Shown here one piece after another: positions 1 to 64,000 of a stretch of DNA of 64,000 nt. The position numbers and the translations under genes were made by a program. The notes below the pieces were generated by a model. The model had not been told where the DNA came from, did no database searches, and saw only the letters and a program-made list of their open reading frames with translations. Positions within the stretch are counted from its first letter, which is position 1, and every line of letters starts with the position of its first letter. This DNA is from Rhodobacter sp. (GTDB lineage Bacteria > Pseudomonadota > Alphaproteobacteria > Rhodobacterales > Rhodobacteraceae): contig JASJDP010000006.1 of the NCBI GenBank assembly GCA_030065095.1, positions 16,777 through 80,776 of the forward strand. Reading direction: 5' to 3'.

Positions 1-1
1 C

Positions 2-727
2 CTCGTCGACAAATTGCGGCCGGTCAAAAGCCCGGAAGAACAGGCGATGATGCGCCGGGCGGCGGCTGCGGGCGATGCGGGCACGCAGGCGGCGATTGCA
101 GCGATCCACGACGGGGCGAAGGAGGCCGATGTCGCCGCCGAATGCCTCGCCGCGATGACGCGCGCGGGCGGCACGCCGCCGGGGTTCGGGCCGTTCATCC
201 GCCCCGACGCACGCATCGCCGAGGAACACACGACGTGGGGCGACGGCGTCTATCGATCCGGCGAACGTGTGTTCCTCAAAATCGCCGGTTGCGTGTCGCG
301 CTACAACGCGCCGCAGGGCCGGATCGTTCATATCGGAGCGGTCCCGGATGCCGACGCAGCGATGGCGGAAATCTCGAAAGCCGCATTTCCTGCAATTCTC
401 GACGGGCTTCACCCCGGCGTTACAGCAGCAGATGTCAACCAAAGCTGGCAAAGCATCGTCGATGCCGCCGGAATGCCCCACTACCGCCGCCACCATTGCG
501 GCGATCTAGTCGGCATCGGCTTTCCACCCTCCTGGACCGGTGGCAACCGCGTCACCGGCCTGCGCCATGACAGCGATCTGGTGATCCAGGAAGGCATGAC
601 CTTCCACGCCATGTCGTGGTTCAACGAGACGGGCCGTGGCGATTACTTCGCCTCGAACACCGTGCTGCTCGGGCCGGACGGGGCCGAGGTTCTGACAAAA
701 ACACCGATGGGTCCACTCATCGCCTGA
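2..727 (+). CDS. M24-family (creatinase / Xaa-Pro peptidase / ectoine-hydrolase-like) protein, C-terminal part; 5' end outside window
   Basis: Frame is open to the window edge (LVDK precedes the TTG at 14). Pita-bread-fold motifs present: KSPEEQAMMRRAA, HHCGDLVGIGFPP, GMTFH. Usual Asp metal ligands look substituted (KIAGCVSRYNAPQGR), as in creatinase-like members. Confidence 0.75.
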   Translation, partial: LVDKLRPVKSPEEQAMMRRAAAAGDAGTQAAIAAIHDGAKEADVAAECLAAMTRAGGTPPGFGPFIRPDARIAEEHTTWGDGVYRSGERVFLKIAGCVSRYNAPQGRIVHIGAVPDADAAMAEISKAAFPAILDGLHPGVTAADVNQSWQSIVDAAGMPHYRRHHCGDLVGIGFPPSWTGGNRVTGLRHDSDLVIQEGMTFHAMSWFNETGRGDYFASNTVLLGPDGAEVLTKTPMGPLIA

Positions 728-739
728 GAAAGACAAAAC

Positions 740-2110
740 ATGCTGAGAAACGACCAACTCGACGCCTGGGACCGCGACTGCTTCTTCCACCCCTCGACAC
801 ATCTCGCCCAGCACACGCGCGGCGAGGCGCCGAACCGGATCGTGACCGGCGGACAGGGTGTCTACATCGAGGATCGTGACGGCACGCGGCTCTTGGATGC
901 TTTCGCGGGTCTCTACTGCGTAAATGTCGGCTACGGCCGCTCCGAGATTGCCAATGCCATCGCCGAACAGGCGAAAGAAATGGCCTATTACCATGCCTAT
1001 GTTGGCCACGGCACGGAAGCGTCGATCACACTGGCCAAGATGATCCTCGACCGTGCGCCTGCGGGCATGTCGAAGGTGTATTTCGGCCTTGGCGGTTCCG
1101 ACGCCAACGAGACCAACGTGAAATTGGTCTGGTACTACAACAACATCCTCGGTCGGCCCGAGAAGAAAAAGATCATCTCGCGCTGGCGCGGCTACCATGG
1201 CTCGGGCCTGATGACCGGCTCGCTGACGGGGCTGGAGCTTTTTCACAAGAAGTTCGACCTGCCGCTGGCGCAGGTCATCCACACCGAGGCGCCGTATTAT
1301 TTCCGGCGTTCCGATCCGGCCCAGTCGGAGGCGGAGTTCACCGCCCACTGCACCGCCGAACTGGAAGCACTGATCGAACGCGAAGGCGCAGACACCATCG
1401 CCGCCTTCATCGGAGAGCCGGTCTTGGGCACCGGCGGCATCGTGCCGCCGCCGGGAGGCTATTGGGACGCGATCCAGGCGTTGCTGAAGAAACACGATAT
1501 CCTGCTGATCGCCGACGAGGTGGTGACCGGCTTCGGACGGCTGGGATCCATGTTCGGCAGCGATCACTACGGCATCCGACCGGATATCATCACCATCGCC
1601 AAGGGCCTGACCTCGGCTTATGCGCCGTTGTCGGGGTCCATCGTTGGCGGCCGCGTCTGGAAGGTGCTGGAACAAGGCACGGATGAGAATGGGCCCATCG
1701 GCCATGGCTGGACCTATTCCGCCCACCCGATCGGCGCCGCAGCCGGCATCGCAAACCTGAACCTGATCGACAGCCTCGGTCTTGTAGGCAATGCGGGCGA
1801 GACCGGCACGTACTTGAACGCCGCCATGGCGGATGCGCTTGGAAGCCACTCCCATGTTGGCGAAGTGCGCGGCGAAGGGATGCTCTGCGCGGTGGAATTT
1901 GTGGCAGACAGGGAGGCGCGCCGTTTCTTCGACCCAGCGGAGAAGGTCGGCCCGCGCGTCGCCTCGGCCCTTCTGTCACGCGGCGTCATCGCCCGCGCAA
2001 TGCCGCAGGGCGATATCCTCGGCTTCGCGCCACCGCTCTGCCTGTCACGGGCAGAGGCGGATAACATCGTCGCCAAGACGTCCGAGGCGGTTAGGGAGGT
2101 GCTGGGTTAG
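740..2110 (+). CDS. class-III (omega) PLP-dependent aminotransferase
   Basis: 456-aa ORF starting 12 nt after the upstream stop. Motifs GGSDANE, LIADEVVTGFGRLG and ITIAKGLTS (Schiff-base Lys) are typical of the beta-alanine/putrescine/DABA-pyruvate transaminase group. Confidence 0.9.
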   Translation: MLRNDQLDAWDRDCFFHPSTHLAQHTRGEAPNRIVTGGQGVYIEDRDGTRLLDAFAGLYCVNVGYGRSEIANAIAEQAKEMAYYHAYVGHGTEASITLAKMILDRAPAGMSKVYFGLGGSDANETNVKLVWYYNNILGRPEKKKIISRWRGYHGSGLMTGSLTGLELFHKKFDLPLAQVIHTEAPYYFRRSDPAQSEAEFTAHCTAELEALIEREGADTIAAFIGEPVLGTGGIVPPPGGYWDAIQALLKKHDILLIADEVVTGFGRLGSMFGSDHYGIRPDIITIAKGLTSAYAPLSGSIVGGRVWKVLEQGTDENGPIGHGWTYSAHPIGAAAGIANLNLIDSLGLVGNAGETGTYLNAAMADALGSHSHVGEVRGEGMLCAVEFVADREARRFFDPAEKVGPRVASALLSRGVIARAMPQGDILGFAPPLCLSRAEADNIVAKTSEAVREVLG

Positions 2111-2168
2111 CTCCTGGGATCAAAACCACAGATTTGGTTGCCTCGAATGCCTTGGAGCTGACTAATCG

Positions 2169-2564
2169 TCAGACCGATCGACGCATCATTGCCACCAATT
2201 CGACGATTCCGGTTCCCAGAACGGTCAGAGCCACCGCCCATAACACGACATATCCATGCATGGGCAGATTGAATGGATCAACAAGCAACCAAACCAAAAC
2301 GGTACCCGCGCCAAGGATGTTGATGATAACAGCGCCAAACAAACCAAGCCCACGCCACCGATCTTCATTCCGACGCTCAATCCAAAGCGCAATGCCGATT
2401 CCCAGCAGAACCGCTCCCAAAACAGTGACGTAGAAATACGTGTCGACCTCCGGAAGTCCGAAGAACCTGATTGTCTGTCCAGGGATTGCCAGAAGGCAAA
2501 CGCCCAAGACGATGTTGATCACAGAGGCCAAGGCCAAGAGCCGCCGGCGATGCAAATCCTTCAT
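2169..2564 (-). CDS. small polytopic membrane protein, unknown function
   Basis: ORF 2169..2651. The ATG at 2564 is preceded by GAGAG; a GTG at 2651 is the alternative start. Four hydrophobic helices (e.g. YFYVTVLGAVLLGIGIALWI). Lies directly downstream of the MarR gene. Confidence 0.55.
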   Translation of the reverse strand: MKDLHRRRLLALASVINIVLGVCLLAIPGQTIRFFGLPEVDTYFYVTVLGAVLLGIGIALWIERRNEDRWRGLGLFGAVIINILGAGTVLVWLLVDPFNLPMHGYVVLWAVALTVLGTGIVELVAMMRRSV

Positions 2565-2656
2565 AACAAATTCTCTCAGGTCACGCGTCAAATGACAATA
2601 TTGCGCCAGGGCAGAGCCAACTTCGGTTGCTTTAAGAGATGACACAATCACCTGAA

Positions 2657-3175
2657 TTACGGTTTACGATCCAATGCCTGCGCGCCGGAATTCTTGGCGA
2701 TGTCGCCGAAATCGAGAACCGGCGACGCGTCAATTTCCTCGGCATCCATCATCGCAGCGACCCGCTCCAGAACCGTCACCACCATCGACTGCTCCCAGTC
2801 CCGAAGGCTCTCGAACTGTCGCATATACTTCTGCTGCAGCGGATCGGGTGCATCCCGAACGGTCGTCGCCCCGGTCTCGGTGATCATGATATTGGTTTGC
2901 CTCCGGTCGGATTCCGACCGTCGCCTCTCGACCATGTCTTTCGCAACGAGCCGGTCAATCAAAACGGTGATAGTCGCCTGGCTGACCCCCATGCGCGTCG
3001 AGATCGCCTTTGGCGTCGTCTGCCCGGTTTCGGCGACAATCTGCAGAACGCGGAATTGCACCGGCGTCAAACCGGATTCGCGTGCAAGGTCACGCCCGTA
3101 CAGCTCGGTGGCCCGCAGGATCCTGCGCAGTGCAATCAGGCTGCCGTCGGTTCGGTCCGTCCCCTCGACCTTCAT
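2657..3175 (-). CDS. MarR-family transcriptional regulator
   Basis: 172-aa ORF with a winged-HTH core (LTPVQFRVLQIVAETGQTTPKAISTRMGVSQATITVLIDRLVAKDMVERRRSESDRRQ). Confidence 0.85.
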   Translation of the reverse strand: MKVEGTDRTDGSLIALRRILRATELYGRDLARESGLTPVQFRVLQIVAETGQTTPKAISTRMGVSQATITVLIDRLVAKDMVERRRSESDRRQTNIMITETGATTVRDAPDPLQQKYMRQFESLRDWEQSMVVTVLERVAAMMDAEEIDASPVLDFGDIAKNSGAQALDRKP

Positions 3176-4610
3176 GGCGTTGCCGAACGGGACGCGACGG
3201 TCGCTCTTGCTCCGCTTTGCACCAGAGCTTCGTAGGCCGGTGTGACATCATTTTGGATGCGGCCGGCCAGGTCAGGCGCGAAGACTTCGGTCAGCGACAT
3301 CAGGTTTTCGGCTTTGCCGGACGCGTCCGTCGCCGCATCCGACAAGGCGCGGAGCCGTTCGGCCAGCGGATCTTTCACGTCGATGGTTTTGCCCTCTTCA
3401 TCGATCCCGCCCACGTATCGCATCCAGGCCGCGACGGCGAGGATCAGGCCGTTGCACGGCCGTCCCGCAGCTAGATTGTCCGAGATCGTTCCGAGGATGC
3501 GTTGCGGTAACTTCTGGCTGCCGTCCATTGCGATCTGCCAGGTTCTGTGCCGGATGGCGGCGTTAGAATAGCGGTTCAGCAAGTCGCGGGCGTATCGATC
3601 CAGATCGACGCCTTCCGGTGGCGACAGGGTGGGAATGATTTCTTGCATCCAAACCTGCTGGATGAAGTCGCGGAAGACGCTGTCATGTACCGTGTCGGCA
3701 ATCGTCTCATGCCCGGCCAGATAACCGAGATAGGCCAGCGTCGAATGGGTACCGTTGAGCATGCGGAGTTTCATGAACTCGAAACGGGCCACCTCGCGGA
3801 CCAACTAAACGCCGGGTACGGTGTCGAACCCTGGGCGAGTATTGTCGACGAAATCATCCTCGATCACCCATTGGCAAAAGGGTTCGTGAAAGACGGGGGC
3901 CTGGTCGAGATATCCGCAGCGCGCGGCCAGCCGATCTATGTCCGCGGGCGTTGTCGCGGGCACGATCCGGTCGACCATTGTCGCGGGGAACCGCCCCTCG
4001 GACGCAATCCATTCCGCCAAGTCGGGGGCGATGAGCTCGGCCAGCCCCAAGACCACGTTCCGTGCGACAGGCCCGTTGTCCGGTAGATTGTCGCAACTCA
4101 GAACCGTGAAGGGCGCGTGGCCCGCAAGCCGGCGTGCCTGCAACGCACGGACCAGATAGCCGATGGCACTGCGCGGGTGCGGGTCTTGGGTATCGTGCTG
4201 AATATCGGGATGCTGAGGGTCCAGCGCCCCGGTGCTTGGCACATGACAATAGCCCTTTTCGGTGACCGTCAGGGACACGATCCGGACGGCGGGGTCGGCC
4301 ATTTCGTTCAGCAGGATCTGCGGATCATCGGGGGCGAAGATTGCATCGCTCAGCACCTCGACGATCCGGGGTATTGTCCGCCCGGGTTCATTTGGACCGC
4401 CGTATATACATTGCTCTGCGCGGCAAGCATGTCGCGGATGCGCGGCGACCTTAGGCTGACGCCGGCAATGCCCCAATCTCCGCCTGCCGCGGCCATCGCC
4501 TCTTCGATGATCAGAGCGCCGTGCGACCGGAAGAAAGCGCCGAGCCCCAGATGGACGATACCCACTTTGGCCGGCGCGCTTCGCCGTGACAATCGCGGCA
4601 GATTTGCCAT
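3172..4610 (-). pseudogene. mannitol-dehydrogenase-family oxidoreductase (fructuronate/tagaturonate-reductase-like), disrupted by one frameshift and one in-frame TAG
   Basis: N-terminus (VHLGLGAFFRSHGALI, 4350..4610) is in one frame. The middle (IVSLTVTEKGYC ... FTVLSCDNLPDNG, 3808..~4390) is in another. An in-frame TAG at 3805..3807 is followed in the same frame by VREVARFEFMKLRMLNGTHS. The start ATG overlaps the uxaC stop (TGATG). Confidence 0.75.
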
Positions 4611-6013
4611 CAAAGACGATAAGCTTTCTTGGCCAGCCCGTAGGCCAGATCCCGGGCGACCTCGAACGCGTCACGCTCGTTCAGCCGGCCTGAGCGCACG
4701 AGCTTGGCCAGATAGGCGCAATCGACCCGCCGGGCCATGTCATGCCGCGACGGGATGGAACAAAAGGCGCGGGTGTCGTCGTTGAAGCCGACCGTGTTGT
4801 AGAACCCGGCCGTTTCGGTCGTCAGTTCCCGGAACCGCATCATCCCTTCGGGGCTGTCGAAGAACCACCAGGGTGGCCCGAGTTTCAGCGCGGGATAGAC
4901 TCCGGCCAGGGGCGCCAATTCCCGCGACAGGGTCGTTTCGTCCAGCATGAAGACGATGACGGTCAGGCGCGGATCAGTTCCGACCTCGTCCAAGAGCGGG
5001 CGGAGCGCGCGGACAAAATCCGTTCGCGTCGGTATGTCGAACCCTTTGTCACGGCCGAAGCGGGCCATCATCGACGAGGAGTGGTTGCGAAGGGATCCGG
5101 GGTGGATCTGCAGAACCAAATCGTCGTCGAGGCTCATCCGCGCCATTTCGGTCAGCATGTGACCGCGGAAGGCATCGGCCTCGTCGGCTGTGCAGGTTCC
5201 GGCCAAAGCCTTTGCGAACAGCGCTGCGGCGTCTTCCTGCGGCAGCCACTCGGTGCGTGCCGTCGGGTGGCCGTGATCCGATGAGGTCGCGCCATGCGCC
5301 TTGAAGAAGGCGCGGCGGTTGCGGTGCGCCGCGAGATACCCGGTCCACGTCGTCGTGTCCTCTTTGGACAGTTCGCCCAGTTTTGCCACGTTCTCGGCAA
5401 ACCCTTCGAACTCCGGGTCGATCACGTTGTCCGGACGATAGGCGGTGATCACGCGGCCCTGCCAGTCAGACCCTTGAATGATCTTGTGCCATTTCAGCGG
5501 GTCGACGGCGCTTTCGGTCGTGCTCAGCGCCTCTATCCCGAAACGGTCGAACAACTGGCGCGGGCGGAATTCGTCTTTGGTCAGGCAGTCTGCGATGTGG
5601 TCGTAGAACGCATCGGCGGTGCTTTCCGACAACTCGTCATCAAGGCCGAAGACGTACTCGAAGCTATGGTCGATCCACATCTTCGACGGGGTCGCGCGGA
5701 AAAGGTGATAGTTGGCCGAAAAGAGCCGCCAGATCTCGCGGCCGTCGGTTTCCGTCGGCCCGCCATCGACGCGCGGCACGCCCAGGCTTTCGAGCGGGAT
5801 GCCCTGCGAAAAGAGCATCCGGAAGACGTAGTGATCCGGCGTGACGAACAGCTGAGCCGGGTCGGGAAAGCGCTCGTTTTCAGCGAACCAACGTGGGTCG
5901 GTATGCCCGTGCGGGCTGATGATCGGCAACTCGGCAACCGTAGCGTAAATCTCACGCGCAAGTTGCCTGGCGCTGGCCTCAAGAGGAAACAACCGGTTCG
6001 GGTCGAGTGCCAT
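4610..6013 (-). CDS. uxaC: glucuronate isomerase
   Basis: 467 aa counted from the ATG at 6013 (MALDPNRLFP...). ISPHGHTDPRWF and overall length match UxaC. The 62-codon upstream extension in the ORF track is rejected. Confidence 0.9.
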   Translation of the reverse strand: MALDPNRLFPLEASARQLAREIYATVAELPIISPHGHTDPRWFAENERFPDPAQLFVTPDHYVFRMLFSQGIPLESLGVPRVDGGPTETDGREIWRLFSANYHLFRATPSKMWIDHSFEYVFGLDDELSESTADAFYDHIADCLTKDEFRPRQLFDRFGIEALSTTESAVDPLKWHKIIQGSDWQGRVITAYRPDNVIDPEFEGFAENVAKLGELSKEDTTTWTGYLAAHRNRRAFFKAHGATSSDHGHPTARTEWLPQEDAAALFAKALAGTCTADEADAFRGHMLTEMARMSLDDDLVLQIHPGSLRNHSSSMMARFGRDKGFDIPTRTDFVRALRPLLDEVGTDPRLTVIVFMLDETTLSRELAPLAGVYPALKLGPPWWFFDSPEGMMRFRELTTETAGFYNTVGFNDDTRAFCSIPSRHDMARRVDCAYLAKLVRSGRLNERDAFEVARDLAYGLAKKAYRL

Positions 6014-6066
6014 GACGTTACCTGTCTTTGACTTGGCGGCACCTTCCGGGGCCAGAAACGTTACCC

Positions 6067-6088
6067 GGGCGGGACGAAGGCCCCGCCC
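6067..6088 (-). terminator. GC-rich stem-loop between dctP-type gene and uxaC (possible terminator or attenuator)
   Basis: GGGCGGG (6067-6073) pairs with CCCGCCC (6082-6088) around an 8-nt loop. No clean U-tract follows, so the function is uncertain. Confidence 0.3.
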
Positions 6089-6104
6089 AAGTCTATTGTA
6101 AACG

Positions 6105-7088
6105 CTATTGCGTGTTCTGGACCATCTCGAGGGTTTCGGCACCGTGCTTGGCGATGAAATCCTCGTAGACTGGCCCCATGCGTTCGCGGAACGCTGCAAC
6201 GTCGGCCTCGTTGATCTCCATGCCCTTGGCTTTCAGTTCTTCGACCGCCGCAGCACCAACTTCCGCGGTCAACTGGATCTCGTAGTCCTGAAGCGCCGCG
6301 GCTTCTTCCGTCAAAACCGCCTGCTGTTCCTCGGACAGGCCGTTCCACGTGCCCATGCTGATGGCGACGATCCCCGGCGGGCGGAAATGCTGGGTCATCG
6401 AGAAATACCCGCTCACCTCGTAGAACTTGTCGTTCAGCACGTTGCCGGCGGCATTTTCGCCCCCGTCCAGCACGCCCTGTTCCAGCGCGGTGTAGAGCTC
6501 GCTGTAGGACATCGGCGTTGCCGAGCCGCCCATTGCGTTCAGCGTGTTCACCATCAGCGGGCTTTCCATGACACGGATCTTCAGGCCGTCCATGTCTTCA
6601 GGGGTGACGACCGGGCGCACCTTGTTGAAGACGTTGCGATAGCCGTTGTCGAACCAGGCCAGGATCTTCAGGCCGCGCGCTTCGGCCAGTTCGCCGTACT
6701 TGGCGCCGACCGGACCCGCGACCACGTTCTTGAAGTGATCGGTGTCGCGGATCAGATAGGGAAGGCTGAAGAGATCGAACTCGGGGATGAACCCGCTGAC
6801 CGGCGCGGTTGACACCTGCGCCATCTGAATGCTGCCCAGCATCATGCCTTCGATATAGTCGCGTTCACCGCCCAACTGCGCGCCGTCCAGAACCTCGATG
6901 TTGAGGCCGACACCCTTGGCGTTCACGCGGTCGGCAAACCAGCGCAGCGATACGTTATGGTGGTGCGACGGTCCGGTGACCGAGGCCACGCGGATGGTCG
7001 TGTCCGCGGCAAGCGCCGGTGTTGCCAAGGCTCCTAGCGACAGAATTGCCACCGTTCCGAGACCCTTCAGCATTGATCTTCTAATCAT
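6105..7088 (-). CDS. dctP: TRAP transporter substrate-binding protein (DctP family)
   Basis: 327 aa with a signal peptide (MIRRSMLKGLGTVAILSLGALATPALA). DctP-family core motifs are present and the gene is adjacent to DctQ/DctM genes. Confidence 0.9.
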   Translation of the reverse strand: MIRRSMLKGLGTVAILSLGALATPALAADTTIRVASVTGPSHHHNVSLRWFADRVNAKGVGLNIEVLDGAQLGGERDYIEGMMLGSIQMAQVSTAPVSGFIPEFDLFSLPYLIRDTDHFKNVVAGPVGAKYGELAEARGLKILAWFDNGYRNVFNKVRPVVTPEDMDGLKIRVMESPLMVNTLNAMGGSATPMSYSELYTALEQGVLDGGENAAGNVLNDKFYEVSGYFSMTQHFRPPGIVAISMGTWNGLSEEQQAVLTEEAAALQDYEIQLTAEVGAAAVEELKAKGMEINEADVAAFRERMGPVYEDFIAKHGAETLEMVQNTQ

Positions 7089-7187
7089 CGTGGTGTTCCT
7101 CCCTTAGAGAACTTTGGTTCGATGTGTTCTCCGGCATTCAGCCGGCCTTTTCTTTCGCTCGACGCGTTTGCGTTCTGCCTCTGAAAC

Positions 7188-8345
7188 TCACCGCTGCACT
7201 GCAAAATCGTCCGGTTCCGCAAGAACCAGTTTGTTGAGCGGCCGAACTCCGTCCTCGGTCACGGCAACCACGACCTCGATCCGGTAACCACCTCCGGGCA
7301 GATCGTGCAGGTCAAGTTTGACGGCGAGCGTCATGCCTGCCTCGAGCTCGAAATCGCTGTCGGAACTCAGGTTCGGCGGTTCGACCACGTCGAGGCCCAC
7401 GGCATGCCCCACCCCGCGCAAGCCCTTGGCGTAGGGGGTGAAATTGTCGGCGAATCCATGGGGTTCCAGCTCTTCCAGCAAGGTGTCGAAGATCGAGCGC
7501 GCGGTAATGCCGGGCCGAATGGTCGGAATGACCTTCTTCAACGCCTTATGGCCGACGATGAGGGCGCGTTCCTGCTCGGGATCGGCCCCCGGCATCAGGA
7601 TCGTGATGCCGCCATCGTTGCAGTAGTGCCCGATGGCGGGATTGAAATCGAGCATCACGAATTCGCCCGGCTGAATTTTGCGCTCGGTCGCGCGCCAAGC
7701 CGGATAGTTGGTGTTAGGCCCGGACATCACCACGGTGGCGGATCCGATGTCGGCATTCATCCGCCGCGCGATGCTTTCGGCGAGGCCGGCCACCTGGATT
7801 TCGGTCATGCCCACGGTGACGGCCTTCGCGGCCTCTTTCAGCACGGCGTCGTTGATCTCGGCGGCTTCCTCCATCAGCGCGATCTCTGCCTCGGACTTGA
7901 TCTTGCGCAGATCGAGCATGATGTCGTCGCGGGTCTCGATGACCGCTTCTGGCACGGCATTGACCAACTGCTCATAGATCTCGAACGGCAGGATGTTCTT
8001 GCCGATCAGGCCGATCTTGCTGGCCCGCCCGACGATCGGCGCAAACACCTGCGGGAAATCAGAATACGGGCGATGGATGCCGCGCACATCGTCGATCCAG
8101 CACATGTCTTTGGCGGCATAGGCGTTCAAGCGCCCGAGAAACACGACGGGGGCCTCATCGCCCACAATCAGCACAAGCTGCGGGGATTCTTCGATGACGT
8201 TGATCGGCTTGTAGTTCGTCACATAGGTCGAGTGACCCGACCGATACTCGTCGGAATAGATGATAAGCGCGTCGTAGCCTTCTTGCTTCATTCGGCTGCG
8301 AAGGTTCTCTGTCCTCGTTTCAAGTTCGTCACGTGTGATTTCCAC
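7188..8345 (-). CDS. M24-family metallopeptidase (Xaa-Pro dipeptidase-like)
   Basis: 385 aa with a creatinase_N-like N-domain plus a pita-bread domain (VMLDFNPAIGHYCNDGG, HAVGLDVVEPP, YRIEVVVAVTEDG). Confidence 0.85.
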   Translation of the reverse strand: MEITRDELETRTENLRSRMKQEGYDALIIYSDEYRSGHSTYVTNYKPINVIEESPQLVLIVGDEAPVVFLGRLNAYAAKDMCWIDDVRGIHRPYSDFPQVFAPIVGRASKIGLIGKNILPFEIYEQLVNAVPEAVIETRDDIMLDLRKIKSEAEIALMEEAAEINDAVLKEAAKAVTVGMTEIQVAGLAESIARRMNADIGSATVVMSGPNTNYPAWRATERKIQPGEFVMLDFNPAIGHYCNDGGITILMPGADPEQERALIVGHKALKKVIPTIRPGITARSIFDTLLEELEPHGFADNFTPYAKGLRGVGHAVGLDVVEPPNLSSDSDFELEAGMTLAVKLDLHDLPGGGYRIEVVVAVTEDGVRPLNKLVLAEPDDFAVQR

Positions 8346-8373
8346 GACGGCTTCCTTTTCCTGGCATTCGCAC

Positions 8374-9651
8374 TCAACGTCCGAAGACGTTTGGCACTGT
8401 CATGATGATTTGTGGGAAAACGGCGCAGAGCAGCAGGACGACGATCAGCACCGCGCAGAACGGCACCAGCCCGCGCATCGCCTGCGAGATCGTGATGCCG
8501 CCGATGGAGCAGGAGATGTAAGTCAGGATGCCGACCGGCGGCGTGACCGATCCGATAACCACCGACATCACCATGATCACGCCGAAGAACACGAGATCAA
8601 TGCCCAGACCCTGAATGACTGGTAGTAGCACGGGCGTGAAAATGATCAGGATCGGAATGCCTTCTATGAAGAGCCCAAGGATCAGGATGAAGAGGACGAT
8701 CAGCAGCAGCGCGATGGTCGGATTGCTGGATATACCGCTGAGGACCTCAAGGACGGCCGCACCAAACCCGGCCCAGGCCAGCAGCCAGGCAAAAGTCGTG
8801 GCCATGGCAATCAGGAACATCGCCGCTGCGGTCGTGACCGCGGCATTGACCAGAAGCTCTGCCACCAGTTTGAAAGTGAGTGTCTTGTAGACGAAGGTGC
8901 CGACAATGGCGGCATAGGCGACGGCCACCACCCCGGCTTCGGTTGCGGTGAACACGCCCGAGAATATCCCGCCGAGGATGATGATGGGCATCAGGAGCGC
9001 CAAGGCGGCCTCTTTGAAAGAGCCGAGAATTGGCGGCAGTTCGCTGCGGGGCGGGGCGGGATAGTTGCGCTTTTTGGCAATATAATAGGCCACACCCATC
9101 AGCCCCAGACCCATGGCAACCCCCGGCACGAAACCGGCCAGAAAGAGCTGCGCAATCGAGACGTTCGCAATCGACCCGTAGATGACCATCATGATGCTCG
9201 GCGGGATGATCGGACCAATGGCGCTGGAGGAGGCGTTGACGGCGACGGCATAGTCCGCGTCGAAGCCATTCTTTTTCATTGCCGGGATGATCATCGACCC
9301 AAGCGCGGACGCATCGGCGGTGGCCGAGCCCGATATTCCTGCAAAGAACATGCTGGACACGATGGAAACATGCGCCAGCCCGCCGCGAATGAACCCCACC
9401 AGCGACCTTGCGAAGGCCACGATGCGCTCGGTGATACCACAGGCGTTCATCAACTCTCCGGCGATGATGAAGAAAGGAATGGCCAGCAGCGTGAACGAGT
9501 CGACGCCCACAAAGGCGCGCGTGACGATGCTGTTGATCGGCAATGTGTCGTCAACCAGCAGAGTGGTGGCCGCCGCGATGCCAAGCGCAAAGGCAATCGG
9601 CATGTTGATCAGCAGAAGGACGAAGAAGGTCAGGAAAAGGACTGTCAGCAT
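8374..9651 (-). CDS. dctM: TRAP transporter large permease (DctM family)
   Basis: 425-aa polytopic protein starting 6 nt after the DctQ-type gene. Length and composition are typical of DctM. Confidence 0.9.
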   Translation of the reverse strand: MLTVLFLTFFVLLLINMPIAFALGIAAATTLLVDDTLPINSIVTRAFVGVDSFTLLAIPFFIIAGELMNACGITERIVAFARSLVGFIRGGLAHVSIVSSMFFAGISGSATADASALGSMIIPAMKKNGFDADYAVAVNASSSAIGPIIPPSIMMVIYGSIANVSIAQLFLAGFVPGVAMGLGLMGVAYYIAKKRNYPAPPRSELPPILGSFKEAALALLMPIIILGGIFSGVFTATEAGVVAVAYAAIVGTFVYKTLTFKLVAELLVNAAVTTAAAMFLIAMATTFAWLLAWAGFGAAVLEVLSGISSNPTIALLLIVLFILILGLFIEGIPILIIFTPVLLPVIQGLGIDLVFFGVIMVMSVVIGSVTPPVGILTYISCSIGGITISQAMRGLVPFCAVLIVVLLLCAVFPQIIMTVPNVFGR

Positions 9652-9657
9652 CGTCGA

Positions 9658-10152
9658 TCAGTCCTCGTGACTTGGGGTCAGGAACAGGTATTTGACGATC
9701 CGTTCAGCACAAATCAGGAAGATCAGCGCCATGGAAATCGGAATGGCGATGTAGATCCAGGACATCTGCACGCCCAAGGCGGGCGAACGCTGGAACATGT
9801 TCATGTTCAGCACCGGGTAGCTGGCATAGATCACCGTGGCCGCGAAAGCCGCGATGAGTGCGTAGACCAACGCGTCAACTCCACGGCGCACCGGTCTCGG
9901 CAATGTGTTGACGAGCAGGTCCACACCAAGGTGAATGCCGCGCGACAGGCCGACCGCTCCGCCCAAGAAGACAATCCAGACGAAGCAGTAGCGCGCCAGT
10001 TCTTCCGACCATGGCAGCGGCGCGGCGATCACGTAGCGGAATACGACCTGGGCAAGCGTGACGATCACCATGACGACGGAAATCGCGATGATCGAGGTCT
10101 TTGTTACCGCCAGCAATGCTCTCAGCACGAGCGAATGCGTGTTGGTCTCCAT
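9658..10152 (-). CDS. dctQ: TRAP transporter small permease (DctQ family)
   Basis: 164 aa with four TM helices. First gene of the operon, divergent from the LacI gene. Confidence 0.85.
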   Translation of the reverse strand: METNTHSLVLRALLAVTKTSIIAISVVMVIVTLAQVVFRYVIAAPLPWSEELARYCFVWIVFLGGAVGLSRGIHLGVDLLVNTLPRPVRRGVDALVYALIAAFAATVIYASYPVLNMNMFQRSPALGVQMSWIYIAIPISMALIFLICAERIVKYLFLTPSHED

Positions 10153-10198
10153 GCAGGTACCTCCCAGGGGCCCCGTCTCGGGACACCTCTACCCACTT

Positions 10199-10214
10199 GT
10201 GAAATCGATTTCAC
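10199..10214. promoter_or_regulatory. perfect 16-bp palindrome GTGAAATCGATTTCAC, candidate LacI-family operator
   Basis: Read directly. Lies in the 146-bp divergent intergenic region between dctQ (start 10152) and the LacI gene (start 10299). Fits the LacI-family TGnAAnCGnTTnCA pattern. Confidence 0.6.
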
Positions 10215-10298
10215 GACTACCGGCATCGCGAGTCAACACTTTTCTGTTCATCCCGCCAAGCGTCTGATATGTAGCTGTTTACTAGCTCAAGGATCGGC

Positions 10299-11363
10299 AT
10301 GATCGCATCGGAAACGAGAAATCGATTGCAAGAATCGGCGTCGCGTGTGCGTGTGACCGACGTCGCACAACTGGCCGGTTGTGCCCCGGCGACCGTGTCT
10401 CGCGCGCTGAACAACCCCGATAAGGTTTCACCGGAAAAACGAGCCCGCGTCGAACGCGCGATGCTGGAATTGGGCTACGTCCGCAATCATGCCGCCCGCG
10501 CTTTGCGGTCCCAGCGCTCCAATATGGTCGGAGTGCTTATACCCACACTCGATTATGCGCTCTACGCCCGAATGGTGGGCGCCGCGAATGCGACGTTCTC
10601 CGAGGCGGGCATTTCGACCCTGATCGCGACCTTCAACTACGACCTCGATGCCGAAGTAAAAGAAGCAAAGTTGCTCCTGGAGCGCGGGGCAGAGGCCCTG
10701 ATGCTTGTCGGCGACAATCATCGGAGCGAACTTCACCAGATGCTCGATCAGGCGGGCGTGCCCTACGTCTGCACGTATGTGTCCAACCCCAAAAGCCCGC
10801 ATCCTACGGTTGGCTTCGACAACGCGACCGCGGCTGCAAAGCTCGCGCAGCATCTGGTGCATCTCGGTCACCGAAACATCGGCGTGATCAGCGGATTGAC
10901 AAAGGACAACGACCGAACGACCGAGCGCCTCGAAGGGATCAAATCGGAGCTCTCGCGCCACTCAATTGAATTGCGCCCGTCTATGATCACCGAGAGTCGT
11001 TACTCAATATCCGAAGGGCGCAAGGCCTGCATTCGGTTGCTCTATCGAAATGAGCCGAAACCAACTTCAATCATTTGCGGCAATGACGTTCTGGCCCTGG
11101 GTGCTCTCGTCGAATGCCAGGCGCGCGGACTACGGGTGCCGGAAGACATATCTGTCGTCGGTTTCGACAACCTCGAATTCTCTATGCACTCAAACCCGCC
11201 TTTGACAACGATTGATGTACCGGCCGAAGAAATGGGAACGGCAGCCGCCAACTACATTCTTGGTTCGCTCGACGGCGAGGCGGTGTCACTGCACAATCCT
11301 GTCGAGGTGGAACTGATCCTCAGGAATTCTTCCGCTCCGGCTGCATCCGAAAGTCGGATCTAA
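10299..11363 (+). CDS. LacI-family transcriptional regulator
   Basis: 354 aa. N-terminal HTH (VRVTDVAQLAGCAPATVSRALNNP) plus a periplasmic-binding-fold sugar-sensor domain. Confidence 0.9.
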   Translation: MIASETRNRLQESASRVRVTDVAQLAGCAPATVSRALNNPDKVSPEKRARVERAMLELGYVRNHAARALRSQRSNMVGVLIPTLDYALYARMVGAANATFSEAGISTLIATFNYDLDAEVKEAKLLLERGAEALMLVGDNHRSELHQMLDQAGVPYVCTYVSNPKSPHPTVGFDNATAAAKLAQHLVHLGHRNIGVISGLTKDNDRTTERLEGIKSELSRHSIELRPSMITESRYSISEGRKACIRLLYRNEPKPTSIICGNDVLALGALVECQARGLRVPEDISVVGFDNLEFSMHSNPPLTTIDVPAEEMGTAAANYILGSLDGEAVSLHNPVEVELILRNSSAPAASESRI

Positions 11364-11622
11364 GGAATGTGAGAGAAATCTCTTCTTGGCTTCGCATTGC
11401 CGAGAAGTACGGTAATCGTTCGTGGTCGCTAAAGGTCGTTTGCGGACATTCGATTTGGCCATCGAGTTGTCGGCTTCGTCCCGCCTTCCCGATACCAATC
11501 TTCGGCCCAATCAAGGTCTGGCAAGTGCAATCAGTCCACCGAGCGACAGCGCTGGGTTCAAATGCCGAACAGGTGCACACCCCGCCAATCAGCAGCACTC
11601 CAGATCGTGCAGTCAACAACAC

Positions 11623-13068
11623 CTAACCACCAGTGATGTCTCGCATCATCGGGGCGAGCTTGGGGTGCCGGAAATTGAACCCTGCATTCTGCAGGTGGGT
11701 CGGTATCACCCGTTGTCCGGCCAGCATTGTCTCGTGAGCCAAGTCGCCGAGTGCTGCCGACAGCAGCCAGCCAGGGAAGCGAAGGAACACGGGACGGTGA
11801 AGCGCCTGTGCGAGAGCGTTGGTGAAGTCGGCGTTGCGAACGGGCTCCGGGGCTGTCGCGTTCAAGGTGCCGGCGATGTCTTCGCGCGCCATGGCAAAGG
11901 AAATCACCCGGATCAAGTCGTCGCGTTCGATCCAGGACATCCATTGCGAGCCGCGGCCCATCACCCCGCCGCCGCCGAATTCAAAGGGCGTCAGCAGTCT
12001 TGCGAGAATGCCGCCCCCCACCCCTAGAACAAGGCCGATGCGAAGGACAACCACGCGAACGCCGCAAGCGGCAGCTTCGTGTGCTGCGCTCTCCCACGCC
12101 TCGCAGACATCGTGAACGAAGGCCGGTGCTGGTGCGGCGTCTTCCGACAGTTCCTCGTCGTCGCGCAATCCATACCAGCCGATCGCAGACCCGTTGATCA
12201 GACAGCTCGGCTTGTGTTCCAGCCGTTGGATCAGCTCGGTGACGGCTTTGGTCGTGGCCACGCGGCTTTCGATGATCCTGGCGCGTTTTTTCACTGTCCA
12301 AAGCCCGCTGGCAATCGGTTCACCCGCCAGGTTGACGATTGCGTCTAGACGGTCCGAGTCGTGTACCTGATCGAGGCTTGTGATCACCCGGACCGGGTGT
12401 GTCAGCGCATCAACCGACCGAAGGTCGCGGCTCAGCACGGTCACCCAGTGACCCGCGCCCACGAGCGCTTCAACAAGCCGACTCCCAATGAACCCGGTAC
12501 CGCCGGTGATCAGAACATGCCGGCGTTCCGGCAGGTCGGCCACCAGGTCCGCAGGGTCGCCCCGATCCAAACGGTCGCTGCGGGTCGCTGCCAACAGATC
12601 GCGCAGGCCAAATAGCCCGACCCCGATCGCCGAAACTGTCGCAAACACGCTCCACCAGCCGTAACTGGTTGGAACGGCGCGGGTCGGCAACTGTGCCCAC
12701 TCCCATAGAATAGGGCCTGCCAGCGCAAGAATGGCCCCGTAGTTCAGTGCCAGAAGTGTGTGGTTGATCCGCTCCGTCCCCGGCAGCTTGCGGGTCAGGT
12801 CTTCTTCGACGAAATCCCAAAGCGTGATCGCGACCTCCGTCGCCAGGATGGCGGCGAGCAGGATCGTGAAGAGGCCGTGGGGTTCGAGCCAGCCAAAGCT
12901 GAGGAAGATCACGGCATAGAAGAGGTTGCGTACGCCGTGGAGCCGCAACTCGGTCTTCTGTGACGGTCGCCAGGCGAGCCGTTCGCTGCCCTCATGATGT
13001 ACCAGTGTATCGAAGGCGCCCATAAAGACTTGAATGGCGATCAAAGTCCAAAGAACTGGGTTTTCCAT
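11623..13068 (-). CDS. N-terminal membrane domain fused to a TIGR01777/SDR39U1-type NAD-dependent epimerase-like domain (with DUF1731-like C-terminus)
   Basis: The ATG at 13068 lies 2 nt after the stop of the upstream DUF4166-like gene. About 200 aa of hydrophobic N-terminus are followed by VLITGGTGFIGSRLVEAL. Confidence 0.75.
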   Translation of the reverse strand: MENPVLWTLIAIQVFMGAFDTLVHHEGSERLAWRPSQKTELRLHGVRNLFYAVIFLSFGWLEPHGLFTILLAAILATEVAITLWDFVEEDLTRKLPGTERINHTLLALNYGAILALAGPILWEWAQLPTRAVPTSYGWWSVFATVSAIGVGLFGLRDLLAATRSDRLDRGDPADLVADLPERRHVLITGGTGFIGSRLVEALVGAGHWVTVLSRDLRSVDALTHPVRVITSLDQVHDSDRLDAIVNLAGEPIASGLWTVKKRARIIESRVATTKAVTELIQRLEHKPSCLINGSAIGWYGLRDDEELSEDAAPAPAFVHDVCEAWESAAHEAAACGVRVVVLRIGLVLGVGGGILARLLTPFEFGGGGVMGRGSQWMSWIERDDLIRVISFAMAREDIAGTLNATAPEPVRNADFTNALAQALHRPVFLRFPGWLLSAALGDLAHETMLAGQRVIPTHLQNAGFNFRHPKLAPMMRDITGG

Positions 13069-13070
13069 GG

Positions 13071-13718
13071 TCAAACCTCGCTGTCGAAAAACTGCGCATC
13101 CTGGTGGATCAGCTCCCCAAGAAGGCGGCTTTTCAGGGTCAGGGAAAACAGGAACCGGCCATCGCCAAGGTCCCTGTGTGCGATCGTCAGGGCTCCAGGA
13201 TTCAGCCAACGTGGTAGCCGGATACGGAGCGCTCCAAGCCGCAAGAAGTAGTGGTCGCTTTTGAAGATCAAAGCGCCCCCTTCGGTGCTCACGCGCAGGG
13301 CCATGCCGATGCCGGCGCCGACATATTCCTCGATCCCCGTGGGGCCGCCAAAGCGCTTGGAGCTATGGACGACTTGCGGGAATCCCGTTGCCCGGCCGTA
13401 TTGGCGGATCCAGAACTGTCCTTGTCCGGCGCAGTCTTCGGTGACCGAGACGATGGCCGGTTGTCCGATCGAGGAAAGATCGAAGGGAAGCGGGCCGCCG
13501 ATGATCCGGGTGATGTGGGCCAGAAGCCGTCCGGCGAGGTTCATGCGCATGGCAACGACCTGGCCCTGATAGACGACACTCGCACCGTCGATCAGGCGCT
13601 TGCCGAAACGTCTGCGAACGGCGGCGGGCAAGGCGCCCCACTCGCGCGCGCCGAGGAGTCTGCGGAAGCGATCATCGGGGATTGCGTGCTGGGCGGGGCG
13701 AACGGCGTCGTGTTTCAT
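13071..13718 (-). CDS. DUF4166-like protein
   Basis: 215 aa from the ATG at 13718 (ORF extends to 13775). Co-oriented and almost abutting the SDR gene, a pairing I recall as recurrent. Family call is from memory. Confidence 0.6.
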   Translation of the reverse strand: MKHDAVRPAQHAIPDDRFRRLLGAREWGALPAAVRRRFGKRLIDGASVVYQGQVVAMRMNLAGRLLAHITRIIGGPLPFDLSSIGQPAIVSVTEDCAGQGQFWIRQYGRATGFPQVVHSSKRFGGPTGIEEYVGAGIGMALRVSTEGGALIFKSDHYFLRLGALRIRLPRWLNPGALTIAHRDLGDGRFLFSLTLKSRLLGELIHQDAQFFDSEV

Positions 13719-13785
13719 CTTGCATCTGCTACTGTTGTTTCGAGCATTTCTGTATAGAGAGAAAGGTCGGGGCAAATTTTTTTCG

Positions 13786-14346
13786 CTACTTTTCCTTCCG
13801 GCCGCCGACCTTGAGCAGCGACAAAACTTTGTCGCCCATTTTCATGAGCATCGAGAGTTTGGATTTCGGAACCGACAGCATCTGCTCAGACCATCGATCC
13901 GCCGTTGTCAAAAACTCATGCATGTCGTTCAGGCGGCCCAGCACTGTCGGGTCCATATTCGGTTCGTTTTTGGCCTGGGTCACACAGATATCTATGGCGC
14001 GAATGGCGGGGTCGATCTCGCGTTCCTTCCGTCCCTTGGTGATCAGCAGTGCCATCTCCCAGACATCCGTTTCCGCAACGAAATGCTCGCGGCGGTCTCC
14101 AGCGACCGGCACGCGCTGAATGAGACGCCAACCCACCAATTCCTTGAGCGAATTGGAGACATTTGACCGGGCAATTCCCAGCTCTTCAGAGATCTGTTCG
14201 GCATTCATTGGATTGGGGCTCAAGAACAAAAGGGCATGAATTTGCGCGACCGATCGGTTCACGCCCCATTGGCTGCCCATATCTCCCCAGTAGAGGATGA
14301 ACTGCGACCTTGCAGTCGAATCAGTCATGTTCGGTATTTCTGTCAT
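13786..14346 (-). CDS. GbsR/MarR-type winged-helix transcriptional regulator
   Basis: Motif block FILYWGDMGSQWGVNRSVAQIHALLFLSPNPMNAEQISEELGIARSNVSNSLKELVGWRLI. Start is ATG 14346 or 14328; the longer ORF to 14517 is rejected. Confidence 0.75.
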   Translation of the reverse strand: MTEIPNMTDSTARSQFILYWGDMGSQWGVNRSVAQIHALLFLSPNPMNAEQISEELGIARSNVSNSLKELVGWRLIQRVPVAGDRREHFVAETDVWEMALLITKGRKEREIDPAIRAIDICVTQAKNEPNMDPTVLGRLNDMHEFLTTADRWSEQMLSVPKSKLSMLMKMGDKVLSLLKVGGRKEK

Positions 14347-14588
14347 GACAGAAATAAACGACGAAACGCTGATCGAGTCAAGTGATTTATCTTTCCGAGG
14401 CCTGCAAGTGACGCGATCGCCTCTGCGATCTTGGGTGCGAGCGCCGCAATCAGGGCTTCCGCTTGCTTGTCGTTTTCGGCCATGTCTGGTTCCTTGTGTT
14501 GGGGAGGCCCATGCCACTAGCCCGCCTCTACATTACAAGGAGCAGAACACGGACCTACAGGCCGAGTCCTTTGCGAGGTCGGATCCCA

Positions 14589-14727
14589 CTAGTTGACCCC
14601 CCAAGCTTCGACGCCGCCCTTGGTGGCGCAGACGCGCAAGCCTTTCACGTTGGGATCGCTAAACCATGAGTTTTTCGTCTGCCGACAACGTCTTGAGTGT
14701 CGAATCCTTGAACGTAATCTGTGGCAT
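14589..14727 (-). pseudogene. remnant of a P4-type integrase N-terminus (DUF4102-like arm-binding domain), frameshifted and truncated
   Basis: Hand translation gives MPQITFKDSTLKTLSADEKLMV*, and the +1 frame continues FSDPNVKGLRVCATKGGVEAWGVN*. The pattern matches integrase N-termini (compare LTDAQIKRLRVPEKGQKTYFDDGLSGFGVRVSQGGTKTF of the intact integrase at 15044). Confidence 0.55.
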
Positions 14728-14860
14728 GTCGTTTCATTGTAATGAGCGTTTCGTTACAAAATTCACATGATGTTCCAACATACTCAAACCCAACCACAGA
14801 TTGCATAGACACCCCATTTCGCTAGGAAAAAATCCTTGCGAAATCGGTATTTGACTGGTG

Positions 14861-14911
14861 TTTCAGTGGTGAGCCGTGCAGGATTCGAACCTGCGACCCA
14901 CTGATTAAAAG
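14861..14911. repeat. attL-type direct repeat (51 bp, identical to 58415..58465); contains the 3'-terminal 45 nt of tRNA-Lys
   Basis: Base-by-base comparison: TTTCAGTGGTGAGCCGTGCAGGATTCGAACCTGCGACCCACTGATTAAAAG is present at both sites and the flanks diverge immediately. Confidence 0.92.
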
Positions 14912-15033
14912 ACTGAAATCCAACTATCTCAGCACTTCTCATAGGCGAATAATATTTGTATAAAAACAACATGATATCCGCAGAACGCTGAATATACCGG
15001 AACATAGAATACCCCTTAAACGCGAGAGATTTG

Positions 15034-15053
15034 TGAGCCTAAGATGAGCCTAA
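15034..15053. promoter_or_regulatory. tandem TGAGCCTAA 9-mers (11-bp register), candidate integrase arm-type sites overlapping the int start codon
   Basis: TGAGCCTAAgaTGAGCCTAA is read here. TGAGCCTAAaaTGAGCCTAA is read at 58365..58384, at the other island end. Confidence 0.5.
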
Positions 15054-16156
15054 CCGACGCACAGATAAAACGTCTGCGGGTCCCGGAAAAGGGGCAGAAG
15101 ACCTACTTTGACGACGGACTGTCCGGCTTTGGCGTCCGCGTTTCTCAAGGCGGTACCAAGACTTTCATTGCGTTGTGCGGACCTAAACGGAAACGGCATT
15201 CCATCGGGCGCTATCCCAACATGTCGCTGGCCGAAGCACGGGCGAGGGCCAAGAAAATCCAAGCCGAATTTGCCTTGGACAGCCCGATTGAGATTGCCCG
15301 ACCCTCGCTGGGGTTTGACGATGCGCGGCGGATGTTTTTGGCCGACAGCGAAAAGCGGAACCGGCCCCGGACGTTTGATGAATACCATCGCCTGCTGCAT
15401 CGGCACTTTGCGTTCAAGGGCAACTTGGATGAGATCGACAGGCATCAACTGGTGCGGGCGTTGGACAAACTAAAGTCCACCCCGTCCGAACAAAAGCATG
15501 CCTTTGTGGCCATCCGCACCATGATGAACTGGTGCTGCAAGCGCGGACACATTGACGTGTCGCCGGTGCCGCCGCTGACTTTCAAGACCACACCGCGCGA
15601 CCGGGTGCTGACCGCCGACGAATTGCGCACGGTGTGGCTGCGGGCCGAGGACTACGGCTATCCCTTCGGAGCAATTGTGCGACTGCTGATTTTGACCGGC
15701 CAGCGCCGTAGTGAAATCACCAACCTGCGTCGCAGTTGGCTGGAAGCAGACGCCATTACCTTCCCGACCGAGATCATCAAAAACGCGCGCGAACACACCA
15801 TCCCCATGGGCGATATGACCCGCACCCTGATCGCCGATCTACCCGAGCGCACCGACCTGCTGTTTCCGTCCCGCCTGAATGACGAAACGCCTTTCAACGG
15901 TTTCTCCCGCTCTAAACGCACCTTCGACCGGGAAATCGAGATCGAACCCTACACGCTGCACGACCTACGCCGCACCTTCAGCAGCCTCATGGCCAAGCTG
16001 GGCACGCCCATCCACGTGACCGAAAAAATTCTCAACCACACTTCCGGCACCATTAGCGGTGTGGCCGCTGTCTACAACCGCCACTCGTACCAAGACGAGA
16101 TGCGTGAGGCGTTGGCCGCCTATGAGGGCTATCTGCAAGATCTGATGAAGGCCTGA
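15044..16156 (+). CDS. int: tyrosine integrase, P4-like (DUF4102 N-domain plus phage-integrase catalytic domain)
   Basis: 370 aa with catalytic signature elements (TGQRRSE, HDLRRTFSS, LNHTSG...AAVYNRH). Located 133 bp from attL. Confidence 0.9.
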   Translation: MSLTDAQIKRLRVPEKGQKTYFDDGLSGFGVRVSQGGTKTFIALCGPKRKRHSIGRYPNMSLAEARARAKKIQAEFALDSPIEIARPSLGFDDARRMFLADSEKRNRPRTFDEYHRLLHRHFAFKGNLDEIDRHQLVRALDKLKSTPSEQKHAFVAIRTMMNWCCKRGHIDVSPVPPLTFKTTPRDRVLTADELRTVWLRAEDYGYPFGAIVRLLILTGQRRSEITNLRRSWLEADAITFPTEIIKNAREHTIPMGDMTRTLIADLPERTDLLFPSRLNDETPFNGFSRSKRTFDREIEIEPYTLHDLRRTFSSLMAKLGTPIHVTEKILNHTSGTISGVAAVYNRHSYQDEMREALAAYEGYLQDLMKA

Positions 16157-16219
16157 ACCGGACCTGGGCCAACGGCGTCAAGATTTGCGCGTTCCAGCCT
16201 GATTCACTATATTGACCCT

Positions 16220-16489
16220 ATGAACCAAACACTCTCTGCCCGACTGGCCGAAGCCCAATCCCTCTCGGACGCCGATCAAACCAGGCTGGCCGAGTTCATT
16301 GGTGATTTCATCGATAATGCCAAGAGCGCAGACCAATTTGAGCGCGACATGGCCGACCCGAGTTACCGGGCGTATGTCGAAGGTGCGCTCGATGAGGGCG
16401 AGACGGACAGACAAGCCGGGCGGGTGAAACCCATCGACGAGGCCTTGGACCCGGTGGTTGCTAAGTTCAAAGCCCAGCATGGTCTATAA
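16220..16489 (+). CDS. putative type II antitoxin (ParD-like)
   Basis: 89-aa acidic protein whose stop overlaps the start of the ParE-like gene (ATGGTCTATAA). Confidence 0.55.
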   Translation: MNQTLSARLAEAQSLSDADQTRLAEFIGDFIDNAKSADQFERDMADPSYRAYVEGALDEGETDRQAGRVKPIDEALDPVVAKFKAQHGL

Positions 16490-16778
16490 GGTTCTGATCA
16501 CGGCACGCGCCGAGGCAGACTTCCAACGCTTACTTTTCGAGAACGCCGACCGCTACACGCCGCGCGAGCGCTTGGATTACGTAGAAGCCATCCGCACCAA
16601 ATGCCGAGGTCTGGATTGGTTTCCCAAGCGATCCACGCCAGTGACCATCAAGGGGCTCATGTATTGGCGGCTGACCTTCAAAGCGCACACGGTGTTCTAC
16701 CGGGTGTTCGACGACGAGCGAGTGGTCGAGATCGAGGCAGTGTTGCACTCGGCGATGGACCACACGCGCCGAATTTGA
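16479..16778 (+). CDS. parE: ParE/RelE-family toxin
   Basis: 99 aa from the ATG at 16479. MVYKVLITARAEADF ... HTVFYRVFDDERVVEIEAVLHSAMD follows the ParE pattern. Confidence 0.7.
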   Translation: MVYKVLITARAEADFQRLLFENADRYTPRERLDYVEAIRTKCRGLDWFPKRSTPVTIKGLMYWRLTFKAHTVFYRVFDDERVVEIEAVLHSAMDHTRRI

Positions 16779-17123
16779 CTGGATGGTCATCACTCAATCC
16801 GGCTGGCCCCGATCTGTCCGGAGATTTCGTCCTGCAACTCTCTGCACAAATCGACTGATCTGGCAAAGCGCGGTTCGTCCAGCTTGTAGCTTTCAAGCAC
16901 AGCCAGCAGAAGCCTGACTTGGGTCCAGGCCTGGGTATGGCCAATAGGCTTGGAGAAATCCGGCATGTTGGAGTGGGTCATTCCGTCCCAGCCTACGTTT
17001 ACAATTTGAAGAAGCAAACCTTTCTGGGCGTTGTTTTTGAACGGCTTTTCTCTCGGTGGTCATAGCGGTTGGTCCTTCGGAGCAAGCGAAAACGGCTGGT
17101 TTTCTGGGCATTCTGGCGACGAT

Positions 17124-17150
17124 AGGTAAGCTTTTTCAAAAAGCTTACCT
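17124..17150. promoter_or_regulatory. perfect 27-bp palindrome AGGTAAGCTTTTTCAAAAAGCTTACCT
   Basis: Read directly: 13-bp arms around a single central C. Ends 16 bp before the recombinase ATG at 17167. Confidence 0.6.
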
Positions 17151-17166
17151 TTAACCCCGACCGAGC

Positions 17167-17883
17167 ATGGGGAAAAAACCTCGGCGCAACGGCGCGGGTT
17201 GGAACAAGGACAAGGCGCAGGGACAAAAGCGCCACTTCACGTTGGACGAGACGATCAAGCTGGCGACACATCTCCAGCGGACGCGGCAGTGGCACGATCT
17301 GGCACTGCTGACGGTTGGGTTGGACACCATGTTGCGGGCCAGCGATCTGCTCAAGTTGACCGTGGCCGACGTGACCTATTCGACAGGGGCGATCCGCACC
17401 GAATTGCACCTGCAACAACGCAAGACCCGGACCACGGTGCAGCCAACCCTCACGGTATCCACAAAGAAGAAAGTGGCGCGCTGGATCGAGCAATCGGGCA
17501 AAACTCGGCGCGACTATCTGTTTACCCGGTTCAAACCGCCGAGCGCCGCGCCGATCTGCCACAAACATCTGGTCAGCCTGGTGAAGGGCTGGGCGGTCTG
17601 GCTGGGCCATCCGCCCGACGACTACGCCGCCCATTCGTTGCGGCGTTCCAAAGCGATAGCCCTGTATCGGGCCGGAGCCCCGATTGCCGAGTTGTCCGAG
17701 GCGTTGGGTCACAAAACTCAAGCCTCAACCATGCTCTATCTCGGCATCACGCAGGAACGCGTGCGCCGGGTCATGCTCAGTCTGGACATGACCAGCGGTT
17801 TTGCGGGTCACTTGGACTGGGGAGAAAACGCCCAGAAAACTTTGCCAGAACAGCCGCTTTCTGGTATAATTTCAAGATTATAA
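17167..17883 (+). CDS. tyrosine recombinase, short catalytic-domain-type
   Basis: 238 aa. DTMLRASDLL (Arg), HSLRRSKA (His-x-x-Arg), GHKTQASTMLYLG (His, Tyr). Confidence 0.75.
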   Translation: MGKKPRRNGAGWNKDKAQGQKRHFTLDETIKLATHLQRTRQWHDLALLTVGLDTMLRASDLLKLTVADVTYSTGAIRTELHLQQRKTRTTVQPTLTVSTKKKVARWIEQSGKTRRDYLFTRFKPPSAAPICHKHLVSLVKGWAVWLGHPPDDYAAHSLRRSKAIALYRAGAPIAELSEALGHKTQASTMLYLGITQERVRRVMLSLDMTSGFAGHLDWGENAQKTLPEQPLSGIISRL

Positions 17884-17894
17884 CCCTGATCTTG

Positions 17895-18308
17895 ATGACC
17901 AGCTTTTCTTCCGTCACCGCGACCGCTCAGGATAATTCCGGCAAAGATTGCGCTACCCTGCGCGTGGAAAACGGCTGGTCCCGCGCCCAGTATCGTGAGT
18001 GCCGCCGGGTCGAGGTGCAGGCCAACATCGACCGTTTGGACGCTGAGTTTGCCGAGATGCGCGACTGGCTCAGAGCGCGCGGACTGGATGTAAACGACGC
18101 CGGACATATCACGGACCCCGCAGGCCGCACTCTGGCGCAAATTGAGGCGTCAAACGCCGCTTTGGCGGCGAGCAACGCGGATTTGGCGGCGAGCAACGCG
18201 GCGCTGAGTGCAGAGATCAAGAGCTATCGTCTACGTTCAAAGATCGCCGACGAGAAATATGAGCGCATCCTGCGCGAGTTCGAGCAGACTATTCTGCAGG
18301 GCCAATAA
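17895..18308 (+). CDS. hypothetical coiled-coil protein with LAASNA[AD] heptad repeats
   Basis: An in-frame ATG at 17895 lies within the long ORF 17199..18308, 12 nt after the recombinase stop. The upstream part of that ORF overlaps the recombinase out of frame and is rejected. Confidence 0.45.
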   Translation: MTSFSSVTATAQDNSGKDCATLRVENGWSRAQYRECRRVEVQANIDRLDAEFAEMRDWLRARGLDVNDAGHITDPAGRTLAQIEASNAALAASNADLAASNAALSAEIKSYRLRSKIADEKYERILREFEQTILQGQ

Positions 18309-18317
18309 TTCCCCTAA

Positions 18318-19838
18318 ATGCCGGAGCTATATGAAGCGGCAGACGACGTGAACCAAGCCCACGCGGAGCGGGAGCAAGCCTGTGCGGGCGTCCGCGCCGA
18401 ATGCGCCGATCTAGTGCAGTCGGTGGAGGCGGGTCTTTCGCAACCGCCCCGACCAGAATTATCGCCGGATGCAGCGACCTGGGCCATTGAGGCATTCTCT
18501 GGACTTGAACCGCAAAGCGCCATGTTGGCCGCCTGCGCGGCCTTTGAACAGGATGAACGGCAATTCGATCCCAGCTATGAGATTGCCGCCGACGATCCCG
18601 ATCTCATCCGCGTCGACATCGAAGCCTTGATGACCGAGCAAACCTTGACGGCACGCAACCGCGTGACGACCGCGCAAATAACCAGTGGCGTGCCCACCAG
18701 AGTTCCTGCCGAAATCGGTCAAGAAGCGGCGGGACTGACCGACGAAAAGAAACTGACTTCGCAGCACGAAACGTTGCAGCGGCTCAATGATCAGCAGAAA
18801 TCCGTTGCGGTCATCGAGGCCCGCGTGACTGACGGCAAGGAGATCAAGGCCGACGAACTGGAGCAGTTACAGATCGCCTTTAATCAACTCCGGGCTGATG
18901 GTGCAGGTGCAGCCGGCGCTCTGCGCCAGGTCGTCGCTCAAGCGAAAAGCCCGGAAACCAAACAGCACCTCAACGCCATTTTGAGCCGGGTGGCGCTGTT
19001 ACAAATCGCGTTGCCCGACAAGCCTGGCGTGGTGAACCGGCTTTTGAACACCACAGGCCTGAAATTGGCGGCAGCTACGGTGGCTGGGAGCTTTATTGAC
19101 TTCATGGCGGCGGCAGAATCCGACGAAGACTTGTCCGATGCTGATCGAACCGTCCTGCGTAACATCATCCGACGCGAGGAACGCTACGCTCGCGACGGGA
19201 CCGATGTGCAAGACGAACTGCGTCAAACCCTGACGACACCTGACGGCAAGACTGTTCCTGCCCACCCGGAAGACCAGCCCTACCAGTTCCGCGAACAGGT
19301 GCAGGGCTTTGCCCGCGCCGATGGCAGTCAACATCTACGCGCCGTCACTACCCATGGTGAACGCGTCACCCTCGACATTACGGGCTGGCCTGCAGCGGAC
19401 GTGGGTCGGGCTAGCGAACTTCTGCAGCTCTGGGCCATGACGGAAAATGAAGGCCAGACCGGTTATCTGACCGCCTTGACCAAGCTCAATTGGTCTGGCA
19501 CCGCCCAAATCGACCCGATTGCCCTCCTGCAGGCTTCGCAGGTTGTCAGCGCCCTGCTTGGTCATGGCGAGGGGCACGACGGCGACATCTTCGATGGACG
19601 GGAAACTTTGGGTATGATCCGCTGGCAAGCCCAACTGGCAAACCAAACAGGCGCGACATTGCGCGGAATCCGTGATGAAGGCCGAACCCATGACGCCTTG
19701 ATCGGCCTCGGTATCCGAGATGAAAAGGGCAATCTCGATTTGGACGTTCTTCGGGCCTTTGGTGACTTCAGTCGGGATCATTGGATGACCGCGCCTAAAT
19801 TCGACGCTGTGCAGATGCACCTTGCCAAGTTCGGTTGA
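18318..19838 (+). CDS. hypothetical protein (506 aa)
   Basis: Long ORF starting 10 nt after the previous gene. No motif I can assign. Confidence 0.5.
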   Translation: MPELYEAADDVNQAHAEREQACAGVRAECADLVQSVEAGLSQPPRPELSPDAATWAIEAFSGLEPQSAMLAACAAFEQDERQFDPSYEIAADDPDLIRVDIEALMTEQTLTARNRVTTAQITSGVPTRVPAEIGQEAAGLTDEKKLTSQHETLQRLNDQQKSVAVIEARVTDGKEIKADELEQLQIAFNQLRADGAGAAGALRQVVAQAKSPETKQHLNAILSRVALLQIALPDKPGVVNRLLNTTGLKLAAATVAGSFIDFMAAAESDEDLSDADRTVLRNIIRREERYARDGTDVQDELRQTLTTPDGKTVPAHPEDQPYQFREQVQGFARADGSQHLRAVTTHGERVTLDITGWPAADVGRASELLQLWAMTENEGQTGYLTALTKLNWSGTAQIDPIALLQASQVVSALLGHGEGHDGDIFDGRETLGMIRWQAQLANQTGATLRGIRDEGRTHDALIGLGIRDEKGNLDLDVLRAFGDFSRDHWMTAPKFDAVQMHLAKFG

Positions 19839-20250
19839 TCCTTTAAGAAACATGCATGCCCGGCCCTGACCTGCCGTTCACCATAACATCTTGTTGCTGC
19901 GGTGCTGCTTGTCAGAGCGGCCATCCGTCGTTCACGCGGCATCCAATCTGACCTGGTGCCCGAGACGCGGACCTAACCGACCTCGGCGAAGTTAGCTCAT
20001 TCGGGCTCGTTCGACCCAAAGCTGTCTCTAGTTGCCAGTCCTCAGCTCGGCGGTGCAGCCTGTATTCGTGAAATTCGCTGCAAGCGTGAAAACGGCACCT
20101 GTTCCGAGGACAAGCGCAAGACCACCACGATCAGGTTTCTGGTGTACAAGTTTCTTATGACGAACAGGATAGACGCGCCACGGGAGCACTTCGATTGTCT
20201 TTTGACGCGTTGCGGTGGTTCGTTCTGCAAAATTTAATAAGGGCTGAACC

Positions 20251-21099
20251 ATGACAGAGAACAACCTCGAATCTCAATACAAAGACTGTTTTGTAACTTT
20301 TTTCGACATTCTCGGCTTCTCTGAGCTGCTTAGGTCAAGAAGTCCGACACACATCGCAGAAATTCTTTCAGTTTTTAGAGCACTATCGATCAATGGAGAA
20401 GAACCTACGGCAATTGCCAATGCAAGCTTTCAGCCTCCTGCAAACGGCACTAGAATCGAAATTGTATCAGATGCGATTGTTCGGGTCCGGCCAAATAGAA
20501 TCGATCCGCTGACAAAAATGTCTGAGCTCTTCGACGAAATGATAGTCTTGAAGGAGATCCAGATTGGCTGCTTGCAAAAAGGCATTTTAGTCAGAGGGGC
20601 GACGACACTTGGGTCAATGTACATCGATGATGACCCCTCTGGGCCGATTTTTGGGCCTGCGCTTGCCGAAGCGTATCAGATCGAAAGTCGTGAAGTGATT
20701 TACCCGCGTATCGCCATTCACGGTGACGTTGTGGCTCGATTCAAACACGAAAAGAATCCGCTGCTCGCTGAATCATATCAGGTCGATGTAGAGATGCTCA
20801 AACTCCTACTGGCACGCGATGGCGCCGGCCTTTATTTCATCGATTATCTCCGTGTAAATTTTGAAGATCAGAACTGGAGCGCTGCCGAAACTTTTGATTT
20901 CTTGCGAAAGCACCGGAGTCTAATCCGTGATGGATTGAGAAACCATCATGGCAGTATAAGACGAAAATTCTCGTGGCTGCAAAACTACCACAACACATCG
21001 ATTGATCACGCCATACAACGCGGAATAGGTTCAGAGAGCTACCCGGAAGCAGGCGAGGTCAGCGCGTCAGCCTTGCATGCTCTCAAGATAGACGACTAA
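20251..21099 (+). CDS. class-III nucleotidyl-cyclase/GGDEF-like palm-fold protein (non-canonical)
   Basis: 282 aa in an AT-richer region (about 40% G+C in the 60-nt line at 20281). Ordered motifs FVTFFDILGFSELL, IEIVSDAIVRV, LVRGATTLGSMY and FGPALAEAYQIES mirror FxDIxGFT, GDxxM, RIGIHTG and GxxVNxAxRxE. The Asn/Arg positions look substituted. Confidence 0.45.
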   Translation: MTENNLESQYKDCFVTFFDILGFSELLRSRSPTHIAEILSVFRALSINGEEPTAIANASFQPPANGTRIEIVSDAIVRVRPNRIDPLTKMSELFDEMIVLKEIQIGCLQKGILVRGATTLGSMYIDDDPSGPIFGPALAEAYQIESREVIYPRIAIHGDVVARFKHEKNPLLAESYQVDVEMLKLLLARDGAGLYFIDYLRVNFEDQNWSAAETFDFLRKHRSLIRDGLRNHHGSIRRKFSWLQNYHNTSIDHAIQRGIGSESYPEAGEVSASALHALKIDD

Positions 21100-21787
21100 A
21101 GACGGTTCCGAATAGGTCAGCCTGCAATTCCCCATTGTGAGAAAGACCATAGTAAGAATCTATCTGGCGATGAAACTCTTTTTGCCCGCCGTAACTTGGA
21201 TGCCGAACTGTGCAGTATGCCATATCCACGGATTCGAGTGCTTTGGCCGCATCATTTCCGATCGTCACCACGCGTTCAACTGGTATAAGCGCTAGAACAG
21301 AAGTCAAGAAATCAAGCCCAACGTTGCGCTCTCGTCGGGTATGCATCCGGTTCGATTGAGGCTTATCCGACTCGTGCGGATGAAACGGAAAGACGTTCCA
21401 GAAGAACAGTTTTCGCGAAACTCGGGACCGAGCAAGATGAATCTCCGTGGCCGTACGCTCGCGCATGACCGGACCGACCGTAGCTTTCCTCAGCGTTTCA
21501 ACTTCGATCGATTGCGCATAGCCATCCAGCGAGGCCTCGTCAACGAGCGCGACTCCCGTCCGGCGTCCGCCACGCCATCCCAAATCGCGCCCGATCCAAA
21601 CGTCAACCTCATCTGCCTCAGCGCAGGCAATCAGAACCGCTCGCAGATTCTCGCGACGGACCGTGAAGCTGACTTCCACGTCCACATATTCGCAGTTCAT
21701 TGCCCACGGGTTGAAGACGCGTTCCGTTTCATAAGTCGAGAGTTCGTCGATGAATGCGTCTATTGCCGCTCGTAACCGCCTCACCAT
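21083..21787 (-). CDS. uracil-DNA-glycosylase-superfamily protein
   Basis: 234 aa from the ATG at 21787, which overlaps the upstream stop (ATGGTGA). IGRDLGWRGGRRTGVALVDE resembles UDG motif A. FFWNVFPFHPH...SNRMHTRRE and a C-terminal VRHPSYGG resemble UDG motif B (HPS). Confidence 0.6.
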   Translation of the reverse strand: MVRRLRAAIDAFIDELSTYETERVFNPWAMNCEYVDVEVSFTVRRENLRAVLIACAEADEVDVWIGRDLGWRGGRRTGVALVDEASLDGYAQSIEVETLRKATVGPVMRERTATEIHLARSRVSRKLFFWNVFPFHPHESDKPQSNRMHTRRERNVGLDFLTSVLALIPVERVVTIGNDAAKALESVDMAYCTVRHPSYGGQKEFHRQIDSYYGLSHNGELQADLFGTVFSRLS

Positions 21788-22371
21788 CGTCCAGGTTCGT
21801 TCACGTATCCACGCTCCGGCAGCCCCACTAACCATGCTTCTATCGCAACCAGGTCGTCTTCCGCAAACCTGCATTTGTGCCCCGGCCCTTTTTTTACGAC
21901 GCATCGTAGATGTTCTGGGAGCGGCAGCGCCGATTTGCCGTAGTACGCGAACTCAGCACTGATCAGCACTCTTTCCGTTGTACCAGTATCTCGTTCGCGA
22001 TTGGCAACGCTCAGGCTTCCGTCTTCTTCACTATGAAAGGAGTCCAGCTGCTGGAATGTACCGTCTTTTCCGGTCCGGTAGATGTTGTCGCCGTAGCGGT
22101 GCATCATACTGCCGCGCATGTTCGGCTTCTTGCGGGCAAATCGCGGGTCCGACCAATACTGGTCGAAAAGGATAATCTCCTCGACCTTCATCCAGTAAAC
22201 GAGGCGGCCTGACGCTCCGATTTCCGCCGACCCGGTGCCAACAACAAGGTCACCGACTTCGGCAGGTTTCCGTATCTGGGGTTTGCAATTCGCGAGCGTG
22301 CAATACCCCCAAAAAGGATTCGGCGCAAAACCATGGTCGTGTTGGACCACATAAGAGTAGAGCCGGGTCAC
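21781..22371 (-). CDS. Nmad2-like (nucleotide-modification-associated domain 2) protein
   Basis: 196 aa with a GTG start 3 nt after the upstream stop. The N-terminus LYSYVVQHDHGFAPNPFWGYCTLANCKPQIRK matches my memory of proteins annotated as the Nmad2 family. Needs HMM confirmation. Confidence 0.5.
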   Translation of the reverse strand: MTRLYSYVVQHDHGFAPNPFWGYCTLANCKPQIRKPAEVGDLVVGTGSAEIGASGRLVYWMKVEEIILFDQYWSDPRFARKKPNMRGSMMHRYGDNIYRTGKDGTFQQLDSFHSEEDGSLSVANRERDTGTTERVLISAEFAYYGKSALPLPEHLRCVVKKGPGHKCRFAEDDLVAIEAWLVGLPERGYVNEPGRW

Positions 22372-22374
22372 GAC

Positions 22375-22791
22375 TTAGCACTTGTTCCGCTTTGTTTTGG
22401 GTGCCGGACTGGGTTCTCCACCTGGCTCCTCCCAAACATCTTTCTCGCCCTTTAGCGTGACCGCAAGTTCAGGTGACTCAATATCCACGGTCACCCCATA
22501 CTTGGCCACACCATCGGGTACTCCGGCGACGCCGCCCTCCTTGCCGTGCAACCAAATGCACACGACACGGATGCCTGCGCCCGCAAACGCTTGCATCCTT
22601 TCATTCACGGCGGCTTCGTCTTCGGACGCAACCGGCAGACCGACGACACCAATGTCCGCATTCGGATCGAGGCTCGAGACATCTGAGGGGACGTCAGGCA
22701 CGGGCTCATAGCCCGCCGCTCGAACCGCGGCTTCAATCGCGGCGCGATCGGTAGCGTCAAGGTGTTCATTAAAAACATAGGCATTGGCCAT
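22375..22791 (-). CDS. hypothetical 138-aa alpha/beta protein (Rossmann/TIR-like?), basic C-terminal tail
   Basis: ATG preceded by AAGG, 11 nt after the upstream stop. No confident family. Confidence 0.5.
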   Translation of the reverse strand: MANAYVFNEHLDATDRAAIEAAVRAAGYEPVPDVPSDVSSLDPNADIGVVGLPVASEDEAAVNERMQAFAGAGIRVVCIWLHGKEGGVAGVPDGVAKYGVTVDIESPELAVTLKGEKDVWEEPGGEPSPAPKTKRNKC

Positions 22792-22802
22792 GGATTCGCC
22801 TT

Positions 22803-23456
22803 TCAGTTTCCAGATAGTGCCGTTGCAATCAGCGCGGCAATCGTGGCGCCGATCACTGCACCCGCTACCGCAACCCCTGAGGTTGCGTAGTAGAGTTGAC
22901 GAGCAAGATGATCGATACGCCTATTCAACGAGTTCAACGATGCAGTCTCGGTGGGAATCAAACCCATGAGTTCCGTGTCGATCTCTCGATATCCCGGCTT
23001 TTTTCGTTCGTAGTCTTTTGTCGCCTGATCGAGACGTGCCAACCAGATCAAGAAAGCGGGCTGGTCGCAGCGAACCGTCACCGTTTGAGGGCCAGCATTG
23101 AAAACCGCGAACATCAACTTGCCACTATACCCGGGGTCGACGTGAAACCCGCTCACGTTAACGAGGCCACTATTCTTTAATCCGCTCTTCATATTTATGA
23201 AGCCGAGTAAATCGTGAGGGAGGTTGATGAACTCGCGCGTAGGCAGGAAGGCGAACTGACCCGGCGGAATCACAATTGGCGCACCCTGATGTAGCCTTTG
23301 TGTGAGCCCGGGCTTGCGTGTGTCCCGTCCTTCAGGGCTTACGAACGCCTCGTCACCGACCCGCATCGTATAGGCCGCGCAGTCGACGCGTTCAGGGTCA
23401 AACGGAGTGATCCACGCCGCGCCATGTTCGGCGATTATGTCGCCCGAAAGAAACAT
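22803..23456 (-). CDS. dUTPase/dCTP-deaminase-superfamily protein with C-terminal coiled coil and TM anchor
   Basis: 217 aa. Matches Dcd/Dut blocks: PPGQFAFLPTREFINLPHDLLGFINMKSGL and HVDPGYSGKLMFAVFNAG. The C-terminus is SGVAVAGAVIGATIAALIATAL. The start overlaps the upstream stop (TGATG). Confidence 0.7.
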   Translation of the reverse strand: MFLSGDIIAEHGAAWITPFDPERVDCAAYTMRVGDEAFVSPEGRDTRKPGLTQRLHQGAPIVIPPGQFAFLPTREFINLPHDLLGFINMKSGLKNSGLVNVSGFHVDPGYSGKLMFAVFNAGPQTVTVRCDQPAFLIWLARLDQATKDYERKKPGYREIDTELMGLIPTETASLNSLNRRIDHLARQLYYATSGVAVAGAVIGATIAALIATALSGN

Positions 23457-23941
23457 CAGGTCTCCGGCGCGTGGACTGGCCGGCGCGCGAGTTGTTGGCG
23501 TCTTTCGTTGACCAGAGCATCGAGATCGAGACCGGCGACCGAGGCGCTACGCGCGATCCACTCGACTAGGGCAGCGTTCGCATCTAAGGCAATTGCCCGG
23601 AATTCCTCCAGATGATCGATCTTCTCACACGCATCTGCGAAACGCCCCGCTTGGTCAGTAAAGGTCAGGTCCGATGGTTCCTCTTCTTTCTCATTCTCGT
23701 AATTGAAGTCTGGCAGGGCTTGGTTGAGCGCGTTGGCGGCGCTAAGTGCAACCAGAAACGCGTCTACAAATGTTTCCGCCCTGCTCTTGACCTCGGTACT
23801 GCCGCGAGCAAAGCGCCCCGCGTACTTTGCGAAGTGCAATCCATAGTGCTTCAGTCGATCCGATCGCGAGAGCGATACAATGTCGAAGTGGTTGCGGAGA
23901 TCGTGTTCGTGCTGGGCTTGTTGCCGAGTTCGCATCAACAT
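23456..23941 (-). CDS. hypothetical all-alpha protein (weak MazG/HisE-like resemblance; function unassigned)
   Basis: 161 aa, helical by composition. AETFVDAFLVALSAANAL resembles the second MazG helix, but the EExxE motif is not evident. Confidence 0.4.
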   Translation of the reverse strand: MLMRTRQQAQHEHDLRNHFDIVSLSRSDRLKHYGLHFAKYAGRFARGSTEVKSRAETFVDAFLVALSAANALNQALPDFNYENEKEEEPSDLTFTDQAGRFADACEKIDHLEEFRAIALDANAALVEWIARSASVAGLDLDALVNERRQQLARRPVHAPET

Positions 23942-23965
23942 GATCGGTATCCTTCAATCCAAAAT

Positions 23966-24244
23966 TCACTGAGCCGCGTAGCGCAAGCCAAGCTTCGCTA
24001 GAAGCTCGGTGGATTGGCGGCCTGACAAGTACGGACCCCTTGGTGGGAGATCGGCCATGTCGGCAGGTTCCACATCTGCGAACTTCGCTCCCGTCGAGAT
24101 CTCTGCGATCCGGCCGCCGTTCACGCCAAACCAGGCCGCTATATCGTGCTGTCGATCACCACGGGCGAGCATCCCCTTAACGATCGCTGCATCGCTTTCA
24201 TCCAAACGAATTCCGCTAGGCTCTGCCCTAAAAACCGTGTTCAT
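23966..24244 (-). CDS. small HTH-like DNA-binding protein
   Basis: 92 aa from the ATG at 24244 (MNTVFRAEPSG...). AAIVKGMLARGDRQHDIAAWFGVNGGRIAEI looks like a helix-turn-helix. The longer ORF to 24475 is rejected. Confidence 0.5.
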   Translation of the reverse strand: MNTVFRAEPSGIRLDESDAAIVKGMLARGDRQHDIAAWFGVNGGRIAEISTGAKFADVEPADMADLPPRGPYLSGRQSTELLAKLGLRYAAQ

Positions 24245-24479
24245 TATACTCTCCGTAGTGGCTCGAGTCCGGGTTTCCTCCATATATTGTGGCGGACTCC
24301 AAGTATTACAACCTCCGTCAAGGACACCACAAACCCGAGAATTCCGGATCGATAGGTTCGATCGCCCGCGACAGCCGCACATAGTTTGTCCGCTTCGCGC
24401 AATCGGACCGCATACAGACTCCGTGACAAGGGGTGGCGACCCGTTTCGCAATTCCTGTTCCTGCTCATTGCCCACCCGG

Positions 24480-24698
24480 TTACTTTTCCCTGACGGTCGT
24501 CCTCGGATTTGCCTTGCCGTGTTTCGCGGTTACGAAGCGCCCACTGATAGCGCTGCGATAGCTCCCACCGGTCGATCCGCTCTTTCCCGGCGCCTCTTTC
24601 ACTGTCGTCCGAGGATGCGACTTCCCATAGGCTTTCGTGACGTAGCGGCCTGAAGTCGCGCTGCGATAACCGCCGCCGACCTTCCCTTTCCCTGCCAT
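24480..24698 (-). CDS. 72-aa basic protein made of two tandem about 30-aa repeats
   Basis: GGYRSATSGRYVTKAYGKSHPRTTVKE is followed by GSYRSAISGRFVTAKHGKANPRTTVRE. ATG at 24698. Confidence 0.5.
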   Translation of the reverse strand: MAGKGKVGGGYRSATSGRYVTKAYGKSHPRTTVKEAPGKSGSTGGSYRSAISGRFVTAKHGKANPRTTVREK

Positions 24699-24757
24699 CG
24701 ATCTGCTCCTTTTCGTTGCATTTTGGCGGAGTTGGACTAAGAGTGGTTCTGAGTCCT

Positions 24758-24776
24758 TATGTAGACTATCTACATA
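24758..24776. promoter_or_regulatory. inverted repeat TATGTAG-ACTAT-CTACATA, candidate operator of the Xre/RES module
   Basis: Read directly. Lies about 48 bp upstream of the antitoxin ATG (24824), in the divergent intergenic region. Confidence 0.4.
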
Positions 24777-24823
24777 GAGACTCTCTGGGCCGTCAAGTCC
24801 AAAAGCGGACAACAGGAGGATCA

Positions 24824-25216
24824 ATGCAACCACATACAGATTCTGCGCCCGAACACGGCGCGGGAGCGGTCAGGATTCCAGCTGTCATGGATGCTTTCGC
24901 AAAGCTTGCCGAGGATTGGGAACTCTCGACCGATGAGCAAATTACACTTCTTGGTTCGCCCGGACGCTCAACATTCTTCAAGTGGAAGAAGTCCGGAGGC
25001 AATCTCCCACACGACACGATCGAGCGCATTTCTCATCTGCTTGGTATCTACAAATCGCTGCAGATCGTCCTTCCCGATCCCGAAGCGGCAGATGCGTGGG
25101 TCAAAAGACCGAACGCGTTCTTCGGCAACCGCAGCGCCCTCGATGTGATGCTCGAAGGGCACGTGGTCGATATCTATAAGGTGCGAGAATACCTCGATGC
25201 ACAACGTGGCGGGTGA
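24824..25216 (+). CDS. Xre/MbcA/ParS-type antitoxin (DUF2384 toxin-binding domain)
   Basis: ATG preceded by AGGAGGA. C-terminal WVKRPNAFFGNRSALDVMLEGHVVDIYKVREYLDAQRGG is typical of the family. Confidence 0.8.
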   Translation: MQPHTDSAPEHGAGAVRIPAVMDAFAKLAEDWELSTDEQITLLGSPGRSTFFKWKKSGGNLPHDTIERISHLLGIYKSLQIVLPDPEAADAWVKRPNAFFGNRSALDVMLEGHVVDIYKVREYLDAQRGG

Positions 25217-25943
25217 CTGTAACGTCAAAGATGTCGGTGACATCTTCTTCGTATTGATACCCTCACGGTTTCCGCCTGTGCCGCTCTACCGGCGCATCGC
25301 GGATGGTTACGACGACGACATCGCAGCTGTCGCCGAGCTTCACAATCCGCGCCTGAGAGAGAAACAGCGCGTGCTTGGAAATGCGGGCATCGCCGTTGAT
25401 GAGACATCCCCGCGTTTTCAGAATTGGAACCATGCACCCTTCACGTATTCGAACCCCGAAGGCAGCTGGTTTTTTGATCGGTTCGTGCGCTGTTTGGAGA
25501 TGTCGCAAGACAAGCAGACCGCCCTGGCGGTCTCCGTCGCAAAGAGAGAGCGCTTTCTTAAGCGGACAAAAGAAGCGCCCATTGGGTTGGACATGCGGAT
25601 GTTGAGCAGAAAGGTATCTGGCGCGTTTCTGGATGCGCAGTCGGTTCCCGCTGAGCTTCCACAGGAAGAGCGACGCAAGCTTGGAACGGAGCTTCTTGCT
25701 CGTGCAAAGCGCGATGCGCTCGCGGGCGTGCTGTTTCGATCGATCGAGCGACCAAGCGGCACCCGCGTTTGTGTACTAGATGGCGATGTGCTTGATCGGG
25801 CCATCCAGGGAGAGCACTTCAGATATGTCTGGGATGGCGATCGGGTGTCGACTCTCTACGCCTTCGACAACTCTGGCGGCGATGAAGACAACCAGATCGA
25901 CCCTCGCGATCTCGGCGGGCACACGGACATCCTTGCTGCTTAG
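25197..25943 (+). CDS. RES-domain toxin (NAD-targeting family)
   Basis: 248 aa, overlapping the antitoxin end by 20 nt. QTALAVSVAKRE and VLFRSIERPSGTRVCVL fit the Glu and Ser blocks. The Arg block alignment is less clear. Confidence 0.7.
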   Translation: MHNVAGDCNVKDVGDIFFVLIPSRFPPVPLYRRIADGYDDDIAAVAELHNPRLREKQRVLGNAGIAVDETSPRFQNWNHAPFTYSNPEGSWFFDRFVRCLEMSQDKQTALAVSVAKRERFLKRTKEAPIGLDMRMLSRKVSGAFLDAQSVPAELPQEERRKLGTELLARAKRDALAGVLFRSIERPSGTRVCVLDGDVLDRAIQGEHFRYVWDGDRVSTLYAFDNSGGDEDNQIDPRDLGGHTDILAA

Positions 25944-26203
25944 GTGCTCACCAGGTTTCTGGCTGCACGGACGGATTGCAAGGACCTAGTCAACGTCCAC
26001 TTTAGAATGTTGAGACTGGCTATCTGCGCCCGCAACGAACAACTGCATCCCACCCTTCCTGCCGAGAATGACCGATATCGCCGAATCTGCGCTTTCGATG
26101 TCCGCTCCAGCGACATTGGGATCAAGTTCTCGCGAATGCAGAGAATGGCCGAAAACCGCCGATCTTTCAGCGAATTGAAATCGCCCCAGCCAAACTTCCG
26201 TGG

Positions 26204-26638
26204 CTATTTTGCCTTCGGTTTTCTGCCCAATCCAATCTTCTTGGCCGTCGCCGCCCGCTTCTTGCTGTAGGACGGCGCAACCAGCGGGTAGTCCTTTGAG
26301 AGCTGCCACTTGGCACGGTAATCCGCCGGGGTCAGATCGTGTTCGGTGGACAGGTGGCGCTTAAGGGTCTTGAAGGATTTGCCACAATCTAAGCAGGTTA
26401 CGGCGTCCTTGCTGACGGACGCATCAATCGGCACGGCAGGCATGACGGGCTCTTCAGCGGCAGTTTGCGCGCTGGCATCATCCACCCCGCCTGACAGCCC
26501 GGCCAAAGTGCCGTGCACCGAGCGGATCAACTCCGCCAAATCGCCCTGTGCCATCTGGTTGCGTCCGGCATAGGCCGAAACGATTTCGGCCGCCATTCCC
26601 AAGAGTTCGTTTCCTGACTTCTCAACGTCTACGGCCAT
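26204..26638 (-). CDS. mucR: MucR/Ros-family zinc-finger transcriptional regulator
   Basis: 144 aa from the ATG at 26638. VTCLDCGKSFKTLKRHLSTEHDLTPADYRAKWQLSKDYPLVAPSYS is the Ros/MucR signature. Confidence 0.9.
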   Translation of the reverse strand: MAVDVEKSGNELLGMAAEIVSAYAGRNQMAQGDLAELIRSVHGTLAGLSGGVDDASAQTAAEEPVMPAVPIDASVSKDAVTCLDCGKSFKTLKRHLSTEHDLTPADYRAKWQLSKDYPLVAPSYSKKRAATAKKIGLGRKPKAK

Positions 26639-26871
26639 ATCTTGTGCCCTCATGTTCCTTAGCCACAAGGATAGGGCATTCGGCGCGGTGATTCCAGTCT
26701 CCCTGCTCAACGACCTCCAAGGCACAACCCAGAACAAGTGCTGGATGCCTAGAATGGCTGCCCAGGTTGCAAAATGGCCGTTAACTCACGTGGGCAAGAG
26801 AATTTATCTTGATTTGTGAGGATGTTACGGAAACGGCAGGTCCACTCACGTGACCAAAGGGACCACTCACT

Positions 26872-27813
26872 ATGCTTCACATCGACCTCGCCGGGTTCGA
26901 GGCCTATTGCCGTGACCAAAAGGGGCTCAGCGACCACAGTCTGCGCGCCTATCGCCAAGATTTACGGGCGTTCAACGCCTTTGTGGCGGATAGTACGCCC
27001 AGTGCAAAATTCTCGTCCGAGCTCGTGATTGCCTATCAACGCCATCAGCGAGACGTGAAATCGGCCAGCCCAGCCACCATTCGGCGCCGAATGGTGACTT
27101 TGCGCGCCTATTGCACCTGGCTGGAGCGGCAGCAATCGGGTTTCGCATCACCGTTCTCGGGTCTCGAATTGGACCTTCGTGTGCCCCAGCGTCTGCCACG
27201 CCCTGTAGACCGCCCAACGCTATCCGCCGTGTTTCGCGCCGCGCCACATTGTAGAGATGTCACAGAGTGTAGGGGTGTGGATGTTCGCGCAAATTCGGTG
27301 AGGCAGGGCCAGGTGACGGGATTGATCGTCCGCCTGCTAGTGGTCACCGGTCTGCGCATCGGCGAACTTACCCATACCCGCTTGCGCGACGTAAACGGTG
27401 CCGGGGCGCAGATAAGAGTGATGGGCAAAGGCAGCCGTGAACGGACGGTCTACGTCACCAATCATCGTCTGTTGGAAGACTTTGCGGTTTATCTCAGCCA
27501 ACGTCGTCAGGACGGGACACCAGACAGCTTCGTGTTCTTGAACACACGCGGTGGGCGCTTGACTGAAGCGGCCTTCCGCAAACGCCTACGCCAACTGTCC
27601 GCCGACCTTCAAATCGCGCCTCATATCACGCCCCACCGCTTCCGGCACTCCGCGGCTACTCTGTTGATCGAAGAGGGCGTCGATATCCGTCTTGTGCAGC
27701 GGCTTTTGGGGCATGCGAGCATCTCAACGACCGAAATTTACACCAAAGTGTCTGACAGTTCGCTGTTTCAGGCCATCGAGCACGCCGACACGCTGGCGAA
27801 GGTCGATTCCTGA
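26872..27813 (+). CDS. tyrosine recombinase, XerC/XerD-like
   Basis: 313 aa with an N-terminal SAM-like domain (LSDHSLRAYRQDLRAF) and catalytic blocks (TGLRIGEL, PHRFRHSAATLL, LLGHASISTTEIYT). Confidence 0.85.
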   Translation: MLHIDLAGFEAYCRDQKGLSDHSLRAYRQDLRAFNAFVADSTPSAKFSSELVIAYQRHQRDVKSASPATIRRRMVTLRAYCTWLERQQSGFASPFSGLELDLRVPQRLPRPVDRPTLSAVFRAAPHCRDVTECRGVDVRANSVRQGQVTGLIVRLLVVTGLRIGELTHTRLRDVNGAGAQIRVMGKGSRERTVYVTNHRLLEDFAVYLSQRRQDGTPDSFVFLNTRGGRLTEAAFRKRLRQLSADLQIAPHITPHRFRHSAATLLIEEGVDIRLVQRLLGHASISTTEIYTKVSDSSLFQAIEHADTLAKVDS

Positions 27814-27838
27814 GTGACGATAACCCGGAATTATCACA

Positions 27839-29065
27839 ATGGGACAACACGAGGAGGGGTTTTCGAACGCCGGGAATTACGTTGCTCCAGGGCGGATCGC
27901 CGCAAAGATCATCTGCCGGGTTTTTCAAAGAAACATCAAAGTCGGGCAGTTGTTCCTGCAATTCCCGACAAACAGTATTTCTATCGGACAGGGCAATCCC
28001 GTTTGCTCGATCGAGCCGCCAACGTTGTGGCGCTTTGCAAGGATGGTAATGCGCGCCGACCTTAACGTCGCCGACCATTACGTTCGGGGGTACTGGAATT
28101 GCGATATGAAAGATCTGTACCACTTACTTGTCATCCTCTTTCAAAATCGCGATTCAAATCTTTGGCGATACTTTAGCTATGTGAACGAGAGAAACCCTCT
28201 TCGTGATTCGGTCATCTACCGCTTATTCCCAAAGTTAATAAACAAAAATACTGCATTTCACTACAGTTCCAATACAGACTTCATGAGAATTGTGCTTGGA
28301 GATACACTTCTCTATACGTGTGCATTTTTTGACTCTGACGCCGACAAACTTGATAATGCACAGCTGAACAAGGTCCACACCGTCGCAAGTAGGTTGCAAA
28401 TAGAGCCGTCTGATGATGTCCTGGAGCTTGGTTGTGGTTGGGGAAATACGGCTGAGATCATCAGCGAGGATTATAAGTGCAAAGTAACAGGTGTTAACCT
28501 TACGTCATCCCAGATTGATTATGCAAAAAAGAACTCTGGGCATGATACTCACTTCATAAACTCCAATATATTCGACTTTGATCCCGGTAGAGAATTTGAC
28601 CGAATATACTCTATTGGAATGCTCGAGCATATCGGGGTTGGCCTTCACTCTCGCTTCTTTGCCAAAGTTGCGCGTTTGTTGAAGCCCGGAGGAACGGCGC
28701 TAATTCACTGTATCGTCAGGGAAAAACCAGGCGCAACAAACGCGTGGATTGACAGTGCAGTTTTTCCCGGAGGGTATATTCCTCTCATATCGGATGTCGT
28801 GAGGTCGATTGAACAGAACCGTATCTCGATAAAGGACATATTCATACATCACAAATCCAACTATTTCCGTACATTAAAATCTTGGAGGGAGAATTTTTTC
28901 TCATCCGAGAAAGCCTTGCGAGAAATACTTCTTCGAGATCTCCAGGCGCCGGAGGTTGAGAAGATAATGAGAATGTGGAATTTTTACCTAGCGGTCAGTC
29001 AGCTTTCCTTCTCGCCTGAGCACGGAACGTATCAAACCGCGCAGTTCAGCCTGCAAAAGAATTAA
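27839..29065 (+). CDS. cyclopropane-fatty-acyl-phospholipid-synthase-family SAM methyltransferase
   Basis: 408 aa, mostly AT-rich. ADHYVRGYWNCD, YTCAFF, VLELGCGWG, SIGMLEHIG and LKPGGTALIHCI match the CMAS family. Confidence 0.8.
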   Translation: MGQHEEGFSNAGNYVAPGRIAAKIICRVFQRNIKVGQLFLQFPTNSISIGQGNPVCSIEPPTLWRFARMVMRADLNVADHYVRGYWNCDMKDLYHLLVILFQNRDSNLWRYFSYVNERNPLRDSVIYRLFPKLINKNTAFHYSSNTDFMRIVLGDTLLYTCAFFDSDADKLDNAQLNKVHTVASRLQIEPSDDVLELGCGWGNTAEIISEDYKCKVTGVNLTSSQIDYAKKNSGHDTHFINSNIFDFDPGREFDRIYSIGMLEHIGVGLHSRFFAKVARLLKPGGTALIHCIVREKPGATNAWIDSAVFPGGYIPLISDVVRSIEQNRISIKDIFIHHKSNYFRTLKSWRENFFSSEKALREILLRDLQAPEVEKIMRMWNFYLAVSQLSFSPEHGTYQTAQFSLQKN

Positions 29066-30074
29066 AAACTGCTTTTCCGTTATCATAAACCATCGAAAGC
29101 AGTATCGAATTGAATATGATGATGAGTGCTGCATTGCAGTAGCCGAAGCCTGCCGGTTGCGGGGTCTGGAAGGGGCTTAACGAGACCAGTTGAACATACT
29201 TTCTGCAAAACTCGTCGATGCCCATCCGGATCAACGCCCGCTTGACCCAATACGCAAAAGTCAAAAAGATACGGTAGACAAGCAAGACAGTAATCAATGC
29301 AATTGTCGGAAAGAAAACAGTTCCCGTAATGATAAGCTGACCTGGAAATGGCTGTCCAATCATAGTTCCGGATTCGAGATTTCCGACAAGTGCATATGGC
29401 CATAAAGCCAGATCAAATATAGTTGAAAATAGGTCTTCAGAAAGCTCTATATTGTTTTCGGACCGTTTGTAGTACCACAGCACGCACGAGATAAGCTGAT
29501 TGGGAGCGAATACGATAGTTGCCACGAACATATCAATTGTGCCGTATCTAAAAATCTTTCCTGTTTCAGATATTTTCCTCAAATGTCTAAAAGTATAAAA
29601 TATAGATATATAGTCAGTGATCGCATTTGAAAAGATATAGACCAGAAGATAGAAGATCGCATTGAGATTTTGCCTGTCGTAGTTATAGAAAACCAGTGAC
29701 GCGTCCTGATTGTAGAGGGGGCGTGTTAACAGTATTCCGAATGTAATGTATATGCAGTAAAAAAGGACGAACCTTCGAAATACGAAGTACTTATTGTCCC
29801 GCATCCATGTAGTGTCGACGCCGCTTAGGGGAGTTCGCTCTCGCTTTTCGCCGCGATAACCTATGACGAATATGATAAACTTTTGAATGCTTGTCGCGAG
29901 CAACTTAATGGCATCGGATTTCTCGCCAGAGTCAATATCCCCGTCTTGTTGGTTCAATGCTGTATAAAGTTGAAGCGAGTATCGAATTGCCACCAGCAGA
30001 ACCAATAGAAACAAGAGCCTTGCCACTATCACGACACCGGCCCACACGTCGTACACATATAAATCCGTCAGCAT
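29046..30074 (-). CDS. polytopic membrane protein, unknown function
   Basis: 342 aa with many hydrophobic segments. About 32% G+C in the 60-nt line at 29401. Its 3' end overlaps the methyltransferase 3' end by 20 bp. Confidence 0.6.
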   Translation of the reverse strand: MLTDLYVYDVWAGVVIVARLLFLLVLLVAIRYSLQLYTALNQQDGDIDSGEKSDAIKLLATSIQKFIIFVIGYRGEKRERTPLSGVDTTWMRDNKYFVFRRFVLFYCIYITFGILLTRPLYNQDASLVFYNYDRQNLNAIFYLLVYIFSNAITDYISIFYTFRHLRKISETGKIFRYGTIDMFVATIVFAPNQLISCVLWYYKRSENNIELSEDLFSTIFDLALWPYALVGNLESGTMIGQPFPGQLIITGTVFFPTIALITVLLVYRIFLTFAYWVKRALIRMGIDEFCRKYVQLVSLSPFQTPQPAGFGYCNAALIIIFNSILLSMVYDNGKAVFNSFAG

Positions 30075-30377
30075 AGTTCCGGGTTATCGTTACTGATTTT
30101 CGATCTGCATCTGACACCAACTTTCCGACTCGGATCAACCCCGAATGTTCCTTAGGAAAACATGAAGATTGGATGAAGTCGGCGGGTCACTTCCAGCCCA
30201 ACCGCCCGTCTGTCGTTCTGACCCCCGATCATGATCACTTTGACCCATGCAAACAGGTTGCGTTGTCTTTCGGGGTGCGGTGTCGAGGCCGGGCATACAA
30301 GCCTCAATACCCAGATGGGTAAGGTCTTCGCCGCGTCGGTGGGCGGCGGAGCCAGTGCTGGTGCGGCGCTCGGCAAG

Positions 30378-30407
30378 ACCCCGGTGCCCCTGTAACCGCA
30401 CCGGGGT
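30378..30407. other. 10-bp-stem inverted repeat ACCCCGGTGC-(10 nt)-GCACCGGGGT, candidate oriT or regulatory hairpin
   Basis: Read directly. Lies 206 bp upstream of the T4CP-like gene start. Confidence 0.45.
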
Positions 30408-30612
30408 AAACGCTGGTGCTGGCCAAGCTCCGTGCCACCCCCGTGACCACCATGGAAACCACTTCCAAAACCACCGCGATGGCCACGGTCAACACCTCAA
30501 TGAAGACCAAGGTCGAGCCCACCGCGTAAACTCCCTACACCCGCTCATAGAGCGGCTTCGCGCCACCCAGAATGTTTCACAAGAACGGGAGCGGCGCGTT
30601 ACTCTGAGGGCG

Positions 30613-32037
30613 ATGCCAAGACGCCGATACGGCTACCGTTACTCCCGCATGGACCCCAAGCATGTCCGTGACTTTTTTTACCGCCACGCCTTGTCCGTCC
30701 GGCTGATGACCTTGTTTTTCGACGGGCTGTGGTGGCTGATCTCAAAAGGGTGCCTTCGCCTGATACGTTGGATCGTATCGTTGGTCCGATTTCGATTGCC
30801 CGCCTGGTTCTGGATCGACGAACGCTTGCGGCGGCAGCATACCTTCGTGGCCGGGCGCACCGGCGTCGGCAAGTCCGTGCTGCTGCACAACCTGATCCGG
30901 CATTATCTGGTTTGGAACCGCAAACCCTCGATTGTCTTGCTCGATCCGCACGGCGATCTGGCGCGTTCGGTGGTGCGGGACCGGGCGTTTCGGCGGGGGG
31001 ACCGGCTGGTCTACATCACGCTGGACGGCATCGCCGGAGCCCACGTGCATCTCAATCCGTTCGATCTGCCCATCCGCTCCGAACACCGCCTCAACCGCGC
31101 CCAGGTCCAGTTCTCCGGCGCGATGGAACAGATCGTCGGTCAACCCTTCTCGCCGGTGCAACGCACACTGATCCGCGCCTGCCTTGCGGTCATGCTGCAC
31201 AAACGCGGGGCCACGTTGGTGGACCTGGTACGCCTCTTGGCCGATGAGCAAAACGCCGATCTGCTGCGCTACGGCCAAGAGCAACTGCCCAACGCCATCG
31301 ACCGGCAGTTCTTTGTCGGCAGTTTCGGCAAGTCCCACTATCGCGCCAGCAAACAAGCGCTGGTCGCGCGCCTGACCGATATCGTGCGAGATCCCTATGT
31401 TCGTCGCTTCGCCTGCCAGAAGAGCAGCTTCGATCTGGGGGCCGCGCTCGATAGCGGCAAGGTGTTGGTGGTCTGCTTCGACCCCTCCAAGCAAGGCGCC
31501 GACACCATCCGTGCCATCGGGCAGTTGCTGAATGCTGCCATCCTCAGCCACGTGCTGGGGCGCACGCCGCACAAACGTCACCCCATCCATCTCTTCGTCG
31601 ATGAATGCCAATACTTCGTTAGCCCGACCATCGCTGACATCCTGGGCGAAAGCCGCAAATTCGGTCTTTACGCCACGCTGGCCACCCAACGGGTGGAACG
31701 GCTCGATCCTGACCTACTGGACGCCATTCTGGGCAATGTCGGCACGCTGTGGATCGGCGCCTCGCGCCACGTTACGGCAGAGAAGCTGGCCCGAGAAACC
31801 GATCTCAAGCCTGACGACATCCGCGCTTTGCCCAATCTCTGGTTCTACCGGGTGGCCAATGAACGCCCCGTCGTGAAGCAGCGTCTGCCCTTCATCGGGC
31901 TTCGCTACGCCATGCGCCCCAAGGATTGGGCGCGGGTCACCCGGCAACAGGCCAAGCGCTATTACCGCAAGCCATCCAACAACGACGGTGCCGATCCATC
32001 CAATCCGCCCAATTCCTGGGCACCCTACTTCCTGTAA
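30613..32037 (+). CDS. T4CP/TraD/FtsK-HerA-like P-loop ATPase (module A)
   Basis: 474 aa from the ATG at 30613. N-terminal hydrophobic segment, Walker A GRTGVGKS and Walker B IHLFVDECQYF. The ORF-track extension to 30247 is rejected. Confidence 0.7.
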   Translation: MPRRRYGYRYSRMDPKHVRDFFYRHALSVRLMTLFFDGLWWLISKGCLRLIRWIVSLVRFRLPAWFWIDERLRRQHTFVAGRTGVGKSVLLHNLIRHYLVWNRKPSIVLLDPHGDLARSVVRDRAFRRGDRLVYITLDGIAGAHVHLNPFDLPIRSEHRLNRAQVQFSGAMEQIVGQPFSPVQRTLIRACLAVMLHKRGATLVDLVRLLADEQNADLLRYGQEQLPNAIDRQFFVGSFGKSHYRASKQALVARLTDIVRDPYVRRFACQKSSFDLGAALDSGKVLVVCFDPSKQGADTIRAIGQLLNAAILSHVLGRTPHKRHPIHLFVDECQYFVSPTIADILGESRKFGLYATLATQRVERLDPDLLDAILGNVGTLWIGASRHVTAEKLARETDLKPDDIRALPNLWFYRVANERPVVKQRLPFIGLRYAMRPKDWARVTRQQAKRYYRKPSNNDGADPSNPPNSWAPYFL

Positions 32038-32051
32038 TTCGCTTCTTTCCC

Positions 32052-32891
32052 ATGACCGCCGCATTTTCGCTTTTCAGCCCACAGCAATGGCATGTCCTGC
32101 GCGCCCTCAGTCTCTACCGCTTCCTTACGGTCGATCAGATGTTGCATCTGGGAATCTCACGGAACGCCAAATCCCTGCGCGACAAGTCACTCTTCGCTTT
32201 GCGTCACCACGGCTGCATCCAGTCGGAAAAGATCGGCTCGTTTCTACCGGACGTGCATTACATGAACGCCAAAGGGGCCGCCATTCTGGAGGAGCTGGAG
32301 GGAGTCGCTCTCGACGCCACACCCAGCAAGAAGCGGCAACCTTTCTCGGCCTTGTTCGCCCCGCATCGCTTCGCCCAGGTCGATTTCCACATCGGCGTGC
32401 GGCAATGGGCCGAGTCCCGTGGCGATGTGGAGGTGTTGCTGGAATTGCAGGACTTCGTGCGCCAGCCCCGCGCGGCCACCGAGTTGCAAGTGCCCGGTCT
32501 GGTCAATTCGGTCATCCCGGACGGTCTGTTCGCCGTCGGCACTAATTCGGGGCAGGAAGCGGTCTACGCGGTGGAAATCCACCGCGCTACGCAGAGCAAG
32601 GCGGTGGCCGGGCAACTGAGCCAGTATTTTGAGGTCATCAAGAGCGCGGCCATCGCTCAAACCCACGGGGTCACGGCGAACCCGATCATCTGTTCGGTGC
32701 ATCAGCAACCGGCGGTGCTGGCCAGCGTCAAGGCGCGGCTGGCCGCCCATGACGGTTTCGCGCCGTTTCGGCAGAATTTCGTCTTCCACACGTTGGATGA
32801 CCTGCGCGACAATTTCACCGGCGGTTGGCATTTGGCGGACGACACGCCCGCCCAGCCGTTTCCGCTGCCTAAGCCCAAGCGCGATGCCTAA
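32052..32891 (+). CDS. replication-relaxation (Replic_Relax) family protein (module A)
   Basis: 279 aa. The N-terminal wHTH-like LFSPQQWHVLRALSLYRFLTVDQMLHL is characteristic. Starts 15 nt after the ATPase stop. Confidence 0.65.
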   Translation: MTAAFSLFSPQQWHVLRALSLYRFLTVDQMLHLGISRNAKSLRDKSLFALRHHGCIQSEKIGSFLPDVHYMNAKGAAILEELEGVALDATPSKKRQPFSALFAPHRFAQVDFHIGVRQWAESRGDVEVLLELQDFVRQPRAATELQVPGLVNSVIPDGLFAVGTNSGQEAVYAVEIHRATQSKAVAGQLSQYFEVIKSAAIAQTHGVTANPIICSVHQQPAVLASVKARLAAHDGFAPFRQNFVFHTLDDLRDNFTGGWHLADDTPAQPFPLPKPKRDA

Positions 32892-33013
32892 GCCCAAGTC
32901 ACCGGCTGATGGTACGCCGCCTCCAGGCATTGACGCCGACACTGACGCCAAGCTTCGACTGGCCGCCAGCCTTTTGCTTGACTCGTTTCTGGCCATGGAT
33001 TCAATCAAAGATA

Positions 33014-34840
33014 ATGAACACTGAATATGACGGCTTGCTGATGATCCGGGTGTCCACCACCAAGGGCGCCAAAGAAAGCGAAGGCCCGGAATGGCAGCTC
33101 GACCGAGGGCTGGCCTTTGCCCAAAATGAGCTGGGGATTCACTCCGACAAGATCATGGTCCAGAATGAGATTTGGTCTGGGCGTGACGAACAACGACCGG
33201 GGATGGGCCAAGCCTTCGACATCGCGGAAAAACACGGCATTCCGCACGTGGTGTTCTTCGATATTGATCGCTTCACGCGGGCGGGACCGGAACATTACGG
33301 CTACTGGAAACGCAAGTTCGCCGCCATCGGCTGCGCCATCCACGACGTTAAAGGCATAATCCAGCCGGAGACCAATTCCCTGGCCGGGACCGGCGGCGAA
33401 CTAGGTCCGGATTTTGCCTATGAATGGAGCGTCTATTCCCCCTCCGAGAAAGCCGAAGTGATGGAAGCGCAGATGGCCAAAGACGAAGCTCGCAAGATTT
33501 TGGGCCGCGCCATTCCGGCGCAGATACGAGGTGCCCAAGCCGGGCGCACCATTCGCGCTGCGCCTTATGGATATAGCAATATCAAGATTACCGACGAGAA
33601 CGGCTGCCCCGAACCCTCCAAAGAGCCCAATGAAGCCGAAGCGGTCTACATTCGCCATATTTTCGAAGGCCTGGCCGCCGGGCAAACCACGCGCGAGGTG
33701 TGCAACCGCCTGAACTCGATGGGGTTTCTGACCCGAAAATATCGCAAGTGGGACGCGACCCACACCAAAGTCGTCGGCACCAAGGGGGGTCAACCGCTGA
33801 CCCCCAAACGTGTTTTGGACATCATTGCCCGCCCCGTCTACGCGGGCTTCATCTGCGAGAAATGGACCCACCGCATTCCCACCCCGGCCAACCATGAGGG
33901 ATTGGTCTCAGTCGAACTCTGGAACCGAGCCAACCGGGGGCGCTGGCAGATCATCAAAGATAACGATAGCCCCACCGGCTGGACCCGGCTGGATTTGAGC
34001 CAGCAAACCAAGAAACCACCCCGCCAGCGGCATCGGGAAGAATTTGGCTTCAAAGCCCTGATCCGTTGCCACCAGTGTGGCCGACAGCCCTATGCCGGGT
34101 TTTCTCGCAGTCGCAACGGTGACCGCTATGGCTATTATTTCTGCGCCAAGGGCCACAAACAGATCAGTGTTCAGCGGGGTGTCCTGCACCAGTCTATCCG
34201 GACCTACTTGCAAGACCTGCGGTTTACGCCTGAACTGACGGCGCGATTGGAATACCACCTGCGCGAACTTTGGGTCGAGAAAATGGGCGGCCTAAACCAA
34301 CGGCTGATCGCCGACAACACCGAATTGACTTCACTGCGCCAAGAGGCCGACGCGCTTCTCAAGAACTTCCGGCACATTTCCAACCCGCGCATCGTGGCAC
34401 AACTGGAGCAAGACTACGAAGCACTGCTCCAGCGCATCAAACTGCTGGAGGCCAACCGGGATGAGAAGGAGTTTTCCGAGGCGGATTTCAACCGCGCCAT
34501 CCAATGGGCCAAATATTTGCTTGAACACCTCGACGAATTGATCGTGGACGCCGATGACAGCGGCCTTCGCGCGGTGTTCTGGTCCCTGATTTTCCAGCGC
34601 GAGCCAACCCTTGAAGAACTACAGCTTAGAACCGCACCTTTGTCGCCCCTGGTGCGGTTTAGGTCAGGGTCGAAGTCAGGCAAATCCGGTGTGGTGGAGC
34701 CAAACGCCTTTCGTTCGAACCAGCTTTGGGATGAGTTAATGCGGTGGTACAAGACCCTGCAACCTTTGGAAAACGTTCTGCCCAACGGCTTCAAATTGCC
34801 TACCGATGGCGAAATGGGGAATTCTTCCTTGGCCGCATGA
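33014..34840 (+). CDS. large serine recombinase
   Basis: 608 aa from the ATG at 33014. Resolvase domain with LLMIRVSTTKG (catalytic Ser), a recombinase domain, a Zn ribbon (CHQCGRQ...YYFCAKGHK) and a C-terminal coiled coil. Confidence 0.88.
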   Translation: MNTEYDGLLMIRVSTTKGAKESEGPEWQLDRGLAFAQNELGIHSDKIMVQNEIWSGRDEQRPGMGQAFDIAEKHGIPHVVFFDIDRFTRAGPEHYGYWKRKFAAIGCAIHDVKGIIQPETNSLAGTGGELGPDFAYEWSVYSPSEKAEVMEAQMAKDEARKILGRAIPAQIRGAQAGRTIRAAPYGYSNIKITDENGCPEPSKEPNEAEAVYIRHIFEGLAAGQTTREVCNRLNSMGFLTRKYRKWDATHTKVVGTKGGQPLTPKRVLDIIARPVYAGFICEKWTHRIPTPANHEGLVSVELWNRANRGRWQIIKDNDSPTGWTRLDLSQQTKKPPRQRHREEFGFKALIRCHQCGRQPYAGFSRSRNGDRYGYYFCAKGHKQISVQRGVLHQSIRTYLQDLRFTPELTARLEYHLRELWVEKMGGLNQRLIADNTELTSLRQEADALLKNFRHISNPRIVAQLEQDYEALLQRIKLLEANRDEKEFSEADFNRAIQWAKYLLEHLDELIVDADDSGLRAVFWSLIFQREPTLEELQLRTAPLSPLVRFRSGSKSGKSGVVEPNAFRSNQLWDELMRWYKTLQPLENVLPNGFKLPTDGEMGNSSLAA

Positions 34841-35075
34841 CGATTGGCAAAATCACATTCGCCCCAAAACGATCGATCGTTACCACCTTGAAAACCACCA
34901 TCAATGCCACCGTCGAAACCACTGTTGGCTCGCCACACTATGTCGCGAGAGAACCGGATTTGGGACGAACTCGTGCAGTAGTTTGAAGCGATTTCGTCGC
35001 AAAGCGAATTCGCGCGCAAAGTTTTACCACTGGGTTCGCGTATGGTATTATATGATTGATTTTTAATAATTTCCC

Positions 35076-35828
35076 ATGAAAAGAAGGTTTGCGGTTGGCT
35101 TTGTCGTTTTGCTAGTACTGGGAGCAGCCGGGATGGTGGTCTGGTCCGCCGACCGACCCGCAATTCCACCAGTGCCAACTGCGACGCCCGAGCGCAATGT
35201 TGACACGCCCCCGATAGCCGATCAGACCTCATCGCAACGGAAATCACCAGTGTTGGGTAAGGAAATCCCCGGGCTACCAGAACACTGCACCGACAAGTTG
35301 ATCTCAAGGTCGGGTTGTGACGGGATGACCGAGATTACCACCAATCAAGGCAATACCTACCGCTTGGTTGAAATTGGCAATCAGTGTTGGTTTGCCGACA
35401 ATCTCAAGGAAATACCGACGAACCCTGGAGGTTGGTATGGTTACTATGGCAATGCCACTGAAGAGCGAAATTTAGGCGAAGGTCTACTTTATACGTGGAA
35501 GGCAGCAATGAACGGTGAAGCCGAGGAGGGAGCACGTGGAACCTGCCCAATTGGTTGGCATATACCTATAGAATGTGAACTAAGAATGGTTGAAAATAAT
35601 TTAGAATTTGTACCCAGCTCATTTCCAGGTCGCACGACACTTGACGCCGAGGGGGAAATGCAGATCAAGACATCATCTTTCACGGGGCGTGGCTATTTGT
35701 TCTACCTATGGTCGTCCACTGATGCCCAAGACGGACCTTCGGTTCTTTGGCAAGTCCGGCGACGTTCGGCCAGTGTCATCAATGGTAATCCTAAAAACAC
35801 TTATTCTGCCCGTTGCATCAGAGATTAA
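35076..35828 (+). CDS. FISUMP (Fibrobacter succinogenes major paralogous) domain protein with N-terminal anchor
   Basis: YRLVEIGNQCWFADNLK, GLLYTWKAAM and CPIGWHIP follow the TIGR02145-type pattern as I recall it. Confidence 0.7.
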   Translation: MKRRFAVGFVVLLVLGAAGMVVWSADRPAIPPVPTATPERNVDTPPIADQTSSQRKSPVLGKEIPGLPEHCTDKLISRSGCDGMTEITTNQGNTYRLVEIGNQCWFADNLKEIPTNPGGWYGYYGNATEERNLGEGLLYTWKAAMNGEAEEGARGTCPIGWHIPIECELRMVENNLEFVPSSFPGRTTLDAEGEMQIKTSSFTGRGYLFYLWSSTDAQDGPSVLWQVRRRSASVINGNPKNTYSARCIRD

Positions 35829-38800
35829 AAGGCAGGCCGGTTTGAAGCATCGGGGCAATTCGCCGATTGAAGTCGTCGATTTTCTGGCGCATCGGTTCAA
35901 GCTTGACATAGGCGTCTGCGACCGCTGTTGAAAACACTCCACCCAGAGCTGCTTGCTGCGCTAGAACTCGCTCTTGCATCGCTATCTGATCAACAATGGC
36001 ATTTCTCAGTTCTAGCGCGTTTTTTGTGTCACCCGACTGCTCCGCACGAACCAATGCATCCGACCAAGCCTCAATCGACTTTGTTGTTTGCTCAAGAATA
36101 CGCTCGGGTAGGTCGGCCTGCCCACTCTGAACTACGTCACGCACCGTGTTGTCGAACTCAATAAGCTTTGACGTGGTCCACACAGATGCGGTTGCGATGG
36201 CGCCGGCACCCCCAACCGCGACTTTCGAGCTTATCCCTAGGAGTTCGGGTCTCATCAAAACCGCAACTTCCACTGACGTCACAGCTCCCTCAGTCAAACC
36301 AAGCAAGGCAGGGTGCCCGATATTGTTTGAACTCACCTCGCGCAACGCTCCCGCTACGACTGAAACACCGAGCCCATAGCTGAGGCCAGAGAGGAATTCG
36401 GATTTGGCGTTGTAGGGCAGTTGCTCTTTGAGGAACGCTTGTCCTTCTGGTCGCGACAAATAGTCAGACATGAGCCTCAAAAGCTCTACCGGGTTCACCT
36501 GTCCCGGCGATTTCCGCGCAATGTCAACGGCTGCATACAGTGCTATTTGGTCAAATGTATATGTAAAAGCACTCGTAGTGAAGAACTCTGCTCCATTTGT
36601 CTCTCTAAACGCATTATGCAAAGCTTGCCTAAACTCAATTGACAAAGTTTGCATTTCACTGGCCGACACCACGTCCAAAACTGACCAGTTTCCAGTGCCT
36701 AGCGCGATCCCGGAAAACACAGCGGATGTCGCACACAATTGAGGGCCCAAATCGCACCCACGATCAAGTCCATCGGTCGTTTCGGTAGAGGCATTTCCAA
36801 GAATGTCATTGGCATTATCGATTGGCTGTCCCGCCGTTCCGTTTTCTCCACCTGCAGTCGGCGTGGTCGGTGGCTCCGGAGGGGTTACCGTCGGATCTTT
36901 GATGGTGAAACTGACGTTCGTATTGACCGTGTTGTTGCTCGCGTCGGTGGCCGTCACGGTAATGATCACCGGACTTGCCGCGGCCGGCGTTCCAGAGATC
37001 GTGACAGTCCCATCGCCATTGTCGGTGGCGGTAAGCCCGGCAGGCAGACCTGACACCACCAGAGTCAGCCCGGCAACACCGTTGTCGTCAGCAAACAAGA
37101 CGGGTGTCGTCGCGGTATAGCTCGTACCGGCCTCCGCGTTCGGCAAGGTCGGGCTACCACCTATGACCGTCGGTGGGTTGTCGACTGGCGGAGGTGGCGC
37201 AGGCTCGTCAACGGTCAGGCTGACATCGATGGAGGCGGTATTCCCACCGGCATCTGTGGCGGTCACGGTGAAGCTCACCGGCCCCGAGACGGTCGGCGTG
37301 CCGGAAATGGTCACGGTGCCATCGCCGTTGTCGGTGCCCGAAAGGCCCGCCGGCAGACCGGACACGACGAGCGTCAGCCCACCGACGCCATTATCGTCGG
37401 AGAACAAAACGACGGTCGTTCCATTATAGGCGCTTCCGCGCTCGGCATCCGGTAGAGTGACGGTACCGGCGGTCGGCGTTGGCGGATTATCGACCGGCGG
37501 AGGTGGCGCAGGCTCATCCACCGTCAGGTTTACGTCGATAGAGGCAGTATTGCCGCCCGCGTCGGTGGCGGTGACAGTGAACGCCACCGCGCCCGATACC
37601 GTGGGCGTGCCAGAGATGGTAACGGTGCCGTCGCCGTTGTCGGTCGCCGTCAGTCCGGCGGACAGGCCGGAGACCACCAGGGTCAGGCCGCTGACATCCT
37701 GATCATCAGAGAAGAGGACAATGGTCGTCTCGTTATAGGCGGTGCCTTGCTCCGCGTTCGGGAGCGTGACGGTTCCCGGGAAGGGGGTCGGCGGGGTATC
37801 CACCGGCGGCGGTGGCGGGGCCGCGTCGATGGTCAGATCCAAATCCACGGTTGCGGTGTTGCCGCCGGCATCCGTCGCGGTGACGGTGATCGTGACGGCA
37901 CCGGACACCGTCGGCGTTCCAGAAATCGTCACGGTCCCGTCGCCATTGTCGGTGGCGGTCAGTCCCGCCGGGAGGCCGGTGACAACGAGCGTCAGTCCGG
38001 CAACACCGTTGTCGTCAGAAAACAGCACAACAGTAGTTTCGGAGTAGGCCGTGCCCTGTTCGGCATTGGGGAGCGTGATGGTGCCTGGTGTAGGGGTCGG
38101 CGCAGTATCTGTTGGAGGTGGCGGCGGGGCCGCGTCGATGATCAGGTCCACGTCCACGGTTGCGGTGTTGCCGCCTCCGTCCGTCGCGGTGACCGTGATC
38201 GTGACGGCGCCGGACACCGTGGGCGTTCCGGAGATCGTCACCGTCCCGTCGCCATTGTCGGTGGCGGTCAGCCCTGCCGGGAGGCCGGTGACGACCAGCG
38301 TCAGTCCGGCGACGCCGTTGTCGTCAGAGAACAGAACCACCGTGGTAGCCGAATAGGCGGTGCCTTGCTCTGCGTTGGGGAGCGTGATGGTGCCGGGTGT
38401 GGGGGTTGGTGGATTGTCGACCGGTGGTGGCGGTGTGGTTCCGATTTTTGCATCCGCAACGTCGAAGTCGCCGGATTGAACGTCAAGCGCACCAACCTCA
38501 ACCGCATTCACGCCGTTGCCCGGCCCATCGAACTGAGTTGCGCCGGAAAACGTCGCACGGCGTTCATCCACATTGACCTGTCGCACGACCAGAGTTCCCG
38601 TCGTCTTCAAGGCGCGATCCGACAAGACCAACAACGGCATGTCGTTCACCTCGGTGGCGGTCGAATTAGAAGCGACAGTGATTTCGCCGCCGCCAGCGTC
38701 TACTACGAATTCATTTGAACTGCTACAGAACACCGAGGTCATACAGCCCGCGAAGTTCTGGAATGGACTAGCTATGCTATTGATCGTTCGCGAATTGACT

Positions 38801-41121
38801 GACTCCTGAAAGTTGAGCGTTACCCCGCCGCCGTGCGTTTTGATCGTAGGCATTGCCAATGTGGTGCCGGTGGGGAGCGACGTACCGTCGGAAAAAGTGG
38901 TCGGGCTGGGCATTTGCAGCGCAACGGCAGAAGCCAAGAACGTGCCGCCGTTCGTATCAATACTGGCGAAGACCTGTGAACCATTCCTAACCCCGGTCTC
39001 AAGCGTGAACACACTGCTATCTCCGAGGCCCGCAAAGCTTAAGTTTAGACGCCCGGAAGTGCTAATGATGCTGTTTCTGACAGCCAGGGATGTACCGGTG
39101 AAATGCAGAGAGGTCGTGTTTCCAGCAGTCTTGGAAATAGGATCGTGAATAACGACGCGACCCGCGCTCGACATTAACTCTACGTTGCCGCCCATACTTA
39201 GAATGTTGCCAACGCGGATACCTGATATCACATTGATTGGGCTTCCAGTAAAGCCAACGTTGATATCGCCTTCTGTATTCAGCTTGAAACTTCCTACTCC
39301 CTGCAGGAATCGTGGAGAAATATTGAAAGTGTCTTTGGCATCAACGCTAAAGGTTCCGCCATTTAGGGAAATGACATCATTCGATAAATCAACATTATTA
39401 GCCTGCAAGTGTAAATCCAGCACCGCTCCGGCACCAGAATTCGCGGAGATACTTCCGCGTTCGAAATTGATCGTGTTTCCAGCTATGAAGGAGAGTTTGC
39501 TCTGTCCTGCGACCGACTTACTGATACCTGGGCCGTTTCTTGCGGTCGAAAACGGCAGCATCTCAATTGTATCGCCCGCAATGATGGTGACATTGGTACC
39601 GGTATCGAGCGCCGCCGAAATAGTTCGGCCCAAAACTGTAGAGCCTTCGATGGTGGTCTCGTCACCCACGGTCGTCGTGGTTGAGTCATCAAAACGCGAA
39701 TTACTGGACGATATGATTCTGAGGTAATCCGGATCGAGCAGCCAAAGCCCGCCCTCCCCGGCGGTCACAAGTCCTTCGGGCAAGCTGAGTGTTCCGGCCG
39801 ACGAGGTTTCGATGAAGCCGCCGGTGCCGTCACCACTTTCCGTTGCCAATATGTCCGCGCTTGACAGTGTGTATTCCTCGGACCAGGCGATGATCTTGCC
39901 GCCATCCCCGTTCTCTGTGGCCGAGGCGTTGATCTCCGTGTCGACGTCAATGGTCAGGGTGGTGGCGTTGGCGACTTCGTAGTCCTCGCGGATTTCCGGG
40001 CCGACTGGATTGTTCGGGGAAATGTCACGCCCGCCGAGGTAATCCCCCCCAATCAGAACTGTGCCACCGCCTTCTGCGCCGGACGCATCGATATTGGCCG
40101 CCGCGATGCTGATTTCTTCACCGGTGATCTGAATGGTGCCACCAGTTCCTGGCCGAGCGCTGGGGCGAAGAGATACGCTGGGTGCGGCGACTGACAGGGT
40201 GCCGGAGACATGGACATTCTGCGCGGGCGCAGCGGGCGATCTGGTGTCGGCAGTCTGCCCACCCAAAATGATCCGTCCGTTCCGCATCCCAACCGAGTGA
40301 GCCTCGATCACACCGGTGTTATTGACCACCGAATTGACCGCTGTCCGGGCGGTCGCGGCAGTCAGGGCGACGGTGCCGCCTTCAACCCGGATGGTGCCGT
40401 CATTCTTGACCAGATCAGCCATCGGCAGGCCGGTCGCCACGTCGATCACTTGCTCGGCAATCTCGTCATCGACGGCTAGGCTGACCAATCCGTCGCCGTA
40501 GAGGTCGAGGGTGAACTGGTTGCCTGCAGCCAGTGAGACTGTGCCGAACCGGGCGGTGATGACGCCGGAATTGCGGATGCCGGGCGCGACGAAGGCCGCC
40601 AGCCCGTAGTCGCCGATGGTGACCTCGCCTTCGTTGACAATCGATGCCGAAGGATTCCCAGGCAGGTTGAAATTCAACTCGCCCGCCATGAACGACTGAT
40701 TGGTCGTGTCCGCCGTGGTGGCGATCAGGCTGTTGACGTCGATCCGGGAGCCGAAGCTGAAGATCACCCCATCGGGGTTGACGATGGCGATGTTGCCGTT
40801 GGCGTTGAGCGTGCCGGCGATTGCGCTCGGGTCTTGCGAGCCGGTGACCCGGTTCAGGGCCCAGGCGTCGATGTTGGGTTGGACAAAGGTGGTGGTTTCG
40901 CCGGGGTCGATATTGAAACTGTCCCAGTTGATGATCACCCGATCCGATGTCTGATTAATCAGAAGTGTGGTTGGGTCCGGCACCACAATTGTGGCATCGC
41001 CGGCCACCACTTCACCGCCAACAGGGTTGGCGCGGGCTGATTGGGCCAGCAACGCGGCGATCATTGCAGCGGAGGTCAGGGCCGTGGACAGTTTCAAAAC
41101 GGAACCAAGCGAAATGGGCAT
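35818..41121 (-). CDS. two-partner-secretion exoprotein (TpsA, filamentous-haemagglutinin family) with five Ig-like repeats
   Basis: 1767 aa from the ATG at 41121, 10 nt after the TpsB stop. Signal peptide, then a TPS domain (INQTSDRVIINWDSFNIDPGETTTFVQP ... LNRVTG...IAGTLNANGNIAIVNPDGV). Confidence 0.9.
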   Translation of the reverse strand: MPISLGSVLKLSTALTSAAMIAALLAQSARANPVGGEVVAGDATIVVPDPTTLLINQTSDRVIINWDSFNIDPGETTTFVQPNIDAWALNRVTGSQDPSAIAGTLNANGNIAIVNPDGVIFSFGSRIDVNSLIATTADTTNQSFMAGELNFNLPGNPSASIVNEGEVTIGDYGLAAFVAPGIRNSGVITARFGTVSLAAGNQFTLDLYGDGLVSLAVDDEIAEQVIDVATGLPMADLVKNDGTIRVEGGTVALTAATARTAVNSVVNNTGVIEAHSVGMRNGRIILGGQTADTRSPAAPAQNVHVSGTLSVAAPSVSLRPSARPGTGGTIQITGEEISIAAANIDASGAEGGGTVLIGGDYLGGRDISPNNPVGPEIREDYEVANATTLTIDVDTEINASATENGDGGKIIAWSEEYTLSSADILATESGDGTGGFIETSSAGTLSLPEGLVTAGEGGLWLLDPDYLRIISSSNSRFDDSTTTTVGDETTIEGSTVLGRTISAALDTGTNVTIIAGDTIEMLPFSTARNGPGISKSVAGQSKLSFIAGNTINFERGSISANSGAGAVLDLHLQANNVDLSNDVISLNGGTFSVDAKDTFNISPRFLQGVGSFKLNTEGDINVGFTGSPINVISGIRVGNILSMGGNVELMSSAGRVVIHDPISKTAGNTTSLHFTGTSLAVRNSIISTSGRLNLSFAGLGDSSVFTLETGVRNGSQVFASIDTNGGTFLASAVALQMPSPTTFSDGTSLPTGTTLAMPTIKTHGGGVTLNFQESVNSRTINSIASPFQNFAGCMTSVFCSSSNEFVVDAGGGEITVASNSTATEVNDMPLLVLSDRALKTTGTLVVRQVNVDERRATFSGATQFDGPGNGVNAVEVGALDVQSGDFDVADAKIGTTPPPPVDNPPTPTPGTITLPNAEQGTAYSATTVVLFSDDNGVAGLTLVVTGLPAGLTATDNGDGTVTISGTPTVSGAVTITVTATDGGGNTATVDVDLIIDAAPPPPPTDTAPTPTPGTITLPNAEQGTAYSETTVVLFSDDNGVAGLTLVVTGLPAGLTATDNGDGTVTISGTPTVSGAVTITVTATDAGGNTATVDLDLTIDAAPPPPPVDTPPTPFPGTVTLPNAEQGTAYNETTIVLFSDDQDVSGLTLVVSGLSAGLTATDNGDGTVTISGTPTVSGAVAFTVTATDAGGNTASIDVNLTVDEPAPPPPVDNPPTPTAGTVTLPDAERGSAYNGTTVVLFSDDNGVGGLTLVVSGLPAGLSGTDNGDGTVTISGTPTVSGPVSFTVTATDAGGNTASIDVSLTVDEPAPPPPVDNPPTVIGGSPTLPNAEAGTSYTATTPVLFADDNGVAGLTLVVSGLPAGLTATDNGDGTVTISGTPAAASPVIITVTATDASNNTVNTNVSFTIKDPTVTPPEPPTTPTAGGENGTAGQPIDNANDILGNASTETTDGLDRGCDLGPQLCATSAVFSGIALGTGNWSVLDVVSASEMQTLSIEFRQALHNAFRETNGAEFFTTSAFTYTFDQIALYAAVDIARKSPGQVNPVELLRLMSDYLSRPEGQAFLKEQLPYNAKSEFLSGLSYGLGVSVVAGALREVSSNNIGHPALLGLTEGAVTSVEVAVLMRPELLGISSKVAVGGAGAIATASVWTTSKLIEFDNTVRDVVQSGQADLPERILEQTTKSIEAWSDALVRAEQSGDTKNALELRNAIVDQIAMQERVLAQQAALGGVFSTAVADAYVKLEPMRQKIDDFNRRIAPMLQTGLPFNL
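36877..38421. repeat. 5 x 309-bp tandem repeat inside tpsA (103-aa Pro-linker plus Ig-like module)
   Basis: Protein repeats start VD[NT]PPTP.. and end ..PPPP. Copies 1 and 2 differ at only a handful of residues. Periodic antisense ORFs in the track have the same 309-bp spacing. Confidence 0.9.
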
Positions 41122-41131
41122 GGATCGTCTC

Positions 41132-42838
41132 CTAGAACCGCGCACTGACGCTGAACCAGCCGGACCAGCTGTCATCCACGGTGATGCTATTGGGGGTGTC
41201 GATGGGCTTGGTGGCCGTGACGTCGAAAGAAACCCGACCGGCGCCGAACCGGAGGCCCAGCCCGCCAGACGAGGCATTGTCGGACGCAGGCGTGCCCAGT
41301 GGCGGGTTTACGTTGCCGATCCAACCGGCATCGGCAAAGGCGTAGAACTGCGCGTAGTCTATGCCGAAACCGCTCGGAAGCGCGTTGGCGGGTAGGTTAT
41401 AGCGGATTTCAAGCGAGCCCTTGGCGCATTTGTCGCCGGTCACCACCGAACTGTCGAAACCTCGCCCATATTGCTGGCCACCGAACCCGCATTCCTGTGA
41501 GGACAACAGAGGCATTTCCGTCCATTGCCCAAACACCGAACCGGCGACGCTCAGCCCGTTGCCAAGGTTTTGGGTGCGGGTGAGTTCCAGCGTGGCGCGG
41601 TGGAAATCCACCCGGCCACCGGTGCGCGAGGCGTTGGCATTGCCGTTGGTGGTCGATTCAAGGCCTTCGATACCCTTGTGGAAAGCCAATCGCACTTGGT
41701 TGGTGCCGTTGAACCGGTCTGCGTTGTCAAAGCTCAACTCGGCGCGCAGGATGCGTAGCCGGTCCTCCGAGGCGATACCGGCGAAGTTGGTGGATTTGGA
41801 GTTCTTGAAATCAAAGGCCAGCGTGCCCCGCAGGTTGCGGGATCGGCTGCGGATGAACGGATAATGCACCGCCAGCGAGGCGTTCAGTCCCTCGGTTTCG
41901 TAGTCCAAGGCAGTCAAGGCCGCGTTGTCGGGATCGCCAATACTGTAGTTGGCATCAAGGCTGAAACTCAGCCCGTTGGAACCCAAGACCTGATCATAAC
42001 CCGCAAAGACATAGGCCAATTCCGGGCGTGAACTGGTGTTGTCGGGTCCGGCCAAGGTCAGGCCGCCGCGCAGACGCTCGTTCAACTGCAACAGGTTGTT
42101 TAGTTCGCCTGAAACCGTGAACTGGTAGGGTCCGCTCGCTTCCGTGCCACGATTGTCGAACCGCAGCGACCAGCCGCCACGGTCTTCCTGGCTGGTCAAA
42201 GTCAGAACGCTTGCCCCGGGCGTGTCCGGTGATGCGGAGAGATTCGACCTAACCGACAGTCCCGGAACATCGTTGGCCAGCAGCATGTGGCGCTCAAGCT
42301 TGGCGGCGTTCAACGGTTTCGATGCTTCAATCGCTGCTGCGTGCCCCTCCATCAGGCGACGGCGAGAACCTAGACCGTCGGGCAGAACAACCCGTTCAAC
42401 GAAGCCCTCGAGCACCTGAAGCGTGATGACCGCTCCACCCGGCTCCAATTCTTGAGGAGGCACGATGGCACGAGACAAGAGATAGCCACGGTCACCGAGA
42501 TAGGCCGTAAGGGCCGCGGCGGCCTGGAACACGTCCAGCAAGGTGCCATCGTCCTTTAGGAACGGCGCCACGACCGTCTGCAATTCGGCATCGCTGACCG
42601 CAGTCGCGCCGATGATCCGAAATCCGAGGATGCGCAATTGGAATTGTGCGGCCTGTGCCGGCGGAATCGTGCTTTCCAAACCCTCCCGGGCAGAAAACTC
42701 GGCCTGTGGTGCTCCTGGCGCCTCAAACCGTGTCTCGATCCGCCCTGGTTCAACAGCACCCGGGATTGTTTGTGCTGAGACTTCTCCGGTAAACGCGAAG
42801 ATTACATACAGGCCGCCGAAATATTTCCAAACTGCCAA
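41132..42838 (-). CDS. ShlB/FhaC/HecB-family outer-membrane transporter (TpsB)
   Basis: 568 aa with a signal peptide, POTRA-like N-terminus and a beta-barrel ending in ...GWFSVSARF. Lies directly upstream of tpsA. Confidence 0.9.
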   Translation of the reverse strand: MAVWKYFGGLYVIFAFTGEVSAQTIPGAVEPGRIETRFEAPGAPQAEFSAREGLESTIPPAQAAQFQLRILGFRIIGATAVSDAELQTVVAPFLKDDGTLLDVFQAAAALTAYLGDRGYLLSRAIVPPQELEPGGAVITLQVLEGFVERVVLPDGLGSRRRLMEGHAAAIEASKPLNAAKLERHMLLANDVPGLSVRSNLSASPDTPGASVLTLTSQEDRGGWSLRFDNRGTEASGPYQFTVSGELNNLLQLNERLRGGLTLAGPDNTSSRPELAYVFAGYDQVLGSNGLSFSLDANYSIGDPDNAALTALDYETEGLNASLAVHYPFIRSRSRNLRGTLAFDFKNSKSTNFAGIASEDRLRILRAELSFDNADRFNGTNQVRLAFHKGIEGLESTTNGNANASRTGGRVDFHRATLELTRTQNLGNGLSVAGSVFGQWTEMPLLSSQECGFGGQQYGRGFDSSVVTGDKCAKGSLEIRYNLPANALPSGFGIDYAQFYAFADAGWIGNVNPPLGTPASDNASSGGLGLRFGAGRVSFDVTATKPIDTPNSITVDDSWSGWFSVSARF

Positions 42839-42848
42839 CAGTTTACCC

Positions 42849-43145
42849 TCACCTGCCCAGTCGGCGTTTTTTCATGCCGTTTTGATACGCATCAATTGTG
42901 GATTTCCACATTGGTCCCAAAAGTTCGAAATATGTTGCAATGGCGACAAGCTGGTTGGTGGTTTTTGCTTGCAGCTTATTTCGAGCGGACCGAAGATGCT
43001 CTTCGACCGTGCGTACATGAAGGTTCAAGACTTCGGCAACCCGTTGTTGGGAAAGCCCGCTGGCGAGCGCGTCAATACAGGCGCGCTCGCCCTCGGTTAG
43101 ACCAAACTTCACAGGAACGTCGTCGTGTTTAGCCGCCACGGCCAC
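42849..43145 (-). CDS. LuxR-type HTH regulator (stand-alone)
   Basis: LTEGERACIDALASGLSQQRVAEVLNLHVRTVEEHLRSARNKL. Confidence 0.8.
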   Translation of the reverse strand: MAVAAKHDDVPVKFGLTEGERACIDALASGLSQQRVAEVLNLHVRTVEEHLRSARNKLQAKTTNQLVAIATYFELLGPMWKSTIDAYQNGMKKRRLGR

Positions 43146-43362
43146 TGCAAGCGGCGTTCGCAGCGGCCTGCATGCTGCCGAAGTTCTGTCCCAAGTAGGC
43201 CGTGTCAGCCCATTTGCCGTTGGACTTCTGCTTGACGCCGATCAATGTTCCAGAGCCACAGCGAATCTGAATCCAACTGCCGTAATCCTTTTCAACTGTC
43301 CATGCCGCCGCTGGTCCCGCCAGCGCAATGACCAGGGCTGCGCTGCAAAACGTCCGAACCAT
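43129..43362 (-). CDS. small secreted protein, unknown function
   Basis: 77 aa from the ATG at 43362, with a signal peptide MVRTFCSAALVIALAGPAAA. Confidence 0.4.
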   Translation of the reverse strand: MVRTFCSAALVIALAGPAAAWTVEKDYGSWIQIRCGSGTLIGVKQKSNGKWADTAYLGQNFGSMQAAANAACSGRGG

Positions 43363-43540
43363 GTCCCCACCTCGCTCCAATCATTCCGAGAGAAACCCTC
43401 TCGGGGCAATCGTTATGCGGGTGGGGCGCATTACTCTACCGGCTGGCGCATTTGTCTTAGGTGGTTGACGTAATTCCCCACTCGGTGGCGCAATCGTCCT
43501 GTCGCGGAGGCGCAATTGCCACAATGGCCCGGGCTTGGAA

Positions 43541-46500
43541 TCAGCCGGCCTTCTTGAAAGTGGATGGCTTTTTCCCGGTGGCATTTTCAAAGACGCGCGA
43601 GAAATAGCCGGTGTCCCGGTAACCGACTTGCGCTGATACTTCTTTAACGAGGAAGCCCTGGCCCAAAGCGTCTTTTGCCCGTTCGACGCGGTAGGCGGTT
43701 AGATGGTCGACGAACGTCTTGCCGGTTATTGCATCCAATTTTCGCTCAAGTTGCCGTCGGCTCATCCCCATGAGATCGACCAATCGATCCATTTTGAAGT
43801 CGGGGTCTGCGTAGTTGTATTCCAAATGTCCTCGAAATTTCCGGAGGAAGTTTCGCTGCGCAGCGGGAAGGGCTTCGGATTGGCTCGCGGCATCGCCATC
43901 TTCGAACCATTTTTGCAGTCTGGCGCGGTGCCGGAGCTGATTTCCGACCCGCAGTCGAAGTTCGCTCACTGAAAACGGTTTTGTGATGTAGTCGTTCGCC
44001 TCCAAAACGAGCCCGCGAAGGCGCTCATCTTGCTCTGCAAGAGCGGTTAGAAAGAGAAACGGGATATGGTTTGTGGCTTCGTCCGCCCTCAAATCAGTCA
44101 GAAATTCATACCCTGTTCCGTCCGGCAGTAGGACGTCAGACAACACAACATCCGGAACATGCTCCTTTGCCAGCTTTTTGGCGGACTCGACCGTCGGCGC
44201 CAGAAGCACACGGAACTCATCCGCGAAAATTTCCTGCAGTGTAGCGCCGAGGTCCGGGTCATCTTCCAGCACCAAAAGAATAGGGCCTTTGGAATCACTG
44301 AGCTTCTCTTTTGCACGGGCATTTCGGGCCTTTAGCGCAGGGTTTACTGCCGCCACCGGCACCGCAGCGACGAAGGCGACCAAACCATCTCGGTTTTCGG
44401 CAAGATCGATTTTGCCGCCCAGGGCGTTTAACCGGTCGTGTACGACACTCAATCCAACGCCAAACCCGTCCATGCGTATTCCGCTTACTACCGGCTTGAA
44501 TAGCGTTGCTTCCAAGTCGGATGGAATCGCGTCGCCGGAATTCTCGACGCGAATACTCAGAACGTCATCGATGCAGTCAGCTTTGACTCGAACCGTCCCG
44601 CCTGCTGGGGCGTATTTGACCGCATTGGAAATCAGATTATAGACGATGTCTTCGACAACCATCGGGTTGGTGCGAACAAACAAAGCTGAGGCTATGTCTG
44701 TTTGAAACTCAAGTGCCTTTTCATCCCCCAAGGCGAACAATTGAAGGACCGAATTTAAGAGCTCAGTAGCGTCAAACTCTTCCCGTGCATCCTCCCCATC
44801 ATTGCGACCGAGGGTGGCGCGCAGCATTTGGTCAGTCAGACGCTCAAGCCGATCTAAAGCCGAGCGCGCACGCGAGAGTTTGGGGCCGTCGGCTTCGGCA
44901 GGCTTTAGCAGATCGAGCGGCGCCCGAATTAACGCGAGCGGTGTGCGTAACTCGTGCGACACGCGCCGGAAAAATTGTTCCCGAAACTTGCCGAATGCCG
45001 CCAATTCATCTCTTTGGCGTGCGATTTCCACCGTCTGGGAATCCACTGCCAACTGCAACTTCTGAGCGCGATTCTCAAGGGCCAATACCCGCCATCGAAA
45101 CAGCGCATATCCTGCGATCAGCAGCGCCGTTGTATAGAGCATCAGTGCCCACCACCGTTGCCACATTGGAACGGGGATTATGAACTCGCCGGCAACCACA
45201 GGCTCCGTCCAAATTCCGGCCGGGTTCGAGAACCGCGCTTCGAGAGCATAGGCACCGGACGGTAGGGACTGAAACTGCACCGCGCCGTTTGCTGGAGAGA
45301 GAGCCTGCCAGTGATCTGACAACCCGAGCAGTCGGTATTCGATGCCGTTAGCGTTTGGATTCTGGTAGTGCAACGCGGCTAAGTCAAATCGAACCTCGCT
45401 CCCCGGCTTTAACGCGCCGCTTTCACCAAGCGAAACAGCTTCGCCGCTGGCGTCAAACGCGGTCATAACCACCCGGGGCATCGGTAGTGTCTTGTTTCGG
45501 CCGAGGCCATTAGGATCGAAGTGGTTGAAGCCGTTCACGCCGCCAACGAAGATCGATCCGTCACTGGCCTTTAAATGGGCATTGAAATTGAACTCATTGC
45601 TCTGCAGGCCATCGGTTACCTTAAAAACTTCAAATGTGCGATCAAACCGGTCAAAGCGGGTCAGGCCATTGTTGGTCGTAATCCAGAGAAACCGGTCTCC
45701 GTCCGGGATCAGGCTATACAGAGTGTCGTTGGGCAAACCATCGGCTTCCCGTAGAACCACCTGGAGCCCCTTGTCGATATCCACCAGATTGAGCCCATCG
45801 CTGGTTGCCAGCCAGAACGTACCGTCATCGTTTTCGTAGAGCGCCCTCACATCGTCGCCGTTCACGCTCAGGTGGCCCGTTGTTGACGAAAAGGTCTCGA
45901 AATCATCATATTCGGCCCGATAGCGACTAACCCCCGCGCTCGTGCCGATCCAGATGGTTCCGGTTGAATCCTCATAGAGTGCTCGTGTTCGTCGATGCTG
46001 CAGCGCGTTTGGGTCGGTTGGATTCGGTGCGTATCGATGGATTTCGCCGGTTTCGGGATTGAGGCGGTTCACGCCGTTCTGGGTTCCGATCCAAAGCCAA
46101 CCATTGCTCGCTTTCAGGATCAGCCGAACGGTATCATGGGCGAGAGAATTTGGATCGTCTTCGGAATGCTCCCAAAGCTGCGCCTCGGATGTCTTCAGGT
46201 CCAATCTGGCCAGACCGCCGCGCGCCGTTCCAAGCCAGAGATCGTCTCCATCCGGCAAGATCGCTCTGACATCGGCTGAAGGCATGCCGCCGAGGAACGG
46301 ATCGCGGCGGCGGTAGGTGGCGAATTCCCCAGTTGTACGGTCGAAGCGGTTGAGCCCATTGGCCGTTCCAATCCAGATAGTTCCGTCCGTGTCTTCTCCG
46401 AGCGCCCAGGTCATATTGTGGCCGGGTCCGGTCCCCAGCAATGGATCCTTTACGTAGTGGCGGAATTCGTCACCATCAATCGGCATCCAACTGACGCCTT

Positions 46501-47506
46501 GATCATATGTGCCGAGCCAGAGCTGGCGGCTGTGGTCGACAAAGAGCTCAATGACCGTGTCGCTTACCGGACTCGAAGGATTGGCCGCGCTATGACGGAA
46601 TTTCTCGAAGCGTTCTGTTTGGGGATCGAAGCGATTGAGACCCCCTGACCAGGTGCCAAACCAGATGTACCCACGATCATCTTCGACCATGCTGGTGACG
46701 TCATCGTCCCCAATGGCCCAAGGATCGCCGGTGTCTTTTCGGAAATGGGTGAACGTTTGAGCTTCTGTATTTAGGCGATTGAGACCACCGTATTCCGTTC
46801 CGATCCAAACTGCGCCCCCGGCATCTTCGGCGATGAAATTGATAGCGTTCTGGCTCAGGCTGTTGGCGTTGGCTTCATCGTGGCGAAAAAACTCGCAATT
46901 GCTGGCGATGGTCACCAAAACGCATATGCCATCGGAAGACGAGCCCAGCCATACCCTGCCGTCTCGATCCTGAGTGATCGCGCGGATTGACCCTTTGAGA
47001 CCCAATTCCTTAGATGTGCGAATCTCGAACGATGAGGCCGCCTTGCTGAGCACGGAAATGCCGTTACTTGTGCCGATCCATATTGCACCGTCTATCGCTT
47101 GAAACAGGGCGTAGACGTCGCGGCCGGGCAATTCAGGCGAATATCTGGTGATTGCGCCGGTTCGAGTGTGGAAGTGGTTGAGGCCTCCGCCCAATGTCCC
47201 GATCCAGATATCACCATCGGTGTCCTTCAGGAGAGCCCGGGTATAGTTCACACTCAACGAGTTCGGATCGCTTGCGTCATGGCGCAACTGTTCAATTCGG
47301 TGACCATCGTAGATATCGATGCCATCGGCGGTACCAATCCAAATCCGCCCATCCTCGGCTTGCAGGATCGAATACACTGTGACCTGGGAAAGGCCTTCGC
47401 GCGGTGTAAGCGAGTTGAATCTGATGGGCTCGGCGTATGCCCAAAATCCATGAGTTCCAAATGCGACCGCAAGTAGACTGATAAGAAGAATCCGTTTGAA
47501 CGTCAC
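43541..47506 (-). CDS. hybrid two-component system protein: periplasmic beta-propeller/Y_Y_Y sensor, TM, HisKA-HATPase, receiver and AraC HTH
   Basis: 1321 aa. Repeated ..IWIGT..G(L/I).R.. propeller blades, FFRRVSHELRTPL, a receiver domain (ILLVLEDDPDLG...SDVLLPDGTG) and a C-terminal AraC-type HTH. Confidence 0.9.
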   Translation of the reverse strand: MTFKRILLISLLAVAFGTHGFWAYAEPIRFNSLTPREGLSQVTVYSILQAEDGRIWIGTADGIDIYDGHRIEQLRHDASDPNSLSVNYTRALLKDTDGDIWIGTLGGGLNHFHTRTGAITRYSPELPGRDVYALFQAIDGAIWIGTSNGISVLSKAASSFEIRTSKELGLKGSIRAITQDRDGRVWLGSSSDGICVLVTIASNCEFFRHDEANANSLSQNAINFIAEDAGGAVWIGTEYGGLNRLNTEAQTFTHFRKDTGDPWAIGDDDVTSMVEDDRGYIWFGTWSGGLNRFDPQTERFEKFRHSAANPSSPVSDTVIELFVDHSRQLWLGTYDQGVSWMPIDGDEFRHYVKDPLLGTGPGHNMTWALGEDTDGTIWIGTANGLNRFDRTTGEFATYRRRDPFLGGMPSADVRAILPDGDDLWLGTARGGLARLDLKTSEAQLWEHSEDDPNSLAHDTVRLILKASNGWLWIGTQNGVNRLNPETGEIHRYAPNPTDPNALQHRRTRALYEDSTGTIWIGTSAGVSRYRAEYDDFETFSSTTGHLSVNGDDVRALYENDDGTFWLATSDGLNLVDIDKGLQVVLREADGLPNDTLYSLIPDGDRFLWITTNNGLTRFDRFDRTFEVFKVTDGLQSNEFNFNAHLKASDGSIFVGGVNGFNHFDPNGLGRNKTLPMPRVVMTAFDASGEAVSLGESGALKPGSEVRFDLAALHYQNPNANGIEYRLLGLSDHWQALSPANGAVQFQSLPSGAYALEARFSNPAGIWTEPVVAGEFIIPVPMWQRWWALMLYTTALLIAGYALFRWRVLALENRAQKLQLAVDSQTVEIARQRDELAAFGKFREQFFRRVSHELRTPLALIRAPLDLLKPAEADGPKLSRARSALDRLERLTDQMLRATLGRNDGEDAREEFDATELLNSVLQLFALGDEKALEFQTDIASALFVRTNPMVVEDIVYNLISNAVKYAPAGGTVRVKADCIDDVLSIRVENSGDAIPSDLEATLFKPVVSGIRMDGFGVGLSVVHDRLNALGGKIDLAENRDGLVAFVAAVPVAAVNPALKARNARAKEKLSDSKGPILLVLEDDPDLGATLQEIFADEFRVLLAPTVESAKKLAKEHVPDVVLSDVLLPDGTGYEFLTDLRADEATNHIPFLFLTALAEQDERLRGLVLEANDYITKPFSVSELRLRVGNQLRHRARLQKWFEDGDAASQSEALPAAQRNFLRKFRGHLEYNYADPDFKMDRLVDLMGMSRRQLERKLDAITGKTFVDHLTAYRVERAKDALGQGFLVKEVSAQVGYRDTGYFSRVFENATGKKPSTFKKAG

Positions 47507-47705
47507 GACGTGTCCTAAAATTCTTGTCTGGTTTCAAAAGCCAGTGATCGACCATTTCTTTTCAGCAATCAAGGCATTGCATCGTTGCGCACGCTCCCGT
47601 CTGCCGCCCGTTCTCGACACTGGGTAAATACTTGCAATTTTAACGCCCAAAGGACACATCAGGTCAAAATGTTTTGATGGGAAAGTAGAGTGATCGAGAA
47701 GTAAA

Positions 47706-48224
47706 ATGTTGAATCTGCACGACTTTCAAACCGGAATAACAACCGGGCTATGCTCAAATCTAGCCAAGAATCTGGTTTCTTTGGCATCTCGGTATTCAAC
47801 CGATCACCTCGCGGTGACCAAGGCCATCAACGCCGATCTTGACGCATTGGACAAAGAACGCCGTGGCGAATTCACCCTGCTACAAAAGGCCAAACGAGCC
47901 AAGATCATGACCCGGTTTCGCGGGCCAGTCAAAGGCATGTGGGACGCGTTCTATCAGGCCAAGGTGACCGAGCAGGAGTTCTACTACACCCACGATCTGT
48001 TTGCTCCGGACATCTCGCCCCGTCGCTATCTCACAGCGATTCTAGAGGAATTGCACGCCGCCGGTAGGCTCCCCAATCCGCAGGCGGTGGCCGAGGGCCG
48101 CGATGTATTGGAACGGTTATCCAAAGAACGTCGTCTGATCTTTGTCTTCGACTACGGCATCAAGCCGGAAGACAAGGTCACCTCGCGTGCATTCGACGAT
48201 ATCTATTACGGATACAGTGCATGA
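47706..48224 (+). CDS. hypothetical protein (paralogous C-terminal motif with next gene)
   Basis: 172-aa ORF. Its stop overlaps the next gene's start by 4 nt. Confidence 0.5.
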   Translation: MLNLHDFQTGITTGLCSNLAKNLVSLASRYSTDHLAVTKAINADLDALDKERRGEFTLLQKAKRAKIMTRFRGPVKGMWDAFYQAKVTEQEFYYTHDLFAPDISPRRYLTAILEELHAAGRLPNPQAVAEGRDVLERLSKERRLIFVFDYGIKPEDKVTSRAFDDIYYGYSA

Positions 48225-48754
48225 GCGGCGCGGCGCAATCACTGGCTCAGTCACTCGGGTGTTCTCAGCTGGTGGGCCGCGAACTGGTCACCACCGGATT
48301 GGAGGTGGCCAAAACGTTCTGCGAATTGCGCCGGGCGTGGGATTTTGAGTTGATGCTGGAGGCCAAGCGCATGGCCTCGAAGCAGCGATGGGCCAAGACA
48401 GAGGCCTTCTCAAAGCTGGACCAGAAGCAGAAATCGCAATGGAACGACAAGGAGCAGCAGGCGAACTGCATCAATCGCACCCGCCGTAAATTCTCATACG
48501 CTGCGCAGAAGATGTTCAAGCGGTTTGAGGAGTCCGAGGCGGCGTGGCAAAAATTTCGGCTGGCCCGGCACATGGTGGAAGAACTAGGCACCTTCAGTGA
48601 CCAAGAACTGCTGACTGCCGTTTTCGAGACCGCACACGAGCATCGGCAACTCCCGCAACCCGAGAAAGTGATTGAGGGACGGTCTCTCTATGAGGCAATG
48701 TGGAGGGATAGTGAATTGTTGACCGATGTCGGGTCCATCCCGCAACGGCATTAG
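48221..48754 (+). CDS. hypothetical protein
   Basis: 177-aa ORF. LLTAVFETAHEHRQLPQPEKVIEGRSLYEAM echoes YLTAILEELHAAGRLPNPQAVAEGRDVLERL in the previous gene. Confidence 0.5.
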   Translation: MSGAAQSLAQSLGCSQLVGRELVTTGLEVAKTFCELRRAWDFELMLEAKRMASKQRWAKTEAFSKLDQKQKSQWNDKEQQANCINRTRRKFSYAAQKMFKRFEESEAAWQKFRLARHMVEELGTFSDQELLTAVFETAHEHRQLPQPEKVIEGRSLYEAMWRDSELLTDVGSIPQRH

Positions 48755-48774
48755 GCGTATGACGAGGTTGGTGC

Positions 48775-49146
48775 ATGGATTTTCGGGGGCGATACGAAAA
48801 GGATCGGGATGAGCGTCAGGTCGCCGCCGAGCAATCCGACTACAAGCGCATGTACGAACGCGTGCTGGCCGAGAACGAGGCCTTCCGGGCCAAGCTTGAC
48901 CAGATCACCGCCAGCCACGGTGAGCTGCAAGCCCAGTTCGCCGACTTGCTCGGTCAGTTTGAGGCGCTGAAGGCGTCCAGCCAGCAACGGGCTGAAGACC
49001 TGCTCAAGATCGCCCACAACATGGAAGAGATGGTAGCCACGGCCCACGAACAGCAAGGCGAGGTGTTGACGCGCTTCAAGGCTGATATCACTGGCCGGTT
49101 GGGCGCGGCCAAAGCCAGCCTAGGCGAGTTGGAGGATGGGTCGTGA
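48775..49146 (+). CDS. hypothetical coiled-coil protein
   Basis: 123-aa ORF, E/Q/L/A-rich. Overlaps the next gene by 4 nt. Confidence 0.45.
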   Translation: MDFRGRYEKDRDERQVAAEQSDYKRMYERVLAENEAFRAKLDQITASHGELQAQFADLLGQFEALKASSQQRAEDLLKIAHNMEEMVATAHEQQGEVLTRFKADITGRLGAAKASLGELEDGS

Positions 49147-49742
49147 CCGACGGCCAAGAACTCGATATTCGCCACCACCACCGGCTGGAACAAATCCGCG
49201 AGCAAGCGCGTCTGCGGGATCAGCAACGTATCCGCGCCGAGGAATTCGATGTCGAGGTGGAAAAGCTGCGCGGCGAGAACGAACGCGAACTGACCCGCCT
49301 GACCCATGAACTGGCCATCGAGAACCGCCAGCTCGATTTGCAGTATAACGAATTCAAGAATGGCCAACAGGTGCGTCTGGAAGCGCTGCAAACGGCCATC
49401 AAACAGCAGGACGATTTCTTCCGGCATTTCTGGGCGCTGGACGCCGAGGTGCTGGGGCTGGAAACCAAGCTGATCGAAAAGAAAGCCGACGCCCTGATCG
49501 CCGAACGGTTTTCGGCGCAGGCCCACCGGCAGACGATGGAGGCCAAGACCAGCGATCAGTCCCACGACCGGATGATGGCGGAAGAAGAGCGGGCGACGCT
49601 CAGCCACAAAAACGAGTTGGACAAAGACAATTTCGAGTTCAGGGAGCGCTTAAAGATCACGTTGATGCGCGAGTTCGGCGCGGTGGTCGAAGAGCAGATT
49701 GATGCCACGCTGGACAAGCTGGCGCGTGAGGGCAAGATCTGA
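49143..49742 (+). CDS. hypothetical coiled-coil protein
   Basis: 199-aa ORF, E/R/Q-rich. Confidence 0.45.
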   Translation: MTDGQELDIRHHHRLEQIREQARLRDQQRIRAEEFDVEVEKLRGENERELTRLTHELAIENRQLDLQYNEFKNGQQVRLEALQTAIKQQDDFFRHFWALDAEVLGLETKLIEKKADALIAERFSAQAHRQTMEAKTSDQSHDRMMAEEERATLSHKNELDKDNFEFRERLKITLMREFGAVVEEQIDATLDKLAREGKI

Positions 49743-49847
49743 TGGTGTGCAAATCTCAGGAAGCCGCACTGCAAGAGTCCGCAAGATTCATTTGCGGACT
49801 CTAGATTTCTCCTTACGCTCAAGCGATGTCATCTAACCCTTTTTATC

Positions 49848-50090
49848 ATGACATACAAAGAACACTTGACCGCCCGCGAGCTGGCAATGGCTCTCTTCCA
49901 AGTCCCCGCGGACATGATAATTGAGATCGCGCGCGACAATGACATCAATGGAACGGGCCCAATCGCACTGGAAGAGGACGGCAGCGTCAGCCTATTGATG
50001 ACCAAATTCCGCGATAGCGGAAAGACCGTCGGCATATTGTGGCCACTATACACCGAAACGACCGAAGACCGCTACGCCGACGAGGATTGA
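49848..50090 (+). CDS. hypothetical protein (80 aa)
   Basis: ORF in a co-oriented gene array. No motif assigned. Confidence 0.35.
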   Translation: MTYKEHLTARELAMALFQVPADMIIEIARDNDINGTGPIALEEDGSVSLLMTKFRDSGKTVGILWPLYTETTEDRYADED

Positions 50091-50182
50091 CCTCATATCG
50101 GCCTGTTTGGTTTCTGCTGTCGTCCGGCTGTACCTTGTGCATTTATCACTACCAGGTTTGTGGATGATTTCTGAGTGATGTC

Positions 50183-51322
50183 TTGGCCTATCTCGCCATC
50201 AAGAAAGTCAACGGGCAGCACTACGCCTATCTGCAGGAAAGCTACCGCGAGGGTGGCAAGGTCCGCACGCGCACGGTCGAGTACCTGGGTGCAATCGCTC
50301 CCGCTGTTGCGGATCAGGTGCGCACAACCCGGCGACAGTTGGGACAAGCGGACAGGGCCGCGCTGGTAGCTTCCGTACGAGCCGCTGCAATGGGCGTCGC
50401 CGAAGGCGGTGACGCGCCCCAACAATCGCCAGAACAGTCACCGCCAAACCCGCGCGCCGCTCATTCCTCACCGGCAACGGCGCTTATCACTACAGAAAAT
50501 GAACTGGTATCTAAGCCAATCCCGCCACAGTTCCTGCAGTGGCCCGACGATCTGCCCGGCTACAGCGTCAGCCCGACAGCACTACAGCGCACCCGAGCCC
50601 GCTTTGCGGATCGTCTGCAGGTCATGGGCTTTGACCCCAGCGCCATGCCCCAGGTGGCCATCCGCTACGGCCACCCGGACGGGCTGCGCCGCAATCGCGA
50701 CGGGTCATTCACGATCACCGCTTCGCGTAAGCCGCAGAACAAGCGTCACCAGCTCAACAAGACCAGGCTCTGGCAGCACATGCGTCAGGCCATGAGCCTG
50801 GCCTATCTGGACGCGCTGGCCGAGGCCCGACCCGATCTGCATCACCAGCTGCAATCCGAATTGGACGAAAGCCACAAGGCGACCAAGCAGCTCTTGGTTC
50901 AGAGCCTCGCCCGAGCTTCGACAACTGTCGAGAGGCTGGGCTTATCACTACAGCTTTCCATCTGGCATTCCGTGCCGCAGAAACTGATCAAGCGGAAGGC
51001 AGCGGAAGAATTTGGCCAAGCCAGTTTCGAAACCCTGAAGGACTGGCGCAGCGAAGCGGCGTTCGTGCTGGCCGAGGGGCACAAGTCGGGCTGGCGGGGC
51101 ATGGCCGAGCGGAACAGCAAGGCCCGCCGCAAGCTCAAGAGCGCCATCACGCGGCAGCGCAATCAGATCGACCGCATGGGCGCGGTCGAACGCTTGGGTG
51201 CGCGGCTGTCGGGCAAACGTCGCCGGATCATTCGGGAGATCATGGCCAAGGAAGACCAATTGCGTGCCATCGACCAATTGGAGCGTCGCCAGCAGGTATT
51301 GCGGCGCCATTTTCCGCTTTGA
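50183..51322 (+). CDS. hypothetical protein with N-terminal KKVNGQHYAYLQESYREGGKVRTRTVEYLG motif
   Basis: 379-aa ORF. From memory, this N-terminal motif is shared with the N-termini of some IS1634-type transposases and mobile-element DNA-binding proteins. No catalytic motif recognised. Confidence 0.45.
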   Translation: MAYLAIKKVNGQHYAYLQESYREGGKVRTRTVEYLGAIAPAVADQVRTTRRQLGQADRAALVASVRAAAMGVAEGGDAPQQSPEQSPPNPRAAHSSPATALITTENELVSKPIPPQFLQWPDDLPGYSVSPTALQRTRARFADRLQVMGFDPSAMPQVAIRYGHPDGLRRNRDGSFTITASRKPQNKRHQLNKTRLWQHMRQAMSLAYLDALAEARPDLHHQLQSELDESHKATKQLLVQSLARASTTVERLGLSLQLSIWHSVPQKLIKRKAAEEFGQASFETLKDWRSEAAFVLAEGHKSGWRGMAERNSKARRKLKSAITRQRNQIDRMGAVERLGARLSGKRRRIIREIMAKEDQLRAIDQLERRQQVLRRHFPL

Positions 51323-51403
51323 ATTCAGCCCGAATTTTTCGCCGAATTTCGCCGCCAGTTTTGTTGCGGAGTTCCAAGGCAGTCTTTGCAGATGGCACGG
51401 GGT

Positions 51404-51421
51404 CCGGGGTGTAGACCCCGG
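51404..51421. other. inverted repeat CCGGGGT-GTAG-ACCCCGG, candidate oriT or regulatory hairpin (module B)
   Basis: Read directly. Lies 272 bp upstream of the module-B ATPase start. Shares the ACCCCGG/CCGGGGT core with the hairpin at 30378..30407. Confidence 0.4.
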
Positions 51422-51620
51422 TCGCGTGAGCATGTTGGTACCGCGTATCGAATTCTGGCCGGTGCCGAAGTCCAACGATGCGCGGGGAACTTGAGCGAAT
51501 GAGCTGCGCCCACGGCTCAGCGAGAGAGCGAAAGCTCACAAGTGAGCTTGGAAGCTAAGATGTTGGAGCCGCCTTGTTGCTTGGAATCACTGTGTAAATC
51601 TCCTGTCTGGACTCAGCAGG

Positions 51621-51685
51621 AAATTCAGGCCTAAACTCAGGAAATAGCACAGTAAAATCAGGTACTTCTATGTTCCACTATGTTC
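51621..51685. repeat. short direct repeats upstream of ATPase B: AAAnTCAGG x3 and CTATGTTC x2
   Basis: AAATTCAGG at 51621-29, AAACTCAGG at 51633-41, AAAATCAGG at 51654-62. CTATGTTC at 51668-75 and 51678-85. Confidence 0.45.
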
Positions 51686-51692
51686 TGTTCCC

Positions 51693-53615
51693 ATGCTGAC
51701 GATCTTGGAAAAGGCTCTCCACAAGGTCGACAGCCTCCCCATTAAATCCGATGGCTTGCCATTCAATCCCGCCGACGGCGTGGTAGGCACTTGGCAGTTG
51801 CGAGATGCGCTCATGTTGGCGGTTGAGGCCGTCAGCGATGCCGCCAGGTACACCGGCCAGTTCCTGACTTATGACGAGGTGCAGCGGCTCCTGAATTCCA
51901 AGGAGGTCAAGCCGGCCCCGCCCGATCCGAATGACCCAAGTTTCGACCCGCCGCATATCTCCTACGACAGCCCGGAAGAACGGCTCATTGCCCGGCGCTA
52001 TCGGTACCAACAAGCCCAAAAAACTTATGAACAGACGCTACAGACCTATCAGAGAAATACTGCAGACGCCGATCGGATCAGGCGATCTTTCGGGTATGGT
52101 CTGACGCATTATCTGGGGTACGCCAGAGCTTCGTTGGCTGAGATGGCGGCATCCTCCGGCGGTGAGGCGGTGGCTGACCCGTTGTCTGCGTTCCTCGGCA
52201 AAAAACGGTGCCTGCCCATCCCCGAAGCAGCGGCGGAATACGGCACCTTCATCGTGGGCAATCACGGCTCCGGCAAATCGGAAGTGATCAAACAGCGGGT
52301 CTGGCACTATCTCAACAAACCCCACGCCCGGGAAACCATTGTGGTGATCGATCCGCATGGCGAAATGGCCCCCGAGATCGCCCGCATGAAACCCAACCAC
52401 GGCTCCGACCGGCTGGTCTATATCGACCCGACGCTGGACCCGGAGTTCACCCCTTGCCCGGATGTGCTGAACACTACCGACAAATCGCCCGACAATCTAT
52501 TCCGTGAGGCGGAGTTCTACGGCGCGGCTCTACGCATGATTGCCGGAAACTTGGAACCCAGCGCGACCGGCAACATGGAAAGCCTGTGCCGCAACTGCGC
52601 CCATGTGGTGCTGGAGAATGACCAGTTCAATCTGGCCGACCTGTTGGAGTTGTTGGCGGTGGAGGCTCCGAAAAAGGGCCAGACCGCAGCCGATCCACCA
52701 CCGATTATGGAAGCGGCCCTTGGCCCTTCAGCCAATCCGCGCGTACAGCGGCATTTCCAACAGCAATTCCTCTCCAGCCGCTACGGCATGGCCAAGAGCG
52801 CACTCTATGGCCGGATCGAACGCATTCTGGCCGCGCCGCCGTTGCAGCGGATGCTCTTGAACCCGCCCACCTTCAACGTTGGTCAGCTGATAGAGCAACG
52901 CAAAGTCATTGTGATCAACCTGCCTTTCAAAAACCTGTCCAAGCCGGTCACCGCCATGATCGGCCAGCTGATCATGGCCCAGATCATGCTGGCGGTGCTG
53001 AAGCGCGATTTCCAACGGATCAAGGACTACCCGCCGGTCCATATCTACATCGACGAAGCTCAGCATCTGGTCAGCCACGAGACCGCCGAGCAGATCAACG
53101 AGTTCCGCAAGTTCGGTTTCAACTTGTCACTAGCCACGCAATATGTGGACCAGTTCCCCGCCGACATCCTGGAAGCGGTCAAAGGCTTGGGCGTGCAGAT
53201 AGCCGGGTTCTGCGAGGGCAAAAACCTGACGGCCATGAACGGCATTTTTGATCTGACCAGCAAGACCAAGGACCTTGATGAGACCGTGCTCCTTAAGAAT
53301 CAGCCTGTGGGGCATTTCTTCATCAAGTCACGCGGAGCCGAGGGCGCGCCGCCGATCAAAACCCGGCAGTTCGTCACCGATACCAACCTGATCATCAAAG
53401 GGGCCAGGTGGCGCGCGCAGAACGCCGAAAACTACATGAGCGACGAAGAATGGGAGGAAACCAAGCAAACCCAGCTCAGCTGCTACTACCGGCGTGTGAC
53501 CAGCCTGGAGGACGCGGCTCTGGCCCGTGGCGACGGCGAGGCCAGCAGCCAGCAAGACCGTGCTACCGGCGACAGCCGCAGCCCGCTCACGCCCGACCTG
53601 GGCTACAACGATTGA
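51693..53615 (+). CDS. T4CP/TraD/FtsK-HerA-like P-loop ATPase (module B)
   Basis: 640 aa. Walker A GNHGSGKS and Walker B VHIYIDEAQHLV. Collinear with ATPase A (VVIDPHGEM versus VLLDPHGDL; DRLVYI in both) but only distantly similar. Confidence 0.7.
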   Translation: MLTILEKALHKVDSLPIKSDGLPFNPADGVVGTWQLRDALMLAVEAVSDAARYTGQFLTYDEVQRLLNSKEVKPAPPDPNDPSFDPPHISYDSPEERLIARRYRYQQAQKTYEQTLQTYQRNTADADRIRRSFGYGLTHYLGYARASLAEMAASSGGEAVADPLSAFLGKKRCLPIPEAAAEYGTFIVGNHGSGKSEVIKQRVWHYLNKPHARETIVVIDPHGEMAPEIARMKPNHGSDRLVYIDPTLDPEFTPCPDVLNTTDKSPDNLFREAEFYGAALRMIAGNLEPSATGNMESLCRNCAHVVLENDQFNLADLLELLAVEAPKKGQTAADPPPIMEAALGPSANPRVQRHFQQQFLSSRYGMAKSALYGRIERILAAPPLQRMLLNPPTFNVGQLIEQRKVIVINLPFKNLSKPVTAMIGQLIMAQIMLAVLKRDFQRIKDYPPVHIYIDEAQHLVSHETAEQINEFRKFGFNLSLATQYVDQFPADILEAVKGLGVQIAGFCEGKNLTAMNGIFDLTSKTKDLDETVLLKNQPVGHFFIKSRGAEGAPPIKTRQFVTDTNLIIKGARWRAQNAENYMSDEEWEETKQTQLSCYYRRVTSLEDAALARGDGEASSQQDRATGDSRSPLTPDLGYND

Positions 53616-53619
53616 CCGA

Positions 53620-54552
53620 ATGGCCCATCTCCCTCCCGCTGCAATCAATATTCTCAGAGCCTTGTGCTATTTCCACTATCTGACCAAGCCGCAGATGGTG
53701 GAGTTGGGGCTGGCGAAATCCGTGGGCAGTCTCGACAATCATGCCATGCCCTACCTGGCTCCGAAACGCGACAAGCAGACCGGCAAGGAAATCATTCCCA
53801 AGGGCCAGCGCAAATCGGCCTTCCTCTGCCACAGCCTGACTTACGGCTTACGCGACGAGACCGACAAGCCCGGCAAGAACCACTTCATGTATTACCTGAC
53901 CCAGGCCGGGCTGGACCGCGCCTATTGGGAATTCGAGGCCGGGTTTCAAAACGGCGATGGCGACCTGCAAGCCGACGATCTCTGGATACCGTCCGAGCAC
54001 GAGCAGCTATCCAACGACTATCACCACCGCCGCCACTACGTCTCCGCCCATATTGCCATCCGCAAATGGGCTGCCCGCGTGGGCGCAAAGATCGATTTCT
54101 GGCAGCACTATTACCAAGCCAACCCGAACCGCCCGAAGCTCCACGGACGCCCGCCGTCGCGCAACCGGGTTGCTTGGGACGACACGGGCCGCAAGTTCTG
54201 CACCCCGGACGGATTGCTGGGCATCACGCACCAAGGTCAATCCCGGCTCTATATGTTGGAACTCCATCACCGTACCCCGACTAAACAGGTGGTGGACCAG
54301 CTCTATCGAGATTTCCGCGCGGTGCGGGCGATCAAAGCCAAGTTCCCGGACTATCCGACCGGCAGCGACCCGTACGTGCTGTCGGTGTTCACCAGTTCGA
54401 CGGACAGATCGGCAGCCCAACGCAAGATCCAATCGTCGGGCACCTTCGACGGCGTACGACGTGGCCTCTTGCTGGCACACCCTGAGAATTTAGTGTCCGC
54501 CCCAAACCTGGCATGGGAATATTTCGACGGGACCGAGGCGAGGCCGATCTAA
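53620..54552 (+). CDS. replication-relaxation (Replic_Relax) family protein (module B)
   Basis: 310 aa from the ATG at 53620. AAINILRALCYFHYLTKPQMVELG parallels the module-A protein. Confidence 0.65.
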   Translation: MAHLPPAAINILRALCYFHYLTKPQMVELGLAKSVGSLDNHAMPYLAPKRDKQTGKEIIPKGQRKSAFLCHSLTYGLRDETDKPGKNHFMYYLTQAGLDRAYWEFEAGFQNGDGDLQADDLWIPSEHEQLSNDYHHRRHYVSAHIAIRKWAARVGAKIDFWQHYYQANPNRPKLHGRPPSRNRVAWDDTGRKFCTPDGLLGITHQGQSRLYMLELHHRTPTKQVVDQLYRDFRAVRAIKAKFPDYPTGSDPYVLSVFTSSTDRSAAQRKIQSSGTFDGVRRGLLLAHPENLVSAPNLAWEYFDGTEARPI

Positions 54553-54558
54553 TGCGGC

Positions 54559-54945
54559 CTAGCGCTCAGCAGGCGTACAGATCGTCAACACCCGCGCCGT
54601 CACCGTCGGATCCGACTTGTCTGGCGAATGGTACATGAGGTCGAGATCGTAGTAGTCCACTTTGAAAAGGTAATCCTGACCTTCAACGCGCACAGCGGCG
54701 CAGTCGTGTTCGCCCCACGGATCGTTCTCGCGCGTGAAATCGTCGAATTCCTGGATCGCCCGAAAAACCAGCGCTTTGGTTGCATCTGGCAGGCTCTGAA
54801 CTTCCAGGCTTTCGACGATCACGCCGCCCAAGCCGGTCATCCTCAAAACGTCGTTCAGAGCCCGGACCCGCCGGACTGTTACCGGGTCGGCTTCGTCGGC
54901 GCTTTGTCGGAACCGGTCAGGCGGAACAGGTGAGAGCATCAGCAA
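54559..54945 (-). CDS. DUF3768-like protein
   Basis: NDPWGEHDCAAVRVEGQDYLFKVDYYDLDLMYHSPDKSDPTVTARVLTI matches my memory of DUF3768, which is common on alphaproteobacterial plasmids and ICEs. Confidence 0.65.
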   Translation of the reverse strand: MLMLSPVPPDRFRQSADEADPVTVRRVRALNDVLRMTGLGGVIVESLEVQSLPDATKALVFRAIQEFDDFTRENDPWGEHDCAAVRVEGQDYLFKVDYYDLDLMYHSPDKSDPTVTARVLTICTPAER

Positions 54946-55346
54946 AGATTTGACGGGCTGAGCTTACCTTCCAAGGCAAACCCGTCAAACGCAGAGCTTC
55001 ATCGGATCTTCATGTGCCGGCGAACACACCGCTCAAGTGTGCCAAGCTTGTTTCTGCGACGTGAACGGATGCAGCCGTTCAGTTTCTCATTGCGGGCCGG
55101 CAAGAGTGCGGGACATTATTGCCTTCCGTCCTATGTCTGATTCCAAGTTTCACTCGGTCGTTCCAGTGTTGAGGATACCACTTGAGGCCATATGTTCCTT
55201 TGAACACAAACGCAAAGCAGCACATAGCGAACGCCACCAGCGTCTGCAGTCTTCGCGATTTCTGAAGTGTATCAGAGCAGAGCCTGGGTACATTACACTT
55301 TCCAAGCGGCAGAAAAAAACACTGAAGCCAATCTATCTGTTTCCTT

Positions 55347-55730
55347 CTAATTTTCACCACTAAGTTGCAAACGCAGGAAAATTTGACTTTGTGAAATCAA
55401 CAGAGATGATTGCGCCTCCAGCAAAATAATTCTGTCATCGATCTCACTTAAATTTGATGATAAATCTTCTAGGCCAGATGCAAGTGGCATAAGGTTGGAG
55501 TGAACCACTACGTCCAAGCCTCTAACGGAGGACTCGAGGTTTTTGATATTATCTCCATCCTGACCTAGCACAGATTCACTAAGGCGCTCTTGGACAAGAA
55601 CTCTTTTTTCCAAATCATTCAACTCTTCCTTGATCGCAAAAATGGCAGAAAAGAAGCCTATAACGCCCCCAACAATTGAAGCCATAATAAAGCCAAAGAC
55701 TTTGTCCAAATTTTTTTGCAGCCAAGTCAT
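55347..55730 (-). CDS. N-terminally membrane-anchored coiled-coil protein
   Basis: 127 aa. TM segment FGFIMASIVGGVIGFFSAIFAI followed by heptad-rich sequence. Its ATG overlaps the vWA-TPR stop (ATGA). Confidence 0.55.
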   Translation of the reverse strand: MTWLQKNLDKVFGFIMASIVGGVIGFFSAIFAIKEELNDLEKRVLVQERLSESVLGQDGDNIKNLESSVRGLDVVVHSNLMPLASGLEDLSSNLSEIDDRIILLEAQSSLLISQSQIFLRLQLSGEN

Positions 55731-57577
55731 GGGCCATCTAGCCTATCCGGTTTGACGCCCTCGGAAACCCTCTCAATTTCAATTAAAGTGTCTTCTAGAA
55801 CTGGTAATAACGGATGCTGGTGGGTCAAGCTCGCCTCGCTTGATTTGAGAGCTTCTTTGAGAAGAGCTCGTGCCTCGGTGAATCGACCTTGGGCCGCGAG
55901 GATTACTGCCAAATTTTGCGCAACACTTGCAAAGCTAGCGCTCTCGCGGCGAAATAATTCCGATGATGTATCGACCGAGGCTCTTAAGCTTGTTTCCGCG
56001 CTTGACAATTGGCCGCTCGCCGCTTGTACGGCCGCGAGGTTGGTGCGCGCGGCAAGAGTTTGCGCATGATTGTCACCAAAATACTCGGAGGTTTTGTTCA
56101 GAACCTCTTGAAATGCTGCTTCGGCATCCCTCAAGCGCCCTTCCGAAGCGAGGAAAGCTCCAAGACTGCTTAACCTCACAAAAGATTCGGGATGAGGACT
56201 TCCGTATTGTGCCTCAGCTTGTGCGAGGGACAGGCTTATCATCTGAATCGCGGCCTCAGGCTCTCCCACAGAAAATAGCGAGTGCGCGAAGTTGTTTGAC
56301 ATGGCGACAGTCATTGGATGCTGGTCACCTAGAGCCTGTCGGCTGACGTCAAATACTCTTGAAAACAAAACGTTGGCGTCGTTTTTCCTCCCAATTCTTG
56401 ATAGCAGGGATGCCAGATTGGAACCCGCCGAAACGGCGAACGGATGGCTCTCGCCAAAAAGAGCAGTAGCTTCAAAGTAGACTTGATCGGCCAGTTGTAC
56501 TGCATCTTCGTGGCGCCCGACTTCAAATAATCGTAGGGCATTAATTTTATCACCGGCAATATCTCGAAACGGGTCCGTTGCCGGTAGTGCATCGATATAG
56601 ATTCTTCCACGCAGTCGAGAAAAAATAGATCTGGGATCGAAATTGACGCCTACCCGGTGAGTACCACTTTCCAAACCAAACGCAGTAATAGTTCTTGCGT
56701 AAATCGAACTTCGATCGATTTCAGAAATTCGCCTGGCATTATTGATTTCAACAGAAAGTTCAGTACCGTCGCGGAAATCGGCGGCAATGACCGTTACCAA
56801 AAGCCTTTTCGCCTTTTCCTGGATCATAAACGAGATCTGTTCCGTTGGCTGTCTTATCTCAGAGCTTACGATCTCGGCATCTACACCGACACTCCGATAA
56901 GCTTTGGTCACGGACGTCCGCACGGCTTCGAGAAACTCCAGTTCACCGCTACCTGCTTCGACCGCTCCTCCCGAGATTTCTTGATATTCAGGGCTTGCAA
57001 ACACGCTGACATTACTGCCGAATCCAACGACATGAATGGAGATGCCTTCGTTTGCTGCACGCTCTGTGAGAGCGGTGACATCGATAGTGTCAGTCGGCTC
57101 ACCATCGGTAAAGAGGAATACTCGCTTGTCGCCGAGGGCCGACGACAAATGATCAAATGCAGTAGCAAGAGCGGCTCCCGTCGATGTGCCGCCCTCTCCT
57201 GGTCGGAACAAGTGTGGGCTTATTGCCCTGCGAGCAAGTCTTGAGTCGACAAGGCCATCGCCAGTTAACGAGTGAACTTGGTCCGAGAACTCAACTATGG
57301 CAGCGCTTACGACTGGATCAATAAACTCGGCATAAGATAGGACAATCTCGGCAGACGCAGATAATACTTCGCCATTGGGATCATTTGTTCTCATAGATCC
57401 GGATCGATCAATTAAAATCACAACAGATAAAGGATCTGCATGTACCGACTTCGATGAAACAGCTGCGAGAAATACCAAAATCAGCAGGCAAGCCCGCGTG
57501 AAGCGGACCTTACTCCACCCGTTGCTGATTCCAATTAAAGTGTCACCCACAAATTTTCTGGCCAGCATACTCAACAT
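55727..57577 (-). CDS. secreted or anchored vWA-domain protein with C-terminal TPR array
   Basis: 616 aa with an N-terminal hydrophobic segment. MIDAS motif VVILIDRSGSMRTND and TDGEPTD, and about 250 aa of TPR-like repeats. About 42% G+C in the 60-nt line at 56521. Confidence 0.75.
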   Translation of the reverse strand: MLSMLARKFVGDTLIGISNGWSKVRFTRACLLILVFLAAVSSKSVHADPLSVVILIDRSGSMRTNDPNGEVLSASAEIVLSYAEFIDPVVSAAIVEFSDQVHSLTGDGLVDSRLARRAISPHLFRPGEGGTSTGAALATAFDHLSSALGDKRVFLFTDGEPTDTIDVTALTERAANEGISIHVVGFGSNVSVFASPEYQEISGGAVEAGSGELEFLEAVRTSVTKAYRSVGVDAEIVSSEIRQPTEQISFMIQEKAKRLLVTVIAADFRDGTELSVEINNARRISEIDRSSIYARTITAFGLESGTHRVGVNFDPRSIFSRLRGRIYIDALPATDPFRDIAGDKINALRLFEVGRHEDAVQLADQVYFEATALFGESHPFAVSAGSNLASLLSRIGRKNDANVLFSRVFDVSRQALGDQHPMTVAMSNNFAHSLFSVGEPEAAIQMISLSLAQAEAQYGSPHPESFVRLSSLGAFLASEGRLRDAEAAFQEVLNKTSEYFGDNHAQTLAARTNLAAVQAASGQLSSAETSLRASVDTSSELFRRESASFASVAQNLAVILAAQGRFTEARALLKEALKSSEASLTHQHPLLPVLEDTLIEIERVSEGVKPDRLDGP

Positions 57578-57959
57578 CGCAGGTTGCTACTCAGCACATG
57601 GACCATGACACAGTTCGTTTCAGTCGTTCAACGGAATTGATCAGCCGTTACCAATTTACGCTGACGTTCGTGCCGACAGTGACGTGTTTTCCTTATTAAT
57701 CCTTGTATTCAAACTATGGATTTGTAAGTGCCATTCTGCGCTCTTTTGGCCATCGCCTTCAAACGCCTCCCGTTTAAAACTGGAAGTTAGCCTTCAGAGT
57801 GTTTTGGCAGTTTCCTTATGGCGCGAACAAGAGCACAGACGTTCGCTGCACCGTAACGAATGGGTAGGAAGGGCTCTCAACGGGCTTTCTCTGCACGCTG
57901 TCTGAATGTTCGGTTCGGATGCGACGACCCGGGTTTGCGCAACCGGGCCGCCGCTGCTC

Positions 57960-58160
57960 CTACTCGGAGCTTGTTTGGCTACCGCGCAACTCTATCCGCC
58001 GTTGCAGCCAGTCCAGCACCTCGCTTTCCACCCATCCGACGCGATTGGAGCCGAGCTGTACCCTTTTGGGAAACTCGCCCACTTTCTCCAACCTCGCGAT
58101 GTGTTGCGGCGAGTACAGCACCAGCTCCTTCAGATCGCGTTTCGACAGTATCCTCATCAC
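57960..58160 (-). CDS. alpA: AlpA-family HTH regulator/excisionase-like protein
   Basis: 66 aa. ILSKRDLKELVLYSPQHIARLEKVGEFPKRVQLGSNRVGWVESEVLDWL. Confidence 0.85.
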   Translation of the reverse strand: MMRILSKRDLKELVLYSPQHIARLEKVGEFPKRVQLGSNRVGWVESEVLDWLQRRIELRGSQTSSE

Positions 58161-58364
58161 AATGTCTCCTGTAGATCAGGAGCATCGCGATGCCCCGGTT
58201 GGGATGGACCCGGACCGAGAGATTTCAAGGTACTGGAAGTGCTGGCGAATTTGTAGGGCCAGGAGAGCATTCTATTGGCGAGGCGCTACAAGTCAGTGGG
58301 CAACACGGCGTTGATTGATACGCATAGCTGAACATAACGGCTCATCACAAATTATTGCGAATTC

Positions 58365-58384
58365 TGAGCCTAAAATGAGCCTAA
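58365..58384. promoter_or_regulatory. tandem TGAGCCTAA 9-mers (right-end copy), candidate integrase arm-type sites
   Basis: TGAGCCTAAaaTGAGCCTAA lies 30 bp from the att repeat. See 15034..15053. Confidence 0.5.
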
Positions 58385-58414
58385 GGTTTCAAATACATCC
58401 TGCTAAGTCATTGA

Positions 58415-58465
58415 TTTCAGTGGTGAGCCGTGCAGGATTCGAACCTGCGACCCACTGATTAAAAG
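58415..58465. repeat. attR-type direct repeat (51 bp), overlapping the 3' 45 nt of tRNA-Lys
   Basis: Identical to 14861..14911. Confidence 0.92.
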
Positions 58466-58496
58466 TCAGTTGCTCTACCAACTGAGCTAACGGCCC
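58421..58496 (-). tRNA. tRNA-Lys: tRNA-Lys (anticodon UUU)
   Basis: Hand-folded 76-nt cloverleaf: GGGCCGT acceptor pairing ACGGCTC, anticodon arm ACTGA-CTTTTAA-TCAGT, T-arm GCAGG-TTCGAAT-CCTGC, encoded CCA. Confidence 0.92.
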
Positions 58497-58604
58497 ACAT
58501 GAGCCGCCTAGTTAGAAAAACGCCACTTTGCGGTCAAGGGATAAAAAAGGCCGCTGGCGAACGGTCTATGGAATTGTCCGGTTGCGGGCTGTATATGCCG
58601 CGAT

Positions 58605-59441
58605 ATGCGCGATCAAGGCAGGGCAGACGGCCTTCCGTTCATCAAGATGCACGGGCTTGGCAACGATTTCGTGGTGGTGGACCGCCGCGGAGGCGGGCCG
58701 GTCGTATCCGCAGGTCTGGCACAGCGGCTCGGCGACCGGCACCGGGGCGTTGGTTTCGACCAACTGGCGGTGATCGAGCCTGATCCGCAGGTCGATGCGC
58801 TGCTGACATTCTTCAATGCCGACGGCACGCTGTCGGACGCCTGCGGCAACGCCACGCGCTGTATCGCCCGGCAGCTGATGGAGGAAACGGGCGCTGCATC
58901 CCTGACGCTGCGGACCGGGCGGGGATTGCTCGCCTGCCGCGATGCCGGCGGCGGGCTGACCAGCGTCAACATGGGGGCGCCGTTCCTGCGCTGGGACGAG
59001 GTGCCGCTGTCGCAGGACGTCGATACGTTGCATCTGCCGATCGAGGGGGATCCGGTGGCCACCGGGATGGGCAACCCGCATTGCACCTTCTTCGTGGAAG
59101 ACGCCGAGGCGGTGGCTCTCGAAACGCTCGGGCCGCAGATTGAACAGCACCCGCTATTCCCCGAACGCACCAATGTGCAGGTCGCAAGCCTTGGCGGCCT
59201 CGATCACCTTCGCATGCGGGTGTGGGAGCGGGGTGTGGGGATCACCCTGGCCTCGGGCTCGTCTTCCTGTGCCGTGGCGGTCGCCGCCGCCCGCCGCGGC
59301 TTGACCGGGCGGTCGGTGCGGCTGACGCTCGATGGCGGAGAGATCGCGGTCGACTGGCGCGATGACGGGATCTGGATGACCGGGCCGACGATGCATGTCT
59401 TCAGCGGGACGCTGACGCCCGCCTTTCTGGAGACGGTCTGA
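58605..59441 (+). CDS. dapF: diaminopimelate epimerase
   Basis: 278 aa. [15 protein letters not shown] and two catalytic-Cys blocks ([17 protein letters not shown]). Confidence 0.9.
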
Positions 59442-60703
59442 TGGACCGCCACGCACCGGTCTTCACGACGCTGGGCTGCCGCCTGAACGCCTATGAGACC
59501 GAAGCGATGAAGACCCTGGCGGCGGCGCACGGCGTCGAGGACGCCGTCATCGTCAACACCTGTGCTGTGACGGCAGAGGCGGTGCGCAAGGCGCGACAGG
59601 ATATACGGCGGCTTCGGCGTGAGAATCCGGCTGCGAAACTGATCGTCACCGGCTGCGCGGCACAGATCGAACCGGCCCGCTTTGCCAAGATGGACGAGGT
59701 CGACCTTGTGATCGGCAACGCCGAAAAGATGCGGCCCGAGACCTGGGCGCGCCTGACCCCCGATCTGATCGGCGCGACCGAGCCGGTGCAGGTCGACGAC
59801 ATCATGTCGGTGTCGGAAACCGCGGGCCATCTGATCGACGGCTTCGGCATCCGCGCCCGCGCCTATGTGCAGATCCAGAACGGCTGTGACCACCGCTGCA
59901 CCTTCTGCATCATCCCCTATGGTCGCGGAAACTCGCGGTCGGTGCCCGCGGGCGTCGTGGTCGACCAGATCGGGCGGCTGGCCGAGCGGGGCTATAACGA
60001 GGTGGTGCTGACCGGCGTCGACCTGACAAGCTGGGGCGGCGACCTGCCGGGGCGGCCGCGCCTGGGCGATCTTGTGATGCGCATTTTGCGCCTGGTGCCG
60101 GACCTGCCCCGGCTGCGGATCAGTTCCATCGACTCCATTGAGGCCGATGAAAACCTCCTGCGCGCAATCGCGGAAGAGCCCCGCCTGATGCCGCATCTGC
60201 ATCTCAGCTTGCAATCCGGCGACGACATGATCCTGAAGCGGATGAAACGGCGGCACCTGCGGGACGATGCCATCGCGTTTTGCGAAAAGGCGCGCCGTCT
60301 GCGCCCCGACATCACCTTCGGCGCCGACATCATCGCGGGCTTTCCCACCGAAACCGAGGCGATGTTCGAAAACTCGCTTCGGCTGGTTCGGGACTGCGGG
60401 CTGACCTGGCTGCACGTCTTCCCCTACTCGCCCCGCCCGGGCACCCCGGCCGCCCGCATGCCGCAGGTGGACGGCCGCGCGATCAAGGACCGCGCCGCGC
60501 GGCTTCGTGCCGCCGGCAAAACCGCCGTGGATCGGCACGTGCAGGCGCAGATCGGCCAGAACCATCGCATCCTTATGGAAAGCCCGGCAATGGGCCGCAC
60601 CGAACAGTTTGCCGAGGTCGTCTTCGCCACCCCGCAACCGGTGGGCCGGATCGTCGAGACTAGGATCACCGGGCGGGACGGCGCCTGCCTGTCCGTGTCC
60701 TGA
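59441..60703 (+). CDS. mtaB: radical-SAM methylthiotransferase, MiaB-like (MtaB-type)
   Basis: 420 aa. N-terminal TLGCRLNAYE and the radical-SAM cluster motif CDHRCTFCIIP. Its start overlaps the dapF stop. Confidence 0.85.
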   Translation: MDRHAPVFTTLGCRLNAYETEAMKTLAAAHGVEDAVIVNTCAVTAEAVRKARQDIRRLRRENPAAKLIVTGCAAQIEPARFAKMDEVDLVIGNAEKMRPETWARLTPDLIGATEPVQVDDIMSVSETAGHLIDGFGIRARAYVQIQNGCDHRCTFCIIPYGRGNSRSVPAGVVVDQIGRLAERGYNEVVLTGVDLTSWGGDLPGRPRLGDLVMRILRLVPDLPRLRISSIDSIEADENLLRAIAEEPRLMPHLHLSLQSGDDMILKRMKRRHLRDDAIAFCEKARRLRPDITFGADIIAGFPTETEAMFENSLRLVRDCGLTWLHVFPYSPRPGTPAARMPQVDGRAIKDRAARLRAAGKTAVDRHVQAQIGQNHRILMESPAMGRTEQFAEVVFATPQPVGRIVETRITGRDGACLSVS

Positions 60704-60704
60704 C

Positions 60705-61343
60705 ATGCACCCCAATCCCGCCTTCCGAAAAACCGGCGCAGACCGCAACATAGCCTTCGCCCGGGATCGCGGCTTCGGCGCACTGGCGGTGAACGGCGAC
60801 GGCGGGCCGTTGATCTCGCATATTCCGTTCCTGTTGGAACGGAATGGTAAAGGTGCCGAACTGCATCTGCTGCGGTCGAATCCGATCGTGACCGCGCTGG
60901 CCGTGCCGCAACCGGCGGTGATCGCCGTTCAGGGGCCCGACGGATATATTTCACCCGACTGGTACGGGGTCGACGATCAGGTCCCCACCTGGAACTACGT
61001 CGCCGTGCATCTGCACGGCGCGCTGGAACGGCTGCCGCAGGACGCGCTGCATCCGATGCTCGACCGGCTTTCGGCGCATTTCGAGACCCGACTGGCGCCA
61101 AAGATACCCTGGATCTCCGGCAAGATGTCGTCCGGCGTGATGGACCGGATGATGCGGATGATCGTCCCGTGCCGCCTGCAGGTGACACGGATCGACGGGA
61201 CCTGGAAGCTGAACCAGAACAAGGACGACGCCGTGCGCCTGCGCGCGGCGGACGCTGTGGCGCGGGACGGCAGCGGGTCAGAGCTGGAAATGCTCGCAAG
61301 GCTGATGCGCGATCCTCCGGCCGCATCCGAAGAACCCCGATAG
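60705..61343 (+). CDS. FMN-binding negative transcriptional regulator (PaiB-like)
   Basis: 212 aa from the ATG at 60705 (MHPNPAFRK...). VPTWNYVAVHLHG is typical. The upstream part of ORF 60507.. overlaps mtaB and is rejected. Confidence 0.75.
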   Translation: MHPNPAFRKTGADRNIAFARDRGFGALAVNGDGGPLISHIPFLLERNGKGAELHLLRSNPIVTALAVPQPAVIAVQGPDGYISPDWYGVDDQVPTWNYVAVHLHGALERLPQDALHPMLDRLSAHFETRLAPKIPWISGKMSSGVMDRMMRMIVPCRLQVTRIDGTWKLNQNKDDAVRLRAADAVARDGSGSELEMLARLMRDPPAASEEPR

Positions 61344-61393
61344 ACAGGCCCCCCGCCCCGCCCTAGGGTGCCCCGACAATTGGGAGTTCCGAC

Positions 61394-61999
61394 ATGCAGC
61401 TGCTTGCCGCCGGCACCTCACCCTTCGTGCGCAAGGTGAAGGTGCTTTTGCACGAAACCGGCCAGATCGACGACGTTGACATCACGGATGTGGTTACCGC
61501 ACCGATGGCGACCGACCCAACCGTCGCGGCCGCCAATCCGATCGGCAAGATCCCGGCATTGATCCGGCCCGACGGACCGGCGATCTACGACAGCCGGGTG
61601 ATCTGCCGCTATCTCGACGCACGCGCCGGTGCCGGGCTCTACCCCGAATCCCGGATATGGGATGTCCTGACGCTCGAGGCGACGGCGGACGGCATCATGG
61701 AGGCGGCCGTTCTGATGGTTTACGAGGCCCGCGCGCGGCCCGAAGAGATGCGGTATCAGCCTTGGGTCGAGGCGCAATGGGACAAGGTCATCCGCGCGCT
61801 GGATGCTCTGGAATCGCGCTGGATGGGGCATTTGGCCGGCAGGTTCGACATCGGGCACATTGGCGTCGGATGCGCGCTGGGATATCTCGATCTTCGCCAC
61901 GACGCGCGGAACTGGCGGCAGGGGCGTGCGACTCTGGCCGCCTGGGAAGCAGAATTCGCCAAGCGGCCCAGCATGGAGGCGACGGTACCGCAGGCGTGA
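61394..61999 (+). CDS. glutathione S-transferase family protein
   Basis: 201 aa. SPFVRKVKV, IPALI and DSRVICRYLD match the GST N-domain. Confidence 0.8.
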   Translation: MQLLAAGTSPFVRKVKVLLHETGQIDDVDITDVVTAPMATDPTVAAANPIGKIPALIRPDGPAIYDSRVICRYLDARAGAGLYPESRIWDVLTLEATADGIMEAAVLMVYEARARPEEMRYQPWVEAQWDKVIRALDALESRWMGHLAGRFDIGHIGVGCALGYLDLRHDARNWRQGRATLAAWEAEFAKRPSMEATVPQA

Positions 62000-62634
62000 G
62001 CGTTCCGCTTTCCGCCTTTCTCACCGCCTGGACGATCCTGGCGCTGAACCTGCTGACGCCGGGCCCGAACGTTCTGAACACGATCACCACGGCCATGGGC
62101 TCGGGCCGGGCGGCGGGGCTTGCATCGGCGGCTGCGGTGGGTCTGGGCATCGGTATCTGGTGCTTGGGCATGTCCCTGGGGGTCGCCACGATGTTCCGCG
62201 CCGTTCCCGGCGCGCAAGAGACGCTGACGGTTCTGGCCGCGATCCTGTTGGTCTATTTCGCCAGCCGCTACCTGCGTGCGGCGCTTGTCGGGCAGGCATC
62301 TGCGTTGGCCTCGCGCGGCGGGCTCAGCCTGCGGATGTCATTTCTGCGCTCGTTGTCGGTGAACGCGACCAACCCCAAGGCGCTGACGACATGGCTGGCG
62401 GTTCTGGGCATCTTTCCCACGGGCCACGCGGCCGCGCCGGACATCGCTTTGCTGCTTGCAGGCGCGTCCGGCGCCGGTATGGCGATCCATGCGGCCTATG
62501 CGCTTTTGTTTTCGACCCCGCCTTCGGTTCGCGTCTATCTGCGCGCCGCGCCGGTGATCAACGGCGCGGTGGGTATCTTCTTCATGATATTCGCCGTGAA
62601 ACTGACGGCACCGCTGTTGGCGCGGGCGATCTGA
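61996..62634 (+). CDS. LysE/RhtB-family amino-acid exporter
   Basis: 212 aa from the GTG at 61996, overlapping the GST stop. LTPGPNVL motif and six hydrophobic helices. Confidence 0.75.
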   Translation: MSVPLSAFLTAWTILALNLLTPGPNVLNTITTAMGSGRAAGLASAAAVGLGIGIWCLGMSLGVATMFRAVPGAQETLTVLAAILLVYFASRYLRAALVGQASALASRGGLSLRMSFLRSLSVNATNPKALTTWLAVLGIFPTGHAAAPDIALLLAGASGAGMAIHAAYALLFSTPPSVRVYLRAAPVINGAVGIFFMIFAVKLTAPLLARAI

Positions 62635-62772
62635 CCGGGCTTCGATGCGTGTTCCCCGAACCAAATGCAGAGCAGGGTCCTGGGCGGGCCGTGGATCGCG
62701 CTGGGAGCAGCAAATTCAAACCCCTATGCCGCATGCCACCGCATAGGCAGCCGAAAATGTGCGACATCGCCG

Positions 62773-63636
62773 TTAGCCAAATACCTCCTTGAATCTGTCG
62801 ATGCATTGCCGAAATCCCGCCTCGAAATCACCGTTCCCAGGGTGATAGACGCTTTCGAACGAGATCACCCCATCATAGCCGTCGGTGCGCAATGCATCGG
62901 ACATCGGCTGGAACTGATCCGCCAACTGCCCTTCGCCCATCCGCCGCACCTCCAGCGTCGCGCGGGGCGTGTCGACACGTACATCCTTGATATGCACATG
63001 TCCCAGATAGCCGTCCTTGACCTCGTCATAGCCATCCGGCCAGGCGCGCTCGTGGCACCAGCAGTTGTTCGCCGGATCCCACAGCACCTTGAGCACGTCC
63101 TTGGCCCCGAGGTCGTCGATCAGTTTGCGGCCCGTGTAGTTCGAATTGACCATCGTGCCGTTGCCGGTCTCGACCACCAGGGTCACCCCGGCATCCCGCG
63201 CAACGTCCACGGCAGGTGCGATCAGCGGCAGGGTCTTGTCCCAGGCGCCATGCGCCACGTTCCATGTCTCGGCCCCACCCTTGCCCCAGAGGATCTGTTC
63301 CTTCTTGTTGGTCATGATCCGCACCAGCGGGCTGCCCACCGTATGCGCCATCTCGATCACGCGCTTCAGCGCATCCATATGACGCGTGTGCGCCGCGTCC
63401 CCCGGCACATTTGCGGTGGTCAGTCCGGCGAAAATGTGCCGGCTGAGACAGGACACGGGCTTGCCCCGGTCCCGCAGCAATGTATCGATCCTTGCGATCT
63501 CGTCCTTCGAATGGTCGCCGACTTCTTTCTCGCCGACGAACTGCAACTCGGCATACTGCAGACCGTACTCGTCCATCACGTCGACCGCATGCGCAAGGTC
63601 CCGGCTGATGCCGTCGCAGATAACTCCCAGTTTCAT
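62773..63636 (-). CDS. sugar-phosphate isomerase/epimerase (xylose-isomerase-like TIM barrel)
   Basis: 287-aa ORF with the AP-endonuclease-2/TIM-barrel family pattern (HVHIKD, VISFES). Confidence 0.75.
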   Translation of the reverse strand: MKLGVICDGISRDLAHAVDVMDEYGLQYAELQFVGEKEVGDHSKDEIARIDTLLRDRGKPVSCLSRHIFAGLTTANVPGDAAHTRHMDALKRVIEMAHTVGSPLVRIMTNKKEQILWGKGGAETWNVAHGAWDKTLPLIAPAVDVARDAGVTLVVETGNGTMVNSNYTGRKLIDDLGAKDVLKVLWDPANNCWCHERAWPDGYDEVKDGYLGHVHIKDVRVDTPRATLEVRRMGEGQLADQFQPMSDALRTDGYDGVISFESVYHPGNGDFEAGFRQCIDRFKEVFG

Positions 63637-63646
63637 GGCCGCCTCC

Positions 63647-64000
63647 CTAGCGATGCAGTTCCGCGCCGACGATCTCTTCGATCACGCGGGTGCAGACCCA
63701 GTTGTCACCGTTCGGATACTTCGTCCGGCCTGCGTGAAAGATCTGCATCGCCGCCGCTGCCGTGTGCATCGGCACGCCCAGTTCTTCGGCGAAGCCCATC
63801 GAAATCGTCAGGTCCTTGTGCATCGTGTTGATATGACTGCCCGTGCCCTCGAACTGCCGGTCGATGATCTTCTGCAACGCGTTCGAGGTGATGCTGCAGC
63901 CCCCCGACGAGGTCGACACCACGTCATAGATCACCTGCCCCGAGACACCCGCCTTGGCCGCCAGCGCCGCCGCCTCGAAGGTGGCCGAGAACATCGCGCC
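63647..64000 (-). CDS. HIBADH-type (3-hydroxyisobutyrate/2-hydroxy-3-oxopropionate) dehydrogenase, C-terminal part; 5' end outside window
   Basis: The frame is open to the window end. C-terminal helical domain (MHKDLTISMGFAEELGVPMHTAAAAMQIF). Confidence 0.65.
   Translation of the reverse strand, partial: GAMFSATFEAAALAAKAGVSGQVIYDVVSTSSGGCSITSNALQKIIDRQFEGTGSHINTMHKDLTISMGFAEELGVPMHTAAAAMQIFHAGRTKYPNGDNWVCTRVIEEIVGAELHR

Follow-up and report, generated by a model that had tools for sequence, protein, structure and literature searches.

A composite genomic island, probably of the integrative-mobilizable-element type, at tRNA-Lys(UUU) in Rhodobacter sp.

The window analyzed here is a 64,000-nucleotide stretch of a Rhodobacter sp. 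contig (JASJDP010000006.1), and its features are listed in Table 1. The 51-bp direct repeat reported in the original prediction is real: an exact 51-mer is present in the window in two copies, with a start-to-start spacing of 43,554 bp, and none would be expected from 100 shuffles. No third copy was found in the window when up to 3 mismatches were tolerated, and a fuzzy search of the 5.34-Mb assembly with 25-nt blocks yielded none beyond the two. The flanking sequences differ immediately past the repeat ends, and the assignments made earlier for the two copies were also upheld by ARAGORN: the right copy consists of the final 45 nt of the intact tRNA-Lys(UUU) gene and a 6-nt trailer, and the left copy, an orphan 3' fragment, has no 5' half beside it and yields no tRNA call. 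Given the position and strand of the tRNA gene, the right repeat therefore spans tRNA positions 32 to 76 and the trailer, and the block of identity starts exactly at position 32. Among the 44 tRNAs identified by ARAGORN in the whole assembly, there is one tRNA-Lys; since no second one was detected, the tRNA-Lys at attR must remain functional.

Table 1. Features of the island and its ends (positions are those of the window)
Feature	Position	Strand	Evidence or remark
attL: orphan tRNA-Lys 3' end (45 nt) and 6-nt trailer	14861..14911		Exact 51-mer
Two TGAGCCTAA 9-mers, 11 bp apart	15034..15053	+	Second overlaps int ATG
P4/CP4-57-type tyrosine integrase (int), 370 aa	15044..16156	+	PF13356, PF00589
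Putative antitoxin, small ORF upstream of ParE	16220-16489	+	No Pfam match
ParE toxin	16458-16778	+	PF05016, E = 2.7e-11
Backbone trio of a 238-aa short tyrosine recombinase and proteins of 142 and 506 aa without an assigned function	17167..19838	+	
Cargo block 1	20251..26737		Pfam matches
Operon with UDG-like, Nmad2, and dCTP-deaminase-like genes	21083-24833	-	Pfam; cargo block 1
RES-domain toxin	25197-25943		Pfam; cargo block 1
Ros/MucR regulator	26204-26737		Pfam; cargo block 1
XerC/D-like tyrosine recombinase, 313 aa	26872..27813	+	PF00589 (E = 7.8e-36), PF02899
Low-GC two-gene cassette in 22-nt inverted repeat	27813..30094		20/22 complementary
CFA-synthase-like methyltransferase	27839-29065	+	PF02353; low-GC cassette
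342-aa protein, no assigned function	29046-30074	-	Low-GC cassette
Unit A	30247..34840	+	ATPase, MOBC-like protein, large serine recombinase
Coupling-protein-like ATPase (ATPase A)	30613-32037	+	Gene call; TrwB_AAD_bind 30.1 bits, above cut-off
MOBC-like protein of unit A (MOBC-A)	32052-32891	+	Replic_Relax PF13814, 23.6 bits, just under cut-off of 25.3
Large serine recombinase of unit A	33014-34840	+	Gene call; Resolvase and Recombinase domains
Cargo block 2	35076..47506		Pfam matches; gene calls from locus L066
Fib_succ_major protein	35076-35828	+	Cargo block 2
TpsA, two-partner secretion	35818-41121	-	Cargo block 2
TpsB, two-partner secretion	41132-42838	-	Cargo block 2
LuxR-type regulator	42849-43145	-	Cargo block 2
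Hybrid sensor kinase/receiver/AraC protein	43541-47506	-	Cargo block 2
Backbone genes of 172, 177, 123, 199, 80, and 379 aa, no assigned function	47706..51322	+	
Unit B	51693..54552	+	Coupling-protein-like ATPase (640 aa; ATPase B) and MOBC-like protein
MOBC-like protein of unit B, 310 aa	53620-54552	+	Homologous to MOBC-A, E = 2e-10
DUF3768 protein	54559-54945	-	Pfam
127-aa membrane protein	55347-55730	-	One hydrophobic segment
vWA-TPR protein	55727-57577	-	Pfam
AlpA-family protein, 66 aa	57960..58160	-	PF05930, E = 7.4e-11
Second pair of TGAGCCTAA 9-mers	58365..58384	+	30 bp from right repeat
attR: repeat copy forming the 3' part of the functional tRNA	58415..58465		Exact 51-mer, ARAGORN
tRNA-Lys(UUU)	58421..58496	-	ARAGORN; single tRNA in the window

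The sequence to the left of attL is chromosomal, with a MarR/DUF4166/epimerase block that has orthologs (60 to 73%) in three genomes of the family, and its coding content consists of ordinary metabolic genes. A tandem island on this side was rejected, no degenerate extra att copy having been found there. At the right junction, the island is joined to dapF. The G+C content of the island is 56.2%, compared to 64.0% for the genome, and is the lowest among 653 genomic segments of island size; its tetranucleotide distance exceeds the background mean by ~8 SD, and no other part of the genome deviates as strongly in composition.

The 370-aa integrase is of the P4 type, as previously proposed, with matches to PF13356 (Arm-DNA-bind_3; 50.4 bits against a cut-off of 27) and PF00589 (Phage_integrase; E = 8.6e-18). 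It carries all six catalytic residues (R-K-H-R-H-Y), and R221, K246, H306, R309, H332, and Y344 are retained in at least 97% of 121 aligned sequences. Residues 1 to 82 align to the arm domain of a CP4-like integrase (3jtz), and the catalytic domain aligns to HP1 integrase. The predicted AlpA was likewise confirmed (PF05930; 42.2 bits against a cut-off of 21); it shares 73 to 82% amino acid identity with the AlpA proteins of related elements and is a putative excision regulator or directionality factor. Both genes are intact, being full length with conserved residues. They had been described as abutting the repeats, and they do adjoin the left and right ends, respectively, but not in strict contact: the gaps are 132 bp for the integrase gene and 254 bp for alpA.

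The four copies of TGAGCCTAA in the window, against 0.18 expected, are confined to the island ends. The motif at the int start is retained in all close relatives, and integrases with 42 to 55% identity have other 7- to 10-mers with the identical 11-bp phasing. In one genome (G042, locus L048), with an integrase 74% identical to that of the island, a TGAGCCTAA pair is found at a similar distance beside the intact tRNA-Lys. The pairs at both ends are candidate arm-type sites, and the one at the int start could instead be an operator.

In the left half of the island, the short tyrosine recombinase of the backbone trio matches PF00589 (E = 6e-20), and homologs of the trio (37 to 49% amino acid identity) are located at the matching position in a related element. 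Cargo block 1 also includes a 282-aa protein without an assigned function. No match to the PADLOC defence-system models was obtained for the trio or for six genes of cargo block 1, the set of cargo and backbone proteins searched being 10 in total. A second metagenome scaffold stops at position 30077, within the right arm of the inverted repeat of the low-GC cassette. In the right half, no Pfam, PHROGs, or NCBIfam match was found for the six backbone genes that precede unit B, and homologs of the 172-, 199-, and 379-aa products are arranged in identical order in a related element. The 379-aa protein belongs to a family of only ~40 clusters. Its structure model is confident (pLDDT, 80.6) and gave no PDB match at an E value below 0.27; its N-terminal sheet has a nonsignificant resemblance to integrase arm domains.

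Unit A, 4.7 kb in length, is found in either orientation. Its three-gene order recurs at locus L065, with 55 to 75% amino acid identity, and beside a related recombinase in Pseudooceanicola atlanticus. A hairpin at positions 30378 to 30407 is not conserved at L065, where other noncoding blocks are. PF13814 is taken to represent the MobC relaxase superfamily, and a coupling protein followed by a MobC relaxase and a serine integrase is a described architecture of integrative mobilizable elements (IMEs) (PMC5357655). The MOBC-like proteins of units A and B share a PD...E motif, and the relaxase link of unit B derives from homology to the unit A protein, which itself scores below the Pfam cut-off. 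ATPase B has a DUF87 match above the cut-off and is 33% identical to ATPase A; both contain the Walker A and B motifs, and no clear N-terminal membrane anchor or helices were seen in either. In tblastn searches, ATPase B had distant matches (21 to 28% identity; E values down to 3e-24) to plasmid genes annotated as VirD4, TraM-recognition-domain, or type IV secretion DNA-transfer proteins. Unit B as a whole shares 52 to 69% amino acid identity with that of a related element.

Pfam scans of 52 island ORFs identified no type IV secretion genes, and no VirB4 family member was found in the island or the genome, the sole weak TIGR00929 match being ATPase A itself. The reading of the island as an integrative and conjugative element was rejected on account of the missing VirB4-type ATPase and type IV secretion gene set. 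The prophage reading was rejected as well: no capsid, terminase, portal, tail, primase, or replication-hijack genes were detected among the island ORFs scanned with Pfam, and 10 backbone proteins had only P-loop-level matches in PHROGs. These results also bear on whether the island could be a self-transmissible element, with ATPases that move DNA without a classical pore, or a phage satellite packaged by a helper phage. The pairing of int and alpA also forms the core of phage-inducible islands of Gram-negative bacteria, the ATPases have HerA/FtsK-like P-loops with a weak terminase-like match, and many backbone genes are without known function. However, the phage genes listed above are absent from the Pfam and PHROGs results, the island, at 43.5 kb, far exceeds the size of known satellites, and the five small backbone proteins (80 to 199 aa) and the 379-aa protein have no membrane segments capable of forming a pore. 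We thus regard both self-transfer and helper-phage packaging as very unlikely.

Elements related to the island were identified in Roseovarius sp. A46 (PVWS01000009.1), R. aestuariivivens, an Aliiroseovarius metagenome-assembled genome (MAG), and a JGI metagenome contig (L038). In these, the integrase (73 to 82% identical to that of the island) and an orphan 3' fragment of tRNA-Lys are ~130 bp apart, and 14 metagenome contigs have related right-end sequences adjoining intact tRNA-Lys genes. The A46 and Aliiroseovarius islands resemble the present one in the integrase subfamily (73 to 76% identity), the orphan fragment, AlpA, and the matching 9-mers at the int start. A single element among the metagenomes, on ENA contig k141_128200, carries the whole backbone in colinear order; in contrast to the island, its integrase is 43 to 56% identical in tblastx segments, the 9-mer is TGAGGATAA, unit A is inverted, and the element adjoins a tRNA-Arg(CCG)-like fragment. 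The cargo is unrelated in each of these three elements. The 45-kb Aliiroseovarius island has only int and alpA in common with the present one, and the DUF3768 gene is also found in the A46 element. The position of alpA differs too: it immediately follows int in A46 and k141_128200, whereas in the Aliiroseovarius island it is ~8.7 kb from the tRNA end. That the region is a discrete element, as originally suggested, is supported by its outlying composition, by the relatives with unrelated cargo, and by the candidate arm-type sites at both ends.

Related integrases form thousands of protein clusters. The island backbone belongs to a rare, undescribed family. In a more far-reaching reading, the island would represent an undescribed family of marine alphaproteobacterial elements, the backbone of which would comprise the P4-type integrase, AlpA, the trio with the short tyrosine recombinase, unit A, the 379-aa protein, and unit B. 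Its two DNA-processing modules could have separate roles, e.g., transfer versus replication or maintenance of the excised circle, or the element might transfer with no classical secretion system at all; on both views, arm sites built into the int start codon would allow the integrase to control its own expression. We consider this reading improbable.

Both junctions are contained within one 212-kb contig, and metagenome scaffold_817 reproduces the right junction, with 28 kb of the island joined to dapF; the orphan-fragment/integrase layout is also present in isolate genomes and in a 4.1-Mb chromosome-scale MAG contig. All of this argues against an assembly artefact in which an unrelated low-GC contig had been misjoined to the chromosome through the tRNA-derived 51-mer. 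Repeats can produce misjoins, and the assembly is apparently a metagenome bin, given that part of the window is matched at 100% identity by a metagenome scaffold; moreover, exact look-ups did not recover the left junction in a second assembly, so that it is seen in contig C11 alone. On balance, an artefact is extremely unlikely.

Neither the assembly nor the JGI metagenome contigs yielded an attB or attP junction; in one JGI metagenome scan for all four junction types, the 14 matches were all of the attR type. Nor was an empty site with a matching left flank found in related genomes, because left-flank synteny is scrambled at the available distances. The left-flank DNA had no meaningful match in 40 relatives, and in two relatives the genes beside tRNA-Lys have orthologs on other contigs of the present assembly or no clear ones. 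The MarR orthologs (67 to 69%) in three genomes of the family have differing neighbours, with no tRNA-Lys within ~9 kb.

The lack of excision junctions in these sequences, together with the failure to find a helper secretion system in the assembly, is compatible with a fixed island that integrated as proposed below and has since become a chromosomal region that accretes DNA but no longer moves, with only its end sequences retained. The heavy mosaicism of the island, which has four recombinases and several G+C domains, points the same way, as do decayed cousins: the integrase match in R. aestuariivivens covers residues 1 to 164 only, and the orphan copies in the relatives have 1 or 2 mismatches. 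In the island itself, however, the orphan copy is free of tRNA constraint yet identical at 51 of 51 positions, the integrase and AlpA genes are full length with conserved residues, and each end keeps an intact 9-mer pair. We therefore find loss of mobility unlikely, and the element may still be capable of excision.

Taken together, the island is most probably an integrated composite genomic island of the IME type. In the proposed mechanism, a circular form with an attP that matched the 3' end of tRNA-Lys(UUU) exactly over ~51 bp would have recombined with the chromosomal gene, catalysed by the island's own P4/CP4-57-type tyrosine integrase. The element-borne copy would now complete the tRNA (attR), and the displaced chromosomal 3' end would be the orphan copy (attL). 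Strand exchange most likely took place in the anticodon loop, following the general rule for tRNA-targeting integrases. In the circle, the two TGAGCCTAA pairs would lie on either side of the core, probably as arm-type sites that the N-terminal domain of the integrase binds, and the pair over the int start codon would allow autorepression by the integrase. In this arrangement, int and alpA would be divergent genes on opposite sides of attP, with AlpA as the likely excision activator or directionality factor. Since the island has no mating pore but two pairs of a coupling-protein-like ATPase and a MOBC-type (Replic_Relax, nuclease-like) protein, its transfer would depend on a conjugative element present alongside it in the cell; plasmids may be missing from the assembly because it is apparently a metagenome bin.

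Several features are shared with known systems. Like Escherichia coli CP4-57 (inserted in ssrA) and the Yersinia HPI, the island has an integrase with an arm-binding N terminus and a tyrosine recombinase domain, a small AlpA-family protein, and a target site within the 3' part of a small RNA gene, which the direct repeat restores. In CP4-57 and HPI, int is located beside the intact gene, whereas here int is beside the orphan fragment and alpA is beside the intact tRNA; in addition, no phage genes are present here, and the cargo and mobilization backbone are unrelated. SGI1 and MGI-type islands of Gammaproteobacteria have their own integrase and excision factor, lack a mating pore, and depend on a helper conjugative element; they use different integration sites and other relaxase or oriT solutions, with named helper plasmids. 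The present island is similar in being chromosomal, with its own integrase and without a mating pore, but no helper is known for it. The streptococcal IME_Class_8 encodes a VirD4 coupling protein, a MobC/PF13814 relaxase, and a serine integrase (Coluzzi et al. 2017, PMC5357655), and unit A encodes proteins resembling these three classes in the matching compact order. However, the host here is proteobacterial, the PF13814 match is under the cut-off, and unit A is nested in a larger island that has a tyrosine integrase of its own as well as another ATPase/MOBC-like pair.

The basic picture of such elements is unchanged: the island is a standard kind of mobile island, integrated and probably mobilizable. 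Islands of this type are little studied in the group to which this marine Rhodobacteraceae-type genome belongs, and the tRNA-Lys gene beside dapF appears to be a repeated landing site in Rhodobacteraceae. The present example illustrates the import of cargo, namely, an adhesin secretion pair, a large sensor-regulator, toxin-antitoxin genes, and an uncharacterised nucleotide-modification operon, and its conserved backbone and the varying, 11-bp-phased repeats at the int start provide testable handles on integrase regulation and mobilization.

The 51-mer TTTCAGTGGTGAGCCGTGCAGGATTCGAACCTGCGACCCACTGATTAAAAG is present exactly twice in the window, once at each end of the island, as the original prediction held, and shuffled sequences are expected to contain none. 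The sequences outside the two copies differ immediately. No third copy was found in the window at up to three mismatches, and a fuzzy search with three 25-nt blocks revealed no extra copy in the whole 5.34-Mb assembly. ARAGORN called tRNA-Lys(UUU) as the only tRNA in the window; the right repeat comprises its positions 32 to 76 plus six trailer bases, and the left copy lacks the tRNA 5' half, in agreement with an intact gene on the right and an orphan 3' fragment on the left. This tRNA-Lys is the only one among the 44 tRNAs detected by ARAGORN in the 99.6%-complete assembly, and insertion at the site must therefore rebuild the tRNA.

Coordinates of features in and around the island
Feature	Position in the window	Strand	Size
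Left flank	1-14860		
Left repeat	14861-14911		51 bp
GGAACATAG-containing motif, int copy	14990-15009		
Integrase	15044-16156		370 aa
Low-GC cassette	27813-30094		2.26 kb
Non-coding region compared with L065	30095-30640		
Unit A	30100-34850		4.7 kb
Perfect hairpin	30378-30407		
ATPase A	30613-32037		
MOBC-like protein	32052-32891		
Large serine recombinase	33014-34840		
TpsA tandem repeats	36860-38395		5 × 309 bp
379-aa protein	50183-51322		379 aa
GGAACATAG-containing motif, ATPase B copy	51666-51685		
ATPase B	from 51693		640 aa
MOBC-like B protein	53620-54552		310 aa
AlpA	57960-58160	minus	66 aa
Right repeat	58415-58465		51 bp
tRNA-Lys(UUU)	58421-58496	minus	

The window (C11:16777-80776) belongs to an assembly of 62 contigs, which looks like a metagenome bin because a metagenome scaffold is 100% identical to it over the stretch running from window position 30077 through the end of the window and, according to its record coordinates, ~170 bp farther. 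This scaffold independently confirms the right junction; the left junction was seen in C11 only.

The island has a G+C content of 56.2%, compared with 64.0% for the genome, which is below all 653 windows of equal size, and the tetranucleotide distance between island and genome exceeds the background mean by ~8 SD. On the left, the island is flanked by hexuronate genes and by genes for an aminotransferase, a TRAP transporter, and LacI- and MarR-type regulators; on the right, its neighbors are genes for DapF, a radical-SAM enzyme, and a GST. The left flank, with the hexuronate/TRAP/LacI cluster inside, has a G+C content of 60.2% (~2.4 SD under the genome mean) and may itself be accessory DNA; no att remnant bounding it was found.

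The end genes had been predicted to be an intact P4-type integrase and an intact AlpA abutting the left and right repeats, respectively. Both are present, but they are separated from the repeats by 132 bp (integrase) and 254 bp (AlpA). The integrase carries Arm-DNA-bind_3 and Phage_integrase domains; residues 1 to 82 align with 3jtz, a CP4-like integrase arm domain, the catalytic domain aligns with the HP1 integrase, and residues R221, K246, H306, R309, H332, and Y344 are retained in at least 97% of the sequences in an alignment with 120 homologs. AlpA matches PF05930 above the cut-off. Judging from the domain matches, the conserved residues, and the PF05930 score, the two genes are real and apparently intact.

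TGAGCCTAA occurs four times in the 64 kb (0.18 expected): one pair overlaps the int start, the other lies 30 bp from the right repeat, and the copies within each pair are spaced by 11 bp. The left pair is unchanged in all close relatives, and the right pair also accompanies the intact tRNA-Lys at locus L048 of genome G042, where the integrase is 74% identical. Integrases at 42 to 55% identity have other 7- to 10-mers, including TGAGGATAA (three copies), GTGTCTAA (two), and GAGGCTA (two), in the matching place and with equal 11-bp phasing. That the layout is kept while the repeat sequence changes supports a protein-binding role for the int-start repeats, and we infer that TGAGCCTAA constitutes candidate arm-type sites that would also mediate autorepression of integrase translation or transcription. 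Upstream of int, CTGAACATAG is kept in relatives. The GGAACATAG-containing motif found there reappears directly before the ATPase B start, where it is inverted and present as two copies with 10-bp spacing; it may be an operator common to both genes.

Read from the left end, the 52 island ORFs scanned against Pfam begin with a ParE toxin, a short tyrosine recombinase and its two partners of unknown function, and a minus-strand operon of UDG-like, Nmad2, and dCTP-deaminase-like genes. Next come a RES toxin, a Ros/MucR regulator, a XerC/D-like recombinase, and a low-GC cassette that includes a CFA-synthase-like methyltransferase. Unit A is followed by the TpsA/TpsB secretion pair, a LuxR regulator, and a 1321-aa sensor-regulator, and then by six backbone genes of unknown function, unit B (ATPase B and a MOBC-like B protein), and DUF3768 and vWA-TPR proteins. 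Neither phage structural nor secretion-system families were detected among these ORFs, and VirB4 models searched against the genome gave nothing beyond a weak match to ATPase A. The tandem repeats of the TpsA gene (63 to 76% identity to the reference copy) correspond to repeated Ig-like and cadherin-like domains. The low-GC cassette is flanked by a 22-nt inverted repeat (20/22) that begins at the XerC/D-like recombinase stop codon; since this repeat brackets it and the separate metagenome scaffold terminates within the right arm, at 30077, the cassette is suggested to be an invertible or variably present segment.

ATPase A matches TrwB_AAD_bind over the cut-off, and ATPase B matches DUF87. The two share 33% identity and the Walker A and B motifs, and a clear N-terminal membrane anchor was found in neither. 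ATPase B also has distant tblastn matches (21 to 28% identity) among plasmid genes whose annotations read VirD4 or TraM-recognition protein. The MOBC-like gene after ATPase A scores slightly below the Replic_Relax cut-off, and a homolog of that gene follows ATPase B. In PMC5357655, PF13814 represents the MobC relaxase superfamily; it also serves as a relaxase marker in PMC11104534. A compact integrative mobilizable element with coupling protein, MobC relaxase, and serine integrase in this order has been described (PMC5357655), and relatives of the unit A serine recombinase likewise associate with coupling-protein and relaxase genes. The perfect hairpin at 30378-30407 is not kept in L065 (5060-5600), the closest relative. 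Other non-coding blocks, such as CCGCTCATAGAGCGGCTTCGCGCCACCC, are kept there and are better oriT candidates than the hairpin.

Integrase homologs number in the thousands, many of them from roseobacter genera. In the four relatives compared (73 to 82% identity; Roseovarius sp. A46, a JGI metagenome contig, an Aliiroseovarius MAG, and R. aestuariivivens), ~130 bp separates the integrase from an orphan 3' fragment of tRNA-Lys whose outer flank is different; these orphan copies have one or two mismatches, compared with 51/51 identity in the window island. In the Aliiroseovarius chromosome, 45 kb separates the integrase end from the intact tRNA, and int and alpA are the only content common to the two islands. 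A metagenome scan with a degenerate pattern spanning all four possible junction types yielded 14 contigs, every one with an attR-type junction; attB or attP junctions of this species were not found. Many of the 14 have the element-end motif TAAGTCWTTGA adjoining the tRNA, and this motif is missing in relatives with other neighbors beside the tRNA; these contigs argue that the element family uses the tRNA-Lys site often. The relatives yielded no empty site, because genes around the left flank do not keep their order at the evolutionary distances available. In Roseovarius sp. A46 (L037 160-250), the element-end motif TAAGTCCTTGATTTCAG precedes the orphan fragment, and thus a second family element may lie in tandem upstream.

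One metagenome contig, ENA k141_128200, has the backbone genes in the order of the window island: a P4-type integrase (43 to 56% in tblastx segments), AlpA (76%), the short-recombinase trio, unit A (55 to 75%, inverted), small genes, a 418-aa homolog of the 379-aa protein, ATPase B (52 to 69%), and the MOBC-like B protein (59%). The backbone spans ~25 kb and adjoins a tRNA-Arg(CCG)-like fragment. Given this colinearity, the two-module design is ancestral to both elements and did not arise by chance nesting in the window island. Unit A, in the opposite orientation relative to the backbone in k141_128200 (L105/L104), may insert or invert independently. The k141_128200 integrase (L105 4830-5010) adjoins an apparent 5' half of tRNA-Arg(CCG), for which ARAGORN makes no call; this junction is unusual, and no matching repeat was found in the 36.5 kb of the contig covered. 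Only ~40 homolog clusters, nearly all metagenomic, make up the rare family of the 379-aa protein, and the confident predicted model of this protein has no PDB fold match. One homolog is annotated Arm-DNA-bind_3.

The original observation is correct, and its reading as a discrete, possibly still excisable element is sound. The region is a mobile island of a standard kind, for which composite integrative mobilizable element is the best class; with its two cargo blocks, it expands on a backbone whose family is rare and undescribed.

Follow-up and report, generated by a model that had tools for sequence, protein, structure and literature searches.

In the window, the 64,000-nucleotide stretch of Rhodobacter sp. 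contig JASJDP010000006.1 analysed here, seven co-oriented ORFs (g1 to g7) were found on the minus strand at positions 21083-24698, every one of them as listed in the earlier note. The window represents a mobile island that contains three tyrosine integrases, a serine recombinase, a T4CP-like ATPase and the two TA modules previously proposed to flank the genes.

24480-24698, minus strand: g1, 72 aa
23966-24244, minus strand: g2, 92 aa
23456-23941, minus strand: g3, 161 aa
22803-23456, minus strand: g4, 217 aa
22375-22791, minus strand: g5, 138 aa
21781-22371, minus strand: g6, 196 aa, GTG start
21083-21787, minus strand: g7, 234 aa
24716-25943: Xre/RES TA module
16220-16778: ParE toxin, preceded by a small ORF

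The four gene junctions described earlier proved exact when read on the sequence. The g3 and g4 genes overlap by 1 nt at 23456 within TGATG, g4 and g5 are separated by an 11-nt gap (aaggcgaatcc), the TAA stop codon of g5 is followed by 3 nt and then by the GTG start of g6, and g6 runs 7 nt into g7 within ATGGTGA (21787-21781). A 24-nt gap with GAAGGA ahead of g3 lies between g2 and g3, and 235 nt separate g1 from g2.

The product of g1 is indeed a basic 72-aa protein (pI 11.1) with two repeats, identical by direct reading at 17 of 25 positions, and it has no family match in Pfam, PADLOC, NCBIfam or PHROGs. The proposed HTH-like character of g2 is reflected weakly, in a KorA match (7e-4) under the cut-off. 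A tblastn search of 80 related genome loci gave no match to either g1 or g2, and HTH_3 and Peptidase_M78 regulators occur in place of g2 in sister loci. Given these absences and the 235-nt gap, the description of the locus as a seven-gene operon was overstated. The g1 gene is a co-oriented neighbour outside the conserved set and g2 is another local addition, which may regulate the locus. The conserved cassette includes only five genes, g3 to g7 (21083-23941, minus strand), which constitute one mobile, translationally coupled unit.

These five genes were met again, their junction geometry unchanged, in Acetobacteraceae, Halomonas and metagenomes, and the synteny across genomes that the earlier note had proposed to look for was thus found for g3 to g7. 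In the Acetobacteraceae locus L002 and the Halomonas locus L004, the junctions comprise TAATG, a 3-nt gap, and ATGGTGA or ATGGTAA, with differing stop codons, a conservation of geometry that is far beyond chance. The order g3-g4-g5-g6, with or without g7, is colinear in L001-L004, L021 and L027, as well as in the metagenome loci L095, L096 and L100, for which g3 served as the anchor; the set was also found in Mesorhizobium, and it is rearranged in L036. Neighbours of the sister loci include AbiE, a type II MTase, CapP-like M78 proteases and conjugation or recombination genes, along with housekeeping genes.

The g3 protein has no family assignment in Pfam, NCBIfam or PADLOC; 725 homologues were found, with a Pfam domain in 0 of 120 among the matches listed. 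Its AlphaFold (AF2) model (pLDDT 91.8) is all-alpha, as had been anticipated, and the best Foldseek matches are dimeric dUTPases (5myi, prob 0.75; 4dlc, TMq 0.50), a weak fold assignment (E 0.33) accompanied by a weak profile match to the MazG-like structure 5ie9 (E 0.63). The motif E106-x-x-D109-H110 and residues K39, R43 and R46 are invariant. The g3 protein is probably a divergent all-alpha NTP-pyrophosphatase of the MazG/dimeric-dUTPase superfamily. Its gene is followed by g4 in each of 11 genome loci, and the same holds for nearly all metagenome loci that extend far enough.

For g4, the previously proposed dUTPase/dCTP-deaminase fold with a TM anchor is supported by a Pfam DCD match (7.6e-18), by profile matches to the solved structures 8y1w/9ln0 (2e-23), 4xjc (9e-17) and E. 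coli Dcd (3e-9), and by a C-terminal hydrophobic helix at residues 195-213 (KD19 2.22) that is kept in 13 of 13 family members; the TIGR02274 score (73.5 bits) is below the cut-off of 92.8. In the alignment with E. coli dCTP deaminase, H121 is replaced by N100 and E138 by A117, the latter position being Ala or Ser throughout the g4 family, and the dUTPase motif-3 residues Asp107 and Tyr110 are retained. Because the catalytic Glu of the deaminases is replaced by Ala117, g4 by its alignment cannot be a canonical dCTP deaminase, which weakens the earlier idea of dCTP deamination or uracilation followed by glycosylase attack.

The earlier note gave the correct size for g5 and missed its membership of the TIR family. 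The protein matches ThsB in PADLOC (4.3e-5), its family profile finds the TIR structures 8fz9 and 1eiw (2.8e-5) and ThsB 9uv0, and a profile search retrieved 1892 proteins, of which all of the best 120 carry TIR_2 and/or ThsB_TIR Pfam domains. Within the same best 120, a cysteine lies among the last 13 residues in every protein and is the final residue in 67. The TIR motifs SHxH and WxxWE are missing from the clade of the window, and the former catalytic Glu position is occupied by E, H, R or G among the closest relatives. C138 and G125 are invariant in 28 of 28 aligned members. On these alignments, g5 is a degenerate member of the TIR family in which a C-terminal cysteine tail is invariant. 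The ThsB-type family of g5, together with the conserved TM helix and nucleotide-binding trimer fold of g4, would be in line with abortive infection through TIR signalling, where a nucleotide signal made by the TIR protein would activate g4 at the membrane, as either a pore or a toxin. However, this scenario is very unlikely, considering the loss of the catalytic motifs, the lack of a ThsA/SLOG-type receptor in a scan of ten proteins from the cassette and its flanks, and the absence of g4 from most TIR-Nmad2 loci.

The Nmad2-like nature of g6 was confirmed over its full length (Pfam Nmad2, 3e-66, covering 1-196 of 200). Foldseek searches with its AF2 model (pLDDT 89.8) gave weak yet consistent matches (E 6e-3, TM 0.36-0.46) to ASCH 5y6b (prob 0.93), YTH, EVE/THYN1 and VcaM4I, with a structural likeness also to viral ASCH/EVE proteins, and the predicted fold is PUA-like (ASCH/EVE/YTH-like). 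Residues D12, C24, C29, K30, R34, D95, N96, H113 and D128 are at least 94% conserved in the 81-locus Nmad2 set, counted in both classes, with and without a TIR partner. A g5-type TIR-like gene is located directly upstream of Nmad2 in 63 of the 81 loci, and Nmad2 was the next gene for three out of three Cys-tailed TIRs chosen independently.

The proposed affiliation of g7 with the UDG superfamily was substantiated by a profile match to the family-4 UDG structures 1l9g/1vk2 (E 0.005) and by conserved Asp and HPS motifs; the Pfam UDG match (6e-4) is under the gathering score, and a Mesorhizobium homologue with 45% identity has an unmarked precomputed UDG hit. Across 19 aligned sequences, D68 of the motif RDLGYRGGRRTG is present in at least 90% (Glu in L033), and both N131 of WNVFPxHPH and H196 of VRHPSYGG are invariant. 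The g7 product is thus annotated as a divergent UDG-superfamily protein and a putative pyrimidine DNA glycosylase.

The TIR-Nmad2 core is joined by partners of two kinds, enzymes for free pyrimidine nucleotides (MazG-MazG_C, ThyA-like, or g3 plus g4) and one of two alternative enzymes for uracil-type bases in DNA (5-hmdU DNA kinase or UDG-like glycosylase). The kinase was found in 36 of the 81 loci, the UDG-like gene in 23 and both in one (Fisher 2.7e-6, a value that is only indicative, as the loci are not phylogenetically independent). Five of the 63 TIR-Nmad2 loci have neither kinase nor glycosylase, and two of these end at a contig edge soon after Nmad2. The g3-g4 pair also occurs without TIR-Nmad2, which leaves room for a cassette assembled from systems that can be separated: the pair was found alone (L106, L109, L110, L153 and L160), accompanied solely by a UDG-like gene (L124, L125, L133, L151, L154 and L155) or with DUF1643 (L092). 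A composite locus, in which two or three independent, mutually dispensable small systems (g3-g4, g5-g6 and g7) are packed together, would agree with these arrangements, with the quite different partners of TIR-Nmad2 and with the precedent of the UDG-fold proteins Brig1 and Brig2, defence glycosylases that act by themselves on modified phage DNA. It is nonetheless rather unlikely in view of the overlapping stop and start codons that link the five genes, with geometry kept across distant taxa, the non-random choice of partners, always pyrimidine-nucleotide enzymes plus a DNA kinase or glycosylase, and the rarity of TIR-Nmad2 loci devoid of a DNA-level enzyme.

The Nmad2 proteins of the g6 clade had no matches in 50,697 phage records and were found in four loci in IMG/VR (2.9 million viral contigs) and on 18 plasmids, being essentially absent from phage genomes. 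These counts bear on another earlier idea, self-protective base hypermodification, by which the cassette would modify island or host DNA to evade restriction. The name Nmad2 comes from an association with nucleotide modification, the cassette is on a mobile island, and the 5-hmdU DNA kinase of the sister loci is used by phages in thymidine hypermodification, a pathway treated in PMC5889632 and PMC8989533. On the other hand, no hydroxymethylase, DNA kinase, aGPT-Pplase or other transferase is encoded in the window cassette, a glycosylase fits poorly into a modification pathway, and cloning of a validated relative, DS-4, by itself gives protection against phage. Self-protective hypermodification is disfavoured primarily because phage genomes almost never carry this Nmad2 clade and because the cassette has no transferase, and we regard it as highly improbable.

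DS-4 is an anti-phage system of E. coli, experimentally validated in 2026 and listed as replicated, that consists of ThyA-like, dNMP kinase, 5-hmdU DNA kinase, TIR and Nmad2 genes. Its core pair is the same as g5 plus g6: g5 can be aligned in register along the TIR protein of DS-4, terminal Cys included, and g6 is 48% identical to the DS-4 Nmad2 over 149 aa. A MazG/MazG-C, NMAD and UDG architecture, published as a predicted defence system, is a sister architecture of the g3-g7 cassette, and the papers on both systems cite the earlier bioinformatic prediction of Burroughs et al. 2015. The nucleotide-centred, defence-type character claimed for the cassette stands, and PADLOC v2 assigns no name to it, just as the earlier note recognised no named system in it. 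The combination is nevertheless already known in part through the DS-4 core and the predicted sister architecture.

An offensive manipulation of the dNTP pool upon infection, a generalised form of the earlier uracilation idea, whereby phage DNA takes up uracil or an abnormal pyrimidine and is shredded by the UDG-like glycosylase in an abortive-infection-like response, could be suggested by the DCD/dUTPase and UDG folds within one coupled operon, by the ThyA-like and dNMP-kinase genes of DS-4 and several sister loci, which would make an abnormal nucleotide, and by the ~10-fold drop in lambda EOP with small plaques caused by DS-4 in one raw DS-4 entry. This option seems quite unlikely for the window cassette, which, unlike DS-4, has no nucleotide-synthesising enzyme; g4 lacks the Glu for dCTP deamination, and its dUTPase-type residues would lower dUTP rather than raise it. 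Phage lambda DNA is ordinary and unmodified, and the restriction of lambda by DS-4, as well as its nucleotide-synthesising enzymes, is a poor fit to a model of pure attack on modified phage DNA.

The g3-g7 cassette belongs to a widespread pyrimidine-nucleotide conflict (anti-phage) family, the invariant core of which is a Cys-tailed TIR followed by Nmad2. For the cassette itself, we infer, with roughly even odds, a defence module directed at uracil-type nucleotides both in the pool and in DNA. In this module, g3 and g4, the latter being a candidate membrane-anchored trimeric dUTPase/DCD-fold protein that retains the dUTPase Asp/Tyr and phosphate-binding motif, would bind a non-canonical pyrimidine dNTP (for instance dUTP or a 5-substituted dUTP of the invader) or hydrolyse it, and g7 would remove the matching uracil-type base from invader DNA, producing abasic sites, a role for which Brig1 and Brig2 offer a precedent. 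Nmad2, with its PUA-like 'modified-base reader' fold and Cys/His/Asp residues, may join the TIR-like protein in recognising or processing the base or lesion; the TIR-like protein, whose NADase motifs have been lost in this clade, probably works via the invariant C-terminal Cys tail. Thymine-containing host DNA would be spared. The cassette is thus a variant within a recently recognised anti-phage gene family rather than an entirely novel combination. It is distinguished by joining an all-alpha, NTP-pyrophosphatase-like protein outside any Pfam family and a DCD-like protein with a membrane anchor to the TIR-like/Nmad2 pair and a UDG-like protein.

The cassette (21083-23941, minus strand) comprises the last five of seven minus-strand genes, g1-g7, numbered in transcription order; g3 encodes an all-alpha protein, g4 a DCD-like protein with a transmembrane (TM) helix, g5 a TIR-like protein, g6 Nmad2 and g7 a UDG-like protein. 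The source is a Rhodobacter sp. metagenome-assembled genome (MAG), and g6 and g3 are 100% identical to QNJ44_05060 and QNJ44_05075 (NCBI). An earlier note made from the sequence alone had described these genes as a seven-gene operon with a tightly coupled 3' part. All seven open reading frames (ORFs) were found in the sequence, and reading of the minus strand bore out each of the claimed junctions of the last five genes. The junctions, in transcription order, are as follows:

g1/g2 junction, minus strand: 235-nt spacing
g2/g3 junction, minus strand: 24-nt spacing containing GAAGGA
g3/g4 junction, position 23456, minus strand: TGATG, one base shared
g4/g5 junction, minus strand: 11-nt spacing, aaggcgaatcc
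g5/g6 junction, minus strand: g5 stop codon TAA, 3 nt, then the GTG start of g6
g6/g7 junction, 21787-21781, minus strand: ATGGTGA, 7-nt overlap

The GTG start of g6 is confirmed by its homologues, which start at the same residue. The same junction geometry is found in an Acetobacteraceae MAG (L002) and in Halomonas sp. HL-48 (L004), two of the 80 related genome loci anchored on Nmad2 (L001-L080; higher numbers denote further loci). Since this geometry is kept despite differing stop codons, the coupling is a conserved trait rather than a chance arrangement. A promoter scan found none and terminator-like sites were fewer than in the shuffled expectation, both uninformative on the operon limits. 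The proposed extent of the operon has to be reduced, however: although all seven ORFs are real, g1 and g2 occur in 0 of the 80 Nmad2-anchored loci (tblastn) and are ruled out as members of the system. What belongs together is g3-g7, in which three recombining modules are joined. The HTH-like assignment of g2 proved marginal only, and its context, merely four weak plasmid matches, is uninformative. The g1 gene (24480-24698, minus strand) encodes a 72-aa protein with a pI of 11.1 and two YRSAxSGR(Y/F)VT...GK..PRTTV(K/R)E units identical at 17 of 25 positions; it has zero matches in any library scanned or related locus.

Nmad2-encoding stretches (279 in a one-genome-per-species collection) are distributed among Proteobacteria, Acidobacteria, Nitrospirota, Chloroflexi and archaea. 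The best 80 of about 280 were analysed by tblastn, all-against-all ORF clustering and family HMMs, and form with the window a set of 81 loci. In 63 of the 81 loci, the gene immediately before Nmad2 belongs to the g5 family, whereas in 11 loci the TIR partner is replaced by Nmad3, with zero overlap between the two. Further recurrent neighbours are MazG-MazG_C (48 loci), a 5-hmdU DNA kinase (36), the g7 family (23), HTH+M78 regulators (19), g4 (14), g3 (11, every time with g4) and a ThyA-like enzyme (7). The 5-hmdU DNA kinase and the UDG-like gene co-occur in a single locus (Fisher 2.7e-6, a value that relatedness among the loci makes no more than indicative), and the two seem to be interchangeable in a single role. 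Among the loci with Nmad3 (L061, L064, L067-L069, L071-L074, L076 and L080), Nmad2 stands without TIR and is followed by an overlapping Nmad3 gene; this second core pair is hosted by Nitrospirota, Acidobacteria, Deltaproteobacteria and a Heimdallarchaeote MAG.

By HMM scan, the window has the architecture g3-g4-g5-g6-g7 only. This order was found elsewhere, so the possibility raised earlier that the genes are not syntenic in other genomes does not apply; the closest metagenome relatives (L095, L096 and L100) show the five-gene order exactly as in the window. The fullest form, in Mesorhizobium, reads HTH_3, M78, ..., g3, DCD, TIR-like, Nmad2, MazG_C, UDG, and the conserved upstream regulatory set HTH_3-M78-C1-like of this type is absent from the window. 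Among metagenome loci anchored independently on g3, g4 follows almost always. Remoter g3-g4 pairs stand alone, with a UDG-like gene only, with the DNA kinase or with TIR-Nmad2, and this ability of g3-g4 to occur alone speaks for the cassette being a composite of separable systems, an explanation that we consider rather unlikely. For example, one g3-g4 pair without TIR-Nmad2 (L092, 5393-7320) lies downstream of a DUF1643 protein, which we take to be a member of the UDG clan, and another (L094, 3383-7136) follows an M78 / C1-like / 275-aa set and is cut off by an integrase, again without TIR-Nmad2. Extra TIR and LD_cluster2 (SLOG-type) proteins were observed beside TIR-Nmad2 cassettes in two loci (L088, 3778-4638 and 9048-10267; L090, 7189-10564), a hint that these cassettes are connected with other defence modules based on nucleotide signalling. 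On an IMG/VR contig carrying a 77%-identical cassette, Nmad2 is split into two frames at about 1369 (L084, 1088-1674), by a frameshift or an assembly error.

The earlier note had left g5 unassigned; by profile comparison it is a TIR-family protein. It matches PADLOC ThsB (4.3e-5), its family profile matches TIR structures, and the profile retrieves 1892 proteins, with TIR_2 and/or ThsB_TIR in all of the best 120. The terminal cysteine of the family (Cys138 in g5, codon 22375-22377) is invariant in 28 of 28 aligned members, including that of DS-4, an E. coli anti-phage system with the same TIR-Nmad2 core pair. A cysteine lies among the last 13 residues in all 120 database matches listed and is the final residue in 67. 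Examples of the tail are ...RNKC, ...RYSC and ...HPCG, and it is also seen in L088, L090 and L091 at 6001-6495; Nmad2 follows all three Cys-tailed TIR proteins checked. The tail is missing from five of six other TIR proteins of the same loci, the exception lying inside an Nmad2 cassette. The clade of the window has kept the Cys tail while its TIR motifs 'SHxH' and 'WxxWE' degenerated, and catalytic-motif decay is seen in several clades, with the tail unaffected. Selection seems to act on the g5 tail rather than on NADase chemistry.

The partner of g5 in the core pair, g6, is a full-length Nmad2 (PF18753, E 3e-66). Its predicted model (pLDDT 89.8) has as Foldseek top matches in two libraries exclusively PUA-like domains, including ASCH, EVE/THYN1, YTH and the VcaM4I reader domain, all of them weak (E at least 5e-3, TM 0.36-0.49). 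At the sequence level, Nmad2 has no match among PDB sequences except a spurious one to APC5, and a full-text literature search for 'Nmad2' returned irrelevant matches only. Residues G47, W73, T129, T132 and W180 distinguish Nmad2 proteins with a TIR partner from the others. C24 and C29 are conserved with and without a TIR partner and are thus intrinsic to Nmad2; a zinc site joining them to the terminal Cys of the TIR protein is unsupported, as both are equally kept where that partner is missing.

The two genes preceding the core pair form a predicted nucleotide-pool module. For g3, no family was found in any library scanned; it has at least 725 homologues, and a Pfam domain is present in 0 of the 120 listed. 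The predicted model is all-alpha (pLDDT 91.8), with the dimeric dUTPases 5myi and 4dlc as nearest structures (weak matches), and the sole sequence-profile lead, also weak, is a MazG-like pyrophosphatase. The protein carries an ExxDH motif, and basic residues stand where the first 'ExGE'-type motif would be. The fold and profile leads agree in direction, hinting weakly at an all-alpha NTP pyrophosphatase (MazG / dimeric dUTPase).

The DCD-family assignment of g4 was upheld by a Pfam match (7.6e-18). Its TM anchor was upheld too, as a C-terminal transmembrane helix kept in 13 of 13 relatives examined. However, g4 is rejected as a canonical dCTP deaminase: its score in TIGR02274, 73.5, is below the equivalog cut-off of 92.8, and in the profile alignment to structures of E. 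coli Dcd the catalytic Glu138 stands opposite Ala117 of g4, with Ala or Ser family-wide. Likewise, the g4 profile scores 42.9 bits with the 1xs4 chain (Ala, 'IVLAFYN') vs about 40 with Glu chains (2j4h, 'IVLEFYN'). In dUTPase motif 3, D107 is invariant and position 110 is Y/F in 12 of 13 sequences, and the phosphate-binding motif reads K90-S91...K94 where RSSxxR is expected; by these residues g4 appears to fit the trimeric dUTPase / DCD-like fold. Because the deaminase Glu is lost and D107/Y110 and K-S...K are kept, g4 is predicted to be a nucleotide-binding protein, possibly of the pyrophosphatase type, and not a canonical deaminase. Its best structural relatives, 8Y1W/9LN0, are 155-aa proteins named 'dCTP deaminase' with Met at the Glu position; a literature search on these PDB codes yielded nothing useful.

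For g7, the Pfam UDG score is 20.3 bits vs a gathering score of 24.3, its profile matches family-4 UDG structures at E 0.005, and a Mesorhizobium homologue has a confident precomputed UDG match. D68 is present in at least 90% of the aligned sequences, and N131 and H196 ('HPS') are invariant; these three residues agree with the motifs of the superfamily, which include an acidic residue in motif A and a His in motif B, and are the probable equivalents of the UNG catalytic residues. Judged from these matches and motifs, g7 is probably a divergent UDG-superfamily protein.

The gene combination had been described as unrecognised, which no longer stands: the core pair is that of the validated system DS-4, and a relative with MazG/MazG-C + NMAD + UDG is predicted (PMC13092281). 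DS-4 (working id NTTI), from E. coli, has been shown by experiment to act against phages (DeWeirdt, Mahoney & Laub, Science 2026, PMC13092281). Its genes encode a ThyA-like enzyme, a dNMP kinase, a 5-hmdU DNA kinase, a TIR protein and Nmad2. In both DS-4 and the window, Nmad2 comes directly after a ThsB-type TIR protein whose C-terminus is a Cys, and pyrimidine-nucleotide enzymes accompany this pair; g6 and the Nmad2 of DS-4 share 48% identity, and g5 can be aligned with the TIR protein of DS-4 via graded intermediates. The accompanying genes differ, however, the ThyA-like enzyme, dNMP kinase and 5-hmdU DNA kinase of DS-4 standing against g3, the DCD-like TM protein and the UDG-like protein of the window, where none of the three DS-4 enzymes was found among the seven genes and the immediate flanking genes scanned. 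Moreover, the catalytic motifs lost from g5 are still present in the DS-4 TIR protein. Because DS-4 holds synthetic enzymes and acts on lambda, with an EOP drop of about 10-fold and small plaques in one raw-data entry of its source (PMC13092281), an offensive manipulation in which the dNTP pool is altered against the phage is kept in consideration, improbable as we judge it to be.

The MazG/MazG-C + NMAD + UDG system is predicted only, without a phenotype (PMC13092281, Fig. 6F, S12B); the same source also highlights a dUTPase-containing system as predicted only and credits an earlier prediction to Burroughs et al. (NAR 2015). The MazG/MazG-C + NMAD + UDG architecture is the commonest among the UDG-containing Nmad2-anchored loci (15 of 23). 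It shares with the window the TIR-like protein, Nmad2 and the same UDG-like family, and g7 clusters with the UDG-like genes of these loci, but the window has g3 and g4 where MazG-MazG_C (PF18722) sits. The latter is absent from the window cassette and present in L001, L003 and L081, and Mesorhizobium loci have g3-g4 and MazG-MazG_C together. Brig1 and Brig2 are UDG-fold stand-alone defence glycosylases, Brig2 being directed against thymidine-hypermodified phages (bioRxiv 10.1101/2025.10.29.685425). By description, they resemble what is proposed for g7, as UDG-fold proteins on mobile DNA used against non-canonical pyrimidines of phages, but the Brig proteins are single-gene defences and g7 has translational coupling with four other genes. 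With the thymidine-hypermodification pathways of phages (PMC5889632, PMC8989533), the family shares an accessory toolbox (ThyA-like, dNMP kinase, 5-hmdU DNA kinase, MazG, dUTPase/DCD-like); however, its own loci are found in cells or on mobile elements instead of in phages, and the window cassette lacks the modifying enzymes.

PADLOC v2.0.0 named no system, the match of g5 to ThsB being the sole one, with zero matches for g3, g4 and g6. The g5 family matches ThsB_TIR/TIR_2, as in Thoeris, but its partner is Nmad2 and its TIR catalytic motifs are lost; Thoeris was rejected, as no ThsA occurs among the ten cassette and flanking proteins scanned and the TIR Glu is unconserved in the g5 clade. Defences that deplete dNTPs by dCTP deaminase and dGTPase systems, reportedly described by Tal et al. 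in 2022, resemble the cassette in having a pool enzyme in a defence context. The defence dCTP deaminase is not of the trimeric DCD fold but a fusion of a kinase with an enzyme of the zinc cytidine-deaminase fold, and this type of defence was discarded for g4, which has no PADLOC match and lacks the DCD catalytic Glu. The window cassette is thus a new candidate variant within the already known TIR-Nmad2 family.

Surrounding the cassette is a composite mobile island (roughly 14-35 kb), which contains three tyrosine integrases, a serine recombinase, a T4CP-like ATPase and ParE and RES/Xre toxin modules:

15044-16156: tyrosine integrase
16220-16778, plus strand: ParE toxin with a small upstream ORF
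17167-17883: tyrosine integrase
26872-27813: tyrosine integrase
30247-32037: T4CP-like ATPase
32909-34840: serine recombinase

At the ends of the window the G+C content is 0.63-0.67, and in the cassette it is about 0.55-0.57. In 11 sister loci, the neighbouring genes include those for AbiE, a type II methyltransferase, CapP-like M78 proteases and conjugation, as well as housekeeping genes. Nmad2 of this clade was found in 0 of 50,697 phage records, in four loci among 2.9 million viral contigs and on 18 plasmids. A 282-aa ORF (20251-21099, plus strand, G+C 0.48) converges on g7 with a 17-nt overlap of the g7 3' end; its sole match is phrog_23933 (2.6e-22), a phage family of unknown function. 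Elsewhere, a patch with a G+C of 0.43-0.45 holds a cyclopropane-fatty-acid-synthase-like methyltransferase (27839-29065) and an unassigned 342-aa ORF (29046-30074, minus strand), and downstream of the island there is a 1819-aa two-partner-secretion exoprotein (35818-41277, minus strand) that carries a TPS domain and Ig/cadherin repeats.

Of the functions suggested in the earlier note, a defence-type nucleotide system is likely, whereas deaminase-driven uracilation and self-hypermodification are both weakened. Because every architecture combines the core pair with enzymes for free pyrimidine nucleotides and one DNA enzyme for a uracil-type base, we propose a two-level action on the invader's non-canonical uracil-type nucleotides, a statement to which, taken whole, we give about an even chance, rating its single steps lower. 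The g3 and g4 proteins would act on the non-canonical dNTP, g7 would act on invader DNA, and Nmad2 with the TIR-like protein would serve as reader or processor. A highly improbable elaboration has the terminal Cys of the g5 family as a protein-borne thiol nucleophile and immunity arising via enzymatic DNA-protein crosslinking of invader DNA. The UDG-like enzyme may then yield an abasic site and the 5-hmdU DNA kinase an activated 5-phosphomethyl-uracil, both electrophiles, to which Nmad2, with its putative PUA-like base-flipping fold, would catalyse the covalent joining of the TIR-like protein. Under such crosslinking, the TIR motifs could decay and the Cys tail could not, the kinase and glycosylase would be interchangeable, and Nmad2 would always adjoin a Cys-tailed protein.

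TIR-Nmad2 systems occur in hundreds of genomes, with a phenotype for DS-4 only and a mechanism for none. The window cassette is the most compact form of the family, with five genes, and since it is without hypermodification enzymes, it offers a simpler entry point to the role of the core pair. It also contributes a two-gene module without annotation, made of g3 (at least 725 proteins) and a membrane-anchored DCD-like protein. Two testable rules emerge, namely, the invariant C-terminal Cys of the TIR partner and the either/or occurrence of the 5-hmdU DNA kinase and the UDG-like glycosylase. If the two-level action is true, bacteria would police the uracil-type nucleotides of invaders at both the pool and the DNA level, countering thymine-replacing phages.

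Follow-up and report, generated by a model that had tools for sequence, protein, structure and literature searches.

DCD-TM, the protein analyzed here, is judged from its sequence to be a membrane-anchored relative of the dCTP deaminases and dUTPases that is distinct from the housekeeping enzymes. It is encoded in the window, the whole 64,000-nucleotide stretch of DNA that was analyzed. A horizontally mobile gene cassette has DCD-TM and an all-α partner as its constant core and is probably an anti-phage system. We tentatively propose, with somewhat less than even confidence, that DCD-TM serves at the core of this anti-phage cassette as a tail-anchored receptor or effector for pyrimidine dNTPs.

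Table 1. Genes of the window cassette and segments of DCD-TM, in window coordinates.
Feature	Coordinates	Strand	Description and basis
U161	23456..23941	(-)	161 aa, all-α; AF2 model, Foldseek
DCD-TM	22803..23456	(-)	217 aa; stop codon included in coordinates
DCD/dUTPase β-barrel domain	23022..23456	(-)	residues 1 to ~145; Pfam DCD, Foldseek
Lid-like segment and flexible linker	22953..23021	(-)	residues 146-168; pLDDT and conservation
Short coiled-coil stalk	22890..22952	(-)	residues 169-189 (SLNSLNRRIDHLARQL); AlphaFold2 helix
C-terminal transmembrane tail anchor	22815..22889	(-)	residues 190-214; hydropathy
T138, TIR-like (ThsB-like)	22375..22791	(-)	138 aa; invariant C-terminal R-N-K-C
Nmad2 protein	21781..22371	(-)	196 aa; Pfam Nmad2 PF18753, 3e-66
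UDG-superfamily protein	21083..21787	(-)	probable start Met40 of longest ORF (to 21904)

Fold and catalytic residues of DCD-TM

The DCD-TM open reading frame is intact, with no internal stops. Its product matches the Pfam DCD family (PF22769) over residues 11-132 with a score of 65.5 bits against a cut-off of 27. It misses the cut-offs of the dCTP deaminase equivalog TIGR02274 (73.5 vs 92.8 bits) and of TIGR00576 (27.9 vs 102.55) and, narrowly, that of Pfam dUTPase PF00692 (21.7 vs 22). The AlphaFold2 model (pLDDT 90.3) comprises a β-barrel from residues 1 to 141 and a continuous helix from residues 169 to 215, with pLDDT values of 94-96 up to residue 160 that drop to 62-72 across residues 161-180. 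A Foldseek search with this model returned Dcd, DCD-DUT and dUTPase structures with a probability of 1.00. The profile, the model and the structural search all agree with the Dcd/Dut fold that the initial annotation had assigned by eye. The same genome encodes a 376-aa tandem-DCD protein and a separate Dut-like gene, in keeping with the earlier view that DCD-TM is not the housekeeping Dcd or Dut.

The closest solved structures are two archaeal Dcd-like dUTPases, from Thermococcus pacificus (8y1w, target-normalised TM-score 0.86) and Pyrococcus furiosus (P45, 9ln0, TM-score 0.80; also 9ln3), which share the DCD-type β-barrel at 27-30% identity. Like DCD-TM, these dUTPases have a non-acidic residue at the position of Dcd Glu138 and a VDPG[W/Y] motif-3 hairpin. 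They differ in being soluble proteins of ~155 aa with a GYDL motif-1 Asp, an RSSLAR stretch and a motif-4 Gln. The DCD-TM family instead shows T/R/E, K-x-x-L-K and Leu, respectively, and has the stalk and the transmembrane (TM) anchor in addition. The fold and the nucleotide-binding hairpin are also shared with E. coli Dcd (1xs1) and with the bifunctional DCD-DUT enzymes of M. jannaschii (1ogh), M. tuberculosis (2qlp) and B. halodurans (4xjc). The C-terminal lid of Dcd and DCD-DUT enzymes (Y-x-G-K-Y-Q type) is, however, absent from DCD-TM, in which a linker, a coiled coil and a TM helix are found instead. Residues K/R151, G155 and I159 are conserved in the lid-like segment of DCD-TM. We infer both the oligomeric state and the membrane orientation: DCD-TM is probably a homotrimer, with the β-barrel on the cytoplasmic side.

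Residue equivalences were derived from HMMER alignments to wild-type E. coli Dcd (1xs1) and its E138A mutant (1xs4), and columns were counted over 150 representatives of the DCD-TM family at 50% identity. Glu138, Arg115 and Ser111 of Dcd correspond to Ala117, Asn95 and Ser91 of DCD-TM, respectively. Across the family, position 117 is occupied by Ser (73), Ala (59), Gly (15) or Thr (3), and by Glu or Asp in none of the 150 representatives. Position 95 is Phe, Leu, Trp or Tyr, and the Ser111 equivalent is Ala in 88, Ser in 40 and Thr in 14. The loss of the deaminase Glu, first noticed by eye, thus extends to the whole family, and the alignment gives no intact Glu/Ser/Arg set, with Ser91 the one member kept in DCD-TM. 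Neither Glu138 nor Arg115 has a counterpart anywhere in the family, and this residue pattern excludes DCD-TM as a dCTP deaminase.

The suggestion that the protein is more Dut-like holds in part. Among solved structures, its closest relatives do belong to the Dcd-like monofunctional dUTPases, but three of the five dUTPase motif residues, which those enzymes or classical Dut proteins retain, are missing. The motif-1 Asp (A-G-x-D-L or G-Y-D-L type; position 30, within GYDL in P45) is Thr in DCD-TM and mostly Thr in the family (T91/R18/E13/Q9). At position 136, the place of the motif-4 Gln, 118 of the 150 representatives have Leu and 2 have Gln, the equivalent residue being Gln in P45 (FVQ) and in B. 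halodurans DCD-DUT (ICQ). In dUTPases this motif-4 Gln (R-I-A-Q type) helps to position the attacking water. The Gly-rich motif-5 arm of the RGxxGFGS type is absent from DCD-TM, the linker, coiled coil and TM helix making up its C-terminus. In addition, the motif-2 Ser is variable across the family. A plain dUTP/dCTP hydrolase localized at the membrane, as first proposed, is not well supported because of these losses at motifs 1, 4 and 5. A membrane nucleotide sensor, which had been offered as the alternative, fits the residue pattern at least equally well.

Several other positions are strongly conserved. The motif-3 hairpin SGFHVDPGY (S102-Y110) is near-invariant, with S102 kept in all 150 representatives, H105 in 148 and D107 in 147, and with Tyr (86), Phe (39) or Trp (25) at position 110, the place of the sugar-stacking aromatic residue of dUTPases. 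N120 (150), K94 (149), N100 (149) and Q67 (147) are equally well kept. The retained SGFHVDPG[Y/F/W] hairpin corresponds to the base- and deoxyribose-recognising element. The basic residues K/R90, K94 and K/R151 are kept in the family and would be suited to a putative triphosphate-binding role.

The conservation of D107 and of invariant polar residues leaves room for non-canonical hydrolysis, and H105, N100, N120, Q67 and D25 could form a new catalytic site. DCD-TM might thus be an active, non-canonical pyrimidine dNTP pyrophosphatase of dUTPase or dCTPase type working beside its all-α partner, a close rival to the receptor reading that we nevertheless regard as somewhat unlikely. In sequence and in structure, the protein is matched best by active Dcd-like dUTPases from which the Glu is likewise missing (8y1w, 9ln0), and the conservation of D107, the aromatic residue at position 110, K/R90, K94, K/R151 and the additional invariant polar residues agrees with such an activity. 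The losses at motifs 1, 4 and 5 and the variable motif-2 Ser speak against it.

Stalk and membrane anchor

The Kyte-Doolittle hydropathy of DCD-TM, averaged over 19 residues, peaks at 2.22 at residues 195-213. The C-terminal helix contains ~30 uncharged residues and many small-xxx-small motifs, with Arg residues on its N-terminal side and three residues (SGN) after it. Of the 120 closest homologues, 118 have a similar hydrophobic helix, as do 140 of the 150 representatives at 50% identity, a frequency far beyond chance. The TM assignment is based on hydropathy, the AlphaFold2 model and this family-wide conservation. The stalk that precedes the anchor is a short a/d heptad run formed by L174, L177, I181, L184 and L188. 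S173 and L177 are near-invariant among the 150 representatives, and hydrophobic residues occupy positions 181 and 184 throughout; the length of the stalk differs between relatives. The coiled coil and single TM helix of the initial annotation are therefore both borne out.

The sequence of the TM helix is poorly conserved, and the tail that follows it varies from 1 to 107 aa across the family. This variability is equally compatible with a simple anchor and with an effector. A three-helix bundle offers no obvious pore, which counts against reading DCD-TM as an effector. If DCD-TM were a pyrophosphatase, the membrane anchor would provide localization only, and the near-universal presence of the anchor would be left without a role. 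Unusual N-terminal extensions or C-termini were seen in some representatives (P0170, P0179, P0143 and P0216); these were considered as domain fusions and appear to be mis-called starts or frameshifts instead.

The gene cassette and its distribution

The window cassette is a reduced form of five genes, encoding U161, DCD-TM and the TIR-like, Nmad2 and UDG-like proteins (Table 1). The stop codon of U161 and the start codon of DCD-TM overlap by 1 nt (TGATG), and the two genes are predicted to be translationally coupled. U161 orthologues directly precede DCD-TM in 31 of 85 loci, with a spacing of mostly -4 to +17 nt. The AF2 model of U161 is all helical (pLDDT 92.8). Its top Foldseek matches in the PDB are dimeric dUTPases (5myi, 2yay and 4dkb; probability 0.72-0.92, E 0.35-0.7), its profile weakly matches the MazG-type pyrophosphohydrolase 5ie9 (E 0.16), and its invariant residues include many His, Asp and Glu. 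U161 has no match in Pfam, NCBIfam or PADLOC. An hhalign comparison with the MazG domain of MazG-MazG_C proteins gave a weak match (E 0.014, probability 3%), so the fold assignment follows the Foldseek trends only. With these weak scores, U161 probably adopts an all-α NTP-pyrophosphatase fold of the dimeric-dUTPase/MazG-like type. Either U161 or MazG_C adjoins DCD-TM in 84 of the 85 loci, and the DCD-TM tree tracks the type of partner rather than taxonomy (6 changes vs 25 with shuffled labels).

T138 is conserved in 10 loci. It resembles ThsB of PADLOC (4.3e-5) and the TIR protein of the DS-4 system (WP_072044445.1; BLASTP E 0.007), and profile searches of Pfam and the PDB gave nothing informative for it. 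The window Nmad2 protein is 48% identical to DS-4E, the Nmad2 protein of DS-4 (E 2e-47). The UDG-like gene, when started at Met40, shares 7 nt with the end of Nmad2. Its product matches Pfam UDG weakly (8.4e-4), an orthologue reaches 30.1 bits against a cut-off of 24.3, and the family profile matches the family-4 UDG TM0511 (1vk2, E 0.0023). The orthologues are 222-234 aa long, with invariant GRDLGxRGG and HPSYGG motifs. PADLOC contains no match for DCD-TM, U161, Nmad2 or the UDG-like protein, and the cassette is therefore not a catalogued defense system (PADLOC-DB v2). PHROGs added nothing for the partner genes.

In most relatives the cassette is larger, with CapH/CapP-type regulators at its head as well as a TS-like enzyme, HMUDK_hel and MazG/MazG_C; a version in Rhizobium rhizogenes has 11 genes. 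Both regulators, which score 3.9e-17 (capH) and 5.8e-9 (capP) in PADLOC, occur in 52 of the 85 loci. The TS-like enzyme, whose best PDB match is the CMP hydroxymethylase MilA (E 0.024, aligned on an invariant Cys), the predicted kinase MazG_C and HMUDK_hel are found in ~54 of the 85. The window cassette has none of CapH/CapP, the TS-like enzyme, HMUDK_hel and MazG_C, the last being absent genome-wide, so the context seen in relatives may not transfer fully to it. Two further genes near the relatives' or window loci were considered. DUF1643, encoded by a convergent gene in sphingomonad loci, was compared as a candidate UDG-like protein, and its hhalign score against the UDG-like cluster was not significant. 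A convergent gene for a 282-aa protein found no support as a nucleotidyl cyclase in Pfam or PDB sequence searches and matches only a PHROG of unknown function.

The composition of these loci also bears on the pyrophosphatase alternative. The enzyme would supply dUMP or dCMP to the TS-like enzyme (compare T4 gp56 and gp42), or it would deplete or sanitize the dNTP pool. The ~54 of 85 loci that combine the TS-like enzyme with MazG_C would allow a plausible route from dNTP to dNMP, modified dNMP and modified dNTP. The window cassette, however, encodes neither a TS-like enzyme nor a kinase that the product could feed.

The DCD-TM family comprises 774 clusters at 50% identity, with relatives in at least 485 species genomes. 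It has no member among 50,697 phage records; the nearest proteins in the phage collection are distant haloviral Dcd-like dUTPases of 28-31% identity that do not have the tail. DCD-TM is carried by 2 of 61 related genomes, a patchy distribution. Cassettes with DCD-TM are found on islands and plasmids, and that of the window is part of an integrated island of lower GC content, which also contains integrases and a toxin-antitoxin pair.

This distribution can be set against the view that DCD-TM is an ordinary accessory dUTPase/Dcd paralogue involved in replication hygiene, or a decaying remnant, with an incidental tail. dUTPases are often carried by mobile elements, which counts in favor of this view, and homologues are annotated as 'dUTP pyrophosphatase' or 'dCTP deaminase'. 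However, the layout and the distinctive invariant residues are conserved over the 774 clusters, the operon coupling is tight and conserved, the curated equivalog cut-offs are missed, the reading frame is intact, and the genome already has its housekeeping DCD and Dut-like genes. We disfavor this explanation, which seems highly improbable.

Comparison with defense systems and possible role of DCD-TM

DS-4, identified in E. coli by DefensePredictor, comprises a thymidylate synthase, a dNMP kinase, HMUDK_hel, a TIR protein and Nmad2, and its anti-phage activity was validated; for cassettes of MazG, MazG-C, dUTPase, NMAD and UDG, the same work predicted a defense role without validating it (PMC13092281). 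The variable modules of the DCD-TM cassette, namely a TIR-like/Nmad2 pair, a UDG-like glycosylase and a TS-like enzyme with HMUDK_hel, overlap with those of DS-4. DS-4 shares with the window the Nmad2 protein and a TIR-like gene directly upstream of it, and with the window's relatives the TS-like enzyme and HMUDK_hel. DCD-TM, the U161/MazG partner and UDG are all missing from DS-4, and the thymidylate synthase, the kinase and HMUDK_hel are missing from the window cassette. The anti-phage protein listed as 'dCTPdeaminase' in PADLOC and DefenseFinder is a fusion of a P-loop kinase with a CDA/APOBEC-fold deaminase (PMC13092281); it is named for its action on dCTP, and its fold differs from that of DCD-TM.

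A defense role for the cassette is favored by the CapH/CapP regulators, the likeness of Nmad2 and the TIR-like protein to DS-4, the absence from phages, the patchy distribution and the island location. The same genes could instead constitute a pathway of DNA base hypermodification or uracil handling that belongs to a mobile element and serves self-DNA modification or anti-restriction, with DCD-TM supplying nucleotides. The Pfam families Nmad2, HMUDK_hel and MazG_C were defined from DNA-hypermodification gene neighborhoods, the HMUDK_hel protein is named 'putative DNA base hypermodification protein' by NCBI, and the cassettes reside on islands and plasmids. Phage genomes are nevertheless the usual home of such pathways, and no member was found in the 50,697 searched. 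CapH/CapP are typical of defense operons, the related DS-4 gave E. coli protection against phage, and the conserved partners include no DNA polymerase, transferase or modification-dependent protein. We consider this explanation very unlikely.

In our preferred reading of DCD-TM as a receptor or effector, the cytoplasmic DCD/dUTPase β-barrel sits on a short stalk that runs straight into the single C-terminal membrane helix. The head would bind a pyrimidine dNTP, which may be dUTP, dCTP or a C5-modified derivative, the latter being made or unmasked during infection. Ligand occupancy would then be passed through the stalk to the membrane helices, resulting either in an output or in control of the partner enzymes. 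That DCD-TM is mainly a ligand receptor signaling via its stalk, and not a canonical hydrolase, is a tentative proposal that we hold with limited confidence.

A precedent by analogy is KomB of the Kongming system, a HAM1/ITPase homologue that acts as a dITP receptor (10.1101/2024.12.20.629578; PMC13454610). KomB has lost its catalytic residues, has kept its substrate-binding residues and belongs to an anti-phage operon, an arrangement to which DCD-TM, with its putative ligand binding, would be analogous. This disabled nucleotide-sanitising enzyme used as an immune receptor lends support to a receptor role for DCD-TM. KomB differs, however, in its unrelated fold and in signaling to a SIR2 NADase and not via a membrane helix. 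The layout of DCD-TM and its putative ligand binding would also be reminiscent of Cam1, PycTM and Cap15, to which it has no sequence relationship; these are ligand-gated membrane effectors of abortive-infection systems, in which a nucleotide-binding soluble domain is joined to one or more TM helices and the membrane is disrupted once the ligand binds. Against a receptor role, D107, the dUTPase general base, is kept, and the closest solved relatives are active dUTPases.

A more far-reaching version, which we consider unlikely as a whole, is that DCD-TM represents a new class of immune receptor-effector, in which a trimeric head binds a non-canonical or base-modified pyrimidine dNTP and performs no deaminase or hydrolase chemistry. 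The ligand would come from the cassette's own enzymes or from the infecting phage. Lid closure would be relayed through the coiled-coil stalk to three tail-anchor helices rich in small residues. These helices might assemble and then depolarize the membrane, or release or activate partner enzymes. In uninfected cells the ligand would be destroyed by the all-α pyrophosphatase partner, which would thereby set the threshold.

The dUTPase/Dcd superfamily consists of textbook soluble housekeeping enzymes, and the DCD-TM branch is membrane-anchored, mobile and without most of the known catalytic residues. The question of its function is directly testable because the proteins are small and the cassette comprises five genes. 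The answer would clarify how the 'nucleotide-modifying' defense systems work, both DS-4 and its unvalidated relatives. Should the receptor reading be true, DCD-TM would follow Kongming as a second instance in which a disabled nucleotide-sanitising enzyme has been put to use as an immune receptor; otherwise, a new route of dNTP hydrolysis might come to light.

Fold and C-terminal tail of DCD-TM

DCD-TM, a 217-aa protein with a C-terminal helix, matches Pfam DCD (PF22769) at 65.5 bits and falls below the cut-offs of TIGR02274, the dCTP deaminase equivalog (73.5 versus 92.8), Pfam dUTPase (21.7 versus 22) and the curated NCBIfam dut family. The AlphaFold2 model, built from an input alignment of 62 sequences, is confident (pLDDT 90.3) and comprises a β-barrel (residues 1 to 141), a well-packed lid-like segment extending to residue ~160, a lower-confidence linker and a continuous helix (169 to 215). 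The top PDB ranks in Foldseek are the dUTPases of Thermococcus pacificus (8y1w) and P. furiosus (P45; 9ln0/9ln3) (target-normalised TM-scores 0.80-0.86), followed by bifunctional DCD-DUT and E. coli Dcd, and far below by classical trimeric dUTPases. The domain score, the model and these matches bear out the Dcd/Dut-type fold proposed in the initial annotation. Aligned by HMMER with E. coli Dcd, either as wild type (1xs1) or as the E138A mutant (1xs4), the protein keeps register with the known residue numbers: Ala117 falls at the catalytic Glu138, as had been read from the sequence, Asn95 at Arg115 and Ser91 at Ser111.

The C-terminal helix has a Kyte-Doolittle hydropathy of 2.22, ~30 uncharged residues and numerous small-xxx-small motifs; Arg residues flank its N-terminal side and only 3 residues follow it. 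Hydrophobic a/d positions (L174, L177, I181, L184, L188) occupy the preceding stretch. Together with the modelled helix, these features agree with the short coiled coil and single TM helix predicted earlier. DCD-TM is probably a tail-anchored trimer.

Residue conservation in the DCD-TM family

A word-indexed search returned 2,090 homologues, and scanning all 1.84 billion representatives with HMMER gave 774 clusters at E <= 1e-30. Columns were counted over the best 150 of the family representatives, each one cluster at 50% identity. Across these 150, position 117 (Dcd Glu138) is never acidic (S73/A59/G15/T3), position 95 (Arg115) is hydrophobic and position 91 (Ser111) is A88/S40/T14. Position 30, the motif-1 Asp (GYDL in P45), is T/R/E/Q, and the Gly-rich motif-5 arm is absent. 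Position 136, the motif-4 Gln, is Leu in 118 and Gln in 2; the equivalent residue is Gln in P45 and B. halodurans DCD-DUT, and Ala in monofunctional E. coli Dcd. Near-invariant residues are G34, Q67, E75, P80, K94, N100, S102, G103, H105, D107, P108, G109 and N120; position 90 is always K/R, 110 always aromatic and 151 mostly K/R. This pattern shows a retained pocket for base, deoxyribose and triphosphate, with loss of the deaminase set and of most of the dUTPase hydrolytic set. DCD-TM would bind a pyrimidine dNTP.

The stalk and hydrophobic tail are conserved features of the family: a hydrophobic helix follows the DCD domain in 140 of the 150 representatives and 118 of the 120 closest homologues, with variable helix sequence and stalk length and a tail of 1-107 aa (median 47) beyond it. 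We tentatively place a role as receptor or membrane output slightly ahead of a non-canonical pyrophosphatase, since the protein fails on four of five dUTPase motif features and nearly all family members have the TM anchor. D107 and several invariant polar residues could, however, still support catalysis. The pattern of residues has a direct precedent in KomB, the dITP receptor of the Kongming system, a HAM1 pyrophosphatase homologue in which the catalytic Asp is replaced and the binding residues are kept (10.1101/2024.12.20.629578; PMC13454610). It is very improbable that DCD-TM is just an accessory dUTPase or the decaying remnant of one; the host genome separately encodes a 376-aa tandem-DCD protein and a Dut-like protein. 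MazG_C is absent from this genome.

The cassette and its relatives

Five minus-strand genes are tightly packed in the window; neighbours overlap or lie 3-11 nt apart.

Features of the cassette and the surrounding island (window coordinates)
Feature	Position	Strand	Remarks
Island	14000-58500		GC 44-61%; 61-66% at window ends
Integrase-like ORF	~15044-16156
282-aa ORF	20251-21099	+	convergent with UDG-like gene; 3' ends overlap
UDG-superfamily protein		-	last of the five cassette genes
Nmad2		-	PF18753, 3e-66
T138, TIR-like, 138 aa	22375-22791	-	PADLOC ThsB 4.3e-5
DCD-TM	22803-23456	-	ORF, 217 aa
U161, 161 aa	23456-23941	-	stop overlaps DCD-TM start as TGATG
ORF	23966-24475	-	24 nt from U161
ORF	24480-24833	-	co-oriented with U161
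Xre-type antitoxin (PF09722, PF20432) and RES-domain toxin	24716-25943	+	toxin-antitoxin pair, divergent from cassette
Integrase-like ORF	~26872-27813
Very low-GC block	28-30 kb
tRNA-Lys gene	58421-58496	-	possible attachment site

U161 has no family match. Its model is an all-helical bundle (pLDDT 92.8) for which Foldseek consistently ranks dimeric dUTPases highest, but with weak E-values, and its profile weakly matches a MazG-type pyrophosphohydrolase. We called and clustered ORFs across 85 loci, 80 of them drawn from the 485 confirmed hits in species genomes and the others from around four homologues. A MazG-MazG_C fusion (57) or a U161 orthologue (31) lies near DCD-TM in 84 of them, a constant pairing with an all-alpha pyrophosphatase-like protein. 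CapH- and CapP-like regulators (PADLOC capH 3.9e-17, capP 5.8e-9) occur at 52/85 loci, UDG-like or DUF1643 genes at 27, Nmad2 at 13 and TIR-like proteins at 10; hhalign found no link between DUF1643 and the UDG-like cluster.

HMUDK_hel and thymidylate-synthase-like (TS-like) proteins are each found at 54/85 loci. The latter (~300 aa; L018:4400-5356, alignment A2) has no Pfam match; its best PDB match is the CMP 5-hydroxymethylase MilA (5b6d, E 0.024), with an invariant Cys at the MilA nucleophile position, and by sequence it is a divergent thymidylate-synthase-fold enzyme. That the cassette is a DNA-hypermodification pathway of the mobile element is improbable. Small proteins resembling carrier proteins (PP-binding E 0.034) are encoded upstream of the TS-like gene, and a phosphopantetheinyl transferase gene adjoins DCD-TM at one locus (L005).

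The closest relative of the window DCD-TM (77-78% identity) is from Rhizobium rhizogenes, where a single operon encodes CapH, CapP, C1 peptidase, TS-like, an 81-aa protein, U161, DCD-TM, TIR-like, Nmad2, MazG_C and UDG. The reduced five-gene form also occurs in one Acetobacteraceae MAG and one Halomonas MAG. A Rhodobacter MAG has the five genes with an inverted UDG-like gene, and Larsenimonas carries genes one to four, its UDG-like gene being undetected. Sphingomonadales (L039, L043, L055, L064, L072, L075) carry a compact variant of a small unknown protein (cluster c42), U161 and a long-tailed DCD-TM, with a convergent DUF1643 gene (1e-34 to 9e-36) and, in two loci, integrase genes nearby.

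An invariant R-N-[K/R]-C forms the C-terminus of T138 and its family (alignment A7), and the TIR protein of the E. coli DS-4 system is likewise Cys-terminated; the conserved Cys hints at processing or conjugation. In larger relatives of the cassette, a papain-like C1 peptidase adjoins an ImmA/CapP-like protease.

The 282-aa ORF matches phrog_23933 (unknown function, 2.6e-22), and its sole homologue among the 85 loci (L084, 14240-15070) adjoins MazG_C-UDG; the ORF may occasionally accompany the cassette as an accessory gene. Pfam and PDB sequence searches gave no match, leaving a cyclase reading unsupported. Of the two ORFs upstream of U161, one weakly matches a KorA-like HTH (E 0.0028); the product of the other is small, rich in Gly/Lys/Arg and contains an internal repeat. 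The 85 loci show no conservation of either ORF beside DCD-TM, and the two may be local regulators replacing CapH/CapP.

Mobility and a probable role in defence

Lower GC than in the flanks, the integrase-like genes, the RES/Xre pair and the tRNA-Lys gene indicate that the cassette belongs to a mobile island. Only 2 of 61 related genomes hold a family member, nine members are plasmid-borne (annotated as dCTP deaminase or hypothetical proteins), and none was found in 50,697 phage records. The maximum-likelihood tree tracks partner type (6 changes versus 25 with shuffled labels), not taxonomy, a sign that DCD-TM and its partner are transferred horizontally as a unit. Identical DCD-TM proteins with the same neighbours occur in a MAG assigned to Ca. 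Elarobacter (Vulcanimicrobiota, L053) and in one assigned to Rhodanobacter (Gammaproteobacteria, L054); the cause is a very recent transfer or, alternatively, an artefact of binning.

DS-4, validated as anti-phage by DefensePredictor, comprises thymidylate synthase, dNMP kinase, HMUDK_hel, a TIR protein (DS-4D) and Nmad2 (DS-4E); cassettes with MazG, MazG-C, dUTPase, NMAD and UDG domains are predictions only (PMC13092281). The window Nmad2 shares 48% identity with DS-4E, and the product of the TIR-like gene upstream is weakly similar to DS-4D. DS-4 lacks DCD-TM. The cassette shares modules with a validated defence system, most of its relatives carry defence-type regulators, and it is probably an anti-phage system. 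Our literature search found no published test of a DCD-TM protein. This cassette type counts as defensive by prediction. DCD-TM is not categorically new; it represents a large family that stands as a distinct variant within the DCD/dUTPase superfamily, marked by its membrane anchor and its disabled catalytic sites.
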